This document shows, piece by piece, positions 1 to 64,000 of a DNA stretch of 64,000 bases. Under the pieces are notes generated by a model that had not been told where the DNA came from, ran no database searches, and saw only the letters and a list, made by a program, of their open reading frames with translations. The position numbers and the translations under genes are program-made. Origin of the DNA: Lingula anatina (lineage: Eukaryota; Animalia; Brachiopoda); NCBI GenBank assembly GCA_051362555.1, contig CM120647.1, positions 1,674,001 to 1,738,000 of the forward strand. The letters are read 5' to 3'. Positions within the stretch are counted from its first letter, which is position 1; each line of letters opens with the position of its first letter.

Positions 1-300
1 TGGTGCTTGCGAACAGAAACAGTCAATGTGAGGAACAAACGAAATAGTTCAAGTCAATATTTCACTGAATTTCAGTTTCACTGCTCTGGCTAACTTAACT
101 TACTTGGCTGTTTCACTGCTGCAGTGTTATCCTTATAAATAACTTGCTGTAATAGTTCAAACATCAGTTCAGTCCCTCTATACAAAATTTACTTATTGTG
201 CAATTTAATGATATGTCGAAATTTCTTATTATTAATAATAATAATAATAATTTATTTTTATTTATTATTTATTTGTGACGTTTAAGAAGCGGGCGGATAT

Positions 301-301
<1 letters not shown>

Positions 302-352
<51 letters not shown>

Positions 353-354
353 TT
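302..354. repeat. (TTTA)n microsatellite
   Basis: About 12 tandem ttta units visible directly. Confidence 0.9.
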
Positions 355-868
355 TTGCATTTAATGTGAGCCACATCTGTCACAGTATTTTAAATCAATT
401 AAAATACTAGTATATAATGAATTTATGAAATAAGTCCATTATCTCAATGCATTGGTTGCCATTGCCCAACTGTTGCAATCTGTTACATACACAGTCACTG
501 AGTCAGTACAAGAAATACATGCAATATGCGTGTGTCACAGACAAGATTGAAATCCAGGAAGAATTCAAATCTGCCTAGAAGGGATTAAAATCCACCTGGG
601 CAAGCTTGAAATCCCAAGCCACAGACATTTTTAAATTATAAATGCTACTGCTTCAATCACATCCCTAATAAGGCTATTTAAGTAACAGAATCTATGATTA
701 AGATCATCTTTTATTGGTTATCTTTCATATGGAGGAAAACGAAACATTTTTATTTGCTTTAGTTTTAATTGTCAGTCTTCATGTTGATGGATATCTGTGC
801 ATACCTGTAGTGTATTTCAACTTAGCTTGTTTAATTGTTATTAGTTAATATTTTCACATTAATTTCAG

Positions 869-1023
869 AGAGGCTGCCTTAGCTCGTGCCTACAATGACA
901 GAGGTTTTGTCAAATATCTCCAAGTGGAATTCAAATCTGCTGTGGAAGATTATACGTCATCATTGGAACTGAAGGAAACTGAGCAGGCTTACTACAATAG
1001 AGGGCTCATTAAATACAGATTAA
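869..1023 (+). CDS. TTC32: Internal coding exon of a TTC32-like tetratricopeptide repeat protein
   Basis: Acceptor tttcAG at 867-868 and donor GTAAGT at 1024. Translates EAALARAYNDRGFVKYLQVEFKSAVEDYTSSLELKETEQAYYNRGLIKYRL, which matches the TTC32 pattern as I recall it (LATAYNNRGQIKY..VDF..A..DYTSAI....YYNRGLILYRL). Absent from the ORF track because it has no ATG. Confidence 0.85.
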
Positions 1024-1184
1024 GTAAGTTTTCCAACTGGCAATTAATAAGTAACATAAAATTTGTTTTAATATAAGTATGCTTTCTGTGTTTGTCTTTA
1101 ATGATAGTTTTGCACCTCTCAACACTCTGCCTTGAAGAAAGAAATATAACATATAAATGTGGGACATGTATAAGTATCATTAAG

Positions 1185-1285
1185 AATAGTTTAAAACTTC
1201 TTATAAACCAATAGTTTAAAACTTCTTATAAATCCAGTAATTCAAAACTTCTTATAAACCAATAGTTTAAAACTTCTTAAAAACC
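1185..1285. repeat. ~25-bp minisatellite x4 (aatagtttaaaacttcttataaacc) in the TTC32 intron
   Basis: Four tandem near-identical units read directly. Confidence 0.85.
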
Positions 1286-1542
1286 AAATGAGGATGGCTG
1301 TTTATGATACAGTTGATCATTTCAATCAGGAAAATTGTGAATTTTACAGATTTTATATATTTTTAATAATAATTTCTTTAAATTAGAACATTCCTATTGA
1401 GTGGAAGCAACACAGTTGAAAAACAGACTTCCTAATAGTTGTATTCTACAAAGTAAAAATACCAAAATGTTACATAGAAATGTATTTGTAATGAATTTAT
1501 GTATCTGAAAAATGTTTTTGATTCTGCTTTTTTCTGTTGTAG

Positions 1543-1676
1543 GTTATTTTGATGAAGCTATTCAGGACCAGCAGAAAGCTCTGAGGATAAATCCTGACTT
1601 TAAACCTGCAGAAGACTGTTTAAAACAATCAATTATTGACAGAGAAAATGGGAAAAACAAAGAGAAGTTAAAATAA
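1543..1676 (+). CDS. TTC32: Terminal coding exon of the TTC32-like gene
   Basis: Polypyrimidine tract with tgtAG acceptor at 1541-1542; phase matches the previous exon (A|GT = Ser). Translates SYFDEAIQDQQKALRINPDFKPAEDCLKQSIIDRENGKNKEKLK*, similar to TTC32 [35 protein letters not shown]. Confidence 0.85.
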
Positions 1677-1826
1677 CTGAGTGATTTTTGGTCAAAGGCT
1701 GAAAACTGGACCAAAACAGTGCCAAAGTGCTTTGGAGAATGTTACAGTGGTAGTGACAATTAATTATCACATAAGTATTATAATATAGGTCTAGATATAT
1801 ATTACATGTATGTATAAGTTTAACAC

Positions 1827-2194
1827 TGTAACACACGTAGTGTCAGAAAAGGAATAGAGTCTTGTTGGGGTGATATAAGTTGTTTATTCGCCTTTCTGTC
1901 TATACCAGTTATTAAATACTTGTCAACGACGACGGTTTTAAATTCCTGGTTGGACAGGGTTCTCAAAGGTATGCACTTGGTTTAAAAACTTCTAGGATTA
2001 TGAAAGCACATTTTCTTCCTCTCAAGAACAGGCAAAGGAATGTGCTGTGCAAGGAAATTTAAACCACCTCCAGGAATGTCATTAAAAGACAATCAAAAGA
2101 AGCTATTTGCTAGTTAATACTTTCTGTCGGCAATAGGGGTCAGCACATTACAACCTACTTTGATTCAGCTAGCTAAATTTTACCAGGTGTTACA
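1827..2194 (-). repeat. 3' LTR of the BEL/Pao element (368 bp)
   Basis: TG...CA termini; near-identical to 3649-4036. Confidence 0.92.
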
Positions 2195-3605
2195 TCCCGG
2201 CCCCGATGCATAGATACATTTATCTGGTTTCTTGGGATTCAGAACTGGGTGATGTGGCAGGTACCACACCTTACCATCATCTCGCTTCAAATCTTCACTC
2301 TGGACTTGTTCTGCATAGTGAAGAAACGTGCTGTGCTTTTTCCCACAACCATCCACTGTGCATCGTATGGTACCTGGACATTCTCTGCTGTAATGTCCTG
2401 GCTTCGGACAATTCAAGCACAAGCCCTTTGACTGAATGAGCGTGTGTCTATCTTTTATTTTAAGGGACTTGAACGAATGGCACTGTGTAACAAGATGATT
2501 CCCTTTACATTTAATACCTGTACATTGCTCCGTGACTTTCGGTGAGGTGGGTCCCGCTACAATGGCAAAACTCCCAGTCTTCTTCTTGATTCCGGTAAGA
2601 ACAGCCTTTCCAAATACTGGATCTGAGGCCTCCTCTGCATCTAGGGAAATGAAGTTAACTAAATCGGTCAACCTGGAATTTCTTTTCTCCTTTATCTTGA
2701 TACTATGGTTTTCTTTCAACTATCTGGTCCTCAGGTGGTATGGAAGCTTCTCTACAACTGCTAGGAGACTGTGGGAGTTGTCCATTTCAGAAGCATATCC
2801 CATACTTTGGAGCGTTTCAGAACAGCACCTTAGGTCACCAGCAAACTCCCTCAGGGCTACGGCACCTCTTATTTCTGTGCGAGTGGTTATCTTCTTTACC
2901 CACTCCTGGGATATGACATAATTAACTGTTCCCGAATCTCTCCTCCAAAAGATCCAATGCCATTCTATAGCCCTCACTGGGCTCCTTGACTATGCAGCAC
3001 TGGAGTAGGTTTTTTGCACGGCCAGTGCAGTAGTTCATCAAACAGGTAAGCTTCACCCCAGGATCGACTGACTTTTTGTCGACTGTATTTTTAAACGATC
3101 TGATGAATGGCCAATAATGGAGTGGACTTCCATCAAACACCTGCAACTCATTCCTAGGTAACTGTAATGTGTCTACGACAGACTGTTGTTGCATTCTAGA
3201 CTCTTCTAGTACTTGGTGTAATGCCTCTGCCATAGCAATAGTGTAACGATCCTCTGTTGTAATGCTTGAAGGCTCCAGGGTAAACCTGGGAGGTTTGAGT
3301 GGGCCTGCTGGTGTACTTTGATCGATACTTCCAGACTGCGTTTCTTCTTGCGACTTGGATAATTCTTGGAGCTCCGCCTCCAAAGCCATCTTCTCCTTCA
3401 TAAGCCGCAGCTGCTGACGCTGTCTCTCCATCTCTAGCAGTGCCTTCTTTTCTTCGAACTCCATAATGAGCTGTTGCTTCTTTAACTCTTTATTTTGTTG
3501 TTCAGATAAAGCTTCTAAATCTATAGTTGTATCTGACGAGGGTGGACCTTCTATGACAATTTCGTCCTCTCCCTTTAGGGTATCCATACTACAAAGGGTA
3601 TTCAA
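2180..3605 (-). pseudogene. BEL/Pao gag (DUF1759-type region and zinc knuckles) fused to a ~33-codon RT fragment; disrupted
   Basis: LPRNELQVFDGSPLHYWPFIRSF..KL..L..Y..G.A motif; CLNCPKPGHYSREC and CTVDGCGKKHSTFLH knuckles; then YAEQV..DGKVWYLPHHPVLNPKKPDKC, typical of the Pao RT N-terminus. Frameshift near 2930 and an in-frame TAG at 2720-2722. Confidence 0.88.
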
Positions 3606-3648
3606 CTTCAGGGATTTAGGTCACTTGGTCACTTCAAGAATTTAAAAC

Positions 3649-4036
3649 TGTAACACACGTAGTGTTAGAAAAGGAATAGAGTCTTGTTGGGGTGATATAA
3701 GTTGTTTATTCTCCTTTCCGTCTATACCAGTTAATAAAATACTCGTCAACGACGACGACGGTTTTAAATTCCTGGTTGGACAGGGTTCTCAAAGGTATAC
3801 ACTTTCAAAGGTATACACTTGGTTCAAAAACTTCTAGGATTATGAAAGCACGTTTTTTTCTTCTCAAGAACAGGCAAAGGAATGTGCTGTGCAAAGAAAT
3901 TTAAACCACCTCCAGGAATGTCATTAAAAGACAATCAAAAGAAGCTATTTGCTAGTTAATACTTTCTGTCGGCAATAGTGGTCAGCACATTACAACCTAC
4001 TTTGATTCAGCTACCTAAATTATGCCAGGTGTTACA
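3649..4036 (-). repeat. 5' LTR of the BEL/Pao element (388 bp)
   Basis: TG...CA termini; carries a ~15-bp duplication (tcaaaggtatacact) and an extra gac relative to the other LTR. Confidence 0.92.
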
Positions 4037-4093
4037 AACACTAGTAGTTTAGAGGGCCTGTAAAATGTACTGAAACATTTTAGTGCTCAATAA

Positions 4094-4094
<1 letters not shown>

Positions 4095-4134
<40 letters not shown>
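4095..4134. repeat. (TTA)n microsatellite
   Basis: About 13 tandem tta units, immediately after an AATAAA at 4089-4094. Confidence 0.9.
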
Positions 4135-4859
4135 GTTTCCGTTGTACACCGTTTTAACAACGTTTGAAATGTTTTTAACCCCTGTCCTGTGAATAGAAGG
4201 GGGCGGGCAAACAATGGAGAGCCGTATAAATCCCTTCAAAATTCAGACGCACAAACACAATAGACCTTTTTCATCTTTTCCGGAAATGGAAATTATATTG
4301 TGGGAAAGTGAGTCCTTGCTATGTCGAAACATTTACAACGGTACTGAAAACCATGCCTGGGTTTACGTGCTTTGTGTCCCGCTGCTACAGAACAGTAAGC
4401 GATATCGACATATGAGTTTTAATAAGTTCCAACAAACCCGTTAGAATGAAAAATATGATAGAAAGAAAAGAAAATTTAGCAGGTTTGGATCAAAAGAAGA
4501 GCACCGCGTTTGCGCCGAACATTTCATAGGCGGGAAAAAACCCTATAATATTAGGAGATTACATGTAACTGTGTTTAAATAAAAACCGGAAAAGTTAATC
4601 AACGGATCTAACGGAGTATCGGCAAACAGAACTCGGGGGGGGGGGGGGGGGGGGACAATGCATGAAAAAAAAACATTATAAAGATCTGAAGAAAAATTAG
4701 AAGAAGAAAAAGAAAGAAAAGAATTTAAGCATGAAGTTATGGAAAAAGAAACTAAAAGCTGTTTTAAGTTTTACACGGTGTTTTCTACTTTCAAAGAATT
4801 CAAGAACTTTCACGACTTCTTGTATGACCAGGGAATTATATCGGATATAATTCCATGGT

Positions 4860-5162
4860 TGCATTGAGCAACTGAGGTGAACAAACCTCGTGACAGTGAC
4901 TTGTGCGCAATACCGTAGCACGTGCGGATTGACAGACAGTGAAATAGGAACACGTCTTACACAAGTTACGACGCAATATGATGACCCAAGAGTACAGTAT
5001 TATCCTAAGAGCACGACACTCATTTGGTGACAGAGAGGCACACTATCGGGGAGGATCGTTCAGCAGGTTACTGTTGGGACTCTGAAAACGGTGACATTGT
5101 GCTTTAAAACAGTCTACGAACCGGTTAGAATTGAACTGCACAGGGTATTTGACAAATGTTAA
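4860..5162 (+). pseudogene. Possible decayed death-domain-like coding fragment
   Basis: One frame reads CIEQLR*TNLVTVTCAQYRSTCGLTDSEIGTRLTQVTTQYDDPRVQYYPKSTTLIW*QRGTLSGRIVQQVTVGTLKTVTLCFKTVYEPVRIELHRVFDKC*. GLTDSEI...Q.Y...L.W.QR...TVGTL resembles a death-fold consensus. Pattern recognition only. Confidence 0.3.
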
Positions 5163-6555
5163 AGTTAATGCAGCATGTTAGTATTAGTAAGTGTCTGTAA
5201 CTGTATGTTGTTTGTAATATATTGTATTCATAGTTCAATTCGTTGTTTCTGTTTTTTATGTTCGGGCTGCTTCGGTCCGTAACAGGTGAAACCAAGCGTT
5301 AATTCAGTGCAAAACAAAATGAAAATAAAAGCATCGGAAGTCATCTTACTCGGAACTCTCCGAGCAGGCCCATCAATAAAAGCGACACGACCGAACTTGA
5401 ATTGTTCAGTAGCTTTTCCGGTATAACAGCACGTCATGCCACCTGTTAACCGTGTTCAGCAGAAAAACGATATCTTCTAGGCGGATTTATTTGCCAATTA
5501 TGCTTTACTCAAATTTTTCTATCGCTGCAATTTTAAATGGAAATGGAACCAGTAATGATGGGATGAAATACGGCACCCGGATATTTCCTTTCTTTTCACT
5601 TAAATGTCCTTATAGTGGTGCCACAGATCCTGAAGTTCAATGGAGCCATACTCCATATGTACTGCATTTCTTCAAAATGTCCTATCATCTCGTTGGGATT
5701 ATCACAGAGAAAATTTTTATTCTTTTCAAAAGTCGAGTCGATTTTATTGCTTTTAACGGGCATTCATTTCGTCTTTTTAAGCCCTACTATGCTGTCTTGG
5801 GCCCTTAATTGCTTCTTAAGCATACAGTACCCGGGGCAAGTCCGCAGTCGACATTTGAAAGAGTAAAGACTACTCAATACTAAAACCGCCGAGGTGTGAA
5901 CAGCTGCGCATCTCATCGTGCACTGTAACGCCAAAGGTGAAACCAAGCGTTATCTCAGTGCAAAACAAAATGAAAATAAAAGCATCGGAAGTCATCTTAC
6001 TCGGAACTCTCCGAGCTGGTGGCCCATCAATGAAAGCGACACGACCGAACTTGAATTGATTCGGTAGCTTTTTCGGTATGACAGCACGTCATGCCACCTG
6101 TTAACCGTGTTCAGCAGAAAAACTATATCTTCTAGGCGGCGTTATTTGCCAATTTTGCTTTACTCAAATATTTCCATTGCCGCAATTGCTTAAATGGAAA
6201 TCGCACCTGTAATTACACATCTAAATATATATTTTTTCAATTCCCCCTTCTTAGGGTCTCCCTTAAACTAAAACAAGCCAGTTGTAAACCGTCTTTGATC
6301 CCATTGTACTCTTTAATATCATAAGTAAAGCCAAATTTATTGTAAGTATAAATCAAACTCCGAGCTCCGTGTCGGGTTCTCAAACACGGCTTCCTGTACA
6401 TCATGGAATTTACCGTTGATGATACGAGCACTGGGGTTGCGTGGGATGAAATACGGCACCCGGATTATCGATTGGGACAGCAGATATGTACATGTAGGTC
6501 CAATCTCTCCGTTACAAAGTGGAAAGTATCCATCTGAACTTCGAGTATCAACGAA

Positions 6556-6650
6556 GCTGCCGTGGCTTCGTGGTAACGTTCCCGTTTGGAATACCGGCAG
6601 ACACTGTTAGCTAGGCTGGTTCGAGTCCCAGCAGATTGCGATCTCCTTTT
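6556..6650 (+). ncRNA. Degenerate tRNA-like/Pol III type-2 module 1 (repeated in most satellite units)
   Basis: A-box-like GTGGCTTCGTGGTAA, central stem (tgccg...cggca in most copies), B-box GGTTCGAGTCCC with GCTGG/CCAGC pairing, then a TTTT terminator. Not a clean cloverleaf. Confidence 0.45.
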
Positions 6651-6722
6651 CTTACCAGAATTAATTTTTGAAAATTTCCATTGATTACTATAAGAGGAAA
6701 CTCGTACGTATGAAGGTTGGGC

Positions 6723-6830
6723 GGGTCAGTTACGGCTCAGTCGGTAGCGTGCATGGATGCAAATGAGCAATCCAAAGTGTCATCAACCATGGTAACGCAA
6801 AGTCACGAGTTCGAATCCCGGATGAGGCAC
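6723..6830 (+). ncRNA. Degenerate tRNA-like/Pol III type-2 module 2 (present in every full unit; 5' part deleted in two)
   Basis: A-box-like GGCTCAGTCGGTAGCG (GGCGCAGTCGGTAGCG in other units) and B-box GAGTTCGAATCCC about 60 nt downstream. The long spacer resembles an intron-containing tRNA or a SINE head. Confidence 0.4.
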
Positions 6831-9800
6831 GTCACTCAATCACGACAACGACTGGGCCCCTGAATCGGAATGTCACGAGAACGACCGCGGGTTCTCGTGG
6901 GTCTTTGCAAATTACGTTTTGCATAAAAATACGGTATACTTTAACAAGTTTTCATGAAGTGATCGATTTAAAACGAACATTTTGCTGGTCCTTAGAATAA
7001 AGTCTGCGTCGTCAATATAATATTTCCTTTCTTTTCACTAAAATGGTGCCACAGATACCGAAGGTAGCGTGCATGGATTCAAATGAGCAATCCAAAGTGT
7101 CATCAACCATGGTAACGCAAAGTCACGAGTTCGAATCCCGGATGAGGCACGTCACTCAATCACGACAACGACTGGGCCCCTGAATCGGGATGTCACGAGA
7201 ACGACCGCGGGTTCTCGTGGGTCTTTGCAAATTACGTTTTGCATAAAAATACGGTATACTTTAACAAGTTTTCATGAAGTGATCGATTTAAAACGAACAT
7301 TTTGCTGGTCCTTAGAATAAAGTCTGCGTCGTCAATATAATATTTCCTTTCTTTTCACGGAAATGTCCTTATATTGGTGCCACAGATCCCGAAGTTGAAT
7401 GCAGCCATAGCTAACTCCGTATGTACTGCATTTCTTCAAAATGTCCTATCATCTCGTTGGGATTATCACAGAGAAAATTTTTATTGTTTTCAAAAGTCGC
7501 TTCGATTTTATTGCTTTTAACGGGCATTCATTTCGTCTTTTTAAGCCCCACTATGCTGTCTTGGGCCCTTAATTGCTTCTTAAGCATACAGTACCCGGGG
7601 CAAGTCCGCAGTCGACATTTGAAAGAGTAAAGACTACTCAATACTAAAACCGCCGAGGTGTGAACAGCTGCGCATCTCATCGTGCTCTGTAACGGCAAAG
7701 GTGAAACCAAGCGTTATCTCAGTGCAAAAGAAAATGAAAATAAAAGCATCGGAAGTCATCTTACTCGGAACTCTCCGAGCTGTTGGCCCATCCATGAAAG
7801 CGACACGACCGAACTTGAATTGATTCGGTAGCTTTTCCGGTATGACAGCACGTCATGCCACCTGTTAACCGTGTTCAGCAGAAAAACTATATCTTCTAGA
7901 CGGCGTTATTTGCCAATTTTGCTTTACTCAAATATTTCCATTGCCGCAATTGCTTAAATGGAAATCGCACCAGTAATTACACATTTAAATATATATATTT
8001 TTTCAATTCTCCCTTCTTAGGGTCTCCCTTAAACTAAAACAAGCCAGTTGTAAACCGTCTTTGATCCCATTGTACTCTTTAATATCATTAGTAAAGCCAA
8101 ATTTATTGTAAGTATAAATCAAACTCCGAGCTCCATGTCGGGTTCTCAAACACGGCTTCCTGTACATCATGGAATTTACCGTTGATGATACGAGCACTGG
8201 GGTTGCGTGGGATGAAATACGGCACCCGGATTATCGACTGGGACAGCAGATATGTACATGTAGGTCTAATCTCTCCGTGACAAAGTTGAAAGTATCCATC
8301 TGAACTTCGAGTATCAACGTAGCTGCCGTGGCTTCGTGGTAACGTTGCCGTTTGGAATACCGGCAGACACTCTTAGCTAGGCTGGTTCGAGTCCCAGCAG
8401 ATTGCGATCTCCTTTTCTTGCCAGAATTAATTTTTGAAAATTTCCATTGATTACTATAAGAGGAAACTCGTACGTATGGAGGGTGGGCGGGTCAGTTACG
8501 GTGCAGTCGGTAGCGTGCATGGATGCAAATGAGCAATCCAAAGTGTCATCAACCATGGTAACGCAAAGTCACGAGTTCGAATCCCGGATGAGGCACGTCA
8601 CTCAATCACGACAACGACTGGGCCCCTGAATCGGGATGTCACGAGAACGACTGTGGGCTCTCGTGGGTCTTTGCAAATTACCTTTTGCATAAAAATACGG
8701 TATACTTTAACAAGTTTTCATGAAGTGATCGATTTAAAACCAACATATTGCTGGTCCTTAGAATAAAGTCTGCGTCGTCAATATAATATTTCCTTTCTTT
8801 TCACTTAAATGTCCTTATATTGGTGCCACAGATACCGAAGTTGAATGCAGCCGTAGCTAACTCCGTATGTACTGCATTTCTTTAAAATGTCTTATTGCTT
8901 TTAACGGGCATTCATTTCGTCTTTTTAAGCCCCACTATGCTGTCTTGGGCCCTTAATTGCTTCTTAAGCATACAGTACCCGGGGCAAGTCCGCAGTCGAC
9001 ATTTGAAAGAGTAAAGACTACTCAATACTAAAACCGCCGAGGTGTGAACAGCTGCGCATCTCATCGTGCTCTGTAACGGCAAAGGTGAAACCAAGCGTTA
9101 TCTCAGTGCAAAAGAAAATGAAAATAAAAGCATCGGAAGTCATCTTACTCGGAACTCTCCGAGCTGTTGGCCCATCCATGAAAGCGACACGACCGAACTT
9201 GAATTGATTCGGTAGCTTTTCCGGTATGACAGCACGTCATGCCACCTGTTAACCGTGTTCAGCAGAAAAACTATATCTTCTAGACGGCGTTATTTGCCAA
9301 TTTTGCTTTACTCAAATATTTCCATTGCCGCAATTGCTTAAATGGAAATCGCACCAGTAATTACACATTTAAATATATATATTTTTTCAATTCTCCCTTC
9401 TTAGGGTCTCCCTTAAACTAAAACAAGCCAGTTGTAAACCGTCTTTGATCCCATTGTACTCTTTAATATCATTAGTAAAGCCAAATTTATTGTAAGTATA
9501 AATCAAACTCCGAGCTCCATGTCGGGTTCTCAAACACGGCTTCCTGTACATCATGGAATTAACCGTTGATGATACGAGCACTGGGGTTGCGTGGGATGAA
9601 ATACGGCACCCGGATTATCGACTGGGACAGCAGATATGTACATGTAGGTCTAATCTCTCCGTGACAAAGTTGAAAGTATCCATCTGAACTTCAAGTATCA
9701 ACGAAGCTGCCGTGGCTTCGTGGTAACGTTGCCGTTTGGAATACCGGCAGACACTCTTAGCTAGGCTGGTTCGAGTCCCAGCAGATTGCGATCTCCTTTT

Positions 9801-12800
9801 CTTGCCAGAATTAATTTTTGAAAATTTCCATTGATTACTATAAGAGGAAACTCGTACGTATGGAGGGTGGGCGGGTCAGTTGCGGTGCAGTCGGTAGCGT
9901 GCATGGATGCAAATGAGCAATCCAAAGTGTCATCAACCATGGTAACGAAAAGTCACGAGTTCGAATCCCGGATGAGGCACGTCACTCAATCACGACAACG
10001 ACTGGGCCCCTGAATCGGGATGTCACGAGAACGACTGTGGGCTCTCGTGGGTCTTTGCAAATTACCTTTTGCATAAAAATACGGTATACTTTAACAAGTT
10101 TTCATGAAGTGATCGATTTAAAACCAACATATTGCTGGTCCTTAGAATAAAGTCTGCGTCGTCAATATAATATTTCCTTTCTTTTCACTTAAATGTCCTT
10201 ATATTGGTGCCACAGATACCGAAGTTGAATGCAGCCGTAGCTAACTCCGTATGTACTGCATTTCTTTAAAATGTCTTATTGCTTTTAACGGGCATTCATT
10301 TCGTCTTTTTAAGCCCCACTATGCTGTCTTGGGCCCTTAATTGCTTCTTAAGCATACAGTACCCGGGGCAAGTCCGCAGTCGACATTTGAAAGAGTAAAG
10401 ACTACTCAATACTAAAACCGCCGAGGTGTGAACAGCTGCGCATCTCATCGTGCTCTGTAACGGCAAAGGTGAAACCAAGCGTTATCTCAGTGCAAAAGAA
10501 AATGAAAATAAAAGCATCGGAAGTCATCTTACTCGGAACTCTCCGAGCTGTTGGCCCATCCATGAAAGCGACACGACCGAACTTGAATTGATTCGGTAGC
10601 TTTTCCGGTATGACAGCACGTCATGCCACCTGTTAACCGTGTTCAGCAGAAAAACTATATCTTCTAGACGGCGTTATTTGCCAATTTTGCTTTACTCAAA
10701 TATTTCCATTGCCGCAATTGCTTAAATGGAAATCGCACCAGTAATTACACATTTAAATATATATATTTTTTCAATTCTCCCTTCTTAGGGTCTCCCTTAA
10801 ACTAAAACAAGCCAGTTGTAAACCGTCTTTGATCCCATTGTACTCTTTAATATCATTAGTAAAGCCAAATTTATTGTAAGTATAAATCAAACTCCGAGCT
10901 CCATGTCGGGTTCTCAAACACGGCTTCCTGTACATCATGGAATTAACCGTTGATGATACGAGCACTGGGGTTGCGTGGGATGAAATACGGCACCCGGATT
11001 ATCGACTGGGACAGCAGATATGTACATGTAGGTCTAATCTCTCCGTGACAAAGTTGAAAGTATCCATCTGAACTTCAAGTATCAACGAAGCTGCCGTGGC
11101 TTCGTGGTAACGTTGCCGTTTGGAATACCGGCAGACACTCTTAGCTAGGCTGGTTCGAGTCCCAGCAGATTGCGATCTCCTTTTCTTGCCAGAATTAATT
11201 TTTGAAAATTTCCATTGATTACTATAAGAGGAAACTCGTACGTATGGAGGGTGGGCGGGTCAGTTGCGGTGCAGTCGGTAGCGTGCATGGATGCAAATGA
11301 GCAATCCAAAGTGTCATCAACCATGGTAACGAAAAGTCACGAGTTCGAATCCCGGATGAGGCACGTCACTCAATCACGACAACGACTGGGCCCCTGAATC
11401 GGGATGTCACGAGAACGACTGTGGGCTCTCGTGGGTCTTTGCAAATTACCTTTTGCATAAAAATACGGTATACTTTAACAAGTTTTCATGAAGTGATCGA
11501 TTTAAAACCAACATATTGCTGGTCCTTAGAATAAAGTCTGCGTCGTCAATATAATATTTCCTTTCTTTTCACTTAAATGTCCTTATATTGGTGCCACAGA
11601 TACCGAAGTTGAATGCAGCCGTAGCTAACTCCGTATGTACTGCATTTCTTTAAAATGTCTTATTGCTTTTAACGGGCATTCATTTCGTCTTTTTAAGCCC
11701 CACTATGCTGTCTTGGGCCCTTAATTGCTTCTTAAGCATACAGTACCTGGGGCAAGTCCGCAGTCGACATTTGAAAGAGTAAAGACTACTCAATACTAAA
11801 ACCGCCGAGGTGTGAACAGCTGCGCATCTCATCGTGCTCTGTAACGGCAAAGGTGAAACCAAGCGTTATCTCAGTGCAAAAGAAAATGAAAATAAAAGCA
11901 TCGGAAGTCATCTTACTCGGAACTCTCCGAGCTGTTGGCCCATCCATGAAAGCGACACGACCGAACTTGAATTGATTCGGTAGCTTTTCCGGTATGACAG
12001 CACGTCATGCCACCTGTTAACCGTGTTCAGCAGAAAAACTATATCTTCTAGACGGCGTTATTTGCCAATTTTGCTTTACTCAAATATTTCCATTGCCGCA
12101 ATTGCTTAAATGGAAATCGCACCAGTAATTACACATTTAAATATATATATTTTTTCAATTCTCCCTTCTTAGGGTCTCCCTTAAACTAAAACAAGCCAGT
12201 TGTAAACCGTCTTTGATCCCATTGTACTCTTAAATATCATTAGTAAAGCCAAATTTATTGTAAGTATAAATCAAACTCCGAGCTCCATGTCGGGTTCTCA
12301 AACACGGCTTCCTGTACATCATGGAATTTACCGTTGATGATACGAGCACTGGGGTTGCGTGGGATGAAATACGGCACCCGGATTATCGACTGGGACAGCA
12401 GATATGTACATGTAGGTCTAATCTCTCCGTGACAAAGTTGAAAGTATCCATCTGAACTTCGAGTATCAACGAAGCTGCCGTGGCTTCGTGGTAACGTTGC
12501 CGTTTGGAATACCGGCAGACACTCTTAGCTAGGCTGGTTCGAGTCCCAGCAGATTGCGATCTCCTTTTCTTGCCAGAATTAATTTTTGAAAATTTCCATT
12601 GATTACTATAAGAGGAAACTCGTACGTATGGAGGGTGGGCGGGTCAGTTACGGTGCAGTCGGTAGCGTGCATGGATGCAAATGAGCAATCCAAAGTGTCA
12701 TCAACCATGGTAACGCAAAGTCACGAGTTCGAATCCCGGATGAGGCACGTCACTCAATCACGACAACGACTGGGCCCCTGAATCGGGATGTCACGAGAAC

Positions 12801-15800
12801 GACTGTGGGCTCTCGTGGGTCTTTGCAAATTACCTTTTGCATAAAAATACGGTATACTTTAACAAGTTTTCATGAAGTGATCGATTTAAAACCAACATAT
12901 TGCTGGTCCTTAGAATAAAGTCTGCGTCATCAATATAATATTTCCTTTCTTTTCACTTAAATGTCCTTATATTGGTGCCACAGATACCGAAGTTGAATGC
13001 AGCCGTAGCTAACTCCGTATGTACTGCATTTCTTTAAAATGTCTTATTGCTTTTAACGGGCATTCATTTCGTCTTTTTAAGCCCCACTATGCTGTCTTGG
13101 GCCCTTAATTGCTTCTTAAGCATACAGTACCCGGGGCAAGTCCGCAGTCGACATTTGAAAGAGTAAAGACTACTCAATACTAAAACCGCCGAGGTGTGAA
13201 CAGCTGCGCATCTCATCGTGCTCTGTAACGGCAAAGGTGAAACCAAGCGTTATCTCAGTGCAAAAGAAAATGAAAATAAAAGCATCGGAAGTCATCTTAC
13301 TCGGAACTCTCCGAGCTGTTGGCCCATCCATGAAAGCGACACGACCGAACTTGAATTGATTCGGTAGCTTTTCCGGTATGACAGCACGTCATGCCACCTG
13401 TTAACCGTGTTCAGCAGAAAAACTATATCTTCTAGACGGCGTTATTTGCCAATTTTGCTTTACTCAAATATTTCCATTGCCGCAATTGCTTAAATGGAAA
13501 TCGCACCAGTAATTACACATTTAAATATATATATTTTTTCAATTCTCCCTTCTTAGGGTCTCCCTTCAACTAAAACAAGCCAGTTGTAAACCGTCTTTGA
13601 TCCCATTGTACTCTTTAATATCATTAGTAAAGCCAAATTTATTGTAAGTATAAATCAAACTCCGAGCTCCATGTCGGGTTCTCAAACACGGCTTCCTGTA
13701 CATCATGGAATTAACCGTTGATGATACGAGCACTGGGGTTGCGTGGGATGAAATACGGCACCCGGATTATCGACTGGGACAGCAGATATGTACATGTAGG
13801 TCTAATCTCTCCGTGACAAAGTTGAAAGTATCCATCTGAACTTCGAGTATCAACGAAGCTGTCTTGGCTTCGTGGTAACGTTGCCGTTTGGAATACCGGC
13901 AGACACTCTTAGCTAGGCTGGTTCGAGTCCCAGCAGATTGCGATCTCCTTTTCTTGCCAGAATTAATTTTTGAAAATTTCCATTGATTACTATAAGAGGA
14001 AACTCGTACGTATGGAGGGTGGGCGGGTCAGTTACGGTGCAGTCGGTAGCGTGCATGGATGCAAATGAGCAATCCAAAGTGTCATCAACCATGGTAACGC
14101 AAAGTCACGAGTTCGAATCCCGGATGAGGCACGTCACTCAATCACGACAACGACTGGGCCCCTGAATCGGGATGTCACGAGAACGACTGTGGGCTCTCGT
14201 GGGTCTTTGCAAATTACCTTTTGCATAAAAATACGGTATACTTTAACAAGTTTTCATGAAGTGATCGATTTAAAACCAACATATTGCTGGTCCTTAGAAT
14301 AAAGTCTGCGTCGTCAATATAATATTTCCTTTCTTTTCACTTAAATGTCCTTATATTGGTGCCACAGATACCGAAGTTGAATGCAGCCGTAGCTAACTCC
14401 GTAAGTACTGCATTTCTTTAAAATGTCTTATTGCTTTTAACGGGCATTCATTTCGTCTTTTTAAGCCCCACTATGCTGTCTTGGGCCCTTAATTGCTTCT
14501 TAAGCATACAGTACCCGGGGCAAGTCCGCAGTCGACATTTGAAAGAGTAAAGACTACTCAATACTAAAACCGCCGAGGTGTGAACAGCTGCGCATCTCAT
14601 CGTGCTCTGTAACGGCAAAGGTGAAACCAAGCGTTATCTCAGTGCAAAAGAAAATGAAAATAAAAGCATCGGAAGTCATCTTACTCGGAACTCTCCGAGC
14701 TGTTGGCCCATCCATGAAAGCGACACGACCGAACTTGAATTGATTCGGTAGCTTTTCCGGTATGACAGCACGTCATGCCACCTGTTAACCGTGTTCAGCA
14801 GAAAAACTATATCTTCTAGACGGCGTTATTTGCCAATTTTGCTTTACTCAAATATTTCCATTGCCGCAATTGCTTAAATGGAAATCGCACCAGTAATTAC
14901 ACATTTAAATATATATATTTTTTCAATTCTCCCTTCTTAGGGTCTCCCTTAAACTAAAACAAGCCAGTTGTAAACCGTCTTTGATCCCATTGTACTCTTT
15001 AATATCATTAGTAAAGCCAAATTTATTGTAAGTATAAATCAAACTCCGAGCTCCATGTCGGGTTCTCAAACACGGCTTCCTGTACATCATGGAATTAACC
15101 GTTGATGATACGAGCACTGGGGTTGCGTGGGATGAAATACGGCACCCGGATTATCGACTGGGACAGCAGATATGTACATGTAGGTCTAATCTCTCCGTGA
15201 CAAAGTTGAAAGTATCCATCTGAACTTCGAGTATCAACGAAGCTGCCGTGGCTTCGTGGTAACGTTGCCGTTTGGAATACCGGCAGACACTCTTAGCTAG
15301 GCTGGTTCGAGTCCCAGCAGATTGCGATCTCCTTTTCTTGCCAGAATTAATTTTTGAAAATTTCCATTGATTACTATAAGAGGAAACTCGTACGTATGGA
15401 GGGTGGGCGGGTCAGTTACGGTGCAGTCGGTAGCGTGCATGGATGCAAATGAGCAATCCAAAGTGTCATCAACCATGGTAACGCAAAGTCACGAGTTCGA
15501 ATCCCGGATGAGGCACGTCACTCAATCACGACAACGACTGGGCCCCTGAATCGGGATGTCACGAGAACGACTGTGGGCTCTCGTGGGTCTTTGCAAATTA
15601 CCTTTTGCATAAAAATACGGTATACTTTAACAAGTTTTCATGAAGTGATCGATTTAAAACGAACATATTGCTGGTCCTTAGAATAAAGTCTGCGTCGTCA
15701 ATATAATATTTCCTTTCTTTTCACTTAAATGTCCTTATATTGGTGCCACAGATACCGAAGTTGAATGCAGCCGTAGCTAACTCCGTAAGTACTGCATTTC

Positions 15801-17638
15801 TTTAAAATGTCTTATTGCTTTTAACGGGCATTCATTTCGTCTTTTTAAGCCCCACTATGCTGTCTTGGGCCCTTTATTGCTTCTTAAGCATACAGTACCC
15901 GGGACAAGTCCGCAGTCGACATTTGAAAGAGTAAAGACTACTCAATACTAAAACCGCCGAGGTGTGAACAGCTGCGCATCTCATCGTGCTCTGTAACGGC
16001 AAAGGTGAAACCAAGCGTTATCTCAGTGCAAAAGAAAATGAAAATAAAAGCATCGGAAGTCATCTTACTCGGAACTCTCCGAGCTGTTGGCCCATCCATG
16101 AAAGCGACACGACCGAACTTGAATTGATTCGGTAGCTTTTCCGGTATGACAGCACGTCATGCCACCTGTTAACCGTGTTCAGCAGAAAAACTATATCTTC
16201 TAGACGGCGTTATTTGCCAATTTTGCTTTACTCAAATATTTCCATTGCCGCAATTGCTTAAATGGAAATCGCACCAGTAATTACACATTTAAATATATAT
16301 ATTTTTTCAATTCTCCCTTCTTAGGGTCTCCCTTAAACTAAAACAAGCCAGTTGTAAACCGTCTTTGATCCCATTGTACTCTTTAATATCATTAGTAAAG
16401 CCAAATTTATTGTAAGTATAAATCAAACTCCGAGCTCCATGTCGGGTTCTCAAACACGGCTTCCTGTACATCATGGAATTTACCGTTGATGATACGAGCA
16501 CTGGGGTTGCGTGGGATGAAATACGGCACCCGGATTATCGACTGGGACAGCAGATATGTACATGTAGGTCTAATCTCTCCGTGACAAAGTTGAAAGTATC
16601 CATCTGAACTTCGAGTATCAACGAAACTGCCGTGGCTTCGTGGTAACGTTGCCGTTTGGAATACCGGCAGACACTCTTAGCTAGGCTGGTTCGAGTCCCA
16701 GCAGATTGCGATCTCCTTTTCTTGCCAGAATTAATTTTTGAAAATTTCCAATGATTACTATAAGAGGAAACTCGTACGTATGGAGGGTGGGCGGGTCAGT
16801 TACGGTGCAGTCGGTAGCGTGCATGGATGCAAATGAGCAATCCAAAGTGTCATCAACCATGGTAACGCAAAGTCACGAGTTCGAATCCCGGATGAGGCAC
16901 GTCACTCAATCACGACAACGACTGGGCCCCTGAATCGGGATGTCACGAGAACGACTGTGGGCTCTCGTGGGTCTTTGCAAATTACCTTTTGCATAAAAAT
17001 ACGGTATACTTTAACAAGTTTTCATGAAGTGATCGATTTAAAACCAACATATTGCTGGTCCTTAGAATAAAGTCTGCGTCGTCAATATAATATTTCCTTT
17101 CTTTTCACTTAAATGTCCTTATATTGGTGCCACAGATACCGAAGTTGAATGCAGCCGTAGCTAACTCCGTATGTACTGCATTTCTTTAAAATGTCTTATT
17201 GCTTTTAACGGGCATTCATTTCGTCTTTTTAAGCCCCACTATGCTGTCTTGGGCCCTTAATTGCTTCTTAAGCATACAGTACCCGGGTCAAGTCCGCAGT
17301 CGACATTTGAAAGAGTAAAGACTACTCAATACTAAAACCGCCGAGGTGTGAACAGCTGCGCATCTCATCGTGCTCTGTAACGGCAAAGGTGAAACCAAGC
17401 GTTATCTCAGTGCAAAAGAAAATGAAAATAAAAGCATCGGAAGTCATCTTACTCGGAACTCTCCGAGCTGTTGGCCCATCCATGAAAGCGACACGACCGA
17501 ACTTGAATTGATTCGGTAGCTTTTCCGGTATGACAGCACGTCATGCCACCTGTTAACCGTGTTCAGCAGAAAAACTATATCTTCTAGACGGCGTTATTTG
17601 CCAATTTTGCTTTACTCAAATATTTCCATTGCCGCAAT

Positions 17639-19158
17639 AAAGGGAACCGGAGAAGATCAGCATTGGTCAGAATTGTGCCGGAAGTGACGTGCAGTGGTGT
17701 TAGAAACGAAGCTGAGTGGTCATTTTAACATAGAGGTGAACGGCAGTGAAGACGGGTTTTCGGAGGAAAAAGAAGTTTTCTAAACAACATGGTAAGATAA
17801 CACTTTTTCTTTACGCATTTTGGGCAGAGAAAACTTGTAGAAATAATAAATGCATGATATGAAAACGTGACACGGAACTTGAAGGTGCAAAATCGTGCTT
17901 AATTGGCGGTCAACTTGTTTAGAAATAAATGCTGCGTCGACCGCCAGCGCGACAAAAAGGGTAAAGAGGAAATAATTCCCGGGAGTCTATAAATCGTTGT
18001 CATGTGGAAATTTGGCATTAATATAATCCGATATGTCCATATCTAAGTATTTTTGGGTGTTTTATGGTATGGGCTGCAATTACAACGATGTTTTAGAGGT
18101 CTTGAAGGACCTTGTGAAAACCAGGAAGTAGTTCGTAACTAACAAGTGGAATGTACCGATCTCCGACTGCTGTGCACAGCTGTATCTTTTTTTTAATATA
18201 TTGACGAATTTTTAGATCTTTATATGTCCATCTGGCATGAAATTCCACACACATGATCACACTGATATACCTTTTACACTGGGGAAGGCGCTAATCAGTG
18301 ACAAATGCCAAGACAAAGGTGACATTCTGACAGCCTCTTATCTGAGTTAAAAATCACTGACAAAAGAGACTGGCAATCAATTTCCTCAGGCTGGCAATCA
18401 TTAGCCTATAGAAATTGGTCATGTTACATGTTATCTACCTGTGAGAATCGTTTTACCAACTGAGTATTGCATAATAATGTCAATTATTAGTACTTTGAGC
18501 TAGTCTTAATTACCTGTCAGCTCACCTGAATTCTCTTTTTTGTCTTTTTGGGAAGATCTTGTCAGTGAAATGTTTTATTTGTCCTGTGACAAAAATTCGT
18601 CAATATATTGAAAAAAAGATACAGCTGTGCACAGCAGTCGGAGATCGGTACATTTCACTTGTTAGTTACGAACTACTTCCTTGTTTTCACAAGGTCCTTC
18701 AAGACCTCTAAAACTTCGTTCTAATTGCAGCTCATACACCCCAAAAATACTTAGATATGGACATATCGGATTATATAAATGCCAAATTTCCACATGGCAA
18801 CGATTTACAGCCTCCCGGGAATTATTTTCCATTTACACTCTTTGTCGCAATGGCGGTCGATGCAGCATTCATTTTAAAACAAGTTGACCGCCAATTAAGC
18901 ACGATTTTGCACCTTCAAGTTCCGTGTCACGTTTTCATATCATGCATTTATTATTTCTACAAGTTTTCTCTGCCCAAAATGCGTAAAGAAAAAGTGTTAT
19001 CTTACCATGTTGTTTAGAAAACTTCTTTTTCCTCCGACAACCCGTCTTCACTGCCGTTCACCTCTATGTTAAAATGACCACTCAGCTTCGTTTCTAACAC
19101 CACTGCACGTCACTTCCGGCACAATTCTGACCAATGCTGATCTTCTCCGGTTCCCTTT
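17639..19158. mobile_element. Foldback-type non-autonomous DNA transposon with ~570-bp terminal inverted repeats
   Basis: 17639-18213 is the reverse complement of 18591-19158 (AAAGGGAACCGGAGAAGATCAGC...GCTGATCTTCTCCGGTTCCCTTT), with a ~377-bp spacer. Other satellite units show the empty site gccgcAATTgctt, implying an AT duplication or a blunt insertion of TAAAGGG...CCCTTTA at AA^TT. Confidence 0.93.
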
Positions 19159-22100
19159 ATTGCTTAAATGGAAATCGCACCAGTAATTACACATTTAAAT
19201 ATATATATTTTTTCAATTCTCCCTTCTTAGGGTCTCCCTTAAACTAAAACAAGCCAGTTGTAAACCGTCTTTGATCCCATTGTACTCTTTAATATCATTA
19301 GTAAAGCCAAATTTATTGTAAGTATAAATCAAACTCCGAGCTCCATGTCGGGTTCTCAAACACGGCTTCCTGTACATCATGGAATTAACCGTTGATGATA
19401 CGAGCACTGGGGTTGCGTGGGATGAAATACGGCACCCGGATTATCGACTGGGACAGCAGATATGTACATGTAGGTCTAATCTCTCCGTGACAAAGTTGAA
19501 AGTATCCATCTGAACTTCGAGTATGGAGGGTGGGCGGGTCAGTTACGGCGCAGTCGGTAGCGTGCATGGATGCAAATGAGCAATCCAAAGTGTCATCAAC
19601 CATGGTAACGCAAAGTCACGAGTTCGAATCCCGGATGAGGCACGTCACTCAATCACGACAACGACTGGGCCCCTGAATCGGGATGTCACGAGAACGACTG
19701 TGGGCTCTCGTGGGTCTTTGCAGATTACCTTTTGCATAAAAATACGGTATACTTTAACAAGTTTTCATGAAGTGATCGATTTAAAACGAACATATTGCTG
19801 GTCCTTAGAATAAAGTCTGCGTCGTCAATATAATATTTCCTTTCTTTTCACTTAAATGTCCTTATATTGGTGCCACAGATCCCGAAGTTGAATGCAGCCA
19901 TAGCTAACTCCGTATGTACTGCATTTCTTCAAAATGTCCTATCATCTCGTTGGGATTATCACAGAGAAAATTTTTATTGTTTTCAAAAGTCGCGTCGATT
20001 TTATTGCTTTTAACGGGCATTCATTTCGTCTTTTTAAGCCCCACTATGCTGCCTTGGGCCCTTAATTGCTTCTTAAGCATACAGTACCCGGGGCAAGTCC
20101 GCAGTCGACATTTGAAAGAGTAAAGACTACTCAATACTAAAACCGCCGAGGTGTGAACAGCTGCGCATCTCATCGTGCTCTGTAACGCCAAAGGTGAAAC
20201 CAAGCGTTATCTCAGTGCAAAAGAAAATGAAAATAAAAGCATCGGAAGTCATCTTACTCGGAACTTTCCGAGCTGCCCCATCAATGAAGGCGACACGACC
20301 GAACTTGAATTGATTCGGTAGCTTTTCCGGTATGACAGCACGCCATGCCACCTGTTAACCGTGTTCAGCAGAAAAACTATATCTTCTAGGCGGCGTTATT
20401 TGCCAATTTTGCTTTACTCAAATATTTCCATTGCCGCAATTGCTTAAATGGAAATCGCACCAGTAATTACACATTCAAATATATATTTTTTTCAATTCGA
20501 CCTTCTTAGGGTCTCCTTTTAACTAAAACAAGCCAGTTGTAAACCGTCTTTGATCCCATTGTACTCTTTTACATCATTAGTAAAGCCAAATTTATTGTAA
20601 GTATAAATCAAACTCCGAGCTCCGTGTCGGGTTCTCAAACACGGCTTCCTGTACATCATGGAATTTACCGTTGATGATAAAGCGTGGTCGAGCACTGGGG
20701 TTGCGTGGGATGAAATACCGCACCCGGATTATCGATTGGGACAGCAGATATGTACATGTAGGTCCAATCTCTCCGTGACAAAGTTGAAAGTATCCATCTG
20801 AACTTCGAGTATCAACGAAGCTGCCGTGGCTTCGTGGTAACGTTGCTGTTTGTGATACCGGCAGACACTCGATGGCTGGTTCGAGTCACAGCAGATTGCG
20901 GTCTCCTTTTCTTGCCAAAATTAATTTTTGAAAATTTCCATTGATTACTATAAGAGGAAACTCGTACGTATGGAGGGCGGGCGGGTCAGTTACGGCGCAG
21001 TCGGTAGCGTGCATGGATGCAAATGAGCAGTCCAAAGTGTCATCAACCATGGTAACGCAAAGTCACGAGTTCGAATCCCGGATGAGGCACGTCACTCAAT
21101 CACGACAACGACTGGGCCCCTGAATCGGGATGTCACGAGAACGACTGTGGGCTCTCGTGGGTATTTGCAATTTACCTTTTGCATAAAAATACGGTATACT
21201 TAAATAAGTTTTCATGAAGTGATGGATGATTTAAAACGAACATAATGCTTTTCTTTAGAACAAAGTCTGCGTCGTCAATATAATATTTCCTTTCTTTTCA
21301 CTTAAATGTCCTTATATTGGTTCCACAGATCCTGAAGTTCAATGCAGCCCTAGCTAACTCCGTATGTACTGCATTTCTTCAAAATGTCCTATCATCTCTT
21401 TGGGATTATCACAAAGAAAATTTTTATTGTTTTCAAAAGTGGCGTCGATTTTATTGCTTTTAACGGCCATTCATTTTGTCTTTTAAAGCCCCACTATGCT
21501 GTCTTGGGCCCTTAATTGCTTGTAAAGACCATTCATATGTTCAAACAGTACCCGGGACAAGTCAGCAGTCGACATTTGAAAGAGTAAAGACTACTCAATA
21601 CTAAAAACGCCGAGGTGTGAACAGCTGCGCACCTCATCGTGCTCTATGACGGCAAAGGTGAAACCAAGCGTTATCTCAGTGCAAAACAAAATGAAAATAA
21701 AAGCATCGGAAGCCATATTACTCGGAACTCTCTAAGCTGGTGGCCCATCAATGAAAGCGACACGACCGAACTTGAATTGATTCGGTAGCTTTTCCGGTAT
21801 AATAGCACGTCATGCCACCTGTTAACCGTTTTCAGCAGAAAAATTATATCTTCTAGGCGGAATTATTTGCCAATTTTGCTTTACTCAAATATTTCCATTG
21901 CCGCAATTGCTTAAATAGAAATCGCACCAGTAATTACACATTTCAATGTTTTTTTTTAATTCCCCCTTCTTAGGGTCTCCCTTAAAGTAAAACAAGCCAG
22001 TTGTAAACCGTCTTTGATCCCATTGTACTCTTTAATTTCATCAGTAAAGCCAAATTTATTTAAGTATAAATCAAACTCCGAGCTCCGTGTCGGGTTCCCA

Positions 22101-25100
22101 AACACGGCTTCCTGTACATCATGGAATTTACCGTTGATGATACGAGCACTGGGGTTGCGTGGGATGAAGTACGGCACCCAGATTATCGATTGGGACAGCA
22201 GATATATACATGTAGGTCCAATCTCTCCGTGACAAGTTTGAAAGTATCTATCTGTACTTCGAGTATCAATCCAAAGTGTCATCAACCATGGTAACGCAAA
22301 GTCACGAGTTCGAATCCCGGATGATGCACGTCACTCAATCACGACAGCGACTGGGCCCCTGAATCGGTATGTCACGAGAACGACTGTGGGCTCTCGTGGG
22401 TCTTTGCAAATTACCTTTTGCATAAAAATACGGTATACTTTAACAAGTTTTCATGAAGTGATCGATTGAAAACGAACATATTGCTTTTCTTTAGAACAAA
22501 GTCTGCGTCGTCAATATAATATTTCCTTTCTTTTCACTTAAATGTTCTTATATTGGTGCCACAGATCCTGAATTTCAATGGAGCCATAGCTAACTCCGTA
22601 TGTTCTGCATTTCTTCAAAATGTCCTATCATCTCGTTGGGATTATCACAGAGAAAATTTTTATTGTTTTCAAAAGTCGCGTCGATTTTATTGCTTTTAAC
22701 GGGCATTCATTTCGTCTTTTTAAACCCCACTATGCTGTCTTGGGCCCTTAATTGCTTCTTAAGCATACAGTACCCGGGGCAAGTCCGCAGTCGACATTTG
22801 AAAGAGTAAAGACTACTCAATACTAAAACCGCCGAGGTGTGAACAGCTGCGCATCTCATCGTGCTCTGTAACGCCAAAGGTGAAACCAAGCGTTATCTCA
22901 GTGCAAAACAAAATGAAAATAAAAGCATCGGAAGTCATCTTACTTGGAACTTTCCGAGCTGCCCCATCAATGAAGGCGACACGACCGAACTTGAATTCAT
23001 ATCGTAGCTTTTCCGGTATAACAGCACGTCATACCACCTGTTAACCATGTTCAGCAGAAAAACTATATCTTCTAGGTGGAATTATTTGCCAATTTTGCTT
23101 TACTCAAATATTTCCATTGCCGCAATTGCTTAAATGGAAATCGCACCAGTAATTACACATTTAAATATATATTTTTTTCAATTCCTCCTTCTTAGGGTCT
23201 CCCTTAAACTAAAACAAGCCAGTTGTAAACCGTCTTTGATCCCATTGTACTCTTTAATATCATAAGTAAAGCCAAATTTATTGTAAGTATAAATCAAACT
23301 CCGAGCTCCGTGTCGGGTTCTCAAACACGGCTTCCTGTACATCATGGAATTTACCGTTGATGATACGAGCACTGGGGTTGCGTGGGATGAAATACCGCAC
23401 CCGGATTATCGATTGGGACAGCAGATATGTACATGTAGGTCCAATCTCTCCGTGACAAAGTTGAAAGTATCCATCTGAACTTCGAGTGTCAACGAAGCTG
23501 CCGTGGCTTCGTGGTAACGTTGCTGTTTGTGATACCGGCAGACACTCGATGGCTGGTTCGAGTCACAGCAGATTGCGGTCTCCTTTTCTTGCCAAAATTA
23601 ATTTTTGAAAATTTCCATTGATTACTATAAGAGGAAACTCGTACGTATGGAGGGCGGGCGGGTCAGTTACGGCGCAGTCGGTAGCGTGCATGGATGCAAA
23701 TGAGCAGTCCAAAGTGTCATCAACCATGGTAACGCAAAGTCACGAGTTCGAATCCCGGATGAGGCACGTCACTCAATCACGACAACGACTGGGCCCCTGA
23801 ATCGGGATGTCACGAGAACGACTGTGGGCTCTCGTGGGTATTTGCAATTTACCTTTTGCATAAAAATACGGTATACTTAAATAAGTTTTCATGAAGTGAT
23901 GGATGATTTAAAACGAACATAATGCTTTTCTTTAGAACAAAGTCTGCGTCGTCAATATAATATTTCCTTTCTTTTCACTTAAATGTCCTTATATTGGTTC
24001 CACAGATCCTGAAGTTCAATGCAGCCCTAGCTAACTCCGTATGTACTGCATTTCTTCAAAATGTCCTATCATCTCTTTGGGATTATCACAAAGAAAATTT
24101 TTATTGTTTTCAAAAGTGGCGTCGATTTTATTGCTTTTAACGGCCATTCATTTTGTCTTTTAAAGCCCCACTATGCTGTCTTGGGCCCTTAATTGCTTGT
24201 AAAGACCATTCATATGTTCAAACAGTACCCGGGACAAGTCAGCAGTCGACATTTGAAAGAGTAAAGACTACTCAATACTAAAAACGCCGAGGTGTGAACA
24301 GCTGCGCACCTCATCGTGCTCTATGACGGCAAAGGTGAAACCAAGCGTTATCTCAGTGCAAAACAAAATGAAAATAAAAGCATCGGAAGCCATATTACTC
24401 GGAACTCTCTAAGCTGGTGGCCCATCAATGAAAGCGACACGACCGAACTTGAATTGATTCGGTAGCTTTTCCGGTATAATAGCACGTCATGCCACCTGTT
24501 AACCGTTTTCAGCAGAAAAATTATATCTTCTAGGCGGAATTATTTGCCAATTTTGCTTTACTTAAATATTTCCATTGCCGCAATTGCTTAAATGGAAAAC
24601 GCACAAGTAATTACACATTTAAATGTTTTTTTTAAATTCCCCCTTCTTAGGGTCTCCCTTAAACTAAAACAAGCCAGTTGTAAACCGTCTTTGATCCCAT
24701 TGTACTCTTTAATTTCATCAGTAAAGCCAAATTTATTTAAGTATAAATCAAACTCCGAGCTCCGTGTCGGGTTCCCAAACACAGCTTCCTGTACATCATG
24801 GAATTTACCGTTGATGATACGAGCACTGGGGTTGCGTGGGATGAAGTACGGCACCCAGATTATCGATTGGGACAGCAGATATATACATGTAGGTCCAATC
24901 TCTCCGTGACAAGTTTGAAAGTATCTATCTGTACTTCGAGTATCAATCCAAAGTGTCATCAACCATGGTAACGCAAAGTCACGAGTTCGAATCCCGGATG
25001 ATGCACGTCACTCAATCACGACAGCGACTGGGCCCCTGAATCGGTATGTCACGAGAACGACTGTGGGCTCTCGTGGGTCTTTGCAAATTACCTTTTGCAT

Positions 25101-28100
25101 AAAAATACGGTATACTTTAACAAGTTTTCATGAAGTGATCGATTGAAAACGAACATATTGCTTTTCTTTAGAACAAAGTCTGCGTTGTCAATATAATATT
25201 TCCTTTCTTTTCACTTAAATGTTCTTATATTGGTGCCACAGATCCTGAATTTCAATGGAGCCATAGCTAACTCCGTATGTTCTGCATTTCTTCAAAATGT
25301 CCTATCATCTCGTTGGGATTATCACAGAGAAAATTTTTATTGTTTTCAAAAGTCGCGTCGATTTTATTGCTTTTAACGGGCATTCATTTCGTCTTTTTAA
25401 ACCCCACTATGCTGTCTTGGGCCCTTAATTGCTTCTTAAGCATACAGTACCCGGGGCAAGTCCGCAGTCGACATTTGAAAGAGTAAAGACTACTCAATAC
25501 TAAAACCGCCGAGGTGTGAACAGCTGCGCATCTCATCGTGCTCTGTAACGCCAAAGGTGAAACCAAGCGTTATCTCAGTGCAAAACAAAATGAAAATAAA
25601 AGCATCGGAAGTCATTTTACTTGGAACTTTCCGAGCTGCCCCATCAATGAAGGCGACACGACCGAACTTGAATTCATATCGTAGCTTTTCCGGTATAACA
25701 GCACGTCATACCACCTGTTAACCATGTTCAGCAGAAAAACTATATCTTCTAGGTGGAATTATTTGCCAATTTTGCTTTACTCAAATATTTCCATTGCCGC
25801 AATTGCTTAAATGGAAATCGCACCAGTAATTACACATTTAAATATATATTTTTTTCAATTCCTCCTTCTTAGGGTCTCCCTTAAACTAAAACAAGCCAGT
25901 TGTAAACCGTCTTTGATCCCATTGTACTCTTTAATATCATAAGTAAAGCCAAATTTATTGTAAGTATAAATCAAACTCCGAGCTCCGTGTCGGGTTCTCA
26001 AACACGGCTTCCTGTACATCATGGAATTTACCGTTGATGATACGAGCACTGGGATTGCGTGGGATGAAATACGGCACCCGGATTATCGATTGGGACAGCA
26101 GATATGTACATGTAGGTCCAATCTCTCCGTGACAAAGTTGAAAGTATCCATCTGAACTTCGAGTGTCAACGAAGCTGCCGTGGCTTCGTGGTAACGTTGC
26201 CGTTTGGAATACCGGCAGACACTCTTAGCTAGGCTGGTTCGAGTCCCAGCAGATTGCGATCTCCTTTTCTTGCCAGAATTAATTTTTGAAAATTTCCATT
26301 GATTACTATAAGAGGAAACTCGTACGTATGGAGGGCGGGCGGGTCAGTTACGGCGCAGTCGGTAGCGTGCATGGATGCAAATGAGCAATCCAAAGTGTCA
26401 TCAACCATGGTAACGCAAAGTCACGAGTTCGAATCCCGGATGAGGCACGTCACTCAATCACGACAACGACTGGGCCCCTGAATCGGGATGTCACGAGAAC
26501 GACTGTGGGCTCTCGTGGGTCTTTGCAAATTACATTTTGCATAAAAATATTTTAACAAGTTTTCATGAAGTGATCGATTTAAAACGAACATATTGCTGGT
26601 CCTTAGAATAAAGTCTGCGTCGTCATTATAATATTTCCTTTCTTTTCACGTAAATGTCCTTATATTGGTGACACAGATGTCGAAGTTGAATGCAGCCATA
26701 GCTAACTCCGTATGTACTGCATTTCTTCAAAATGTCCTATCATCTCGTTGGGAATATCACAGAGAAAATTTTTATTGTTTTCAAAAGTCGCGTCGATTTT
26801 ATTGCTTTTAACGGGCATTCATTTCGTCTTTTTAAGCCCCACTATGCTGTCTTGGGCCCTTAATTGCTTGTAAAGACCGTTCATATGTTCATACAGTACC
26901 CGGGGCAAGTCCGCAGTCGACATTTGAAAGAGTAAAGACTACTGAATACTAAAACCGCCGAGGTGTGAACAGCTGCGCACCTCATCGTGCTCTATAACGC
27001 CAAAGGTGAAACCAAGCGTTATCTCAGTGCAAAAGAAAATGAAAATAAAAGCACCGGAAGTCATCTTACTCGCATCTCTCCGAGCTGGCCCATCAATGAA
27101 AGCGACACGACCGAACTTGAATTGATTCGGTAGCTTTTCCGGTATAATAGCATGCCACCTGTTAACCGTGTTCAGCAGAAAAACTATATCTTCTAGGCGG
27201 AGTTATTTGCCAATTTTGCTTTACTTAAATATTTCCATTGCTGCAATTGCTTAAATGGAAAACGCACAAGTAATTACACATTTAAATGTTTTTTTTAAAT
27301 TCCCCCTTCTTAGGGTCTCCCTTAAACTAAAACAAGCCAGTTGTAAACCGTCTTTGATCCCATTGTACTCTTTAATATCATAAGTAAAGCCAAATTTATT
27401 GTAAGTATAAATCAAACTTCGAGCTCCGTGTCGGGTTCTCAGACACAGCTTCCTGTACATCATGGAATTTACCGTTGATGATAAAGCGTGGTCGAGCACT
27501 GGGGTTGCGTGGGATGAAATACGGCACCCGGATTATCGATTGGGACAGCAGATATATACATGTAGGTCCAATCTCTCCGTGACAAGGTTGAAAGTATCCA
27601 TCTGTTCATTGAATGTCAACGAAGCTGCCGTGGCTCCGTTGTAACGTTGTTAATTTTAACCTCAAAATGATGTAAAAGAAAGGATAAAAGGAAAACGAGA
27701 CTGAAGTGCATCTTCAGTTTTATTGAAATGAACACAATATAAAAAGACCACAGATGATTCATTGGATCGACTGTTCAATTGTTATAGTGGTAAGATGATT
27801 ACAATGAGGATTGGACTCCATGTCTTACTTTTTAAAATGGGGGGGGGGGGGGGCATAAATGTTATCTACAAACATTGAAAGATTAAACCTAGCTTTCTGT
27901 TATGTTGTGAATTACTGTTAATTCGTATTTGAGTATATAATTTGCTTATATGTATTAAATGACTTCAAACTATGTATCATTTTCAGACTCTACATGTTAA
28001 CAATGATGTATATGCATCATGTACCGGTATATGCCAGCATAAGATGACAACAGTATTTATATTACATTGTACCCCGTGAAATGTTATAACGGTACTGTAG

Positions 28101-28274
28101 CTTCTCAGCCGGCTTGCAATTGACAACTGTGGCAATTACTCGTTCTATTCAATGGGGGCGGAAATAGTAAATTTTACGAATAGTGTAGCGGTATTTCTAA
28201 GTAATAATTCCTTAAAATTAGAACATTCCTATTGAGTGGTAGAAAAAAAATAAAAGGCGGGTTACTACAGTGTA

Positions 28275-28750
28275 CAACATTGGTCAAAAAGGTGGTCCCA
28301 CCCCCAGTTTCATGTGTTTTCATTAGTGGTTCAGAAAATGCAAACTAGGGGGTGAAAATATCCATATTTCATACCATTTATTCACATTTATTACATGTAG
28401 CCCCTCAAATCCGATGTTCCACTGTGATTTTCATAGAGGTAAAGAATTGCCCATTGAATTGAAAAGACACAACCAAATGTCACCAAATTTACACACATTT
28501 AAGCATTAGGGTGAATTCGTTAAAGGCTCCTTGTCTAATAGCGTATGTGTCTACCGCGTACTGTAATTATTTCCTGTAAGCGGCGCGGCCTGCCTTCAAC
28601 AAGGATAACAATTCTGTTTCGTAGGATATTGTGTCCCATTCATCATGTTAGTTAAAATCACCATTCATGGCAATTAACTCCTGTAGTATGATCATTTATA
28701 TATAAAAGCACATGCAACTGTGGGTGGGACAACCTTTTTGACCAATGTTG
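28275..28750. mobile_element. Tc1/mariner-type MITE (476 bp), only in duplication unit 1
   Basis: TIR CAACATTGGTCAAAAAGGTGGTCCCACCC / GGGTGGGACAACCTTTTTGACCAATGTTG, with TA on both sides. The empty site ctacagtgTAtataatt is seen in unit 2 (~36175-36190). Confidence 0.9.
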
Positions 28751-28940
28751 TAAATAATTATATTCTATTTAGTGAAAGCTATACAGAAATATAATCTTCG
28801 TGATTATAAAATTGAAAAAAAAAAATTGGATAATTTTGCCAATTGAAAACAGAGTAATGTCCATGTTGCTAAAATTTCTCCAACCTGCCATGTTACTATA
28901 AAGGAACTATAAAGATCAGTATTGCATGTGAACAGTTTAT

Positions 28941-29731
28941 TCATTGTAAGTACTGAAAGGTCTTAACATGGTCATACCGCTCTGCTACCACCAGCTGGCC
29001 AGCAGGGTTGATGGCTAATGCTACGGGACGCTTCAACCCATCATTTTTAGTAGCAATGTATCTGATGAACTGTCCCTGTGGGCTCAGTGCCACTATCCTG
29101 TGGTTCCAATAGTCAGCAATAAAGATGTGACCAAAGCTGTCTGTGCACACTCCCCCTGGTCCACACAGCTGACCATCACCACTGCCTCGTGTGCCATACT
29201 GGTGCAGCTGATCACCAGTAGGTGACAGCACATGTACACAGTCACTGCCATAGTCTGATATCACAATATTACCGTTCACACTATTCACTGTGATGTACTC
29301 TGGGTTTTCACAATGTTGAGTGGAATAGTGTTCAGGAGCTGTCCGCTGTCTGAATGGAATATAAAGACGGATTTTTTTCTGTCACAAACCATTATACAGG
29401 GGTATGATCTTGTCTGTTCATTGTAATACCCCATGGACAGTCCAGTTGTCACCTACTGACCTCTGGTGGAGTACACCTTGACACATTTGTCTCCCCGTGA
29501 CGTTATATGCAGGTGACCAGTCTGTGACACGGCCACATCAAAAGGATGATTAAGTATTAGACCATATTTGAATTCTCCTGCATGTGTGAATACCTTTGTT
29601 CGGTTTTCTTCATCCACAGTAAACACGTGTTGCTCAGCTACTGCCAGGCCAGTTATAAACATGTCAGTTTTATCATTTTCTATCTCAGTAGTAAAGGAAT
29701 GCACACATTCCGCCTTTTCTAAGAAACAGGG
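28941..29731 (-). pseudogene. Disrupted NHL beta-propeller of TRIM copy 1
   Basis: In frame after the TAA at 29732: PCFLEKAECVHSF..ITGLAV..HPFDVAVSQTGHLHIT, then TAG at 29453 and a frameshift, then YGTRGSGDGQLCGPGGVCTDSFGHIFIADYWNHRI..LKRPVALAINPAGQLVVAE (NHL repeats). Confidence 0.88.
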
Positions 29732-30856
29732 TTATGTGGTGCTGGTCTTGGATTTGCCCCCCAGTCTAGGTGGTGTAGGAGGTGGTGATTGCTCTGTCAC
29801 CTGCCCTAACTTTGGTTCCAACCCAGGAGGATGTGGTGCTGGTCTTTGTTTACGTACATTTGAACCCAGTAGATGAGGTTTAGGTGGGAGTCTAGGAGGT
29901 GGTGACTGTACTATCACCTCTCCTAACATGGCTTCCAACCCAACAGTAGATATCTTACCAGGGCTGTAGGATATCTGTGCTGGTGTGTCTGGAGTTGGTA
30001 CTGGCATTTTCTCCATCGCTGTCAGTCTCTCTGTCAGAGCCTTAGTGTGAAGCATGATGTCAGAATCAGAGCCATTTGTTATAAGTTCCTGGGCAAATCT
30101 GCAGGCACTCTGTAAGGAGGCATGGTGAAGTTCGAAGGTGTCCTTGTTTGCCTCTGTTTGCTTCTTACTGATATTACGAGCATATTTTACTTCAGATATC
30201 AGTTTTTGCTCTCTCTCTTCAACCAGTCTATGGATAGATTGAGTCTGTTCTTTAATTTTATTGATAGTGGCTTCCGTATTGATTTCCTCCAATTCATTGG
30301 TTCTGTCCTTGGCAACTGCTTCTTTAAACATGTCTAGTTTTGTTTCAGTTTTCATAAGGGCAGCTTTAATCTTTTCTCGATTGCTATTTGCAACATCTTC
30401 AATGGGCACAATACCATGTCTGTAATGCTCTTTTGGTATACAGTCACCACAAACAACGGCATCATCGTCTTCACAGTAGTATTTCAATTCATTTGTAGGA
30501 TGCTTCTCACATTTGCTCATCATTTCTGCAATAGCTTTCGCCACACTATGCACATCAGTGTCTTTGATTGGGGATGAGGCATCATGTTGCTGTTGCTGAC
30601 TGAGAAGATCTTTTGCCTTATGAATAAGATGATTCTTTTTAAGTGCAAATCCTTTTCTTGGAAATTGTATCTCTTCCCTACAAAGGGGACACAAAAATGT
30701 CCTGTCCCGAGATACAGTTCGCGTAGCATGGTTACATATACAACCATAGCAAAATGTATGGTAGCAAGGCAGCACACGGGGGTCCTCATACTCTCCCAGA
30801 CAGATGCTACATGTCAAAAGATTATCTGTGAAAGCTGCTGCCAGCGCCTCGGCCAT
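29732..30856 (-). CDS. TRIM protein copy 1 (RING, B-box, coiled coil, short Pro-rich tail; 374 aa), TRIM2/3-like, NHL truncated
   Basis: [39 protein letters not shown]...CPLCR (C3HC4 RING); [32 protein letters not shown] (B-box 2); coiled coil; stop just before the NHL region. Single coding exon. Confidence 0.85.
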   Translation of the reverse strand: MAEALAAAFTDNLLTCSICLGEYEDPRVLPCYHTFCYGCICNHATRTVSRDRTFLCPLCREEIQFPRKGFALKKNHLIHKAKDLLSQQQQHDASSPIKDTDVHSVAKAIAEMMSKCEKHPTNELKYYCEDDDAVVCGDCIPKEHYRHGIVPIEDVANSNREKIKAALMKTETKLDMFKEAVAKDRTNELEEINTEATINKIKEQTQSIHRLVEEREQKLISEVKYARNISKKQTEANKDTFELHHASLQSACRFAQELITNGSDSDIMLHTKALTERLTAMEKMPVPTPDTPAQISYSPGKISTVGLEAMLGEVIVQSPPPRLPPKPHLLGSNVRKQRPAPHPPGLEPKLGQVTEQSPPPTPPRLGGKSKTSTT

Positions 30857-30925
30857 ATTGAACTTTTTAGTGACGTCATATTTACTCCGTAACACTTGTT
30901 CCGTGGCCCTTGGCAGAGGTTCACT

Positions 30926-30996
30926 GATCACCTTTATATATAAGGTAAGGTACATATCACTGAGCATAAAAGGAAAACTAAACAAAACGAAATAGA
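30926..30996 (-). promoter_or_regulatory. Putative TRIM core promoter: TATA box plus IRF/ISRE-like GAAA/AAAACGAAA repeats (conserved in copies 1-4)
   Basis: On -, TATATAAAG lies ~80 bp upstream of the ATG and a TGACGTCA palindrome ~15-20 bp upstream of the ATG. On +, ggaaaactaaacaaaacgaaatag at 30972-30995. Motif match only. Confidence 0.35.
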
Positions 30997-32153
30997 ACGC
31001 ACTGATAAAACACACAAAAAAACTCTAACATAAAACACGTAGTCAACTTACAAACTAAATTTAACCCTTATATATTTTATATAATAGGCCCGCGCTAGAG
31101 GGAACGTGACATTTGGTCTCTTCTGTCAACACAAGTACCTGTATGATACTGCGAAATCTTACTACAATAAACAGTACTGCGCATAGATATAAGAGAGATC
31201 GGTGATATAAATCTAAAGTATACAAATGATCTTTGCATCATATTAGGGTAGGATAAATAATAGCTTTTGTTTGGGAGTCTCTCAAGATACAGGTGATTTT
31301 AGAGGCAAAATGAGTTTAAAAGTTCATTTCTGATGAGAAATTTGAGCTAGGAGCCTTCTTTAGGTCGCTAATTTCACTATTTTTGGAAACGCATACAAAG
31401 CATGTGTACTACATGTCTACATAAACACTTAATGCTGTAAATTTGTGCATGTACTATATACCTGTATTGAATAGGGTTGGATGAAGAACAAATCTTTGAT
31501 AAGTAAGTGTTTTCTACAGCAGGAAATTATGCTAAACACACATGTGCAACTATTTTTTTCACAACAAAAATGACGATTTTCAAAAATGGCAGACAATACG
31601 CCCTAACAAAAGTTTCAACATCGACAACTAAAGGACATAGTTTGTAATATACATTTTCTTATGTTTTTAGGGTTGTAAAATATATTTTGCTCATGTTAAC
31701 ACTGCCATTGTTACATTTTAAATGGAGTTTTGTTACCTTGATGGTTGTCAGTTTACTGTCAACCTTGACGGAAGAGTCAGATCTCGGTTAATCAGAACGA
31801 GGAGTGATAAGAGATCGCAAGTTTTGCTGCATGTGAATTATGAAGAAGAATCAGAATTATCTTAACCTCAAGCAACCAAAGAGTGTATGTCTTTAAATTA
31901 TTAAAAAAGGCGGATGGAATATTTTTTTCTGCATGTAAGAACCTGGGGAAGCAATCACTATCATGAACTGAAGACCAGCAAAGAAGTTGCCAAGGAAATA
32001 TGCAACGTCTTTGAGAACATTTACAACAGAATAACTGCATATTAGGGCTACCTATAAAAATATTGTGCAGGCGTATCGGACTTCAGTGCGCAACCAACTG
32101 GACTTCCAGACGGACGCATAACATTTCTTCCTACGCGGTTTTTTCATTTTTTG

Positions 32154-33194
32154 ATGGAAACCTTCAATATTTTTTCTCAAGAAGAAGACGCCCTACTGCG
32201 GCCAGGGGTGGGTATTACCCCTTCTGAATCGAGAAACATTTTCTCAGCGATTGATGTCTTTAAGGGCACTATGGAGGCTGTTCCCTCCAATATACAGAAA
32301 ATGGGCGAGGCTTGGGCGACAATGGCAGCCGAAAAGAAACCCGCCAAACGCTCTGCGACGGTCTTTGAAGAAGGAGAGGAAGAAGACGACTCCTCCTGCT
32401 CCGATATTGACATTCCTATGGACCATCAGGACGAGGACGACGTTGCGAGCCTCCTCAATGCCGCGGGAAAAAGTGACAGTACTGCTGTCTTAGAAGATGT
32501 AAGCGCATCATTTGAAGATGAGGAGGATACTGGGCCGAATATAAGCGCTAAATTGGCTGACATTGCCAATAAAGCTTTTACTAAGCCACTGGCGACAGAA
32601 AAAGTAAAAAAGAAGAAGGAGTTGTATTTGAGGCCACAGAACTGTGACAAAGTCACAGTGCCTCGGGTTAACAAAGACATTTGGCGCAGAATGCGCAAAC
32701 AGAACTATCTCAAGAAAAGAGATCTGAGATTTTCTTCCATCCAAAGTGCTATCACTAAAAGCACCTTTGCAATGTTATCCGTTGCGGAAAACTTGCTAAG
32801 TAAACCCGCCGAGCCTTCGACAGAACAATCCATACGCGCATGTTTAGATGCCGTATTTCTGCTCGGGCATGCGAACACGTCAGTGTCGCTACAAAGGCGG
32901 GAATTACTACGGCCCGTGCTTAAAAGCGATCACGCCGGGATATGCGATGCCAACATACCCGTAACCTCTTTACTATTTGGTGACGACCTGCCAAAATCCG
33001 TCAAAGATATACGGGAAATGGACAAGGTGGGCCGGGACGCGGTCCAACCGTACCAGCCAAAAAACTGGAAGAGGCCGGGGTACAACCCCCGGCACGGACA
33101 GGGCTACAATTCCCGAGAGGGACACCCCCAGGACTGGTTCAACAAACCAGGGCCGAGTGGCGTGAGAAGGGGAAAGAAGTTCAAGAAAGAGTAG
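32154..33194 (+). CDS. DIRS gag-like ORF1 (346 aa), open in copy A
   Basis: RPQNC..VTVPRVNKDIW, D.RFSSIQ, LLGHANTSVSLQRRELLRP and LLFGDDL motifs typical of DIRS ORF1; lies directly upstream of RT. Confidence 0.8.
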   Translation: METFNIFSQEEDALLRPGVGITPSESRNIFSAIDVFKGTMEAVPSNIQKMGEAWATMAAEKKPAKRSATVFEEGEEEDDSSCSDIDIPMDHQDEDDVASLLNAAGKSDSTAVLEDVSASFEDEEDTGPNISAKLADIANKAFTKPLATEKVKKKKELYLRPQNCDKVTVPRVNKDIWRRMRKQNYLKKRDLRFSSIQSAITKSTFAMLSVAENLLSKPAEPSTEQSIRACLDAVFLLGHANTSVSLQRRELLRPVLKSDHAGICDANIPVTSLLFGDDLPKSVKDIREMDKVGRDAVQPYQPKNWKRPGYNPRHGQGYNSREGHPQDWFNKPGPSGVRRGKKFKKE

Positions 33195-33202
33195 AACCCA
33201 CT

Positions 33203-35320
33203 ATGAAGGTGAGGACTCTAGAAACATTTAAAAGTGAATTTTCACTGTTTATTTTAGATGCCGTTAAAAAGGCTAACTATGATATTCTTACTTTTGAAGG
33301 AGGCAGATTACGGTATTTTATAGACGAATGGAGATCTATAACCTCCGACAAAGAAATATTAAGAATAATTAAAGGCATGGAACTAGATTTCCGTTTAATG
33401 CCAGTGCAGGCAAGGCCAATAAGGGAGGCAAAATTCAATGCCTCTGAAACCGTAGAAATAGAAAAGGAAATACAGAGATTATTACAAAAGAAAATTATAG
33501 TTGAATCTCCAATGGAAATTGGTCAATTTATTTCACCAATTTTTTTGAGAATGAAAAAGAGCGGGAAATACCGACTCATTTGTAATCTAAAAGAGTTAAA
33601 TGAGTGCATTGATAATCATCATTTTAAAATGGATTCATTGCAAACAGCAATTAAGATGATGGCGCCTAACTGCTGGCAATCAAGTATTGATCTCTCTGAT
33701 GCATATTATTGCATATTTGTCTCTGAAAAATATCAAAAATACTTAAAATTCCAATGGAAATCAAAGTTATACCAGTACAGGGCGTGTCCAATGGGCCTCA
33801 ATATAAGCCCCAGGGTCTTCACCCGGGTTCTTAAGCCAATTTTCTCTTGCTCAAGGAAAAGCGGGTATCTCTTCGAAGTATATATAGATGACACATATTT
33901 ACAAGGAGAGAGCATTGAAGCTTGCAACAAAAACGTCAAAGCTACGATCGAAATGCTTACTCAATGTGGCTTTGTCATAAATCCGGAAAAATCGGTGTTT
34001 CAAGCTACACAATCTATAGAATTTTTAGGATTTTATTCTGAACTCTGTAGATATGACTGTGGCAATATCTGACTCCAAAAGTTGCAAGATAATTGATCTT
34101 TGTCATTCTTTCTTGAAGAAAACGTCTCCAACTAAAAGAGAATTGTGTACCATTATAGGAAATTTAATTGCGACCTTCCCCGCCGTTCCTAATGGGAAAC
34201 TTTTCTACAGACAATTGGAAAATGATAAAATAGCAGCTTTAAAAGATGCCAAAGGAAACTTTGATGCAAAAGTTAATATATCAGATATGGCTGTAAGTGA
34301 TTTAAGGTGGTGGATTAGTTGCTTAAAAGGCTCAAAAGCACCAGTCACAGTAAGAAACCCCGATCTGAATCTTGAAACAGATTCCAGTACAATGGGGTGG
34401 GGTTGTTACTGTCGAGAATTGAACATCAAAACAGGTGGTCAGTGGAAACCTTCAGAGTCTGATCATCATATAAACTTTCTCTAGCTTCAGGCAGCTCAGT
34501 TTTCACTTCAGGCACTCTGTAACGATAAGAAAAACATTCACATCAAACTATTGATGGATAACACCACTGCCGTTGCTTACATAAGAGAGCAGGGGGGCAG
34601 TAGATCTTTGGAATGTAATGCAATTGCAAGAAATATTTGGATGTGGGCTACCGAAAGATCCATTTGGCTAAGCGCATCACATATACCGGGTATAGTTAAT
34701 GTCAAAGCAGATTATGAAAGTAGACATTTCCACTGTGAGAAAGAGTGGATGTTGAATTGCTCTGTCTTTAACAAAGCCCTTGAATTACTACAATTTGTAC
34801 CAACCATTGATATGTTTGCCACTAGGCTTAATCATCAATTAGACAAATATGTCTCATGAAGACCTGAACCTCAATCTTTTGCTGTTGACACTTTTTCAAT
34901 CCCATGGGGAAATTTATCATTTAACTGTTTCCCACCTTTCAGTTTGATGCCGGCAGTACTACAAAAGATGACATTAGAGCAAGTAACAGGGATAGTTGTG
35001 TTTCCCAACTGGCCGACTCAGTCGTATTACACAACAGCGCTGAACATGTTAATTGCGCCACCAATTTATGTTCCCAAGCGGAAAGACCTTCTTCAACTAC
35101 CGGGAACGAAGGAAATTCACAAAATATGGGACACGTTAAATCTGCTCATATGCCTCTTATCAGGAGATCATTCGAGGAGCGAAAGATTCCGCAGAATGTT
35201 GCCGAGATACTGTTATCCTCTTGGAGGCCAAGCACATCTAAGCAATATGACTGTTATCTTAAACGATGGCACGAGTACTGTAATAGACGGAAAATTAATC
35301 CGTTTCATACTACCGGTATA
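33203..35320 (+). pseudogene. DIRS pol (RT - RNase H - adenine methyltransferase-like), disrupted
   Basis: GGRLRYF..W, SIDLSDAYY, PMGLNISPRVFT, YIDD, IEFLGF; RNase H TDSSTMGWG..HINFL*L; IDMFATRLNHQL..FPPFSL. Frameshift at ~34032, TAG at 34482-34484, TGA at 34857-34859. Confidence 0.9.
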
Positions 35321-36297
35321 TAGCGTCTTTATGCCCCGTTTGTTGCATTGTACCTCGATTTTAAGAACTTTTTTTGAAAAAGGAAAGATGCCAAAAATGC
35401 CACAACTATAACAATTTCAAATTCATTTTTAATCTATCCATTAATTAATTAATCATTAACTATCTTTTTCTAGTTGTGAGGTGAGCTTCTAAGAAGATTT
35501 CTCAAAAACTACACTCTGCTGGGATTCTTGCTAAGTGCAATTAGTAGAATCAGTTTAAGTGTCTGACATGTCTCCCCAATCCAGATACAATAACTCCCTA
35601 GCTGCCCAAGGAGGCGTATTAAAATAATTTAAATCGAAAATGATGTCAAAGACAGGAAAAAAGAGACTGAAGTGATCTATAGTTTTATTTAAATGAACAC
35701 AATATAAAAAGATAACAGCTAGTTGATTCATTGAATCGACTGTTCAATTGTTACAGTGCTAAGATGATTACAATGGTGATTGGACTTTATTTCTTTTTTC
35801 TTAGTTGGGGGGGGGGGGGGGAATAAATGTTATTCACGGATATTGAAAGATTAAACCTAGCTTTCTGTTATGCTGTGAATTACTGTTAATTCGTACTTGA
35901 GTATATAATTTGCTTATATTTATTAAAGAGACTTCAAATTATGTATCATTTTCAGACTCTACGCGTCAGCAATGAAGTACATGCAGTCATCATAAGATGC
36001 TATATTACATTGTACCCCGTGAAATGTCATAAGTTTGCAATCGAAAGCTCGATCTTTTCAATGGGGGCAGAAACTGTGAATTTCAAGAACAGTGTACCGA
36101 TATTTTTAACTAATAATTTCTTAAAATTAGAACATTCCTCTTGGATGGCAGGGAAAAAAATAAAAAGCAGGCTACTACAGTGTATATAATTATATTCTAT
36201 GCAGTAAAAGCTGAAATACAGAAATATAATCTTTGTGAATATAAAATTACGTATCTGCAAAATGGATAATTTTGCCCATTGAAAATATTGAGTCATA

Positions 36298-36520
36298 GGG
36301 TGCTTTCCCAGAGATTTAGATCGATCTAAAGATTAAGTTTTAGATCAACCTAACTCCCTGGGGGTTCAGGCTAAATTGCAGTCAGCCGAGTGGACAACAT
36401 AGTTAATTACCCCCTTACAGCTTTTAGTAGGCGGGACAGACGCTTAAGCCGGCCAAGCTGACAGTAATCTAGTGAGACTCCCCAGAGGGATAGATCGATC
36501 TAAAATCTATGGAAATGGGG
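36298..36520. mobile_element. Small MITE-like insert with imperfect TIRs in the TRIM 3' flank (also ~44183-44406, ~49595-49817, ~60047-60269; absent from unit 1)
   Basis: ttcccagagatttagatcgatcta ... tagatcgatctaaaatctatggaa inverted ends; unit 1 lacks this block at ~28850. Confidence 0.6.
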
Positions 36521-36616
36521 TGTTAAACATATGGATCAAATTTCTTCAACCTGCCATGTTACCGTACAGCTAATTATGAAGATTTGTATAACAATGTCTT
36601 TGCGTGAATAGCATAT

Positions 36617-37325
36617 TCAGTATAAGTACTGATAGGTCTTAACTTCTCTGCTGCCACCAACTGGCCAGCAGGGTTGATGGCTATTGGTACTGGGGCTTCA
36701 ACCCATCATTTCTAGTGGTAATGTATCTAATGAACTGTCCCTGTGGACTCAGTGCCACTATCTTGTGGTTACCATAGTCAGCAATGAAGATGTGACCATA
36801 GCTGTCTGTGCACACTCATGTGGTAACCACAGCTGACCATCACCACTGCCCTCTGTGCCATACTGGTACAGCTGACCACCAGTAGGAGACAGCATACGTA
36901 CACTTCGCCAGTCTGATATCACAATGTTACCATCCACCCTGTTCGCTGTGATGTACACTGAGTAAAAACAAATACTGAGTGGAATGGTGTTCAAGAGCAG
37001 CCCACTAAATGTGAAAAAAGATTTCCTTATTTTGTCACAAACCAACACATAACCTTATTTGTTCGGTGTGATACCAAATGGATCCTCAAGTTTACAGGGA
37101 CCCTCTGGTGGAGTATTCTGACACATTTGTCACCCGATGATGTTATGTACAGGTGACCAGTCTGTGACACAGCCACGTCTCAAATGGATAAATAAGTCTT
37201 TTTCGTCAACAGTAATAATCACGTGCTGCCCAGCTACCCTGTATGACCAGTCCAGTTCTAAATGTGTCAGTTTTATCATTTTGTGTTTTATGAGTGAGGA
37301 ATTCACACATTCTGCATTTTCTTAA
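36617..37325 (-). pseudogene. Decayed NHL remnant, copy 2
   Basis: ITANRVDGNIVISDW..LSPTGGQLYQYGTEGSGDGQL fragments with several frameshifts, downstream of the TRIM stop. Confidence 0.8.
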
Positions 37326-37382
37326 AAGGTGGAGGATCTTGGATTTGTCCACAGGTTAGGTAGAAGTCGAGGAAGTGGTAGT

Positions 37383-38711
37383 CTAGGACCGTGGAGGCAG
37401 AAGTGGAGGTGGTGGCACATTCAGACGTGGAGATTGAGGCAGAGGTGGAGGTGGGGGCACATTCAGACGTGGAGGCTTAGGCAGAGGTGGAGGTGGGGGC
37501 ACATTCAGACGTGGAGACTGAGGCAGAGGTGGAGGTGGGGGCACATTCAGACGTGGAGACTGAGGCAGAGGTGGAGGTGGTGGCACATTCAGACGTGGAG
37601 ACTGAGGCAGAGGTGGAGGTGGGGGCACATTCAGACGTGGAGATTGAGGCAGAGGTGGAGGTGGGGGCACATTCAGACGTGGAGGCTGTGGCAGAGGTGG
37701 AGGCGCAGGTACATACCGACGTGGAGGCTGAGGCAAAGGTGGGGGCGGAGGTGGTGCTGCCTGCGCGGTCACCTGCCCTAACATAGCTTCCAGTGCAGCA
37801 GCAGATATTATACCAGGGCTGTAGGATATCTGTGCTGGTGTGTCTGGAGTTGGTACTGGCATTTTCTCCAGTGCTGTCAGTCTCTCGGTCAGAGCCTTAG
37901 TATGAAGCATGATGTCAGAATTAGAGCCATTTGTTACAAGTTCCTGGGCAAATCTGCAGGCACTTTGTAAGGAGGCATGATGAAGTTCGAAGGTGTCCGT
38001 GTTTGCTTCCTTCTGCTTTTTACTGATGTTACAAGCAAATTTTACTTCTGAAATCAGTTTTTGCTCTGTAATTTCAACCAGTTTATGGAAAAATTGAGCC
38101 TGTTCTTTAATTTTGTTGATGGTATCTTCCGTGTTGACCTCCTCCAATTCATTGGTTCTGTCCTTGACAACTGCTTCTTTAAACATGCCCAGTTTTGTTT
38201 CAGCTTTCCTAAGGACAGCTTTAATCTTCTCTCGATTGCTATTTGCAACATCTTCAATGGGTACAATACCATGTCTGTAATGCTCTTTTGGTATACAGTC
38301 ACCACAAACAACGGCATCATCGTCTTCACAGTAGTATTTCAATTCATTTGTAGGATGCTTCTCACATTTGCTCATCATTTCTGCAGTGGCTTGCGTGACA
38401 CCATGCACATCATTGTCTTTGATTGGGGATGAGACTTCATGCTGCTGTTGCTGACTGAGAAGATCTTTTGCCTTATGAATAAGATGATTCTTTTTAAGTG
38501 CAAATCCTTTTCTTGGAAATTGTATCTCTTCCCTACAAAGGGGACACCAAAATGTCCTGTCCCGAGATACAGTTCGCGTAGCATGGTTACATATACAACC
38601 ATAGCAAAATGTATGGTAGCAAGGCAGCACACGGGGGTCCTCATACTCTCCCAGACAGATGCTACATGTCAAAAGATTATCTGTGAAAGCTGCTGCCAGC
38701 GCCTCGGCCAT
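37383..38711 (-). CDS. TRIM protein copy 2 (RING-B-box-CC plus 8 x 14-aa polyproline repeats; 442 aa)
   Basis: Open from MAEALAAAF to PPRS*; repeat [14 protein letters not shown]. Confidence 0.88.
   Translation of the reverse strand: MAEALAAAFTDNLLTCSICLGEYEDPRVLPCYHTFCYGCICNHATRTVSRDRTFWCPLCREEIQFPRKGFALKKNHLIHKAKDLLSQQQQHEVSSPIKDNDVHGVTQATAEMMSKCEKHPTNELKYYCEDDDAVVCGDCIPKEHYRHGIVPIEDVANSNREKIKAVLRKAETKLGMFKEAVVKDRTNELEEVNTEDTINKIKEQAQFFHKLVEITEQKLISEVKFACNISKKQKEANTDTFELHHASLQSACRFAQELVTNGSNSDIMLHTKALTERLTALEKMPVPTPDTPAQISYSPGIISAAALEAMLGQVTAQAAPPPPPPLPQPPRRYVPAPPPLPQPPRLNVPPPPPLPQSPRLNVPPPPPLPQSPRLNVPPPPPLPQSPRLNVPPPPPLPQSPRLNVPPPPPLPKPPRLNVPPPPPLPQSPRLNVPPPPLLPPRS
37386..37760. repeat. 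Coding 42-bp minisatellite, 8 units plus partial
   Basis: (gaggcagaggtggaggtgggggcacattcagacgtggagact)n on +. Confidence 0.95.
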
Positions 38712-39949
38712 ATTGAACTTTTTAGTGACGTCATATTTACTCCGTAACACTTGTTCCGTGGCCCTTGGCAGAGGTTCACTGATCACCTTTATACATAAGG
38801 TAAGGTACATATCACTGAGCATAAAAAGAAAACTAAACAAAACGAAATAGAACGCACTGATAAAACACACAAAAAAAAACTCTAACATAAAACACGTAGT
38901 CAACTTACATACTAAATTTAACCCTTATATATTTTATATAATAGGCCCGCGCTAGAGGGAACGTGACATTTGGTCTCTTCTGTCAACACAAGTACCTGTA
39001 TGATACAGCGAAATCTTACTACAATAAACAGTACTGCGCATAGATATAAGAGAGATCGGTGATATAAATCTAAAGTATACAAATGATCTTTGCATCATAT
39101 TAGGGTAGGATAAATAATAGCTTTTGTTTGGGAGTCTCTCAAGATACAGGTGATTTTAGAGGCAAAATGAGTTTAAAAGTTCATTTCTGATGAGAAATTT
39201 GAGCTAGGAGCCTTCTTTAGGTCGCTAATTTCACTATTTTTGGAAACATATACAAAGCATGTGTACTACATGTCTAACTACAAACAGTTAATGTAGTAAC
39301 TTTGTGCATGTATATACCTGTATTGAATAGGGTTGGATGAAGAGCAAATCTTTGATAAGTAAGTGTTTTCTACAGCAGGAAATTATGCTAAACACACATG
39401 TGCAACTATTTTTTTCACAACTATAATGACGATTTTCAAAAATGGCAAACAATACGCCCTAACAAAAGTTTCAACATCGACAACTAAAGGACATAGTTTG
39501 TAATATACATTTTCTTATGTTTTTAGGGTTTTAAATATATTTTGCTCATGTTAACACTGCCATTGTTACATTTTAAATGGAGTTTGGTTACCTTGATGGT
39601 TGTCAGTTTACTGTCAACCTTGACAGAAGAGTCAGATCTCGGTTAATCAGAACGAGGAGTGATAAGAGATCGCAAGTTTTGCTGCATGTGAATTATGAGG
39701 AAGAATCAGAATTATCTTAACCTCAAGCAACCAAAGAGTGTATGTTTTTAAATTATTAAAAAAAGGTGGATGGAATATTTTTTTCTGCATGTAAGAATCT
39801 GTGGAAGCAATCACTATCATGAACTGAAGACCAGCAAAGAAGTTGCCAAGGAAATATGCAACGTCTGGATGTCCGAGAGTATTTCCTCTCTTTGAGAACA
39901 TTTACAACAGAATAACTGCATATTAGGGCTACATATAAAAATATTGTGC

Positions 39950-42900
39950 AGGCGTATCGGACTTCAGTGAGCAACCAACTGGACTTCCAGACGGACGCAT
40001 AACATTTCTTCCTACGCGGTTTTTTCATTTTTTGATGGAAACCTTCAATATTTCTTCTCAAGAAGAAGACGCCCTACTGGGGTCAGGGGTGGGTATTACC
40101 CCTTCTGAATCGAGAAACATTTTCTCAGCGATTGATGGCCTTAAGGGCACTATGGAGGCTGTTGCCTCCAATATACATAAAATGGGCGAGGTTTGGGCGA
40201 CAATGGCAGCCGAAAAGAAACCCGCCAAACGCTCTGCGACGGTCTTTGAAGAAGGAGAGGGAGGAGACGACTCCTCCTGCTCCGATATCGACAGTCCTAT
40301 GGACCATCAGGACGAAGACGACGTTGCGAGCCTCCTCAATGCCGCGGGAAAAAACCAAAGGCGGCAAAAAGTGACAGTACTACTGTCTTAGAAGATGTAA
40401 GCGCATCATTTGAAGATGAGGAGGATACTGGGCCGAATATAAGCGCTAAATTGGCTGACATTGCCAATAAAGCTTTTTCTAAGCCACTGGCGACAGAAAA
40501 AGTAAAAAAGAAGAAGGAGTTGTATTTGAGGCCACAGACAAAGTCACAGTGCCTCGGGTTAACAAAGAAATTTGGTGCAGAATGCGCAAACAGAGCTATC
40601 TCAAGAAAAGAGATGTGAGATTTTCTTCCATCCAAAGTGCTATCACTAAAAGCACCTTTGCAATGTTATCCGTTGTGGAAAACTTGCTAAGCAAACCCGC
40701 CGAGCCTTCGACAGAACAATCCATACGCGCATGTTTAGATGCCGTATTTCTGCTCGGGCATGCGAACACGTCAGTGTCGCTACAAAGGCGGGAATTACTA
40801 CGGCCCGTGCTTAAAAGCGATCACGCCGGGTCATGCGATGCCAACATACCCGTAACCTCTTTACTATTTGGTGACGACCTGCCAAAATCCGTCAAAGATA
40901 TACGGGAAATGGACAAGGTGGGCCGGGACGCGGTCCAACCGTACCAGCCAAAAAACTGGAAGAGGCCGGGGTACAACCCTTGGCACGGACAGGGCTACAA
41001 TTCCCGAGAGGGACACACCCAGGACTGGTTCAACAAACCAGGGCCGAGTGCCGTGAGAAGGGGAAAGAAGTTCAAGAAAGAGTAGAACCCACTATGAAGG
41101 TGAGGACTCTAGAAACATTTAAAAGTGAATTTTCACTGTTTATTTTAGATGCCGTTAAAAAGGCTAACTATGATATTCTTACTTTTGAAGGAGGCAGATT
41201 ACGGTATTTTATAGACGAATGGAGATCTATAACCTCCGACAAAGAAATATTAAGAATAATTAAAGGCATGGAACTAGATTTCCGTTTAATGCCAGTGCAG
41301 GCAAGGCCAATAAGGGAGGCAAAATTCAATGCCTCTGAAACCGTAGAAATAGAAAAGGAAATACAGAGATTATTACAAAAGAAAATTATAGTTGAATCTC
41401 CAATGGAAATTGGTCAATTTATTTCACCAATTTTTTTGAGAATGAAAAAGAGCGGGAAATACCGACTCATTTGTAATCTAAAAGAGTTAAATGAGTGCAT
41501 TGATAATCACCATTTTAAAATGGATTCATTGCAAACAAACAATTAAGATGATGACGCCTAACTGCTGGCAATCAAGTATTGATCTCTCTGATGCATATTA
41601 TTGCATATTTGTCTCTGAAAAATATCAAAAATACTTAAAATTCCAATGGAAATCAAAGTTATACCAGTACAGGGCGTGTCCAATGGGCCTCAATATAAGC
41701 CCCAGGGTCTTCACCCGGGTTCTTAAGCCAATTTTCTCTTGCTTAAGGAAAAGCGGGTATCTCTCCGTAGTATATATAGATGACACATATTTACAAGGAG
41801 AGAGCACTGAAGCTTGCAACAAAAACGTCAAAGCTACGATCGAAATGCTTACTCAATGTGGCTTTGTCATAAATCCGGAAAAATCGGTGTTTCAAGCTAC
41901 ACAATCTATAGAATTTTTAGGATTTATTCTGAACTCTGTAGATATGACTGTGGCAATATCTGACTCCAAAAGTTGCAAGATAATTGATCTTTGTAATTCT
42001 TTCTTGAAGAAAACGTCTCCAACTATAAGAGAATTGTGTACCATTATAGGAAATTTAATTGCGACCTTCCCCGCCGTTCTTAATGGGAAACTTTTCTACA
42101 GACAGTTGGAAAATGATAAAATAGCAGCTTTAAAAGATGCCAAAGGAAACTTTGATGCAAAAGTTAATATATCAGATATGGCTGTAAGTGATTTAAGGTG
42201 GTGGATTAGTTGCTTAAAAGGCTCAAAAGCACCAGTCACAGTAAGAAACCTCGATCTGAATCTTGAAACAGATTCCAGTACAATGGGGTGGGGTTGTTAC
42301 TGTCGAGAATTGAACATCAAAACAGGTGGTCAGTGGAAACCTTCAGAGTCTGATCATCATATAAACTTTCTCTAGCTTCAGGCAGCTCAGTTTTCACTTC
42401 AGGCACTCTGTAACGATAAGAAAAACATTCACATCAAACTATTGATGGATAACATAACACCACTGCCGTTGCTTACATAAGAGAGCAGGGGGGCAGTAGA
42501 TCTTTGGAATGTAATGCAATTGCAAGAAATATTTGGATGTGGGCTACCGAAAGATCCTTTTGGCTAAGCGCATCACATATACCGCGTATAGTTAATGTCA
42601 AAGCAGATTATGAAAGTAGACATTTCCACTGTGAGAAAGAGTGGATGTTGAATTGCTCTGTCTTTAACAAAGCCCTTGAATTACTACAATTTGTACCAAC
42701 CATTGATATGTTTGCCACTAGGCTTAATCATCAATTAGACAAATATGTCTCATGAAGACCTGAACCTCAATCTTTTGCTGTTGACACTTTTTCAATCCCA
42801 TGGGGAAATTTATCAGTTAACTGTTTCCCACCTTTCAGTTTGATGCCGGCAGTACTACAAAAGATGACAATAGAGCAAGTAACAGGGATAGTTGTGTTTC

Positions 42901-43212
42901 CCAAGTGGCCGACTCAGTCGTATTACACAACAGCGCTGAACATGTTAATTGCGCCACCAATTTATGTTCCCAAGCGGAAAGACCTTCTTCAACTACCGGG
43001 AACGAAGGAAATTCACAAAATATGGGACACGTTAAATCTGCTCATATGCCTCTTATCAGGAGATCGTTCGAGGAGCGAAAGATTCCGCAGAATGTTGCCG
43101 AGATACTGTTATCCTCTTGGAGGCCAAGCACATCTAAGCAATATGACTGTTATCTTAAACGATGGCACGAGTACTGTAATAGACGGAAATTAATCCGTTT
43201 CATACTACCGGT
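39950..43212 (+). mobile_element. DIRS copy B, defective
   Basis: Colinear with copy A. gag is frameshifted (~40355 insertion, ~40538 deletion) and RT is frameshifted at ~41540. It shares the RNase H TAG and the MTase-region TGA with copy A, and has the same 3' truncation. Confidence 0.9.
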
Positions 43213-44502
43213 GTATAGCGTCTTTATTCCCCGTTTGTTGCATTGTACCTCGATTTTAAGAACTTTTTTTGAAAAAGGAAAGATGCCAACAATACCACAA
43301 CTATAACATTTTCAAATTCATTTTCAATCTATCCATTAATTAATTAATCATTAACTATCTTTTTCTAGTTGTGAGGTGAGCTTCTAAGAAGATGTCTCAA
43401 AAACTACACTCTGCTGGGATTCTTGCTTAGTGCAATTAGTAGAATCAGTTTAAGTGTCTGACATGTCTCCCCAATCCAGATACAATAACTCCCTAGCTGC
43501 CCAAGGAGGCGTATTAAAATAATTTAAATCGAAAATGATGTCAAAGACAGGAAAAAAGAGACTGAAGTGATCTATAGTTTTATTTAAATGAACACAATAT
43601 AAAAAGATAACAGCTAGTTGATTCATTGAATCGACTGTTCAATTGTTACAGTGCTAAGATGATTACAATGGTGATTGGACTTTATTTCTTTTTTTTTTGG
43701 TTGAGGGGGGGGGGATAAATGTTATTCACAGATATTGAAAGATTAAGCCTAGCTTTCTGTTATGCTGTGAATTACTGTTAATTCGTACTTGAGTATATAA
43801 TTTGGTTATATTTATTAAAGAGACTTCAAATTATGTATCATTTTCAGACTCTACGCGTCAGCAATGAAGTACATGCTGTCAGCATAAGATGCTATATTAC
43901 ATTGTACCCCGTGAAATGTCATAAGTTTGCAATCGATACCTTGATCTTTTCAATGGGGGCAGAAACTGTGAATTTCAAGAACAGTGTACCGATATTTTTA
44001 ACTAATAATTTCTTAAAATTAGAACATTCCTATTGGATGGTAGGGAAAAAAATAAAAAGCAGGCTACTACAGTGTAATTATATTCTTAGCAGTAAAAGCC
44101 ATACAGAAATATAATCTTTGTGATTATAAAATTACGTATCTGCAAAATGGATAATTTTGCCCATTGAAAATATTGAGTCATAGGGTGCTTTCCCAGAGAT
44201 TTAGATCGATCTAAAGATTAAGTTTTAGATCGACCTAACCCCCTTGGGGGTTCAGGCTAAATTGCAGTCAGCCGAGCGTACACCATAGTTAATTACCTCC
44301 TTACAGCTTTTAGTAGGCGGGACAGACGCTTAAGCCGGCCAAGCTGACAGTAATCTAGTGAGACTCCCCAGAGGGATAGATCGATCTAAAATCTATGGAA
44401 ATGGGGTGTTAAACATATGGATCAAATTTCTTCAACCTGCCATGTTACCGTACAGCTAATTATGAAGATCTGTATAACAATGTCTTTGCGTGAATAGCAT
44501 AT

Positions 44503-45210
44503 TCAGTATAAGTACTGATAGGTCTTAACTTCTCTGCTGCCACCAACTGGCCAGCAGGGTTGATGGCTATTGAAACTGGGGCTTCAACCCATCATTTCTA
44601 GTGGTAATGTATCTAATGAACTGTCCCTGTGGACTCAGTGCCACTATCTTGTGGTTACCATAGTCAGCAATGAAGATGTGACCATAGCTGTCTGTGCACA
44701 CTCATGTGGTAACCACAGCTGACCATCACCACTGCCCTCTGTGCCATTCTGGTACAGCTGACCACCAGTAGGAGACAGCATACGTACACTTCGCCAGTCT
44801 GATATCACAATGTTACCATCCACCCTGTTCGCTGTGATGTACACTGAGTAAAAACAAATACTGAGTGGAATGGTGTTCAAGAGCAGCCCACTAAATGTGA
44901 AAAAAGATTTCCTTATTTTGTCGCAAACCAACACATAACCTTATTTGTTCGGTGTGATACCAAATGGATCCTCTAGTTTACAGGGACCCTTCAGTGGAGT
45001 ATTCTGACACATTTGTCACCCGATGATGTTATATACAGGTGACCAGTCTGTGACACAGCCACGTCTAAAATGGATAAATAAGTCTTTTTCGTCAACAGTA
45101 ATAATCACGTGTTGCCCAGCTACCCTGTATGACCAGTCCAGTTCTAAATGTGTCAGTTTTATCATTTTGTGTTTTATGAGTGAGGAATTCACACATTCTG
45201 CATTTTCTTA
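44503..45210 (-). pseudogene. Decayed NHL remnant, copy 3
   Basis: Near-identical to 36617-37325. Confidence 0.8.
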
Positions 45211-45268
45211 AAAGGTGGAGGATCTTGGATTTGTCCACAGGTTAGGTAGAAGTTGAGGAAGTGGTAGT

Positions 45269-46723
45269 CTAGGACCGTGGAGGTAGAGGTGGAGGTGGGG
45301 GCACATTCGGACGTGGAGACTGAGGCAGAGGTGGAGGTGGGGGCACATTCGGACGTGGAGATTGAGGCAGAGGTGGAGGTGGGGGCACATTCGGACGTGG
45401 AGACTGAGGCAGAGGTGGAGGTGGGGGCACATTCGGACGTGGAGACTGAGGCAGAGGTGGAGGTGGGGGCACATTCGGACGTGGAGACTGAGGCAGAGGT
45501 GAGGGTGGGGGCACATTCGGACGTGGAGACTGAGGCAGAGGTGGAGGTGGGGGCACATTCGGACGTGGAGACTGAGGCAGAGGTGGAGGTGGTGGCACAT
45601 TCAGACGTGGAGACTGAGGCAGAGGTGGAGGTGGGGGCACATTCAGACGTGGAGACTGAGGCAGAGGTGGAGGTGGGGGCACATTCAGACGTGGAGGCTG
45701 TGGCAGAGGTGGAGGCGCAGGTACATACCGACGTGGAGGCTGAGGCAAAGGTGGGGGCGGAGGTGTTGCTGCCTGCGCGGTCACCTGCCCTAACATAGCT
45801 TCCAGTGCAGCAGCAGATATTATACCAGGGCTGTAGGATATCTGTGCTGGTGTGTCTGGAGTTGGCACTGGCATTTTCTCCATTGCTGTCAGTCTCTCGG
45901 TCAGAGCCTTAGTATGAAGCATGATGTCAGAATTAGAGCCATTTGTTACAAGTTCCTGGGCAAATCTGCAGGCACTTTGTAAGGAGGCATGATGAAGTTC
46001 GAAGGTGTCCGTGTTTGCTTCCTTCTGCTTTTTACTGATGTTACAAGCAAATTTTACTTCTGATATCAGTTTTTGCTCTGTACTTTCAACCAGTTTATGG
46101 ATAAATTGAGCCTGTTCTTTAATTTTGTTGATGGTTTCTTCCGTGTTGACCTCCTCCAATTCATTGGTTCTGTCCTTGGCAACTGCTTCTTTAAACATGT
46201 CCAGTTTTGTTTCAGTTTTCATAAGGACAGCTTTAATCTTTTCTCGATTGCTATTTGCAACATCTTCAATGGGCACAATACCATGTCTGTAATGCTCTTT
46301 TGGTATACAGTCACCACAAACAACGGTATCATCGTCTTCACAGTAGTATTTCAATTCATTTGTAGGATGCTGTTCACATTTGCTCATCATTTCTGCAGTG
46401 GCTTGCGTGACACTATGCACATCAGTATCTTTGATTGGGGATGAGACTTCATTCTGCCGTTGCTGACTGAGAAGATCTCTTGCCTTGTGAATAAGATGAT
46501 TCTTTTTGAGTGCAAGTCCTTTTCTTGGAAATTGTATCTCTTCTCTACAAAGGGGACACAAAAATGTCCTTTTCCGAGTTACAGTTCGCGTAGCATGGTT
46601 ACATATACAACCATAGCAAAATGTATGGTAGCAAGGCAGCACACGGGGGTCCTCATACTCTCCCAGACAGATGCTACATGTCAAAAGATTATCTGTGAAA
46701 GCTGCTGCCAGCGCCTCGGCCAT
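45269..46723 (-). CDS. TRIM protein copy 3 (RBCC plus 11 polyproline repeats; 484 aa)
   Basis: Open ORF; the last 7 full repeats carry a copy-specific RPNV variant. Confidence 0.88.
45272..45770. repeat. Coding 42-bp minisatellite, 11 units plus partial
   Basis: cacattcGgacgtgg variant in 7 consecutive units. Confidence 0.95.
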
Positions 46724-47954
46724 ATTGAACTTTTTAGTGACGTCATATTTACTCCGTAACACTTGTTCCGTGGCCCTTGGCAGAGGTTCACTGATCACCT
46801 TTATATATAAGGTAAGGTACATATCACTGAGCATAAAAAGAAAACTAAACAAAACGAAATAGAACGCACTGATAAAACACACACAAAAAACTCTAACATA
46901 AAACACGTAGTCAACTTACAAACTAAATTTAACCCTTATATATTTTATATAATAGGCCCGCGCTAGAGGGAACGTGACATTTGGTCTCTTCTGTCAACAC
47001 AAGTACCTGTATGATACTGCGAAATCTTACTACAAAAAACAGTACTGCGCATAGATATAAGAGAGATCGGTGATATAAATCTAAAGTATACAAATGATCT
47101 TTGCATCATATTAGGGTAGGATAAATAATAGCTTTTGTTTGGGAGTCTCTCAAGATACAGGTGATTTTAGAGGCAAAATGAGTTTAAAAGTTCATTTCTG
47201 ATGAGAAATTTGAGCTAGGAGCCTTCTTTAGGTCGCTAATTTCACTATTTTTGGAAAAGTATACAAAGCATGTGTACTACATGTCTACACAAACAGTTAA
47301 TGTATAGTAACTTTGTGCATGTATATACCTGTATTGAATAGGGTTGGATGAAGAACAAATCTTTGATAAGTAAGTGTTTTCTACAGCAGGAAATTATGCT
47401 AAACACACATGTGCAACTATTTTTTTCACAACAAAAATGACGATTTTCAAAAATGGCAGACAATACGCCCTAACAAAAGTTTCAACATCGACAACTAAAG
47501 GACATGTAAAGGTTTGTAATATACATTTTCTTATGTTTTTAGGGTTGTAAAATATATTTTGCTCATGTTAACACTGCCATTGTTACATTTTAAATTGAGT
47601 TTGGTTACCTTGATGGCTGTCAACCTTGACGGAAGAGTCAGATCTCGGTTAATCAGAACGAGGAGTGATAAAAGATCGCAAGTTTTGCTGCATGTGAATT
47701 ATGAGGAAGAATCAGAATTATCTTAACCTCAAGCAACCAAAGAGTGTATGTCTTTAAGTTATTAAAAAAAGGAGGAGGAATATTTTTTTTGCATGAAAGA
47801 ACCTGTGGAAGCAATCACTATCATGAACTGAAGACCAGCAAAGATGTTGCCAAGGAAATGTGCAATGTCTGGATGTCCGAGAATATTTCCTCTCTTTTAG
47901 AACATTTACAACAGAATAACTGCATATTAGGGCTACATATAAAAATATTGTGCA

Positions 47955-48660
47955 GGCGTATCGGACTTCAGTGGAAATATTTGGATGTGGGCTACCGAAA
48001 GATCCATTTGCCTAAGCGCATCACATATACCGGGTATAGTTAATGTCAAAGCAGATTATGAAAGCAGACATTTCCACTGTGAGAAAGAGTGGATGTTGAA
48101 TTGCTCTGTCTTTAACAAAGCCCTTGGATTACTACAATTTGTACCAACCATTGATATGTTTGCCACTAGGCTTAATCATCAATTAGACAAATATGTCTCA
48201 TGGAGACATGAGCCTCAATCTTTTGCTGTTGACGCTTTTTCAATCCCATGGGGAAATTTATCAGTTTACTGTTTCCCACCTTTCAGTTTGATACCGGCAG
48301 TTCTACAAAAGATGACATTAGAGCAAGTAACAGGGATAGTTGTGTTTCCCAACTGGCCGACTCAGTCGTATCACACAACAGCGCTGAACATGTTAATTGC
48401 GCCACCAATTTATGTTCCCAAGCTGAAAGACCTTCTTCAACTACCGGGAACGAAGGAAATTCACAAAATATGGGACAAGTTAAATCTGCTCATATGCCTC
48501 TTATTAGGAGATCGTTCGAGGAGCGAAAGATTCCGCAGAATGTTGCCGAGATACTGTTATCCTCTTGGAGGCCAAGCACATCTAAGCAATATGACTGTTA
48601 TCTTAAACGATGGCACGAGTACTGTAATAGACGGAAATTAATCCGTTTCATACTACCGGT
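47955..48660 (+). mobile_element. DIRS copy C with a ~2.5-kb internal deletion (gag, RT and most of RNase H removed)
   Basis: Junction cggacttcagtg|gaaatatttgg at 47973/47974 joins the equivalent of ~32088 to ~34630. Confidence 0.88.
47985..48641 (+). CDS. Open 218-aa ORF: end of DIRS RNase H plus the DNA N6-adenine methyltransferase-like domain
   Basis: MWATERSICLSASHIPGIVNVKADYESR..EWML..IDMFATRLNHQLDKYVSWRHEPQSFAVDAFSIPW..YCFPPFSLI..VVFPNWPTQS; TGG where copies A/B have TGA. No evidence of expression. Confidence 0.5.
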   Translation: MWATERSICLSASHIPGIVNVKADYESRHFHCEKEWMLNCSVFNKALGLLQFVPTIDMFATRLNHQLDKYVSWRHEPQSFAVDAFSIPWGNLSVYCFPPFSLIPAVLQKMTLEQVTGIVVFPNWPTQSYHTTALNMLIAPPIYVPKLKDLLQLPGTKEIHKIWDKLNLLICLLLGDRSRSERFRRMLPRYCYPLGGQAHLSNMTVILNDGTSTVIDGN

Positions 48661-49913
48661 ATATAGCGTCTTTATGCCCCATTTGTTGCATTGTACCTCG
48701 ATTTTAAGAACTTTTTTTGAAAAAGGAAAGATGCCAACAATACCACAACTATAACATTTTCAAATTCATTTTTAATCTATCCATTAATTCATTAATCATT
48801 AACTATCTTTTTCTAGTTGTGAGGTGAGCTTCTAAGAAGATGTCTCAAAAACTACACTCTGCTGGGATTCTTGCTAAGTGCAATTAGTAGAATCAATTTA
48901 AGTGTCTGACATGTCTCCCCAATCCAGATACAATAACTCCCTAGCTGCCCAAGGAGGCGTATTAAAATAATTTAAATCGAAAATGATGTCAAAGACAGGA
49001 AAAAAGAGACTGAAGTGATCTATAGTTTTATTTAAATGAACACAATATAAAAAGATAACAGCTAGTTGATTCATTGAATCGACTGTTCAATTGTTACAGT
49101 GCTAAGATGATTACAATGGTGATTGGACTTTATTTCTTTTTCTAGTTGGGGGGGGGGGGGGGTAAATGTTACTGTGGATTACTGTTAATTCGTACTTGAG
49201 TATATAATTTGCTTATATTTATTAAAGAGACCTCAAATTATGTATCATTTTCAGACTCTACGCTTCAGCAATGAAGTACATGCTGTCATCAAAAGATGCT
49301 ATATTACATTGTACCCCGTGAAATATCATAAGTTTGCAATCGATAGCTCGATCTTTTCAATGGGGGCAGAAACTGTGAATTTCAAGAACAGTGTACCGAT
49401 ATTTTTAACTAATAATTTCTTAAAATTAGAACATTCCTATTGGATGGTAGGGAAAAAAAATAAAAAGCAGGCTACTACAGTGTATATAATTATATTCTTA
49501 GCAGTAAAAGCCATACAGAAATATAATCTTTGTGATTATAAAATAACGTATCTGCAAAATGGATAATTTTGCCCATTGAAAATATTGAGTCATAGGGTGC
49601 TTTCCCAGAGATTTAGATCGATCTAAAGATTAAGTTTTAGATCGACCTAACTCCCTGGGGGTTCAGGCTAAATTGCAGTCAGCCGAGCGGACACCATAGT
49701 TAATTACCCCCTTACAGCTTTTAGTAGGCGGGACAGACGCTTAAGCCGGCCAAGCTGACAGTAATCTAGTGAGACTCCCCACAGGGATAGATCGATCTAA
49801 AATCTATGGAAATGGAGTGTTAAACATATGGATCAAATTTCTTCAACCTGCCATGTTACCGTACAGCTAATTATGAAGATCTGTATAACAATGTCTTTGC
49901 GTGAATAGCATAT

Positions 49914-50620
49914 TCAGTATAAGTACTGATAGGTCTTAACTTCTCTGCTGCCACCAACTGGCCAGCAGGGTTGATGGCTATTGGTACTGGGGCTTCAACC
50001 CATCATTTCTAGTGGTAATGTATCTAATGAACTGTCCCTGTGGACTCAGTGCCACTATCTTGTGGTTACCATAGTCAGCAATGAAGATGTGACCATAGCT
50101 GTCTGTGCACACTCATGTGGTAACCACAGCTGACCATCACCACTGCTCTCTGTGCCATACTGGTACAGCTGACCACCAGTAGGAGACAGCATACGTACAC
50201 TTCGCCAGTCTGATATCACAATGTTACCATCCACCCTGTTCGCTGTGATGTACACTGAGTAAAAACAAATACTGAGTGGAATGGTGTTCAAGAGCAGCCC
50301 ACTAAATGTGAAAAAAGATTTCCTTATTTTGTCGCAAACTAACACATAACCTTATTTGTTCGGTGTGATACCAAATGGATCCTCAAGTTTACAGGGACCC
50401 TCCGGTGGAGTATTCTGACACATTTGTCACCCGATGATGTTATATACAGGTGACCAGTCTGTGACACAGCCACGTCTCAAATGGATAAATAAGTCTTTTT
50501 CGTCAACAGTAATCACGTGTTGCCCAGCTACCCTGTATGACCAGTCCAGTTCTAAATGTGTCAGTTTTATTATTTTGTGTTTTAGGAGTGAGGAATTCAC
50601 ACATTCTGCATTTTCTTAAA
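49914..50620 (-). pseudogene. Decayed NHL remnant, copy 4
   Basis: Near-identical to copies 2 and 3. Confidence 0.8.
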
Positions 50621-50676
50621 AGGTGGAGGATCTTGGATTTGTCCACAGGTTAGGTAGAAGTCGAGGAAGTGGTAGT

Positions 50677-52287
50677 CTAGGACCGTGGAGGCAAAGGTGG
50701 AGGTGGGGGCACATTCAGACGTGGAGATTGAGGCAGAGGTGGAGGTGGGGGCACATTCAGACGTGGAGGCTTAGGCAGAGGTGGAGGTGGGGGCACATTC
50801 AGACGTGGAGATTGAGGCAGAGGTGGAGGTACATTCAGACGTGGAGGCTTAGGCAGAGGTGGAGGTGGTGGCACATTCAGACGTGGAGACTGAGGCAGAG
50901 GTGGAGGTGGGGGCACATTCAGACGTGGAGGCTGAGGCAGAGGTGGGGGCACATTCAGACGTGGAGATTGAGGCAGAGGTGGAGGTGGGGGCACATTCAG
51001 ACGTGGAGATTGAAGCAGAGGTGGAGGTGGGGGCACATTCAGACGTGGAGATTGAGGCAGAGGTGGAGGTGGGGGCACATTCAGACGTGGAGATTGAAGC
51101 AGAGGTGGAGGTGGGGGCACATTCAGACGTGGAGACTGAGGCAGAGGTGGAGGTGGTGGCACATTCAGACGTGGAGACTGAGGCAGAGGTGGAGGTGGGG
51201 GCACATTCAGACGTGGAGATTGAGGCAGAGGTGGAGGTGGGGGCACATTCAGACGTGGAGGCTGAGGCAGAGGTGGAGGCGCAGGTACATACCGACGTGG
51301 AGGCTGAGGCAAAGGTGGGGGCGGAGGTGTTGCTGCCTGCGCGGTCACCTGCCCTAACATAGCTTCCAGTGCAGCAGCAGATATTATACCAGGGCTGTAG
51401 GATATCTGTGCTGGTGTGTCTGGAGTTGGCACTGGCATTTTCTCCATTGCTGTCAGTCTCTCGGTCAGAGCCTTAGTATGAAGCATGATGTCAGAATTAG
51501 AGCCATTTGTTACAAGTTCCTGGGCAAATCTGCAGGCACTTTGTAAGGAGGCATGATGAAGTTCGAAGGTGTCCGTGTTTGCTTCCTTCTGCTTTTTACT
51601 GATGTTACAAGCAAATTTTACTTCTGATATCAGTTTTTGCTCTGTACTTTCAACCAGTTTATGGATAAATTGAGCCTGTTCTTTAATTTTGTTGATGGTT
51701 TCTTCCGTGTTGACCTCCTCCAATTCATTGGTTCTGTCCTTGGCAACTGCTTCTTTAAACATGTCCAGTTTTGTTTCAGTTTTCATAAGGACAGCTTTAA
51801 TCTTTTCTCGATTGCTATTTGCAACATCTTCAATGGGCACAATACCATGTCTGTAATGCTCTTTTGGTATACAGTCACCACAAACAACGGTATCATCGTC
51901 TTCACAGTAGTATTTCAATTCATTTGTAGGATGCTGTTCACATTTGCTCATCATTTCTGCAGTGGCTTGCGTGACACTATGCACATCAGTATCTTTGATT
52001 GGGGATGAGACTTCATTCTGCCGTTGCTGACTGAGAAGATCTCTTGCCTTGTGAATAAGATGATTCTTTTTGAGTGCAAGTCCTTTTCTTGGAAATTGTA
52101 TCTCTTCTCTACAAAGGGGACACAAAAATGTCCTTTTCCGAGTTACAGTTCGCGTAGCATGGTTACATATACAACCATAGCAAAATGTATGGTAGCAAGG
52201 CAGCACACGGGGGTCCTCATACTCTCCCAGACAGATGCTACATGTCAAAAGATTATCTGTGAAAGCTGCTGCCAGCGCCTCGGCCAT
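50677..52287 (-). CDS. TRIM protein copy 4 (RBCC plus 15 polyproline repeats; 536 aa)
   Basis: Open ORF; RBCC translation appears identical to copy 3; two 12-aa short repeat units. Confidence 0.88.
   Translation of the reverse strand: MAEALAAAFTDNLLTCSICLGEYEDPRVLPCYHTFCYGCICNHATRTVTRKRTFLCPLCREEIQFPRKGLALKKNHLIHKARDLLSQQRQNEVSSPIKDTDVHSVTQATAEMMSKCEQHPTNELKYYCEDDDTVVCGDCIPKEHYRHGIVPIEDVANSNREKIKAVLMKTETKLDMFKEAVAKDRTNELEEVNTEETINKIKEQAQFIHKLVESTEQKLISEVKFACNISKKQKEANTDTFELHHASLQSACRFAQELVTNGSNSDIMLHTKALTERLTAMEKMPVPTPDTPAQISYSPGIISAAALEAMLGQVTAQAATPPPPPLPQPPRRYVPAPPPLPQPPRLNVPPPPPLPQSPRLNVPPPPPLPQSPRLNVPPPPPLPQSPRLNVPPPPPLLQSPRLNVPPPPPLPQSPRLNVPPPPPLLQSPRLNVPPPPPLPQSPRLNVPPPLPQPPRLNVPPPPPLPQSPRLNVPPPPPLPKPPRLNVPPPLPQSPRLNVPPPPPLPKPPRLNVPPPPPLPQSPRLNVPPPPPLPPRS
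50680..51335. repeat. Coding 42-bp minisatellite, 15 units plus partial
   Basis: Read directly; length variants differ by 6 bp. Confidence 0.95.
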
Positions 52288-53716
52288 ATTGAACTTTTTA
52301 GTGACGTCATATTTACTCCGTAACACTTGTTCCGTGGCCCTTGGCAGAGGTTCACTGATCACCTTTATATATAAGGTAAGGTACATATCACTGAGCATAA
52401 AAAGAAAACTAAACAAAACGAAATAGAACGCACTGATAAAACACACACAAAAAACTCTAACATAAAACACGTAGTCAACTTACAAACTAAATTTAACCCT
52501 TATATATTTTATATAATAGGCCCGCGCTAGAGGGAACGTGACATTTGGTCTCTTCTGTCAACACAAGTACCGTATAGCTAAAAAAAAACACGACTATTGG
52601 TACGCGTATGATCGATAACTGATTTAATTCTCGTAAGATTACCATCCGCCCCCTTCCTTATGAATAGGTATTACTTTATTAATACAATGCAACCGTCGTG
52701 TAGCCGCATGTTAGAAGACAATGTTTGATTACGCACAGCAGTAGGAGGCCGCTACCCCTTCCCAGCAAGGAGTCAACACAGCAGCGCGTAACCCGGGGTT
52801 AATTAGGGGTTATTAGCTGTCCACTTATGATCGGTATTGTTCGTCTTGATTGCAGCACACTTCCTACTCACTATTGGTTCGACCGCCTCTTCTTTAAATG
52901 CTCTCTCAAACCTTTCCTCAGTCAGCCGAGAATGGAAACACGTTTATCTGCCGATAAACTACGTCGTTGATGTATTATTCGGCATCATTCTACAGTGGGT
53001 CATAAGGCTCTATCTATCATTTTTTTCGTCTCGCATTTTACCAGATTAAGCTGACGCTCGAAAACTAAATTTAATGAATAATTTTCTCACGTGCACCGTA
53101 TCCAGCTAATTTTACGACAATAACTACCACGGCACCTCCGCCATTTGCAATTGTAGACGAACCACGTGTTTCCAACTGATAGGCCAATACAACTATGCCA
53201 GACCCATTGTACGAGAAAAGACGTTTATATTTAATGAATTAAAAAACATTTGAGGATTGCGATTTTCTATTGATATACTATCGATGGTATCCCTGTATTA
53301 AATCATCCACTGCTACCCCCTCTTTTGTAGTGTAGCATGACTCGTATCACAAGATGGCCTTAGAAATGAAGTAAGACAGGCCTACACTCTGATAGTTTTT
53401 AGTCTATTATTAACCCTAATGTCGTTGCTTGTCATTCATTCTAGAACTCTCTGAGCCATCGCAAAATTATTTGCCAGGACATTTAAAGGCTACTTCTTAA
53501 CGGATTTTTTTTTATTTGCACTGCGTCCAAAATGTTCGAGGACGTCTCTGTCGTTATCGCCGTTTCTCGGACGCAGTCCCAGACAAAGGATCGGAAAGTT
53601 TCTAAATAAAAGAACTTATAAATGCTGCCACTAGCCATCCTTATTGTTCCTAAGTAAAGAGAGGCGATAATGATCTTTTCTTTCTTCTAGCTTAGTCTGT
53701 CGACTAAAATGAACAA

Positions 53717-54780
53717 GGTTATGCCTACAATGCAACCACCTATTATTACGACCATTAATGAGGTTCTTTGCTACACTCCCTTTCTTCATGATCGCGAAAC
53801 CAGTGGGGTGCTGTGTTTTAAATATATAAAAAAGGGTCTCGCGAGGTGAAGCTATAATAATGAAATAAAAAAATCCAATGAATAGGCATATCTAATAAAC
53901 CATGAAGCACGTAGTCTAGGCCTCTTCTTTGACCGACATCACATTTTTACATTCTTTGTTTTAATAAGAGGACGAACGTGGTCTAATTTGTCTTTTGGTG
54001 GTGTGTGATTTTGCTCGAAGTAGCGGAGTCAAGTAAATCGGTGATTTACCGTTGGTAAGAGTAGCGATCATCGCTCCTGCGTCCTCATAGATTACTTTCT
54101 AATCACCCGTAATTAACGCAGTCAGGAATAAGCGCTCAAATAGGGGTTTTTGTATCAGGGAAAATTTTAGTATTAATCTTATGTTATTATGTATCTGTAT
54201 TATGTAATCATGTAACTCATTTTCCCAAGGCAACCACCAATTATGACGACCATTAATGAAGTTCTCTGCTACACTCTCTCCTCATGATCACTTGCTCGAT
54301 CGTGAAACCCTGGAGGTGTTGTAGGGCCTATATATATTTGGGGTAGTTTACTATAGCATGCTACACTCTCCTCATGATCAGCTGCTCGATCGTGAAATCT
54401 GGAGTGAAACCCATGGTTTATCTAACAATGGTTTAAATAAATAAAAAGGGTGTCACGGAGGTGAAGCTGCTTAACTCATAAGAATAACGAACGAAAAAAT
54501 ACGATGAACATTTAATAAACCACGAAGCACGTATGTTTTGACCGTTATCGCCTTTTTTACATAAGATGTCTCAACAAGAAGGCAGATGTAGTCCAATTTG
54601 TCTTTTGTTGGTGATTCTGCTTCAGGTGGCTGAGATTAGTTGATCGGTGATGCACCGTTGGTAAGAGTAGCAATCATCACTCCTGCGTTCTAACGGATTA
54701 CTTTCCAACCCCCCATAATTAACGCAGCCAGGAATAGGCGCTGAAATAGGGGGTATTAAATCAGGAATTAATTTTTGTAA
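53717..54780. repeat. Diverged ~0.5-kb tandem duplication inside the 4.9-kb element
   Basis: gcaaccacc.attat.acgaccattaatga at ~53732 and ~54230; ccgttggtaagagtagc at ~54049 and ~54655; aacgcag.caggaata at ~54115 and ~54721. Confidence 0.8.
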
Positions 54781-56724
54781 TTATGTATCCGTAAAATAAG
54801 AATCGTAACATTATCACGTATTTTTCCTGATGGAAAATATCATAATTTATGCACACTGATCGAATTATAAAGAAAATCTCCAGATGTAAACAAAGGTCAG
54901 TCAAGTATCACTCATCCCAGGCTGCAGGGCAGATATAGACAGAGAGAATTGAATGAAGCGCCAGTGATCTGGCAACCCTACAAATTTGTCATAATGATTC
55001 ATGGGCAAACAATAGAAGCATGAAATTAACACCTTTTACAGTGTGAATGACGACACCTTATGAGGCTTTTGTTTCTTCCCCTGGGTTGGTATTACAAAGT
55101 AAGTATGTTGACGTAAGTGTGTTGACTTTTGCATGTTCAAAGGAACAATGGAAATGTCATTTCAAAACAAAGAGCCACATTTCCCTACTTAGGTGGCCAA
55201 AATATTGTCAATGAAACGCAAAAAAGACAAAATCACCAGCTGTTACTGATTGAGTCTAACTCAAATGCAAAAAGGTACGCACAGCGACAAAGCGCTATTG
55301 TAAACAATGACCCGACGATGAGATCAATAAGATGTATTAAATGACTATTTGTACTACAAAACTGTACCCCTGCCCCTACTTGTATATTATTACACACACA
55401 AGGCCACCCTATACCAGAGTTACAGATTGATTTTTCAGTACACAGTCTCTTGCACTGAAGAAAAATACTCATAATTAATTTGCGGCCCTAGTAGAGGGTC
55501 TTCTCTCGCTTTCTCTCAAATCAAAATAAACTAGCAAACATGAAAATTGGCAAAATGTATTAGAATGTAGTGTTGCGAACCCTTTAAACAAGGTGAATGG
55601 TAATATGCACGTTTAGACAAATTTTAATTTTAATTTCAATTAAATTTAATTTTAATTAAAATTTATATTACCAAAATTAGTAAATGTCGTTTGCGTCATG
55701 TATCAATATTTTTGCGCATAATAGTACCTACGTTATAAACATTCAGCAAAGATATTTGGAAGGCCGCTCTTTTGTTGTTTATATCAAAGGAAAACTATCT
55801 GATACCCATCGTATCAATCATTATACCATGATAAAGCACAGGCTTCAAACAACTGCGCATGTGCGAAAAGTGCGCTGTTTGAAATAAACAAGTTGGTGAA
55901 ATTGACAAAGACCGTCTGGTTGATTTTATTTCATTACCTCTCTGGTGTCTTTTTGAAAATTTATATTAGAAATGTTCTATTGATTTTATGTTGTAAAAAG
56001 TAAATCCGTCGGAATTCCTTAGAAAAACATTTATTTTACCTTCATTTTAAGGGGATTCCCCTTGTATTTATAGTGTTATATGTGGCCCCAATGGGGATTT
56101 TCACACCTCCCCTACTCTTGATTAATAAAATTCTTCACCTGGAGGATTGTAAATTACATTGCAAAATACATTGAAAATCGTAGGAAGGTTAATTGCAGAT
56201 AATGCTGCGAGGATATTCTTAACAGTGGGGGAACTCGGCCAATATAAAATTTTTAACTTCGTTTTACGATTTTGGAGCGCCTGTTCTAATTTTTGAAAGC
56301 GAGGCAATGGAACCAAACAATGCGATACAATTTGTAATCTCGTAAAAATTGCTATTTTTATATAAAGGTTATAGCATGGAGTACATCGAAATGCGACTTG
56401 TTTATTATTATGATCTTAAATAATAATTAATATAAAACAAACGATATAATACGTTCTTAACGTTAGCCTATTTATTAGCTTAATTGATTTTTTTTCGTAT
56501 TTGGAGATTAAAAACACAAAAGTTGTCTGGTTTCATATCGAGGCACTGCGTTTCGTTCGTGTGCTCCATGATAAGAGATTAGCATACTAATTTATGTCCC
56601 CAGTAATAATAACTTTAACAATAACAACAAACCTTCCTACTGTGCTTTCCGTTGCAAAAACAATTAGCCACGACTGTTTTATATATTAATAGATATTTAT
56701 AATAATGACAATTTCAAAATCTTC

Positions 56725-56805
56725 AAAAGTACCAACAGGGACACGAACTCCCGTCGGGTAGGTTGCAGACGACTCAACGACGTTAACCGTTGTTCCACCA
56801 ATTCT
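56725..56805 (-). ncRNA. Degenerate tRNA-derived (SINE-head-like) sequence
   Basis: On -: GAATTGGTGGAACAACGGTTAACG (A-box-like)...GGGAGTTCGTGTCCC (B-box-like)...TTTT. Confidence 0.3.
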
Positions 56806-58409
56806 ATTGTTCACGCATGTAGATATCGACAGCTCTGTATTGCTGCGCATGCCGAAGCTTTGCGGAAATTGCCGAAGGCTAGGAAAATTCTTCAAAATAT
56901 ACTTTTATTACATTTAATCAAATCCAGACATCTCCCACTGCCCTGAGGTATGGCTAAAGGCTTTCAGTTGTCATCAGACTTTGTAATTTGGGAGAAAAAA
57001 GTGAAACAGTAACTTCTGGTGATGAATAATAGGTAATAGTGCTGCAAGGTGTTGTTTTTTATCCCTGATGTACGAGTAGCTTTTTCTACAGTTTCTATAA
57101 TTCTCTTAACGTATGAAAATATGCAGGTTTTCTGATATAATAAGACTTTGATAAAATCAAAACCAATAATACTTTTAAAGTCGAGAGTCGGGATAAATAT
57201 CGGCAAGGTGGAGATATGTCCCGCCGGCGCTTCCGCAACAGCAAGACTGAAGGACGCAAGTTACAAAGCAAAACATGTTTAGTCAAGTTAAAGACTTAAT
57301 TACCGGTTTAACTTCGGCGGCAGTGCCTACTGCTGTGAGCAACATGCGCTGTCCATCGTAATCCCCCTATCATTAACACTGTCGGGGACGTGCGCATTAG
57401 CGCGTCTGATGTAGACAGCGTGTGCTATTAAAGTGACCGGGGACTTATTAGCTATAGTGTACCTGTATGATACTGCGAAATCTTACTACAAAAAACAGTA
57501 CTGCGCATAGATATAAGAGAGATCGGTGATATAAATCTAAAGTATACAAATGATCTTTGCATCATATTAGGGTAGGATAAATAATAGCTTTTGTTTGGGA
57601 GTCTCTCAAGATACAGGTGATTTTAGAGGCAAAATGAGTTTAAAAGTTCATTTCTGATGAGAAATTTGAGCTAGGAGCCTTCTTTAGGTCGCTAATTTCA
57701 CTATTTTTGGAAACGTATACAAAGCATGTGTACTACATGTCTACACAAACAGTTAATGTATAGTAACTTTGTGCATGTATATACCTGTATTGAATAGGGT
57801 TGGATGAAGAACAAATCTTTGATAAGTAAGTGTTTTCTACAGCAGGAAATTATGCTAAACACACATGTGCAACTATTTTTTTCACAACAAAAATGACGAT
57901 TTTCAAAAATGGCAGACAATACGCCCTAACAAAAGTTTCAACATCGACAACTAAAGGACATGTAAAGGTTTGTAATATACATTTTCTTATGTTTTTAGGG
58001 TTGTAAAATATATTTTGCTCATGTTAACACTGCCATTGTTACATTTTAAATTGAGTTTGGTTACCTTGATGGTTGTCAACCTTGACGGAAGAGTCAGATC
58101 TCGGTTAATCAGAACGAGGAGTGATAAAAGATCGCAAGTTTTGCTGCATGTGAATTATGAGGAAGAATCAGAATTATCTTAACCTCAAGCAACCAAAGAG
58201 TGTATGTCTTTAAATTATTAAAAAAAGGAGGAGGAATATTTTTTTTGCATGAAAGAACCTGTGGAAGCAATCACTATCATGAACTGAAGACCAGCAAAGA
58301 AGTTGCCAAGGAAATGTGCAATGTCTGGATGTCCGAGAATATTTCCTCTCTTTTAGAACATTTACAACAGAATAACTGCATATTAGGGCTACATATAAAA
58401 ATATTGTGC

Positions 58410-59115
58410 AGGCGTATCGGACTTCAGTGGAAATATTTGGATGTGGGCTACCGAAAGATCCATTTGCCTAAGCGCATCACATATACCGGGTATAGTTAAT
58501 GTCAAAGCAGATTATGAAAGCAGACATTTCCACTGTGAGAAAGAGTGGATGTTGAATTGCTCTGTCTTTAACAAAGCCCTTGGATTACTACAATTTGTAC
58601 CAACCATTGATATGTTTGCCACTAGGCTTAATCATCAATTAGACAAATATGTCTCATGGAGACATGAGCCTCAATCTTTTGCTGTTGACGCTTTTTCAAT
58701 CCCATGGGGAAATTTATCAGTTTACTGTTTCCCACCTTTCAGTTTGATACCGGCAGTACTACAAAAGATGACATTAGAGCAAGTAACAGGGATAGTTGTG
58801 TTTCCCAACTGGCCGACTCAGTCGTATCACACAACAGCGCTGAACATGTTAATTGCGCCACCAATTTATGTTCCCAAGCTGAAAGACCTTCTTCAACTAC
58901 CGGGAACGAAGGAAATTCACAAAATATGGGACAAGTTAAATCTGCTCATATGCCTCTTATTAGGAGATCGTTCGAGGAGCGAAAGATTCCGCAGAATGTT
59001 GCCGAGATACTGTTATCCTCTTGGAGGCCAAGCACATCTAAGCAATATGACTGTTATCTTAAACGATGGCACGAGTACTGTAATAGACGGAAATTAATCC
59101 GTTTCATACTACCGG
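58410..59115 (+). mobile_element. DIRS copy D, same internal deletion as copy C
   Basis: Same junction at ~58429/58430. Confidence 0.88.
58441..59097 (+). CDS. Second copy of the open 218-aa DIRS methyltransferase-like ORF
   Basis: Translation identical to 47985-48641 in the ORF track. Confidence 0.5.
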   Translation: MWATERSICLSASHIPGIVNVKADYESRHFHCEKEWMLNCSVFNKALGLLQFVPTIDMFATRLNHQLDKYVSWRHEPQSFAVDAFSIPWGNLSVYCFPPFSLIPAVLQKMTLEQVTGIVVFPNWPTQSYHTTALNMLIAPPIYVPKLKDLLQLPGTKEIHKIWDKLNLLICLLLGDRSRSERFRRMLPRYCYPLGGQAHLSNMTVILNDGTSTVIDGN

Positions 59116-60365
59116 TATATAGCGTCTTTATGCCCCATTTGTTGCATTGTACCTCGATTTTAAGAACTTTTTTTGAAAAAGGAAAGATGCCAACAATACC
59201 ACAACTATAACATTTTCAAATTCATTTTTAATCTATCCATTAATTCATTAATCATTAACTATCTTTTTCTAGTTGTGAGGTGAGCTTCTAAGAAGATGTC
59301 TCAAAAACTACACTCTGCTGGGATTCTTGCTAAGTGCAATTAGTAGAATCAATTTAAGTGTCTGACATGTCTCCCCAATCCAGATACAATAACTCCCTAG
59401 CTGCCCAAGGAGGCGTATTAAAATAATTTAAATCGAAAATGATGTCAAAGACAGGAAAAAAGAGACTGAAGTGATCTATAGTTTTATTTAAATGAACACA
59501 ATATAAAAAGATAACAGCTAGTTGATTCATTGAATCGACTGTTCAATTGTTACAGTGCTAAGATGATTACAATGGTGATTGGACTTTATTTCTTTTTTTA
59601 GTTGGAGGGGGGGGTAAATGTTACTGTGGATTACTGTTAATTCGTACTTGAGTATATAATTTGCTTATATTTATTAAAGAGACATCAAATTATGTATCAT
59701 TTTCAGACTCTACGCGTCAGCAATGAAGTACATGCTGTCATCAAAAGATGCTATATTACATTGTACCCCGTGAAATATCATAAGTTTGCAATCGATAGCT
59801 CGATCTTTTCAATGGGGGCAGAAACTGTGAATTTCAAGAACAGTGTACCGATATTTTTAACTAATAATTTCTTAAAATTAGAACATTCCTATTGGATGGT
59901 AGGGAAAAAAAATAAAAAGCAGGCTACTACAGTGTATATAATTATATTCTTAGCAGTAAAAGCCATACAGAAATATAATCTTTGTGATTATAAAATAACG
60001 TATCTGCAAAATGGATAATTTTGCCCATTGAAAATATTGAGTCATAGGGTGTTTTCCCAGAGATTTAGATCGATCTAAAGATTAAGTTTTAGATCGACCT
60101 AACTCCCTGGGGGTTCAGGCTAAATTGCAGTCAGCCGAGCGGACACCATAGTTAATTTCCCCCTTACAGCTTTTAGTAGGCGGGACAGACGCTTAAGCCG
60201 GCCAAGCTGACAGTAATCTAGTGAGACTCCCCACAGGGATAGATCGATCTAAAATCTATGGAAATGGAGTGTTAAACATATGGATCAAATTTCTTCAACC
60301 TGCCATGTTACCGTACAGCTAATTATGAAGATCTGTATAACAATGTCTTTGCGTGAATAGCATAT

Positions 60366-61070
60366 TCAGTATAAGTACTGATAGGTCTTAACTTCTCTGC
60401 TGCCACCAACTGGCCAGCAGGGTTGATGGCTATTGGTACTGGGGCTTCAACCCATCATTTCTAGTGGTAATGTATCTAATGAACTGTCCCTGTGGACTCA
60501 GTGCCACTATCTTGTGGTTACCATAGTCAGCAATGAAGATGTGACCATAGCTGTCTGTGCACACTCATGTGGTAACCACAGCTGACCATCACCACTGCCC
60601 TCTGTGCCATACTGGTACAGCTGACCACCAGTAGGAGACAGCATACGTACACTTCGCCAGTCTGATATCACAATGTTACCATCCACCCTGTTCGCTGTGA
60701 TGTACACTGAGTAAAAACAAATACTGAGTGGAATGGTGTTCAAGAGCAGCCCACTAAATGTGAAAAAAGATTTCCTTATTTTGTCGCAAACCAACACATA
60801 ACCTTATTTGTTCAGTGTGATACCAAATGGATCCTCAAGTTTACCGGGACCCTCCGGTGGAGTATTCTGACACATTTGTCACCCGATGATGTTATGTACA
60901 GGTGACCAGTCTGTGACACAGCCACGTCTCAAATGGATAAATAAGTCTTTTTCGTCAACAGTAATCACGTGTTGCCCAGCTACCCTGTATGACCAGTCCA
61001 GTTCTAAATGTGTCAGTTTTATCATTTTGTGTTTTAGGAGTGAGGAATTCACACATTCTGCATTTTCTTA
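60366..61070 (-). pseudogene. Decayed NHL remnant, copy 5
   Basis: Near-identical to copies 2-4. Confidence 0.8.
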
Positions 61071-61128
61071 AAAGGTGGAGGATCTTGGATTTGTCCACAG
61101 GTTAGGTAGAAGTCGAAGAAGTGGTAGT

Positions 61129-63171
61129 CTAGGACCGTGGAGGCAGAGGTGGAGGTGGGGGCACATTCAGACGTGGAGGCTGAGGCAGAGGTGGGGGCAC
61201 ATTCAGACGTGGAGATTGAGGCAGAGGTGGAGGTGGGGGCACATTCAGACGTGGAGATTGAAGCAGAGGTGGAGGTGGGGGCACATTCAGACGTGGAGAC
61301 TGAGGCAGAGGTGGAGGTGGGGGCACATTCAGACGTGGAGGCTGAGGCAGAGGTGGAGGTGGGGGCACATTCAGACGTGGAGATTGAGGCAGAGGTGGAG
61401 GTGGGGGCACATTCAGACGTGGAGATTGAAGCAGAGGTGGAGGTGGGGGCACATTCAGACGTGGAGATTGAAGCAGAGGTGGAGGTGGGGGCACATTCAG
61501 ACGTGGAGGCTGAGGCAGAGGTGGAGGTGGGGGCACATTCAGACGTGGAGATTGAAGCAGAGGTGGAGGTGGGGGCACATTCAGACGTGGAGATTGAAGC
61601 AGAGGTGGAGGTGGGGGCACATTCAGACGTGGAGATTGAGGCAGAGGTGGAGGTGGGGGCACATTCAGACGTGGAGACTGAGGCAGAGGTGGAGGTGGGG
61701 GCACATTCAGACGTGGAGGCTGAGGTAGAGGTAGAGGTGGAGGTGGGGGCACATTCAGACGTGGAGGGTGAGGCAGAGGTGGAGGTGGTGGCACATTCAG
61801 ACGTGGAGGGTGAGGCAGAGGTGGAGGTGGGGGCACATTCAGACGTGGAGACTGAGGCAGAGGTGGAGGTGGGGGCACATTCAGACGTGGAGACTGAGGC
61901 AGAGGTGGAGGTGGGGGCACATTCAGACGTGGAGGCTGAGGTAGAGGTAGAGGTGGAGGTGGGGGCACATTCAGACGTGGAGGGTGAGGCAGAGGTGGAG
62001 GTGGTGGCACATTCAGACGTGGAGGGTGAGGCAGAGGTGGAGGTGGGGGCACATTCAGACGTGGAGACTGAGGCAGAGGTGGAGGTGGGGGCACATTCAG
62101 ACGTGGAGACTGAGGCAGAGGTGGAGGTGGGGGCACATTCAGACGTGGAGGCTGTGGCAGAGGTGGAGGCGCAGGTACATACCGACGTGGAGGCTGAGGC
62201 AAAGGTGGGGGCGGAGGTGTTGCTGCCTGCGCGGTCACCTGCCCTAACATAGCTTCCAGTGCAGCAGCAGATATTATACCAGGGCTGTAGGATATCTGTG
62301 CTGGTGTGTCTGGAGTTGGTACTGGCATTTTCTCCAGTGCTGTCAGTCTCTCGGTCAGAGCCTTAGTATGAAGCATGATGTCAGAATTAGAGCCATTTGT
62401 TACAAGTTCCTGGGCAAATCTGCAGGCACTTTGTAAGGAGGCATGATGAAGTTCGAAGGTGTCCGTGTTTGCTTCCTTCTGCTTTTTACTGATGTTACAA
62501 GCAAATTTTACTTCTGAAATCAGTTTTTGCTCTGTAATTTCAACCAGTTTATGGAAAAATTGAGCCTGTTCTTTAATTTTGTTGATGGTATCTTCCGTGT
62601 TGACCTCCTCCAATTCATTGGTTCTGTCCTTGACAACTGCTTCTTTAAACATGCCCAGTTTTGTTTCAGCTTTCCTAAGGACAGCTTTAATCTTCTCTCG
62701 ATTGCTATTTGCAACATCTTCAATGGGTACAATACCATGTCTGTAATGCTCTTTTGGTATACAGTCACCACAAACAACGGCATCATCGTCTTCACAGTAG
62801 TATTTCAATTCATTTGTAGGATGCTTCTCACATTTGCTCATCATTTCTGCAGTGGCTTGCGTCACTCCATGTACATCAGTGCCTTTGATTGGGGATAAGA
62901 CTATATGCTGCTGTAGTTGACTGAGAATATCTTTTGCCTTTTGAATAAGATGATTCTTTTTAAGTGATAGTCCTTCTCTTGGAAATTGTATCTCTTCTGT
63001 ACAAAGGGGACACGAAAATGTCCTGTTTCGAGATCGCGTAGCATATTCCCATATACAACCATAGCAAAATGTATGGTAGCAAGGCAGCACACGGGGGTCT
63101 TCATACTCTCCCAGACAGATGCTACATGTCAAAAGATTATCTGTGAAAGCTGCTGCCAGCGCCTCGGCCAT
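61129..63171 (-). CDS. TRIM protein copy 5 (RBCC plus 25 polyproline repeats; 680 aa)
   Basis: Open ORF; divergent RING region ([20 protein letters not shown]); preceded by a splice-acceptor-like tgtgttttacatcgtcAG|TATG. Confidence 0.88.
61132..62225. repeat. Coding 42-bp minisatellite, 25 units plus partial
   Basis: Includes 48-bp and 36-bp variants and an internally duplicated 5-unit block (QSP,QSP,HPP,HPP,LPQPP) x2. Confidence 0.95.
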
Positions 63172-63172
63172 A

Positions 63173-64000
63173 CTGACGATGTAAAACACAAGGCAAGTTT
63201 TTTAAGTGAATAGTTCAATAGTCAAATGTAAGGCAACTCGTCTGAAGCACTCTTTATAGTGTGGAAGCAGATGATCAGGTGATGGTGACCTTGAAATTAT
63301 TCGTGGAAACTGTACTATGTCAATAGTGATAACGTGCACTATATTTGATATGGTTTTTAGTACAAGTGGACTTGCAACAATTGGGGGCAACAGTAACTTC
63401 TGCAGGGGTGATCAGTGACAAGGTACCCGGTACAACATTGTACAAAGAATAGCAGCATCTATTGACGTTTTTAAATGATTCCTATTTTTTAATTGACACA
63501 AAACTATCTAATACTTAACTTTACGAGTAATAGTGTCTCTTCATGCCAGTTGCAGTGTTTATCTGTCATTATGTGATAAATGTGGATGTTACTTTTTTTG
63601 TCAAATTCCCCCCTGCTTGAATTGTTAAGTTTATTGTGCTGCTCATGAAAATTGACACTATTGATGGACCTCAGTGCATGTAGAACTATTTACCCTTCTA
63701 CATTAATCATATGTATGCATACTCTTTACCCCTCCTTGACATAGATCTGTGAAAACTTGCCCATTGTTTGTAATCTCAGTACATGTTTGCAGGTAACCAA
63801 TCAGTGATAAAACTTCCCATTCTTTATAACCCCATCATGCAATCGTCAGGTGATGAGTCCAAAGAACTGAAACTAGTACTTTATCTCAGAGTAATAATGT
63901 TTGGTGATTATCATGTTGAGAAGAAGTGTTATAAATGACGTCTGAATGAAGATATATGTTAATAATTAATTTACTTTATGTCGGACCTTTTTGAACCAGA
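63173..64000 (-). other. Probable 5'-UTR intron of TRIM copy 5 (3' part)
   Basis: Pyrimidine-rich tract plus AG ending at 63173 on -; AT-rich, with no similarity to the upstream regions of copies 1-4. Confidence 0.55.

What the first reader, a model, noticed from the sequence alone, without database searches (positions are those of the whole stretch)
29732..63171. TRIM E3-ligase array that replaced its NHL propeller with an expanding polyproline minisatellite (0, 8, 11, 15, 25 repeats)
Seen: five RING-B-box-coiled-coil ORFs are fully open, while the NHL domain just downstream has stops and frameshifts in every copy. In copies 2-5 the ORF ends in ([14 protein letters not shown])n from a 42-bp VNTR; n rises along the array, and all unit-length variants (36, 42, 48 bp) keep the frame. 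Established: the TRIM C-terminal domain sets substrate specificity, as in TRIM5alpha versus TRIMCyp. PxxPxR and PPLP match SH3 and WW ligand motifs, and polyproline runs bind profilin as in formin FH1. Inference: a TRIM subfamily whose recognition end is a length-tunable multivalent polyproline tail. It might capture SH3/WW/EVH1/profilin proteins of host or pathogen for ubiquitination, or act as a dominant-negative partner of full-length TRIM-NHL paralogs. I do not know of this architecture being described.
Basis: partly seen in the sequence, partly recalled or inferred. Interest (0 to 1): 0.85.

Follow-up and report, generated by a model that had tools for sequence, protein, structure and literature searches.

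The report
Truncated brachiopod TRIMs with polyproline tails
A lamp-shell (Lingula) ubiquitin-ligase gene lost its recognition domain, grew a proline-rich repeat tail and was recently copied in tandem; the front half is likely still under selection, but the tail is more likely a tolerated repeat expansion than a new recognition device.

Summary
The anatomy is real. Five open RING-B-box-coiled-coil ORFs each sit before a broken NHL domain, and four end in a 42-bp minisatellite read as ([14 protein letters not shown])n. They belong to the Lingula anatina TRIM2/3-like expansion, and RefSeq already holds a shorter-tailed version (XP_013404078.1). The five copies are two lineages: copy 1 and copy 5, with copies 2-4 as recent unequal-crossover chimeras that share the same 8-10 NHL lesions and carry a DIRS-like passenger. 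The repeat is the family's own proline-rich linker, expanded in frame; a frameshift at its end creates the stop. Zero RBCC lesions against 8-10 in NHL (p about 0.002, uncorrected) and dN/dS about 0.3 suggest selection on RBCC, also in tail-less copy 1. Nothing shows selection on the tail: 36/48-bp variants follow its internal hexamer, the rising order has a 1-in-12 chance, and PxxPxR is absent from the core unit. Five RNA runs gave at most about one read or pair each on the subfamily-specific stretch. Verdict: likely a weakly expressed RBCC-only (class V-like) TRIM with a tolerated polyproline tail; a profilin/WW-recruiting ligase is possible (about 15%) but unsupported.

The parts
29732..30856 (-). 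Copy 1 (lineage A): RING-B-box-coiled coil plus a duplicated Pro-rich linker, 374 aa, no minisatellite
28941..29731 (-). Copy 1 NHL remnant, 5 lesions of its own
32154..35400 (+). DIRS-like retrotransposon fragment (gag-like ORF, RT/RNase H, methyltransferase-like part, start of a recombinase-like ORF), co-duplicated passenger; the DIRS label and parts other than RT are from recalled motifs
   Evidence: RVT_1 hit; frames; duplication
36617..37382 (-). Copy 2 NHL remnant (lineage B, 8-10 shared lesions)
37383..38711 (-). Copy 2 ORF, 442 aa; 5' part copy-1-like, 3' part identical to copy 5
37394..37742 (-). 42-bp minisatellite, 8.3 units
40035..43295 (+). Second DIRS-like copy, frameshifted
44503..45268 (-). 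Copy 3 NHL remnant
45269..46723 (-). Copy 3 ORF, 484 aa
45280..45754 (-). 42-bp minisatellite, 11.3 units
47976..48745 (+). 5'-deleted DIRS-like tail
49914..50676 (-). Copy 4 NHL remnant
50677..52287 (-). Copy 4 ORF, 536 aa; RBCC identical to copy 3
50688..51318 (-). 42-bp minisatellite, 15.3 units (two of 36 bp)
52573..57458 (.). 4.9-kb insertion about 285 bp upstream of the copy 4 start, absent from copy 3
58432..59201 (+). 5'-deleted DIRS-like tail, 1 substitution from the previous one
60366..61128 (-). Copy 5 NHL remnant
61129..63171 (-). Copy 5 ORF (lineage B, own upstream region with an acceptor-like AG just before the ATG), 680 aa
61140..62217 (-). 42-bp minisatellite, about 25 units (one of 36 bp, two of 48 bp)

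Best explanation
These are NHL-less members of the Lingula TRIM2/3-like family whose RING-B-box-coiled coil likely remains a weakly or conditionally expressed, selected protein, and whose polyproline tail is likely a tolerated slippage expansion of the native linker rather than a selected recognition module. History: (1, shown) two neighbouring paralogues, A (copy 1) and B (copy 5), each lost NHL; in B a frameshift at the end of the linker makes the stop. (2, shown) B's linker, a degenerate (CCTCCA)x7 unit in frame with RBCC, expanded as a 42-bp minisatellite. (3, inferred from mosaic sites and flanks) unequal crossing-over between the A and B RBCC regions made copies 2-4, each with A-type upstream DNA, B-type tail and dead NHL, and the DIRS-like fragment between them. 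(4, inferred) RBCC was kept by purifying selection after NHL loss. (5, inferred, untested) the likely job is that of an RBCC-only TRIM: pairing through the coiled coil with itself or with full-length TRIM-NHL paralogues and damping or ubiquitinating them, with the tail as a disordered passenger that may bind profilin or WW domains incidentally.
For: Tree: copies 1-5 and P0001 form one clade (97/89) sister to P0002 among Lingula paralogues. Lesions: 8-10 in NHL-B and 5 in NHL-A, none in 936 nt of RBCC; chance placement 0.001-0.002 for B and 0.048 for A, or 0.024 and 0.155 if only the coiled-coil half is counted. Family-conserved positions changed: 1 of 62 in RBCC against 6 of 43 (plus 5 deleted or shifted) in NHL for copy 2, Fisher p 0.018. 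Copy 1 vs copy 5: coiled-coil nonsynonymous share 0.53 against 0.76 neutral, 0 of 1000 simulations; RBCC dN/dS 0.37, NHL 0.49. No RBCC indel listed in DNA run X1. Tail-less copy 1 shows the same pattern. Linker duplications or repeats occur in P0002, P0016, P0022, P0027, P0029. Mosaic: copy 2 matches copy 1 in the first ~260 nt and copy 5 after ~315 nt; upstream DNA of copies 1-4 is 94-99.6% alike and unlike copy 5's. A SPRY-less TRIM5 acts as dominant negative (PMC2731049, passages).
Against: Expression is close to nil in 5 of 5 RNA runs laid: about one pair (X12), none (X15, X16), none at 37894-38148 (X18), about one read (X19) on the coiled-coil stretch, and no read in the first 236 nt behind the stop in X12, X15, X18. 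Among copies 2-5 the nonsynonymous share (0.69-0.70) is not below neutral (0.76, p 0.2). The A-B dN/dS includes time before NHL loss. The lesion p-values are uncorrected: the family has at least 37 models, 25 of them incomplete, 7 with the opposite pattern (RBCC gap, whole NHL), so one lopsided case is less surprising. RING and B-box look homogenised between A and B, so conversion may have helped keep the frame. No step of the molecular mechanism was tested.
Confidence: 0.48

Rival explanations
1. Dead or dying pseudogenes of a birth-and-death family. RBCC is open only because it was refreshed by conversion or crossing-over with paralogues, or by luck; the tail has no product.
For: Near-zero RNA. 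25 of 37 Lingula models are incomplete, in both directions. Neutral-looking changes among copies 2-5. Mosaic RBCC. A 4.9-kb insertion just upstream of copy 4.
Against: The coiled coil is not homogenised (synonymous differences 23.7 of 103 sites, near the NHL value) yet has no lesion. No intact-NHL donor above 79% identity was found. Full-length paralogues also give few reads in these runs (RING bins under 10-fold), so the silence is weak evidence. RefSeq lists the protein as a coding isoform.
Confidence: 0.32
2. One reading: the tail is a selected, length-variable multivalent ligand that recruits profilin, WW or SH3 proteins to the RING for ubiquitination.
For: 7-19 PPP[PA]PLP and 8-21 PPLP per tail; the unit core VPPPPPL resembles the mDia1 FH1 profilin ligand IPPPPPL (PMC7864067, passages). 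No stop or frame break in 50 full units. Kept in a second assembly. Only 1 of 198 retrieved relatives has such a tail.
Against: Only 1 of 126 single changes in the unit gives a stop; 13 codon variants (6 synonymous, 7 not) are too few to show constraint; +/-6-bp variants follow the hexamer. PPPPPLP follows directly from (CCTCCA)n with one change. PxxPxR does not scale with length. Copy 1 kept RBCC with no tail. No subfamily transcript was shown.
Confidence: 0.15
3. The five-copy array or the long repeat counts are an assembly artefact, for example two haplotypes laid in tandem.
For: Copies 3 and 4 have identical RBCC and 99.6% alike upstream DNA. The RefSeq protein set gave one such model. No laid contig spans a stretch.
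Against: Copies 3 and 4 differ in repeat make-up, in 12 NHL substitutions and a 3-bp indel, and by a 4.9-kb insertion. DNA run X1 holds copy-2-type, copy-3/4-type and copy-5-type 5' pieces. The architecture itself does not depend on copy number.
Confidence: 0.05

Closest known systems
Lingula anatina TRIM3-like isoform X2, XP_013404078.1 (P0001)
   Same: 95% identical RBCC, same tail and same end (PPRS), no NHL.
   Different: 410 aa, tail of about 7 units; a different mosaic of the same variable sites; annotated only by name.
Lingula TRIM2/3-like RBCC-NHL expansion (class VII-like; e.g. P0002, P0007, P0008)
   Same: RBCC 50-79% identical; same linker position; NHL remnant 62-69% identical to P0007/P0008 when read through.
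   Different: NHL untranslated here; linker 98-370 aa instead of about 20-60.
Class V TRIMs, above all TRIM8
   Same: [quoted passage not shown]
   Different: Independent origin from an NHL ancestor; one B-box; tail is a young minisatellite, about 50% Pro; no homology to TRIM8 claimed or tested.
C-terminally truncated TRIM5 (SPRY-less)
   Same: RBCC without recognition domain, dominant negative on the full-length protein (PMC2731049, passages).
   Different: Engineered mutant in that paper; natural short TRIM5 isoforms are recalled, not read; nothing comparable tested here.
Formin FH1 tracts; Cbl RING plus proline-rich region
   Same: Repeated xPPPPPL cores as in mDia1 FH1 (PMC7864067, passages). 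Cbl couples a RING to an SH3-binding Pro-rich region (recalled).
   Different: No FH2, no TKB domain; the likeness is a low-complexity motif match, not homology.

Membership tests
TRIM/RBCC | N-terminal RING with C3HC4 ligands | tested here: met
   PF00097/PF13445 above cut-off in 3 of 3 copies scanned; ligands intact in 5 of 5
TRIM/RBCC | B-box after the RING | tested here: met
   PF00643, 42-43 bits vs cut-off 24.1; ligands in 5 of 5
TRIM/RBCC | Coiled coil after the B-box | tested here: inconclusive
   Region aligns without gaps to full-length TRIM paralogues; no coiled-coil or structure prediction was run
TRIM/RBCC | E3 ligase activity | not testable with these tools
   Needs an assay
Class VII TRIM-NHL | Translated NHL propeller | tested here: not met
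   Stop before NHL and 5 or 8-10 lesions; no RNA joint from RBCC to NHL in 5 runs, at very low depth
Class VII TRIM-NHL | Descent from an NHL-bearing TRIM | tested here: met
   Remnant in place; nested among NHL-bearing paralogues
Class V TRIM (RBCC, no known C-terminal domain) | RBCC with no classified C-terminal domain | tested here: met
   Pfam finds only RING and B-box; definition from PMC10445537
Class V TRIM (RBCC, no known C-terminal domain) | Expressed protein-coding gene | tested here: inconclusive
   At most about one read or pair per run in 5 runs; RefSeq model exists
Formin FH1-type profilin tract | Repeated runs of 5 or more Pro with flanking aliphatic residues | tested here: met
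   7-19 PPP[PA]PLP per tail (pattern recalled)
Formin FH1-type profilin tract | Adjacent FH2 domain | tested here: not met
   None in the ORFs
Formin FH1-type profilin tract | Binds profilin | not testable with these tools
   Needs pull-down; a predicted complex would pass by likeness to solved structures
Multivalent SH3 class II ligand array | PxxPxR in each repeat unit | tested here: not met
   2 sites per tail regardless of length; none in the core unit

The most novel reading that the evidence does not exclude
A TRIM ligase that swapped a folded recognition domain for a minisatellite-encoded, FH1-like polyproline array whose valency (about 7 to 25 sites) varies between copies and individuals and sets how much profilin or WW-domain protein is captured and ubiquitinated.
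Probability: 0.15. Interest if true: 0.75.

Novelty: new variant of a known kind. Interest (0 to 1): 0.33.

Why it matters
As most likely read, it is a clear natural case of C-terminal domain loss with a retained RBCC, and of a coding minisatellite arising in a hinge, inside a fast-turnover invertebrate TRIM-NHL family: useful to people who study how TRIM architectures change, not surprising. If the tail proved to be a selected ligand array, it would show a TRIM gaining a new substrate-capture mode from a tandem repeat, with specificity carried by linear motifs rather than a folded domain, and allelic repeat length would give a direct test of valency in ubiquitination.

Tried and rejected
No whole genome is held, so paralogue DNA and branch-specific dN/dS were out of reach. 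Run search: no RNA holder listed; not used as evidence. 5 of 9 offered RNA runs and 2 of 11 DNA runs were laid; both stretches left out the body of the repeat. The two bins over the linker and first repeat unit are empty in RNA and also in DNA run X1, so they say nothing. Most laid RNA reads were partial matches from other paralogues or a high-copy element (80-88% run on unlike in four runs; the single X16 read too). Search for longer forms (848-2420 aa) that might be a spliced RBCC-NHL isoform: none, weak evidence. Search with the tail alone: only P0001. Atlas: best score 0.84, unnamed, lead only. ARAGORN and Rfam: nothing. Earlier findings: none in 3 look-ups. Papers: no description of this gene found (open-licence PMC and bioRxiv only; subscription papers on Lingula immunity were not searchable); PMC8195603 passages were irrelevant; no supplements were read. 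A second Pfam scan failed on a frame with stops and was not repeated, so only the RT part of the DIRS-like element has a family hit. Rejected as evidence for selection: frame-keeping unit lengths, absence of stops in the repeat, the rising count, and 'five open ORFs' (dead NHL remnants of copies 2-5 also gained no new frameshift since duplication). Contig depths in X1 hint at fewer than five copies but are not copy numbers.
Full report
What is there. The window holds five minus-strand ORFs with RING, B-box and the region that is coiled coil in TRIM proteins. The family-conserved start is MAEAL, giving 374, 442, 484, 536 and 680 aa. Copies 2-5 end in a 42-bp minisatellite of 8.3, 11.3, 15.3 and 24.3 units; inner units are 42 bp (50), 36 bp (3) or 48 bp (2), and tails are about 50% Pro. 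An NHL remnant follows each stop.

Source and family. The best 37 of 59 hits are Lingula anatina proteins, nearly all named TRIM2/3-like; other animals fall to about 25% identity. The top hit, P0001 = XP_013404078.1 (410 aa, 95%), has the same RBCC, a tail of about 7 units and the same end, so the architecture exists in another assembly and is in RefSeq unremarked. Copies 1-5 and P0001 form one clade, sister to P0002 (30 rows, of which 25; hits with large RBCC gaps left out). The family turns over fast: of 37 models, 12 are whole, 13 have whole RBCC with NHL gapped or absent, 7 the reverse, 5 both (the search favoured whole RBCCs, and a gap in a model need not be a lesion). Only 1 of 198 retrieved relatives has a 60-residue window of 35% Pro or more.

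Two lineages, not five. Copies 2-5 carry the same 8 NHL lesions (10 against a second reference); copy 1 has 5 different ones. Copy 1's NHL and downstream flank are only 70-77% alike to those of copies 2-5, while its upstream DNA is 94-95% alike to that of copies 2 and 3; copy 5's upstream matches none. Copy 2's RBCC follows copy 1 for about 260 nt and equals copy 5 after about 315 nt; copies 3 and 4 are identical to each other. I infer two old neighbours, A (copy 1) and B (copy 5), with a DIRS-like fragment between them, and unequal crossing-over inside RBCC producing copies 2-4. The unit is about 7.9 kb at 96%. The '0' of copy 1 is therefore outside the series, and four values in order have a chance of 0.083.

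Origin of the tail. Intact paralogues have a 20-60-residue linker here, often Pro-rich, and several have duplicated it; P0029 has about five 17-residue repeats there with NHL still fused. In lineage B the old frame resumes right after the last unit ([19 protein letters not shown]...) and matches the paralogues' linker end; a frameshift at that point gives the stop. The unit is seven degenerate hexamers of CCTCCA type, so 36- and 48-bp variants are what slippage yields with or without selection. Only 1 of 126 single-base changes makes a stop, and the 13 codon variants (6 synonymous) are too few to show constraint. PPLP (8-21 per tail) and PPP[PA]PLP (7-19) scale with length; PxxPxR does not (2 per tail, patterns recalled). 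The core resembles the mDia1 FH1 profilin ligand IPPPPPL (PMC7864067, passages), but follows almost directly from a (CCTCCA)n run.

Is RBCC kept by selection? For: no lesion in 936 nt against 8-10 and 5 in about 820 nt of NHL; chance placement 0.001-0.002 (B) and 0.048 (A), or 0.024 and 0.155 for the coiled-coil half alone. Family-conserved positions changed: 1 of 62-63 in RBCC, 6-7 of 43 in NHL-B (p 0.007-0.018); for copy 1, 1 of 62 and 2 of 47 (p 0.58); the 15 long paralogues range 2-20 and 1-28. A versus B: RBCC dN/dS 0.28-0.37, NHL 0.49-0.51; coiled-coil nonsynonymous share 0.53 against 0.76 neutral, 0 of 1000 simulations. Against: that ratio includes time before NHL loss; among copies 2-5 the share is 0.69-0.70 (p 0.2); RING and B-box look homogenised; the p-values are uncorrected for a family of dozens; and the dead NHL remnants also gained no frameshift since duplication (7-13 substitutions per pair). 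Net: selection on RBCC after NHL loss is more likely than not (about 0.65, my estimate). It shows weakly in tail-less copy 1 as well, which points at RBCC and not the tail.

Other samples. DNA run X3 has a contig over the stop and start of the remnant (45003-45283, 4 differences, one 3-bp gap). X1 lists no indel in RBCC and holds copy-2-, copy-3/4- and copy-5-type 5' pieces. Whether either is independent of the window's source is not known. Five of nine RNA runs were laid (three studies, 1.1-1.8 Gb each, tissues unknown). On the coiled-coil stretch X12 gave about one pair, X15 and X16 none, X18 none at 37894-38148, X19 about one read; reads at 99% or more numbered 1 (X18), 2 (X19), 0 (X16). 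No read lay in the first 236 nt behind the stop in X12, X15, X18, and no RNA joint linked RBCC to NHL. Paralogues gave under 10-fold over the RING, so the whole family is quiet in these samples and the result is weak evidence of silence.

Mechanism. Shown: NHL loss, in-frame linker expansion, intact zinc ligands, mosaic duplicates. Inferred: selection on RBCC; low or inducible expression. Untested: an RBCC-only protein that pairs through its coiled coil with itself or TRIM-NHL paralogues and damps or ubiquitinates them, as SPRY-less TRIM5 acts on TRIM5alpha (PMC2731049, passages), carrying the tail as a passenger (0.48). Rivals: pseudogenes (0.32), selected profilin/WW-recruiting tail (0.15), array artefact (0.05).

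Against what is known. By architecture it meets class V (RBCC, unclassified C-terminus; PMC10445537, passages), and TRIM8 already joins RBCC to a proline-rich no-domain tail (PMC7533350, passages). By descent it is a TRIM-NHL that fails the NHL test. A minisatellite-encoded polyproline tail on a TRIM was not found in seven paper searches (listings only) nor among 198 relatives. New variant of a known kind; interest 0.33.

Noticed in passing
window 5284-27650: A tandem satellite with a 1384-bp unit (about eight units at 99.5%, flanked by more diverged units) holding tRNA- or SINE-like pieces by eye; ARAGORN and Rfam found nothing.
   Followed up: partly
window 2183-3620 (-): Broken ORF pieces that look like a Bel/Pao-type gag with a zinc knuckle (label recalled; no Pfam hit at 0.01).
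   Followed up: no
window 32154-35400, 40035-43295, 47976-48745, 58432-59201 (+): DIRS-like retrotransposon lacking most of its recombinase-like ORF, copied with the TRIM units; the last two copies share a 5' deletion.
   Followed up: partly
window 52573-57458: 4.9-kb insertion upstream of copy 4 with short, imperfect inverted ends at a TA, probably a non-autonomous DNA transposon.
   Followed up: partly
window 44182-44411 (and the same place behind copies 2, 4, 5): Very high-copy short element with inverted-repeat joints just behind the old NHL stop; it takes most laid RNA reads.
   Followed up: no
window 38720-38751: A 31-bp piece just upstream of the copy 1-4 start, containing TGACGTCA, is shared with another transcript in runs X18 and X19.
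   Followed up: no
window 63172-63200 (-): Copy 5 alone has a pyrimidine run and AG just before its ATG, like a 5'-UTR intron acceptor; copies 1-4 have a TATA-like run upstream instead.
   Followed up: no
P0029 residues ~299-395: An unrelated 17-residue tandem repeat (about five units) in the same linker of another Lingula paralogue that keeps most of its NHL.
   Followed up: partly
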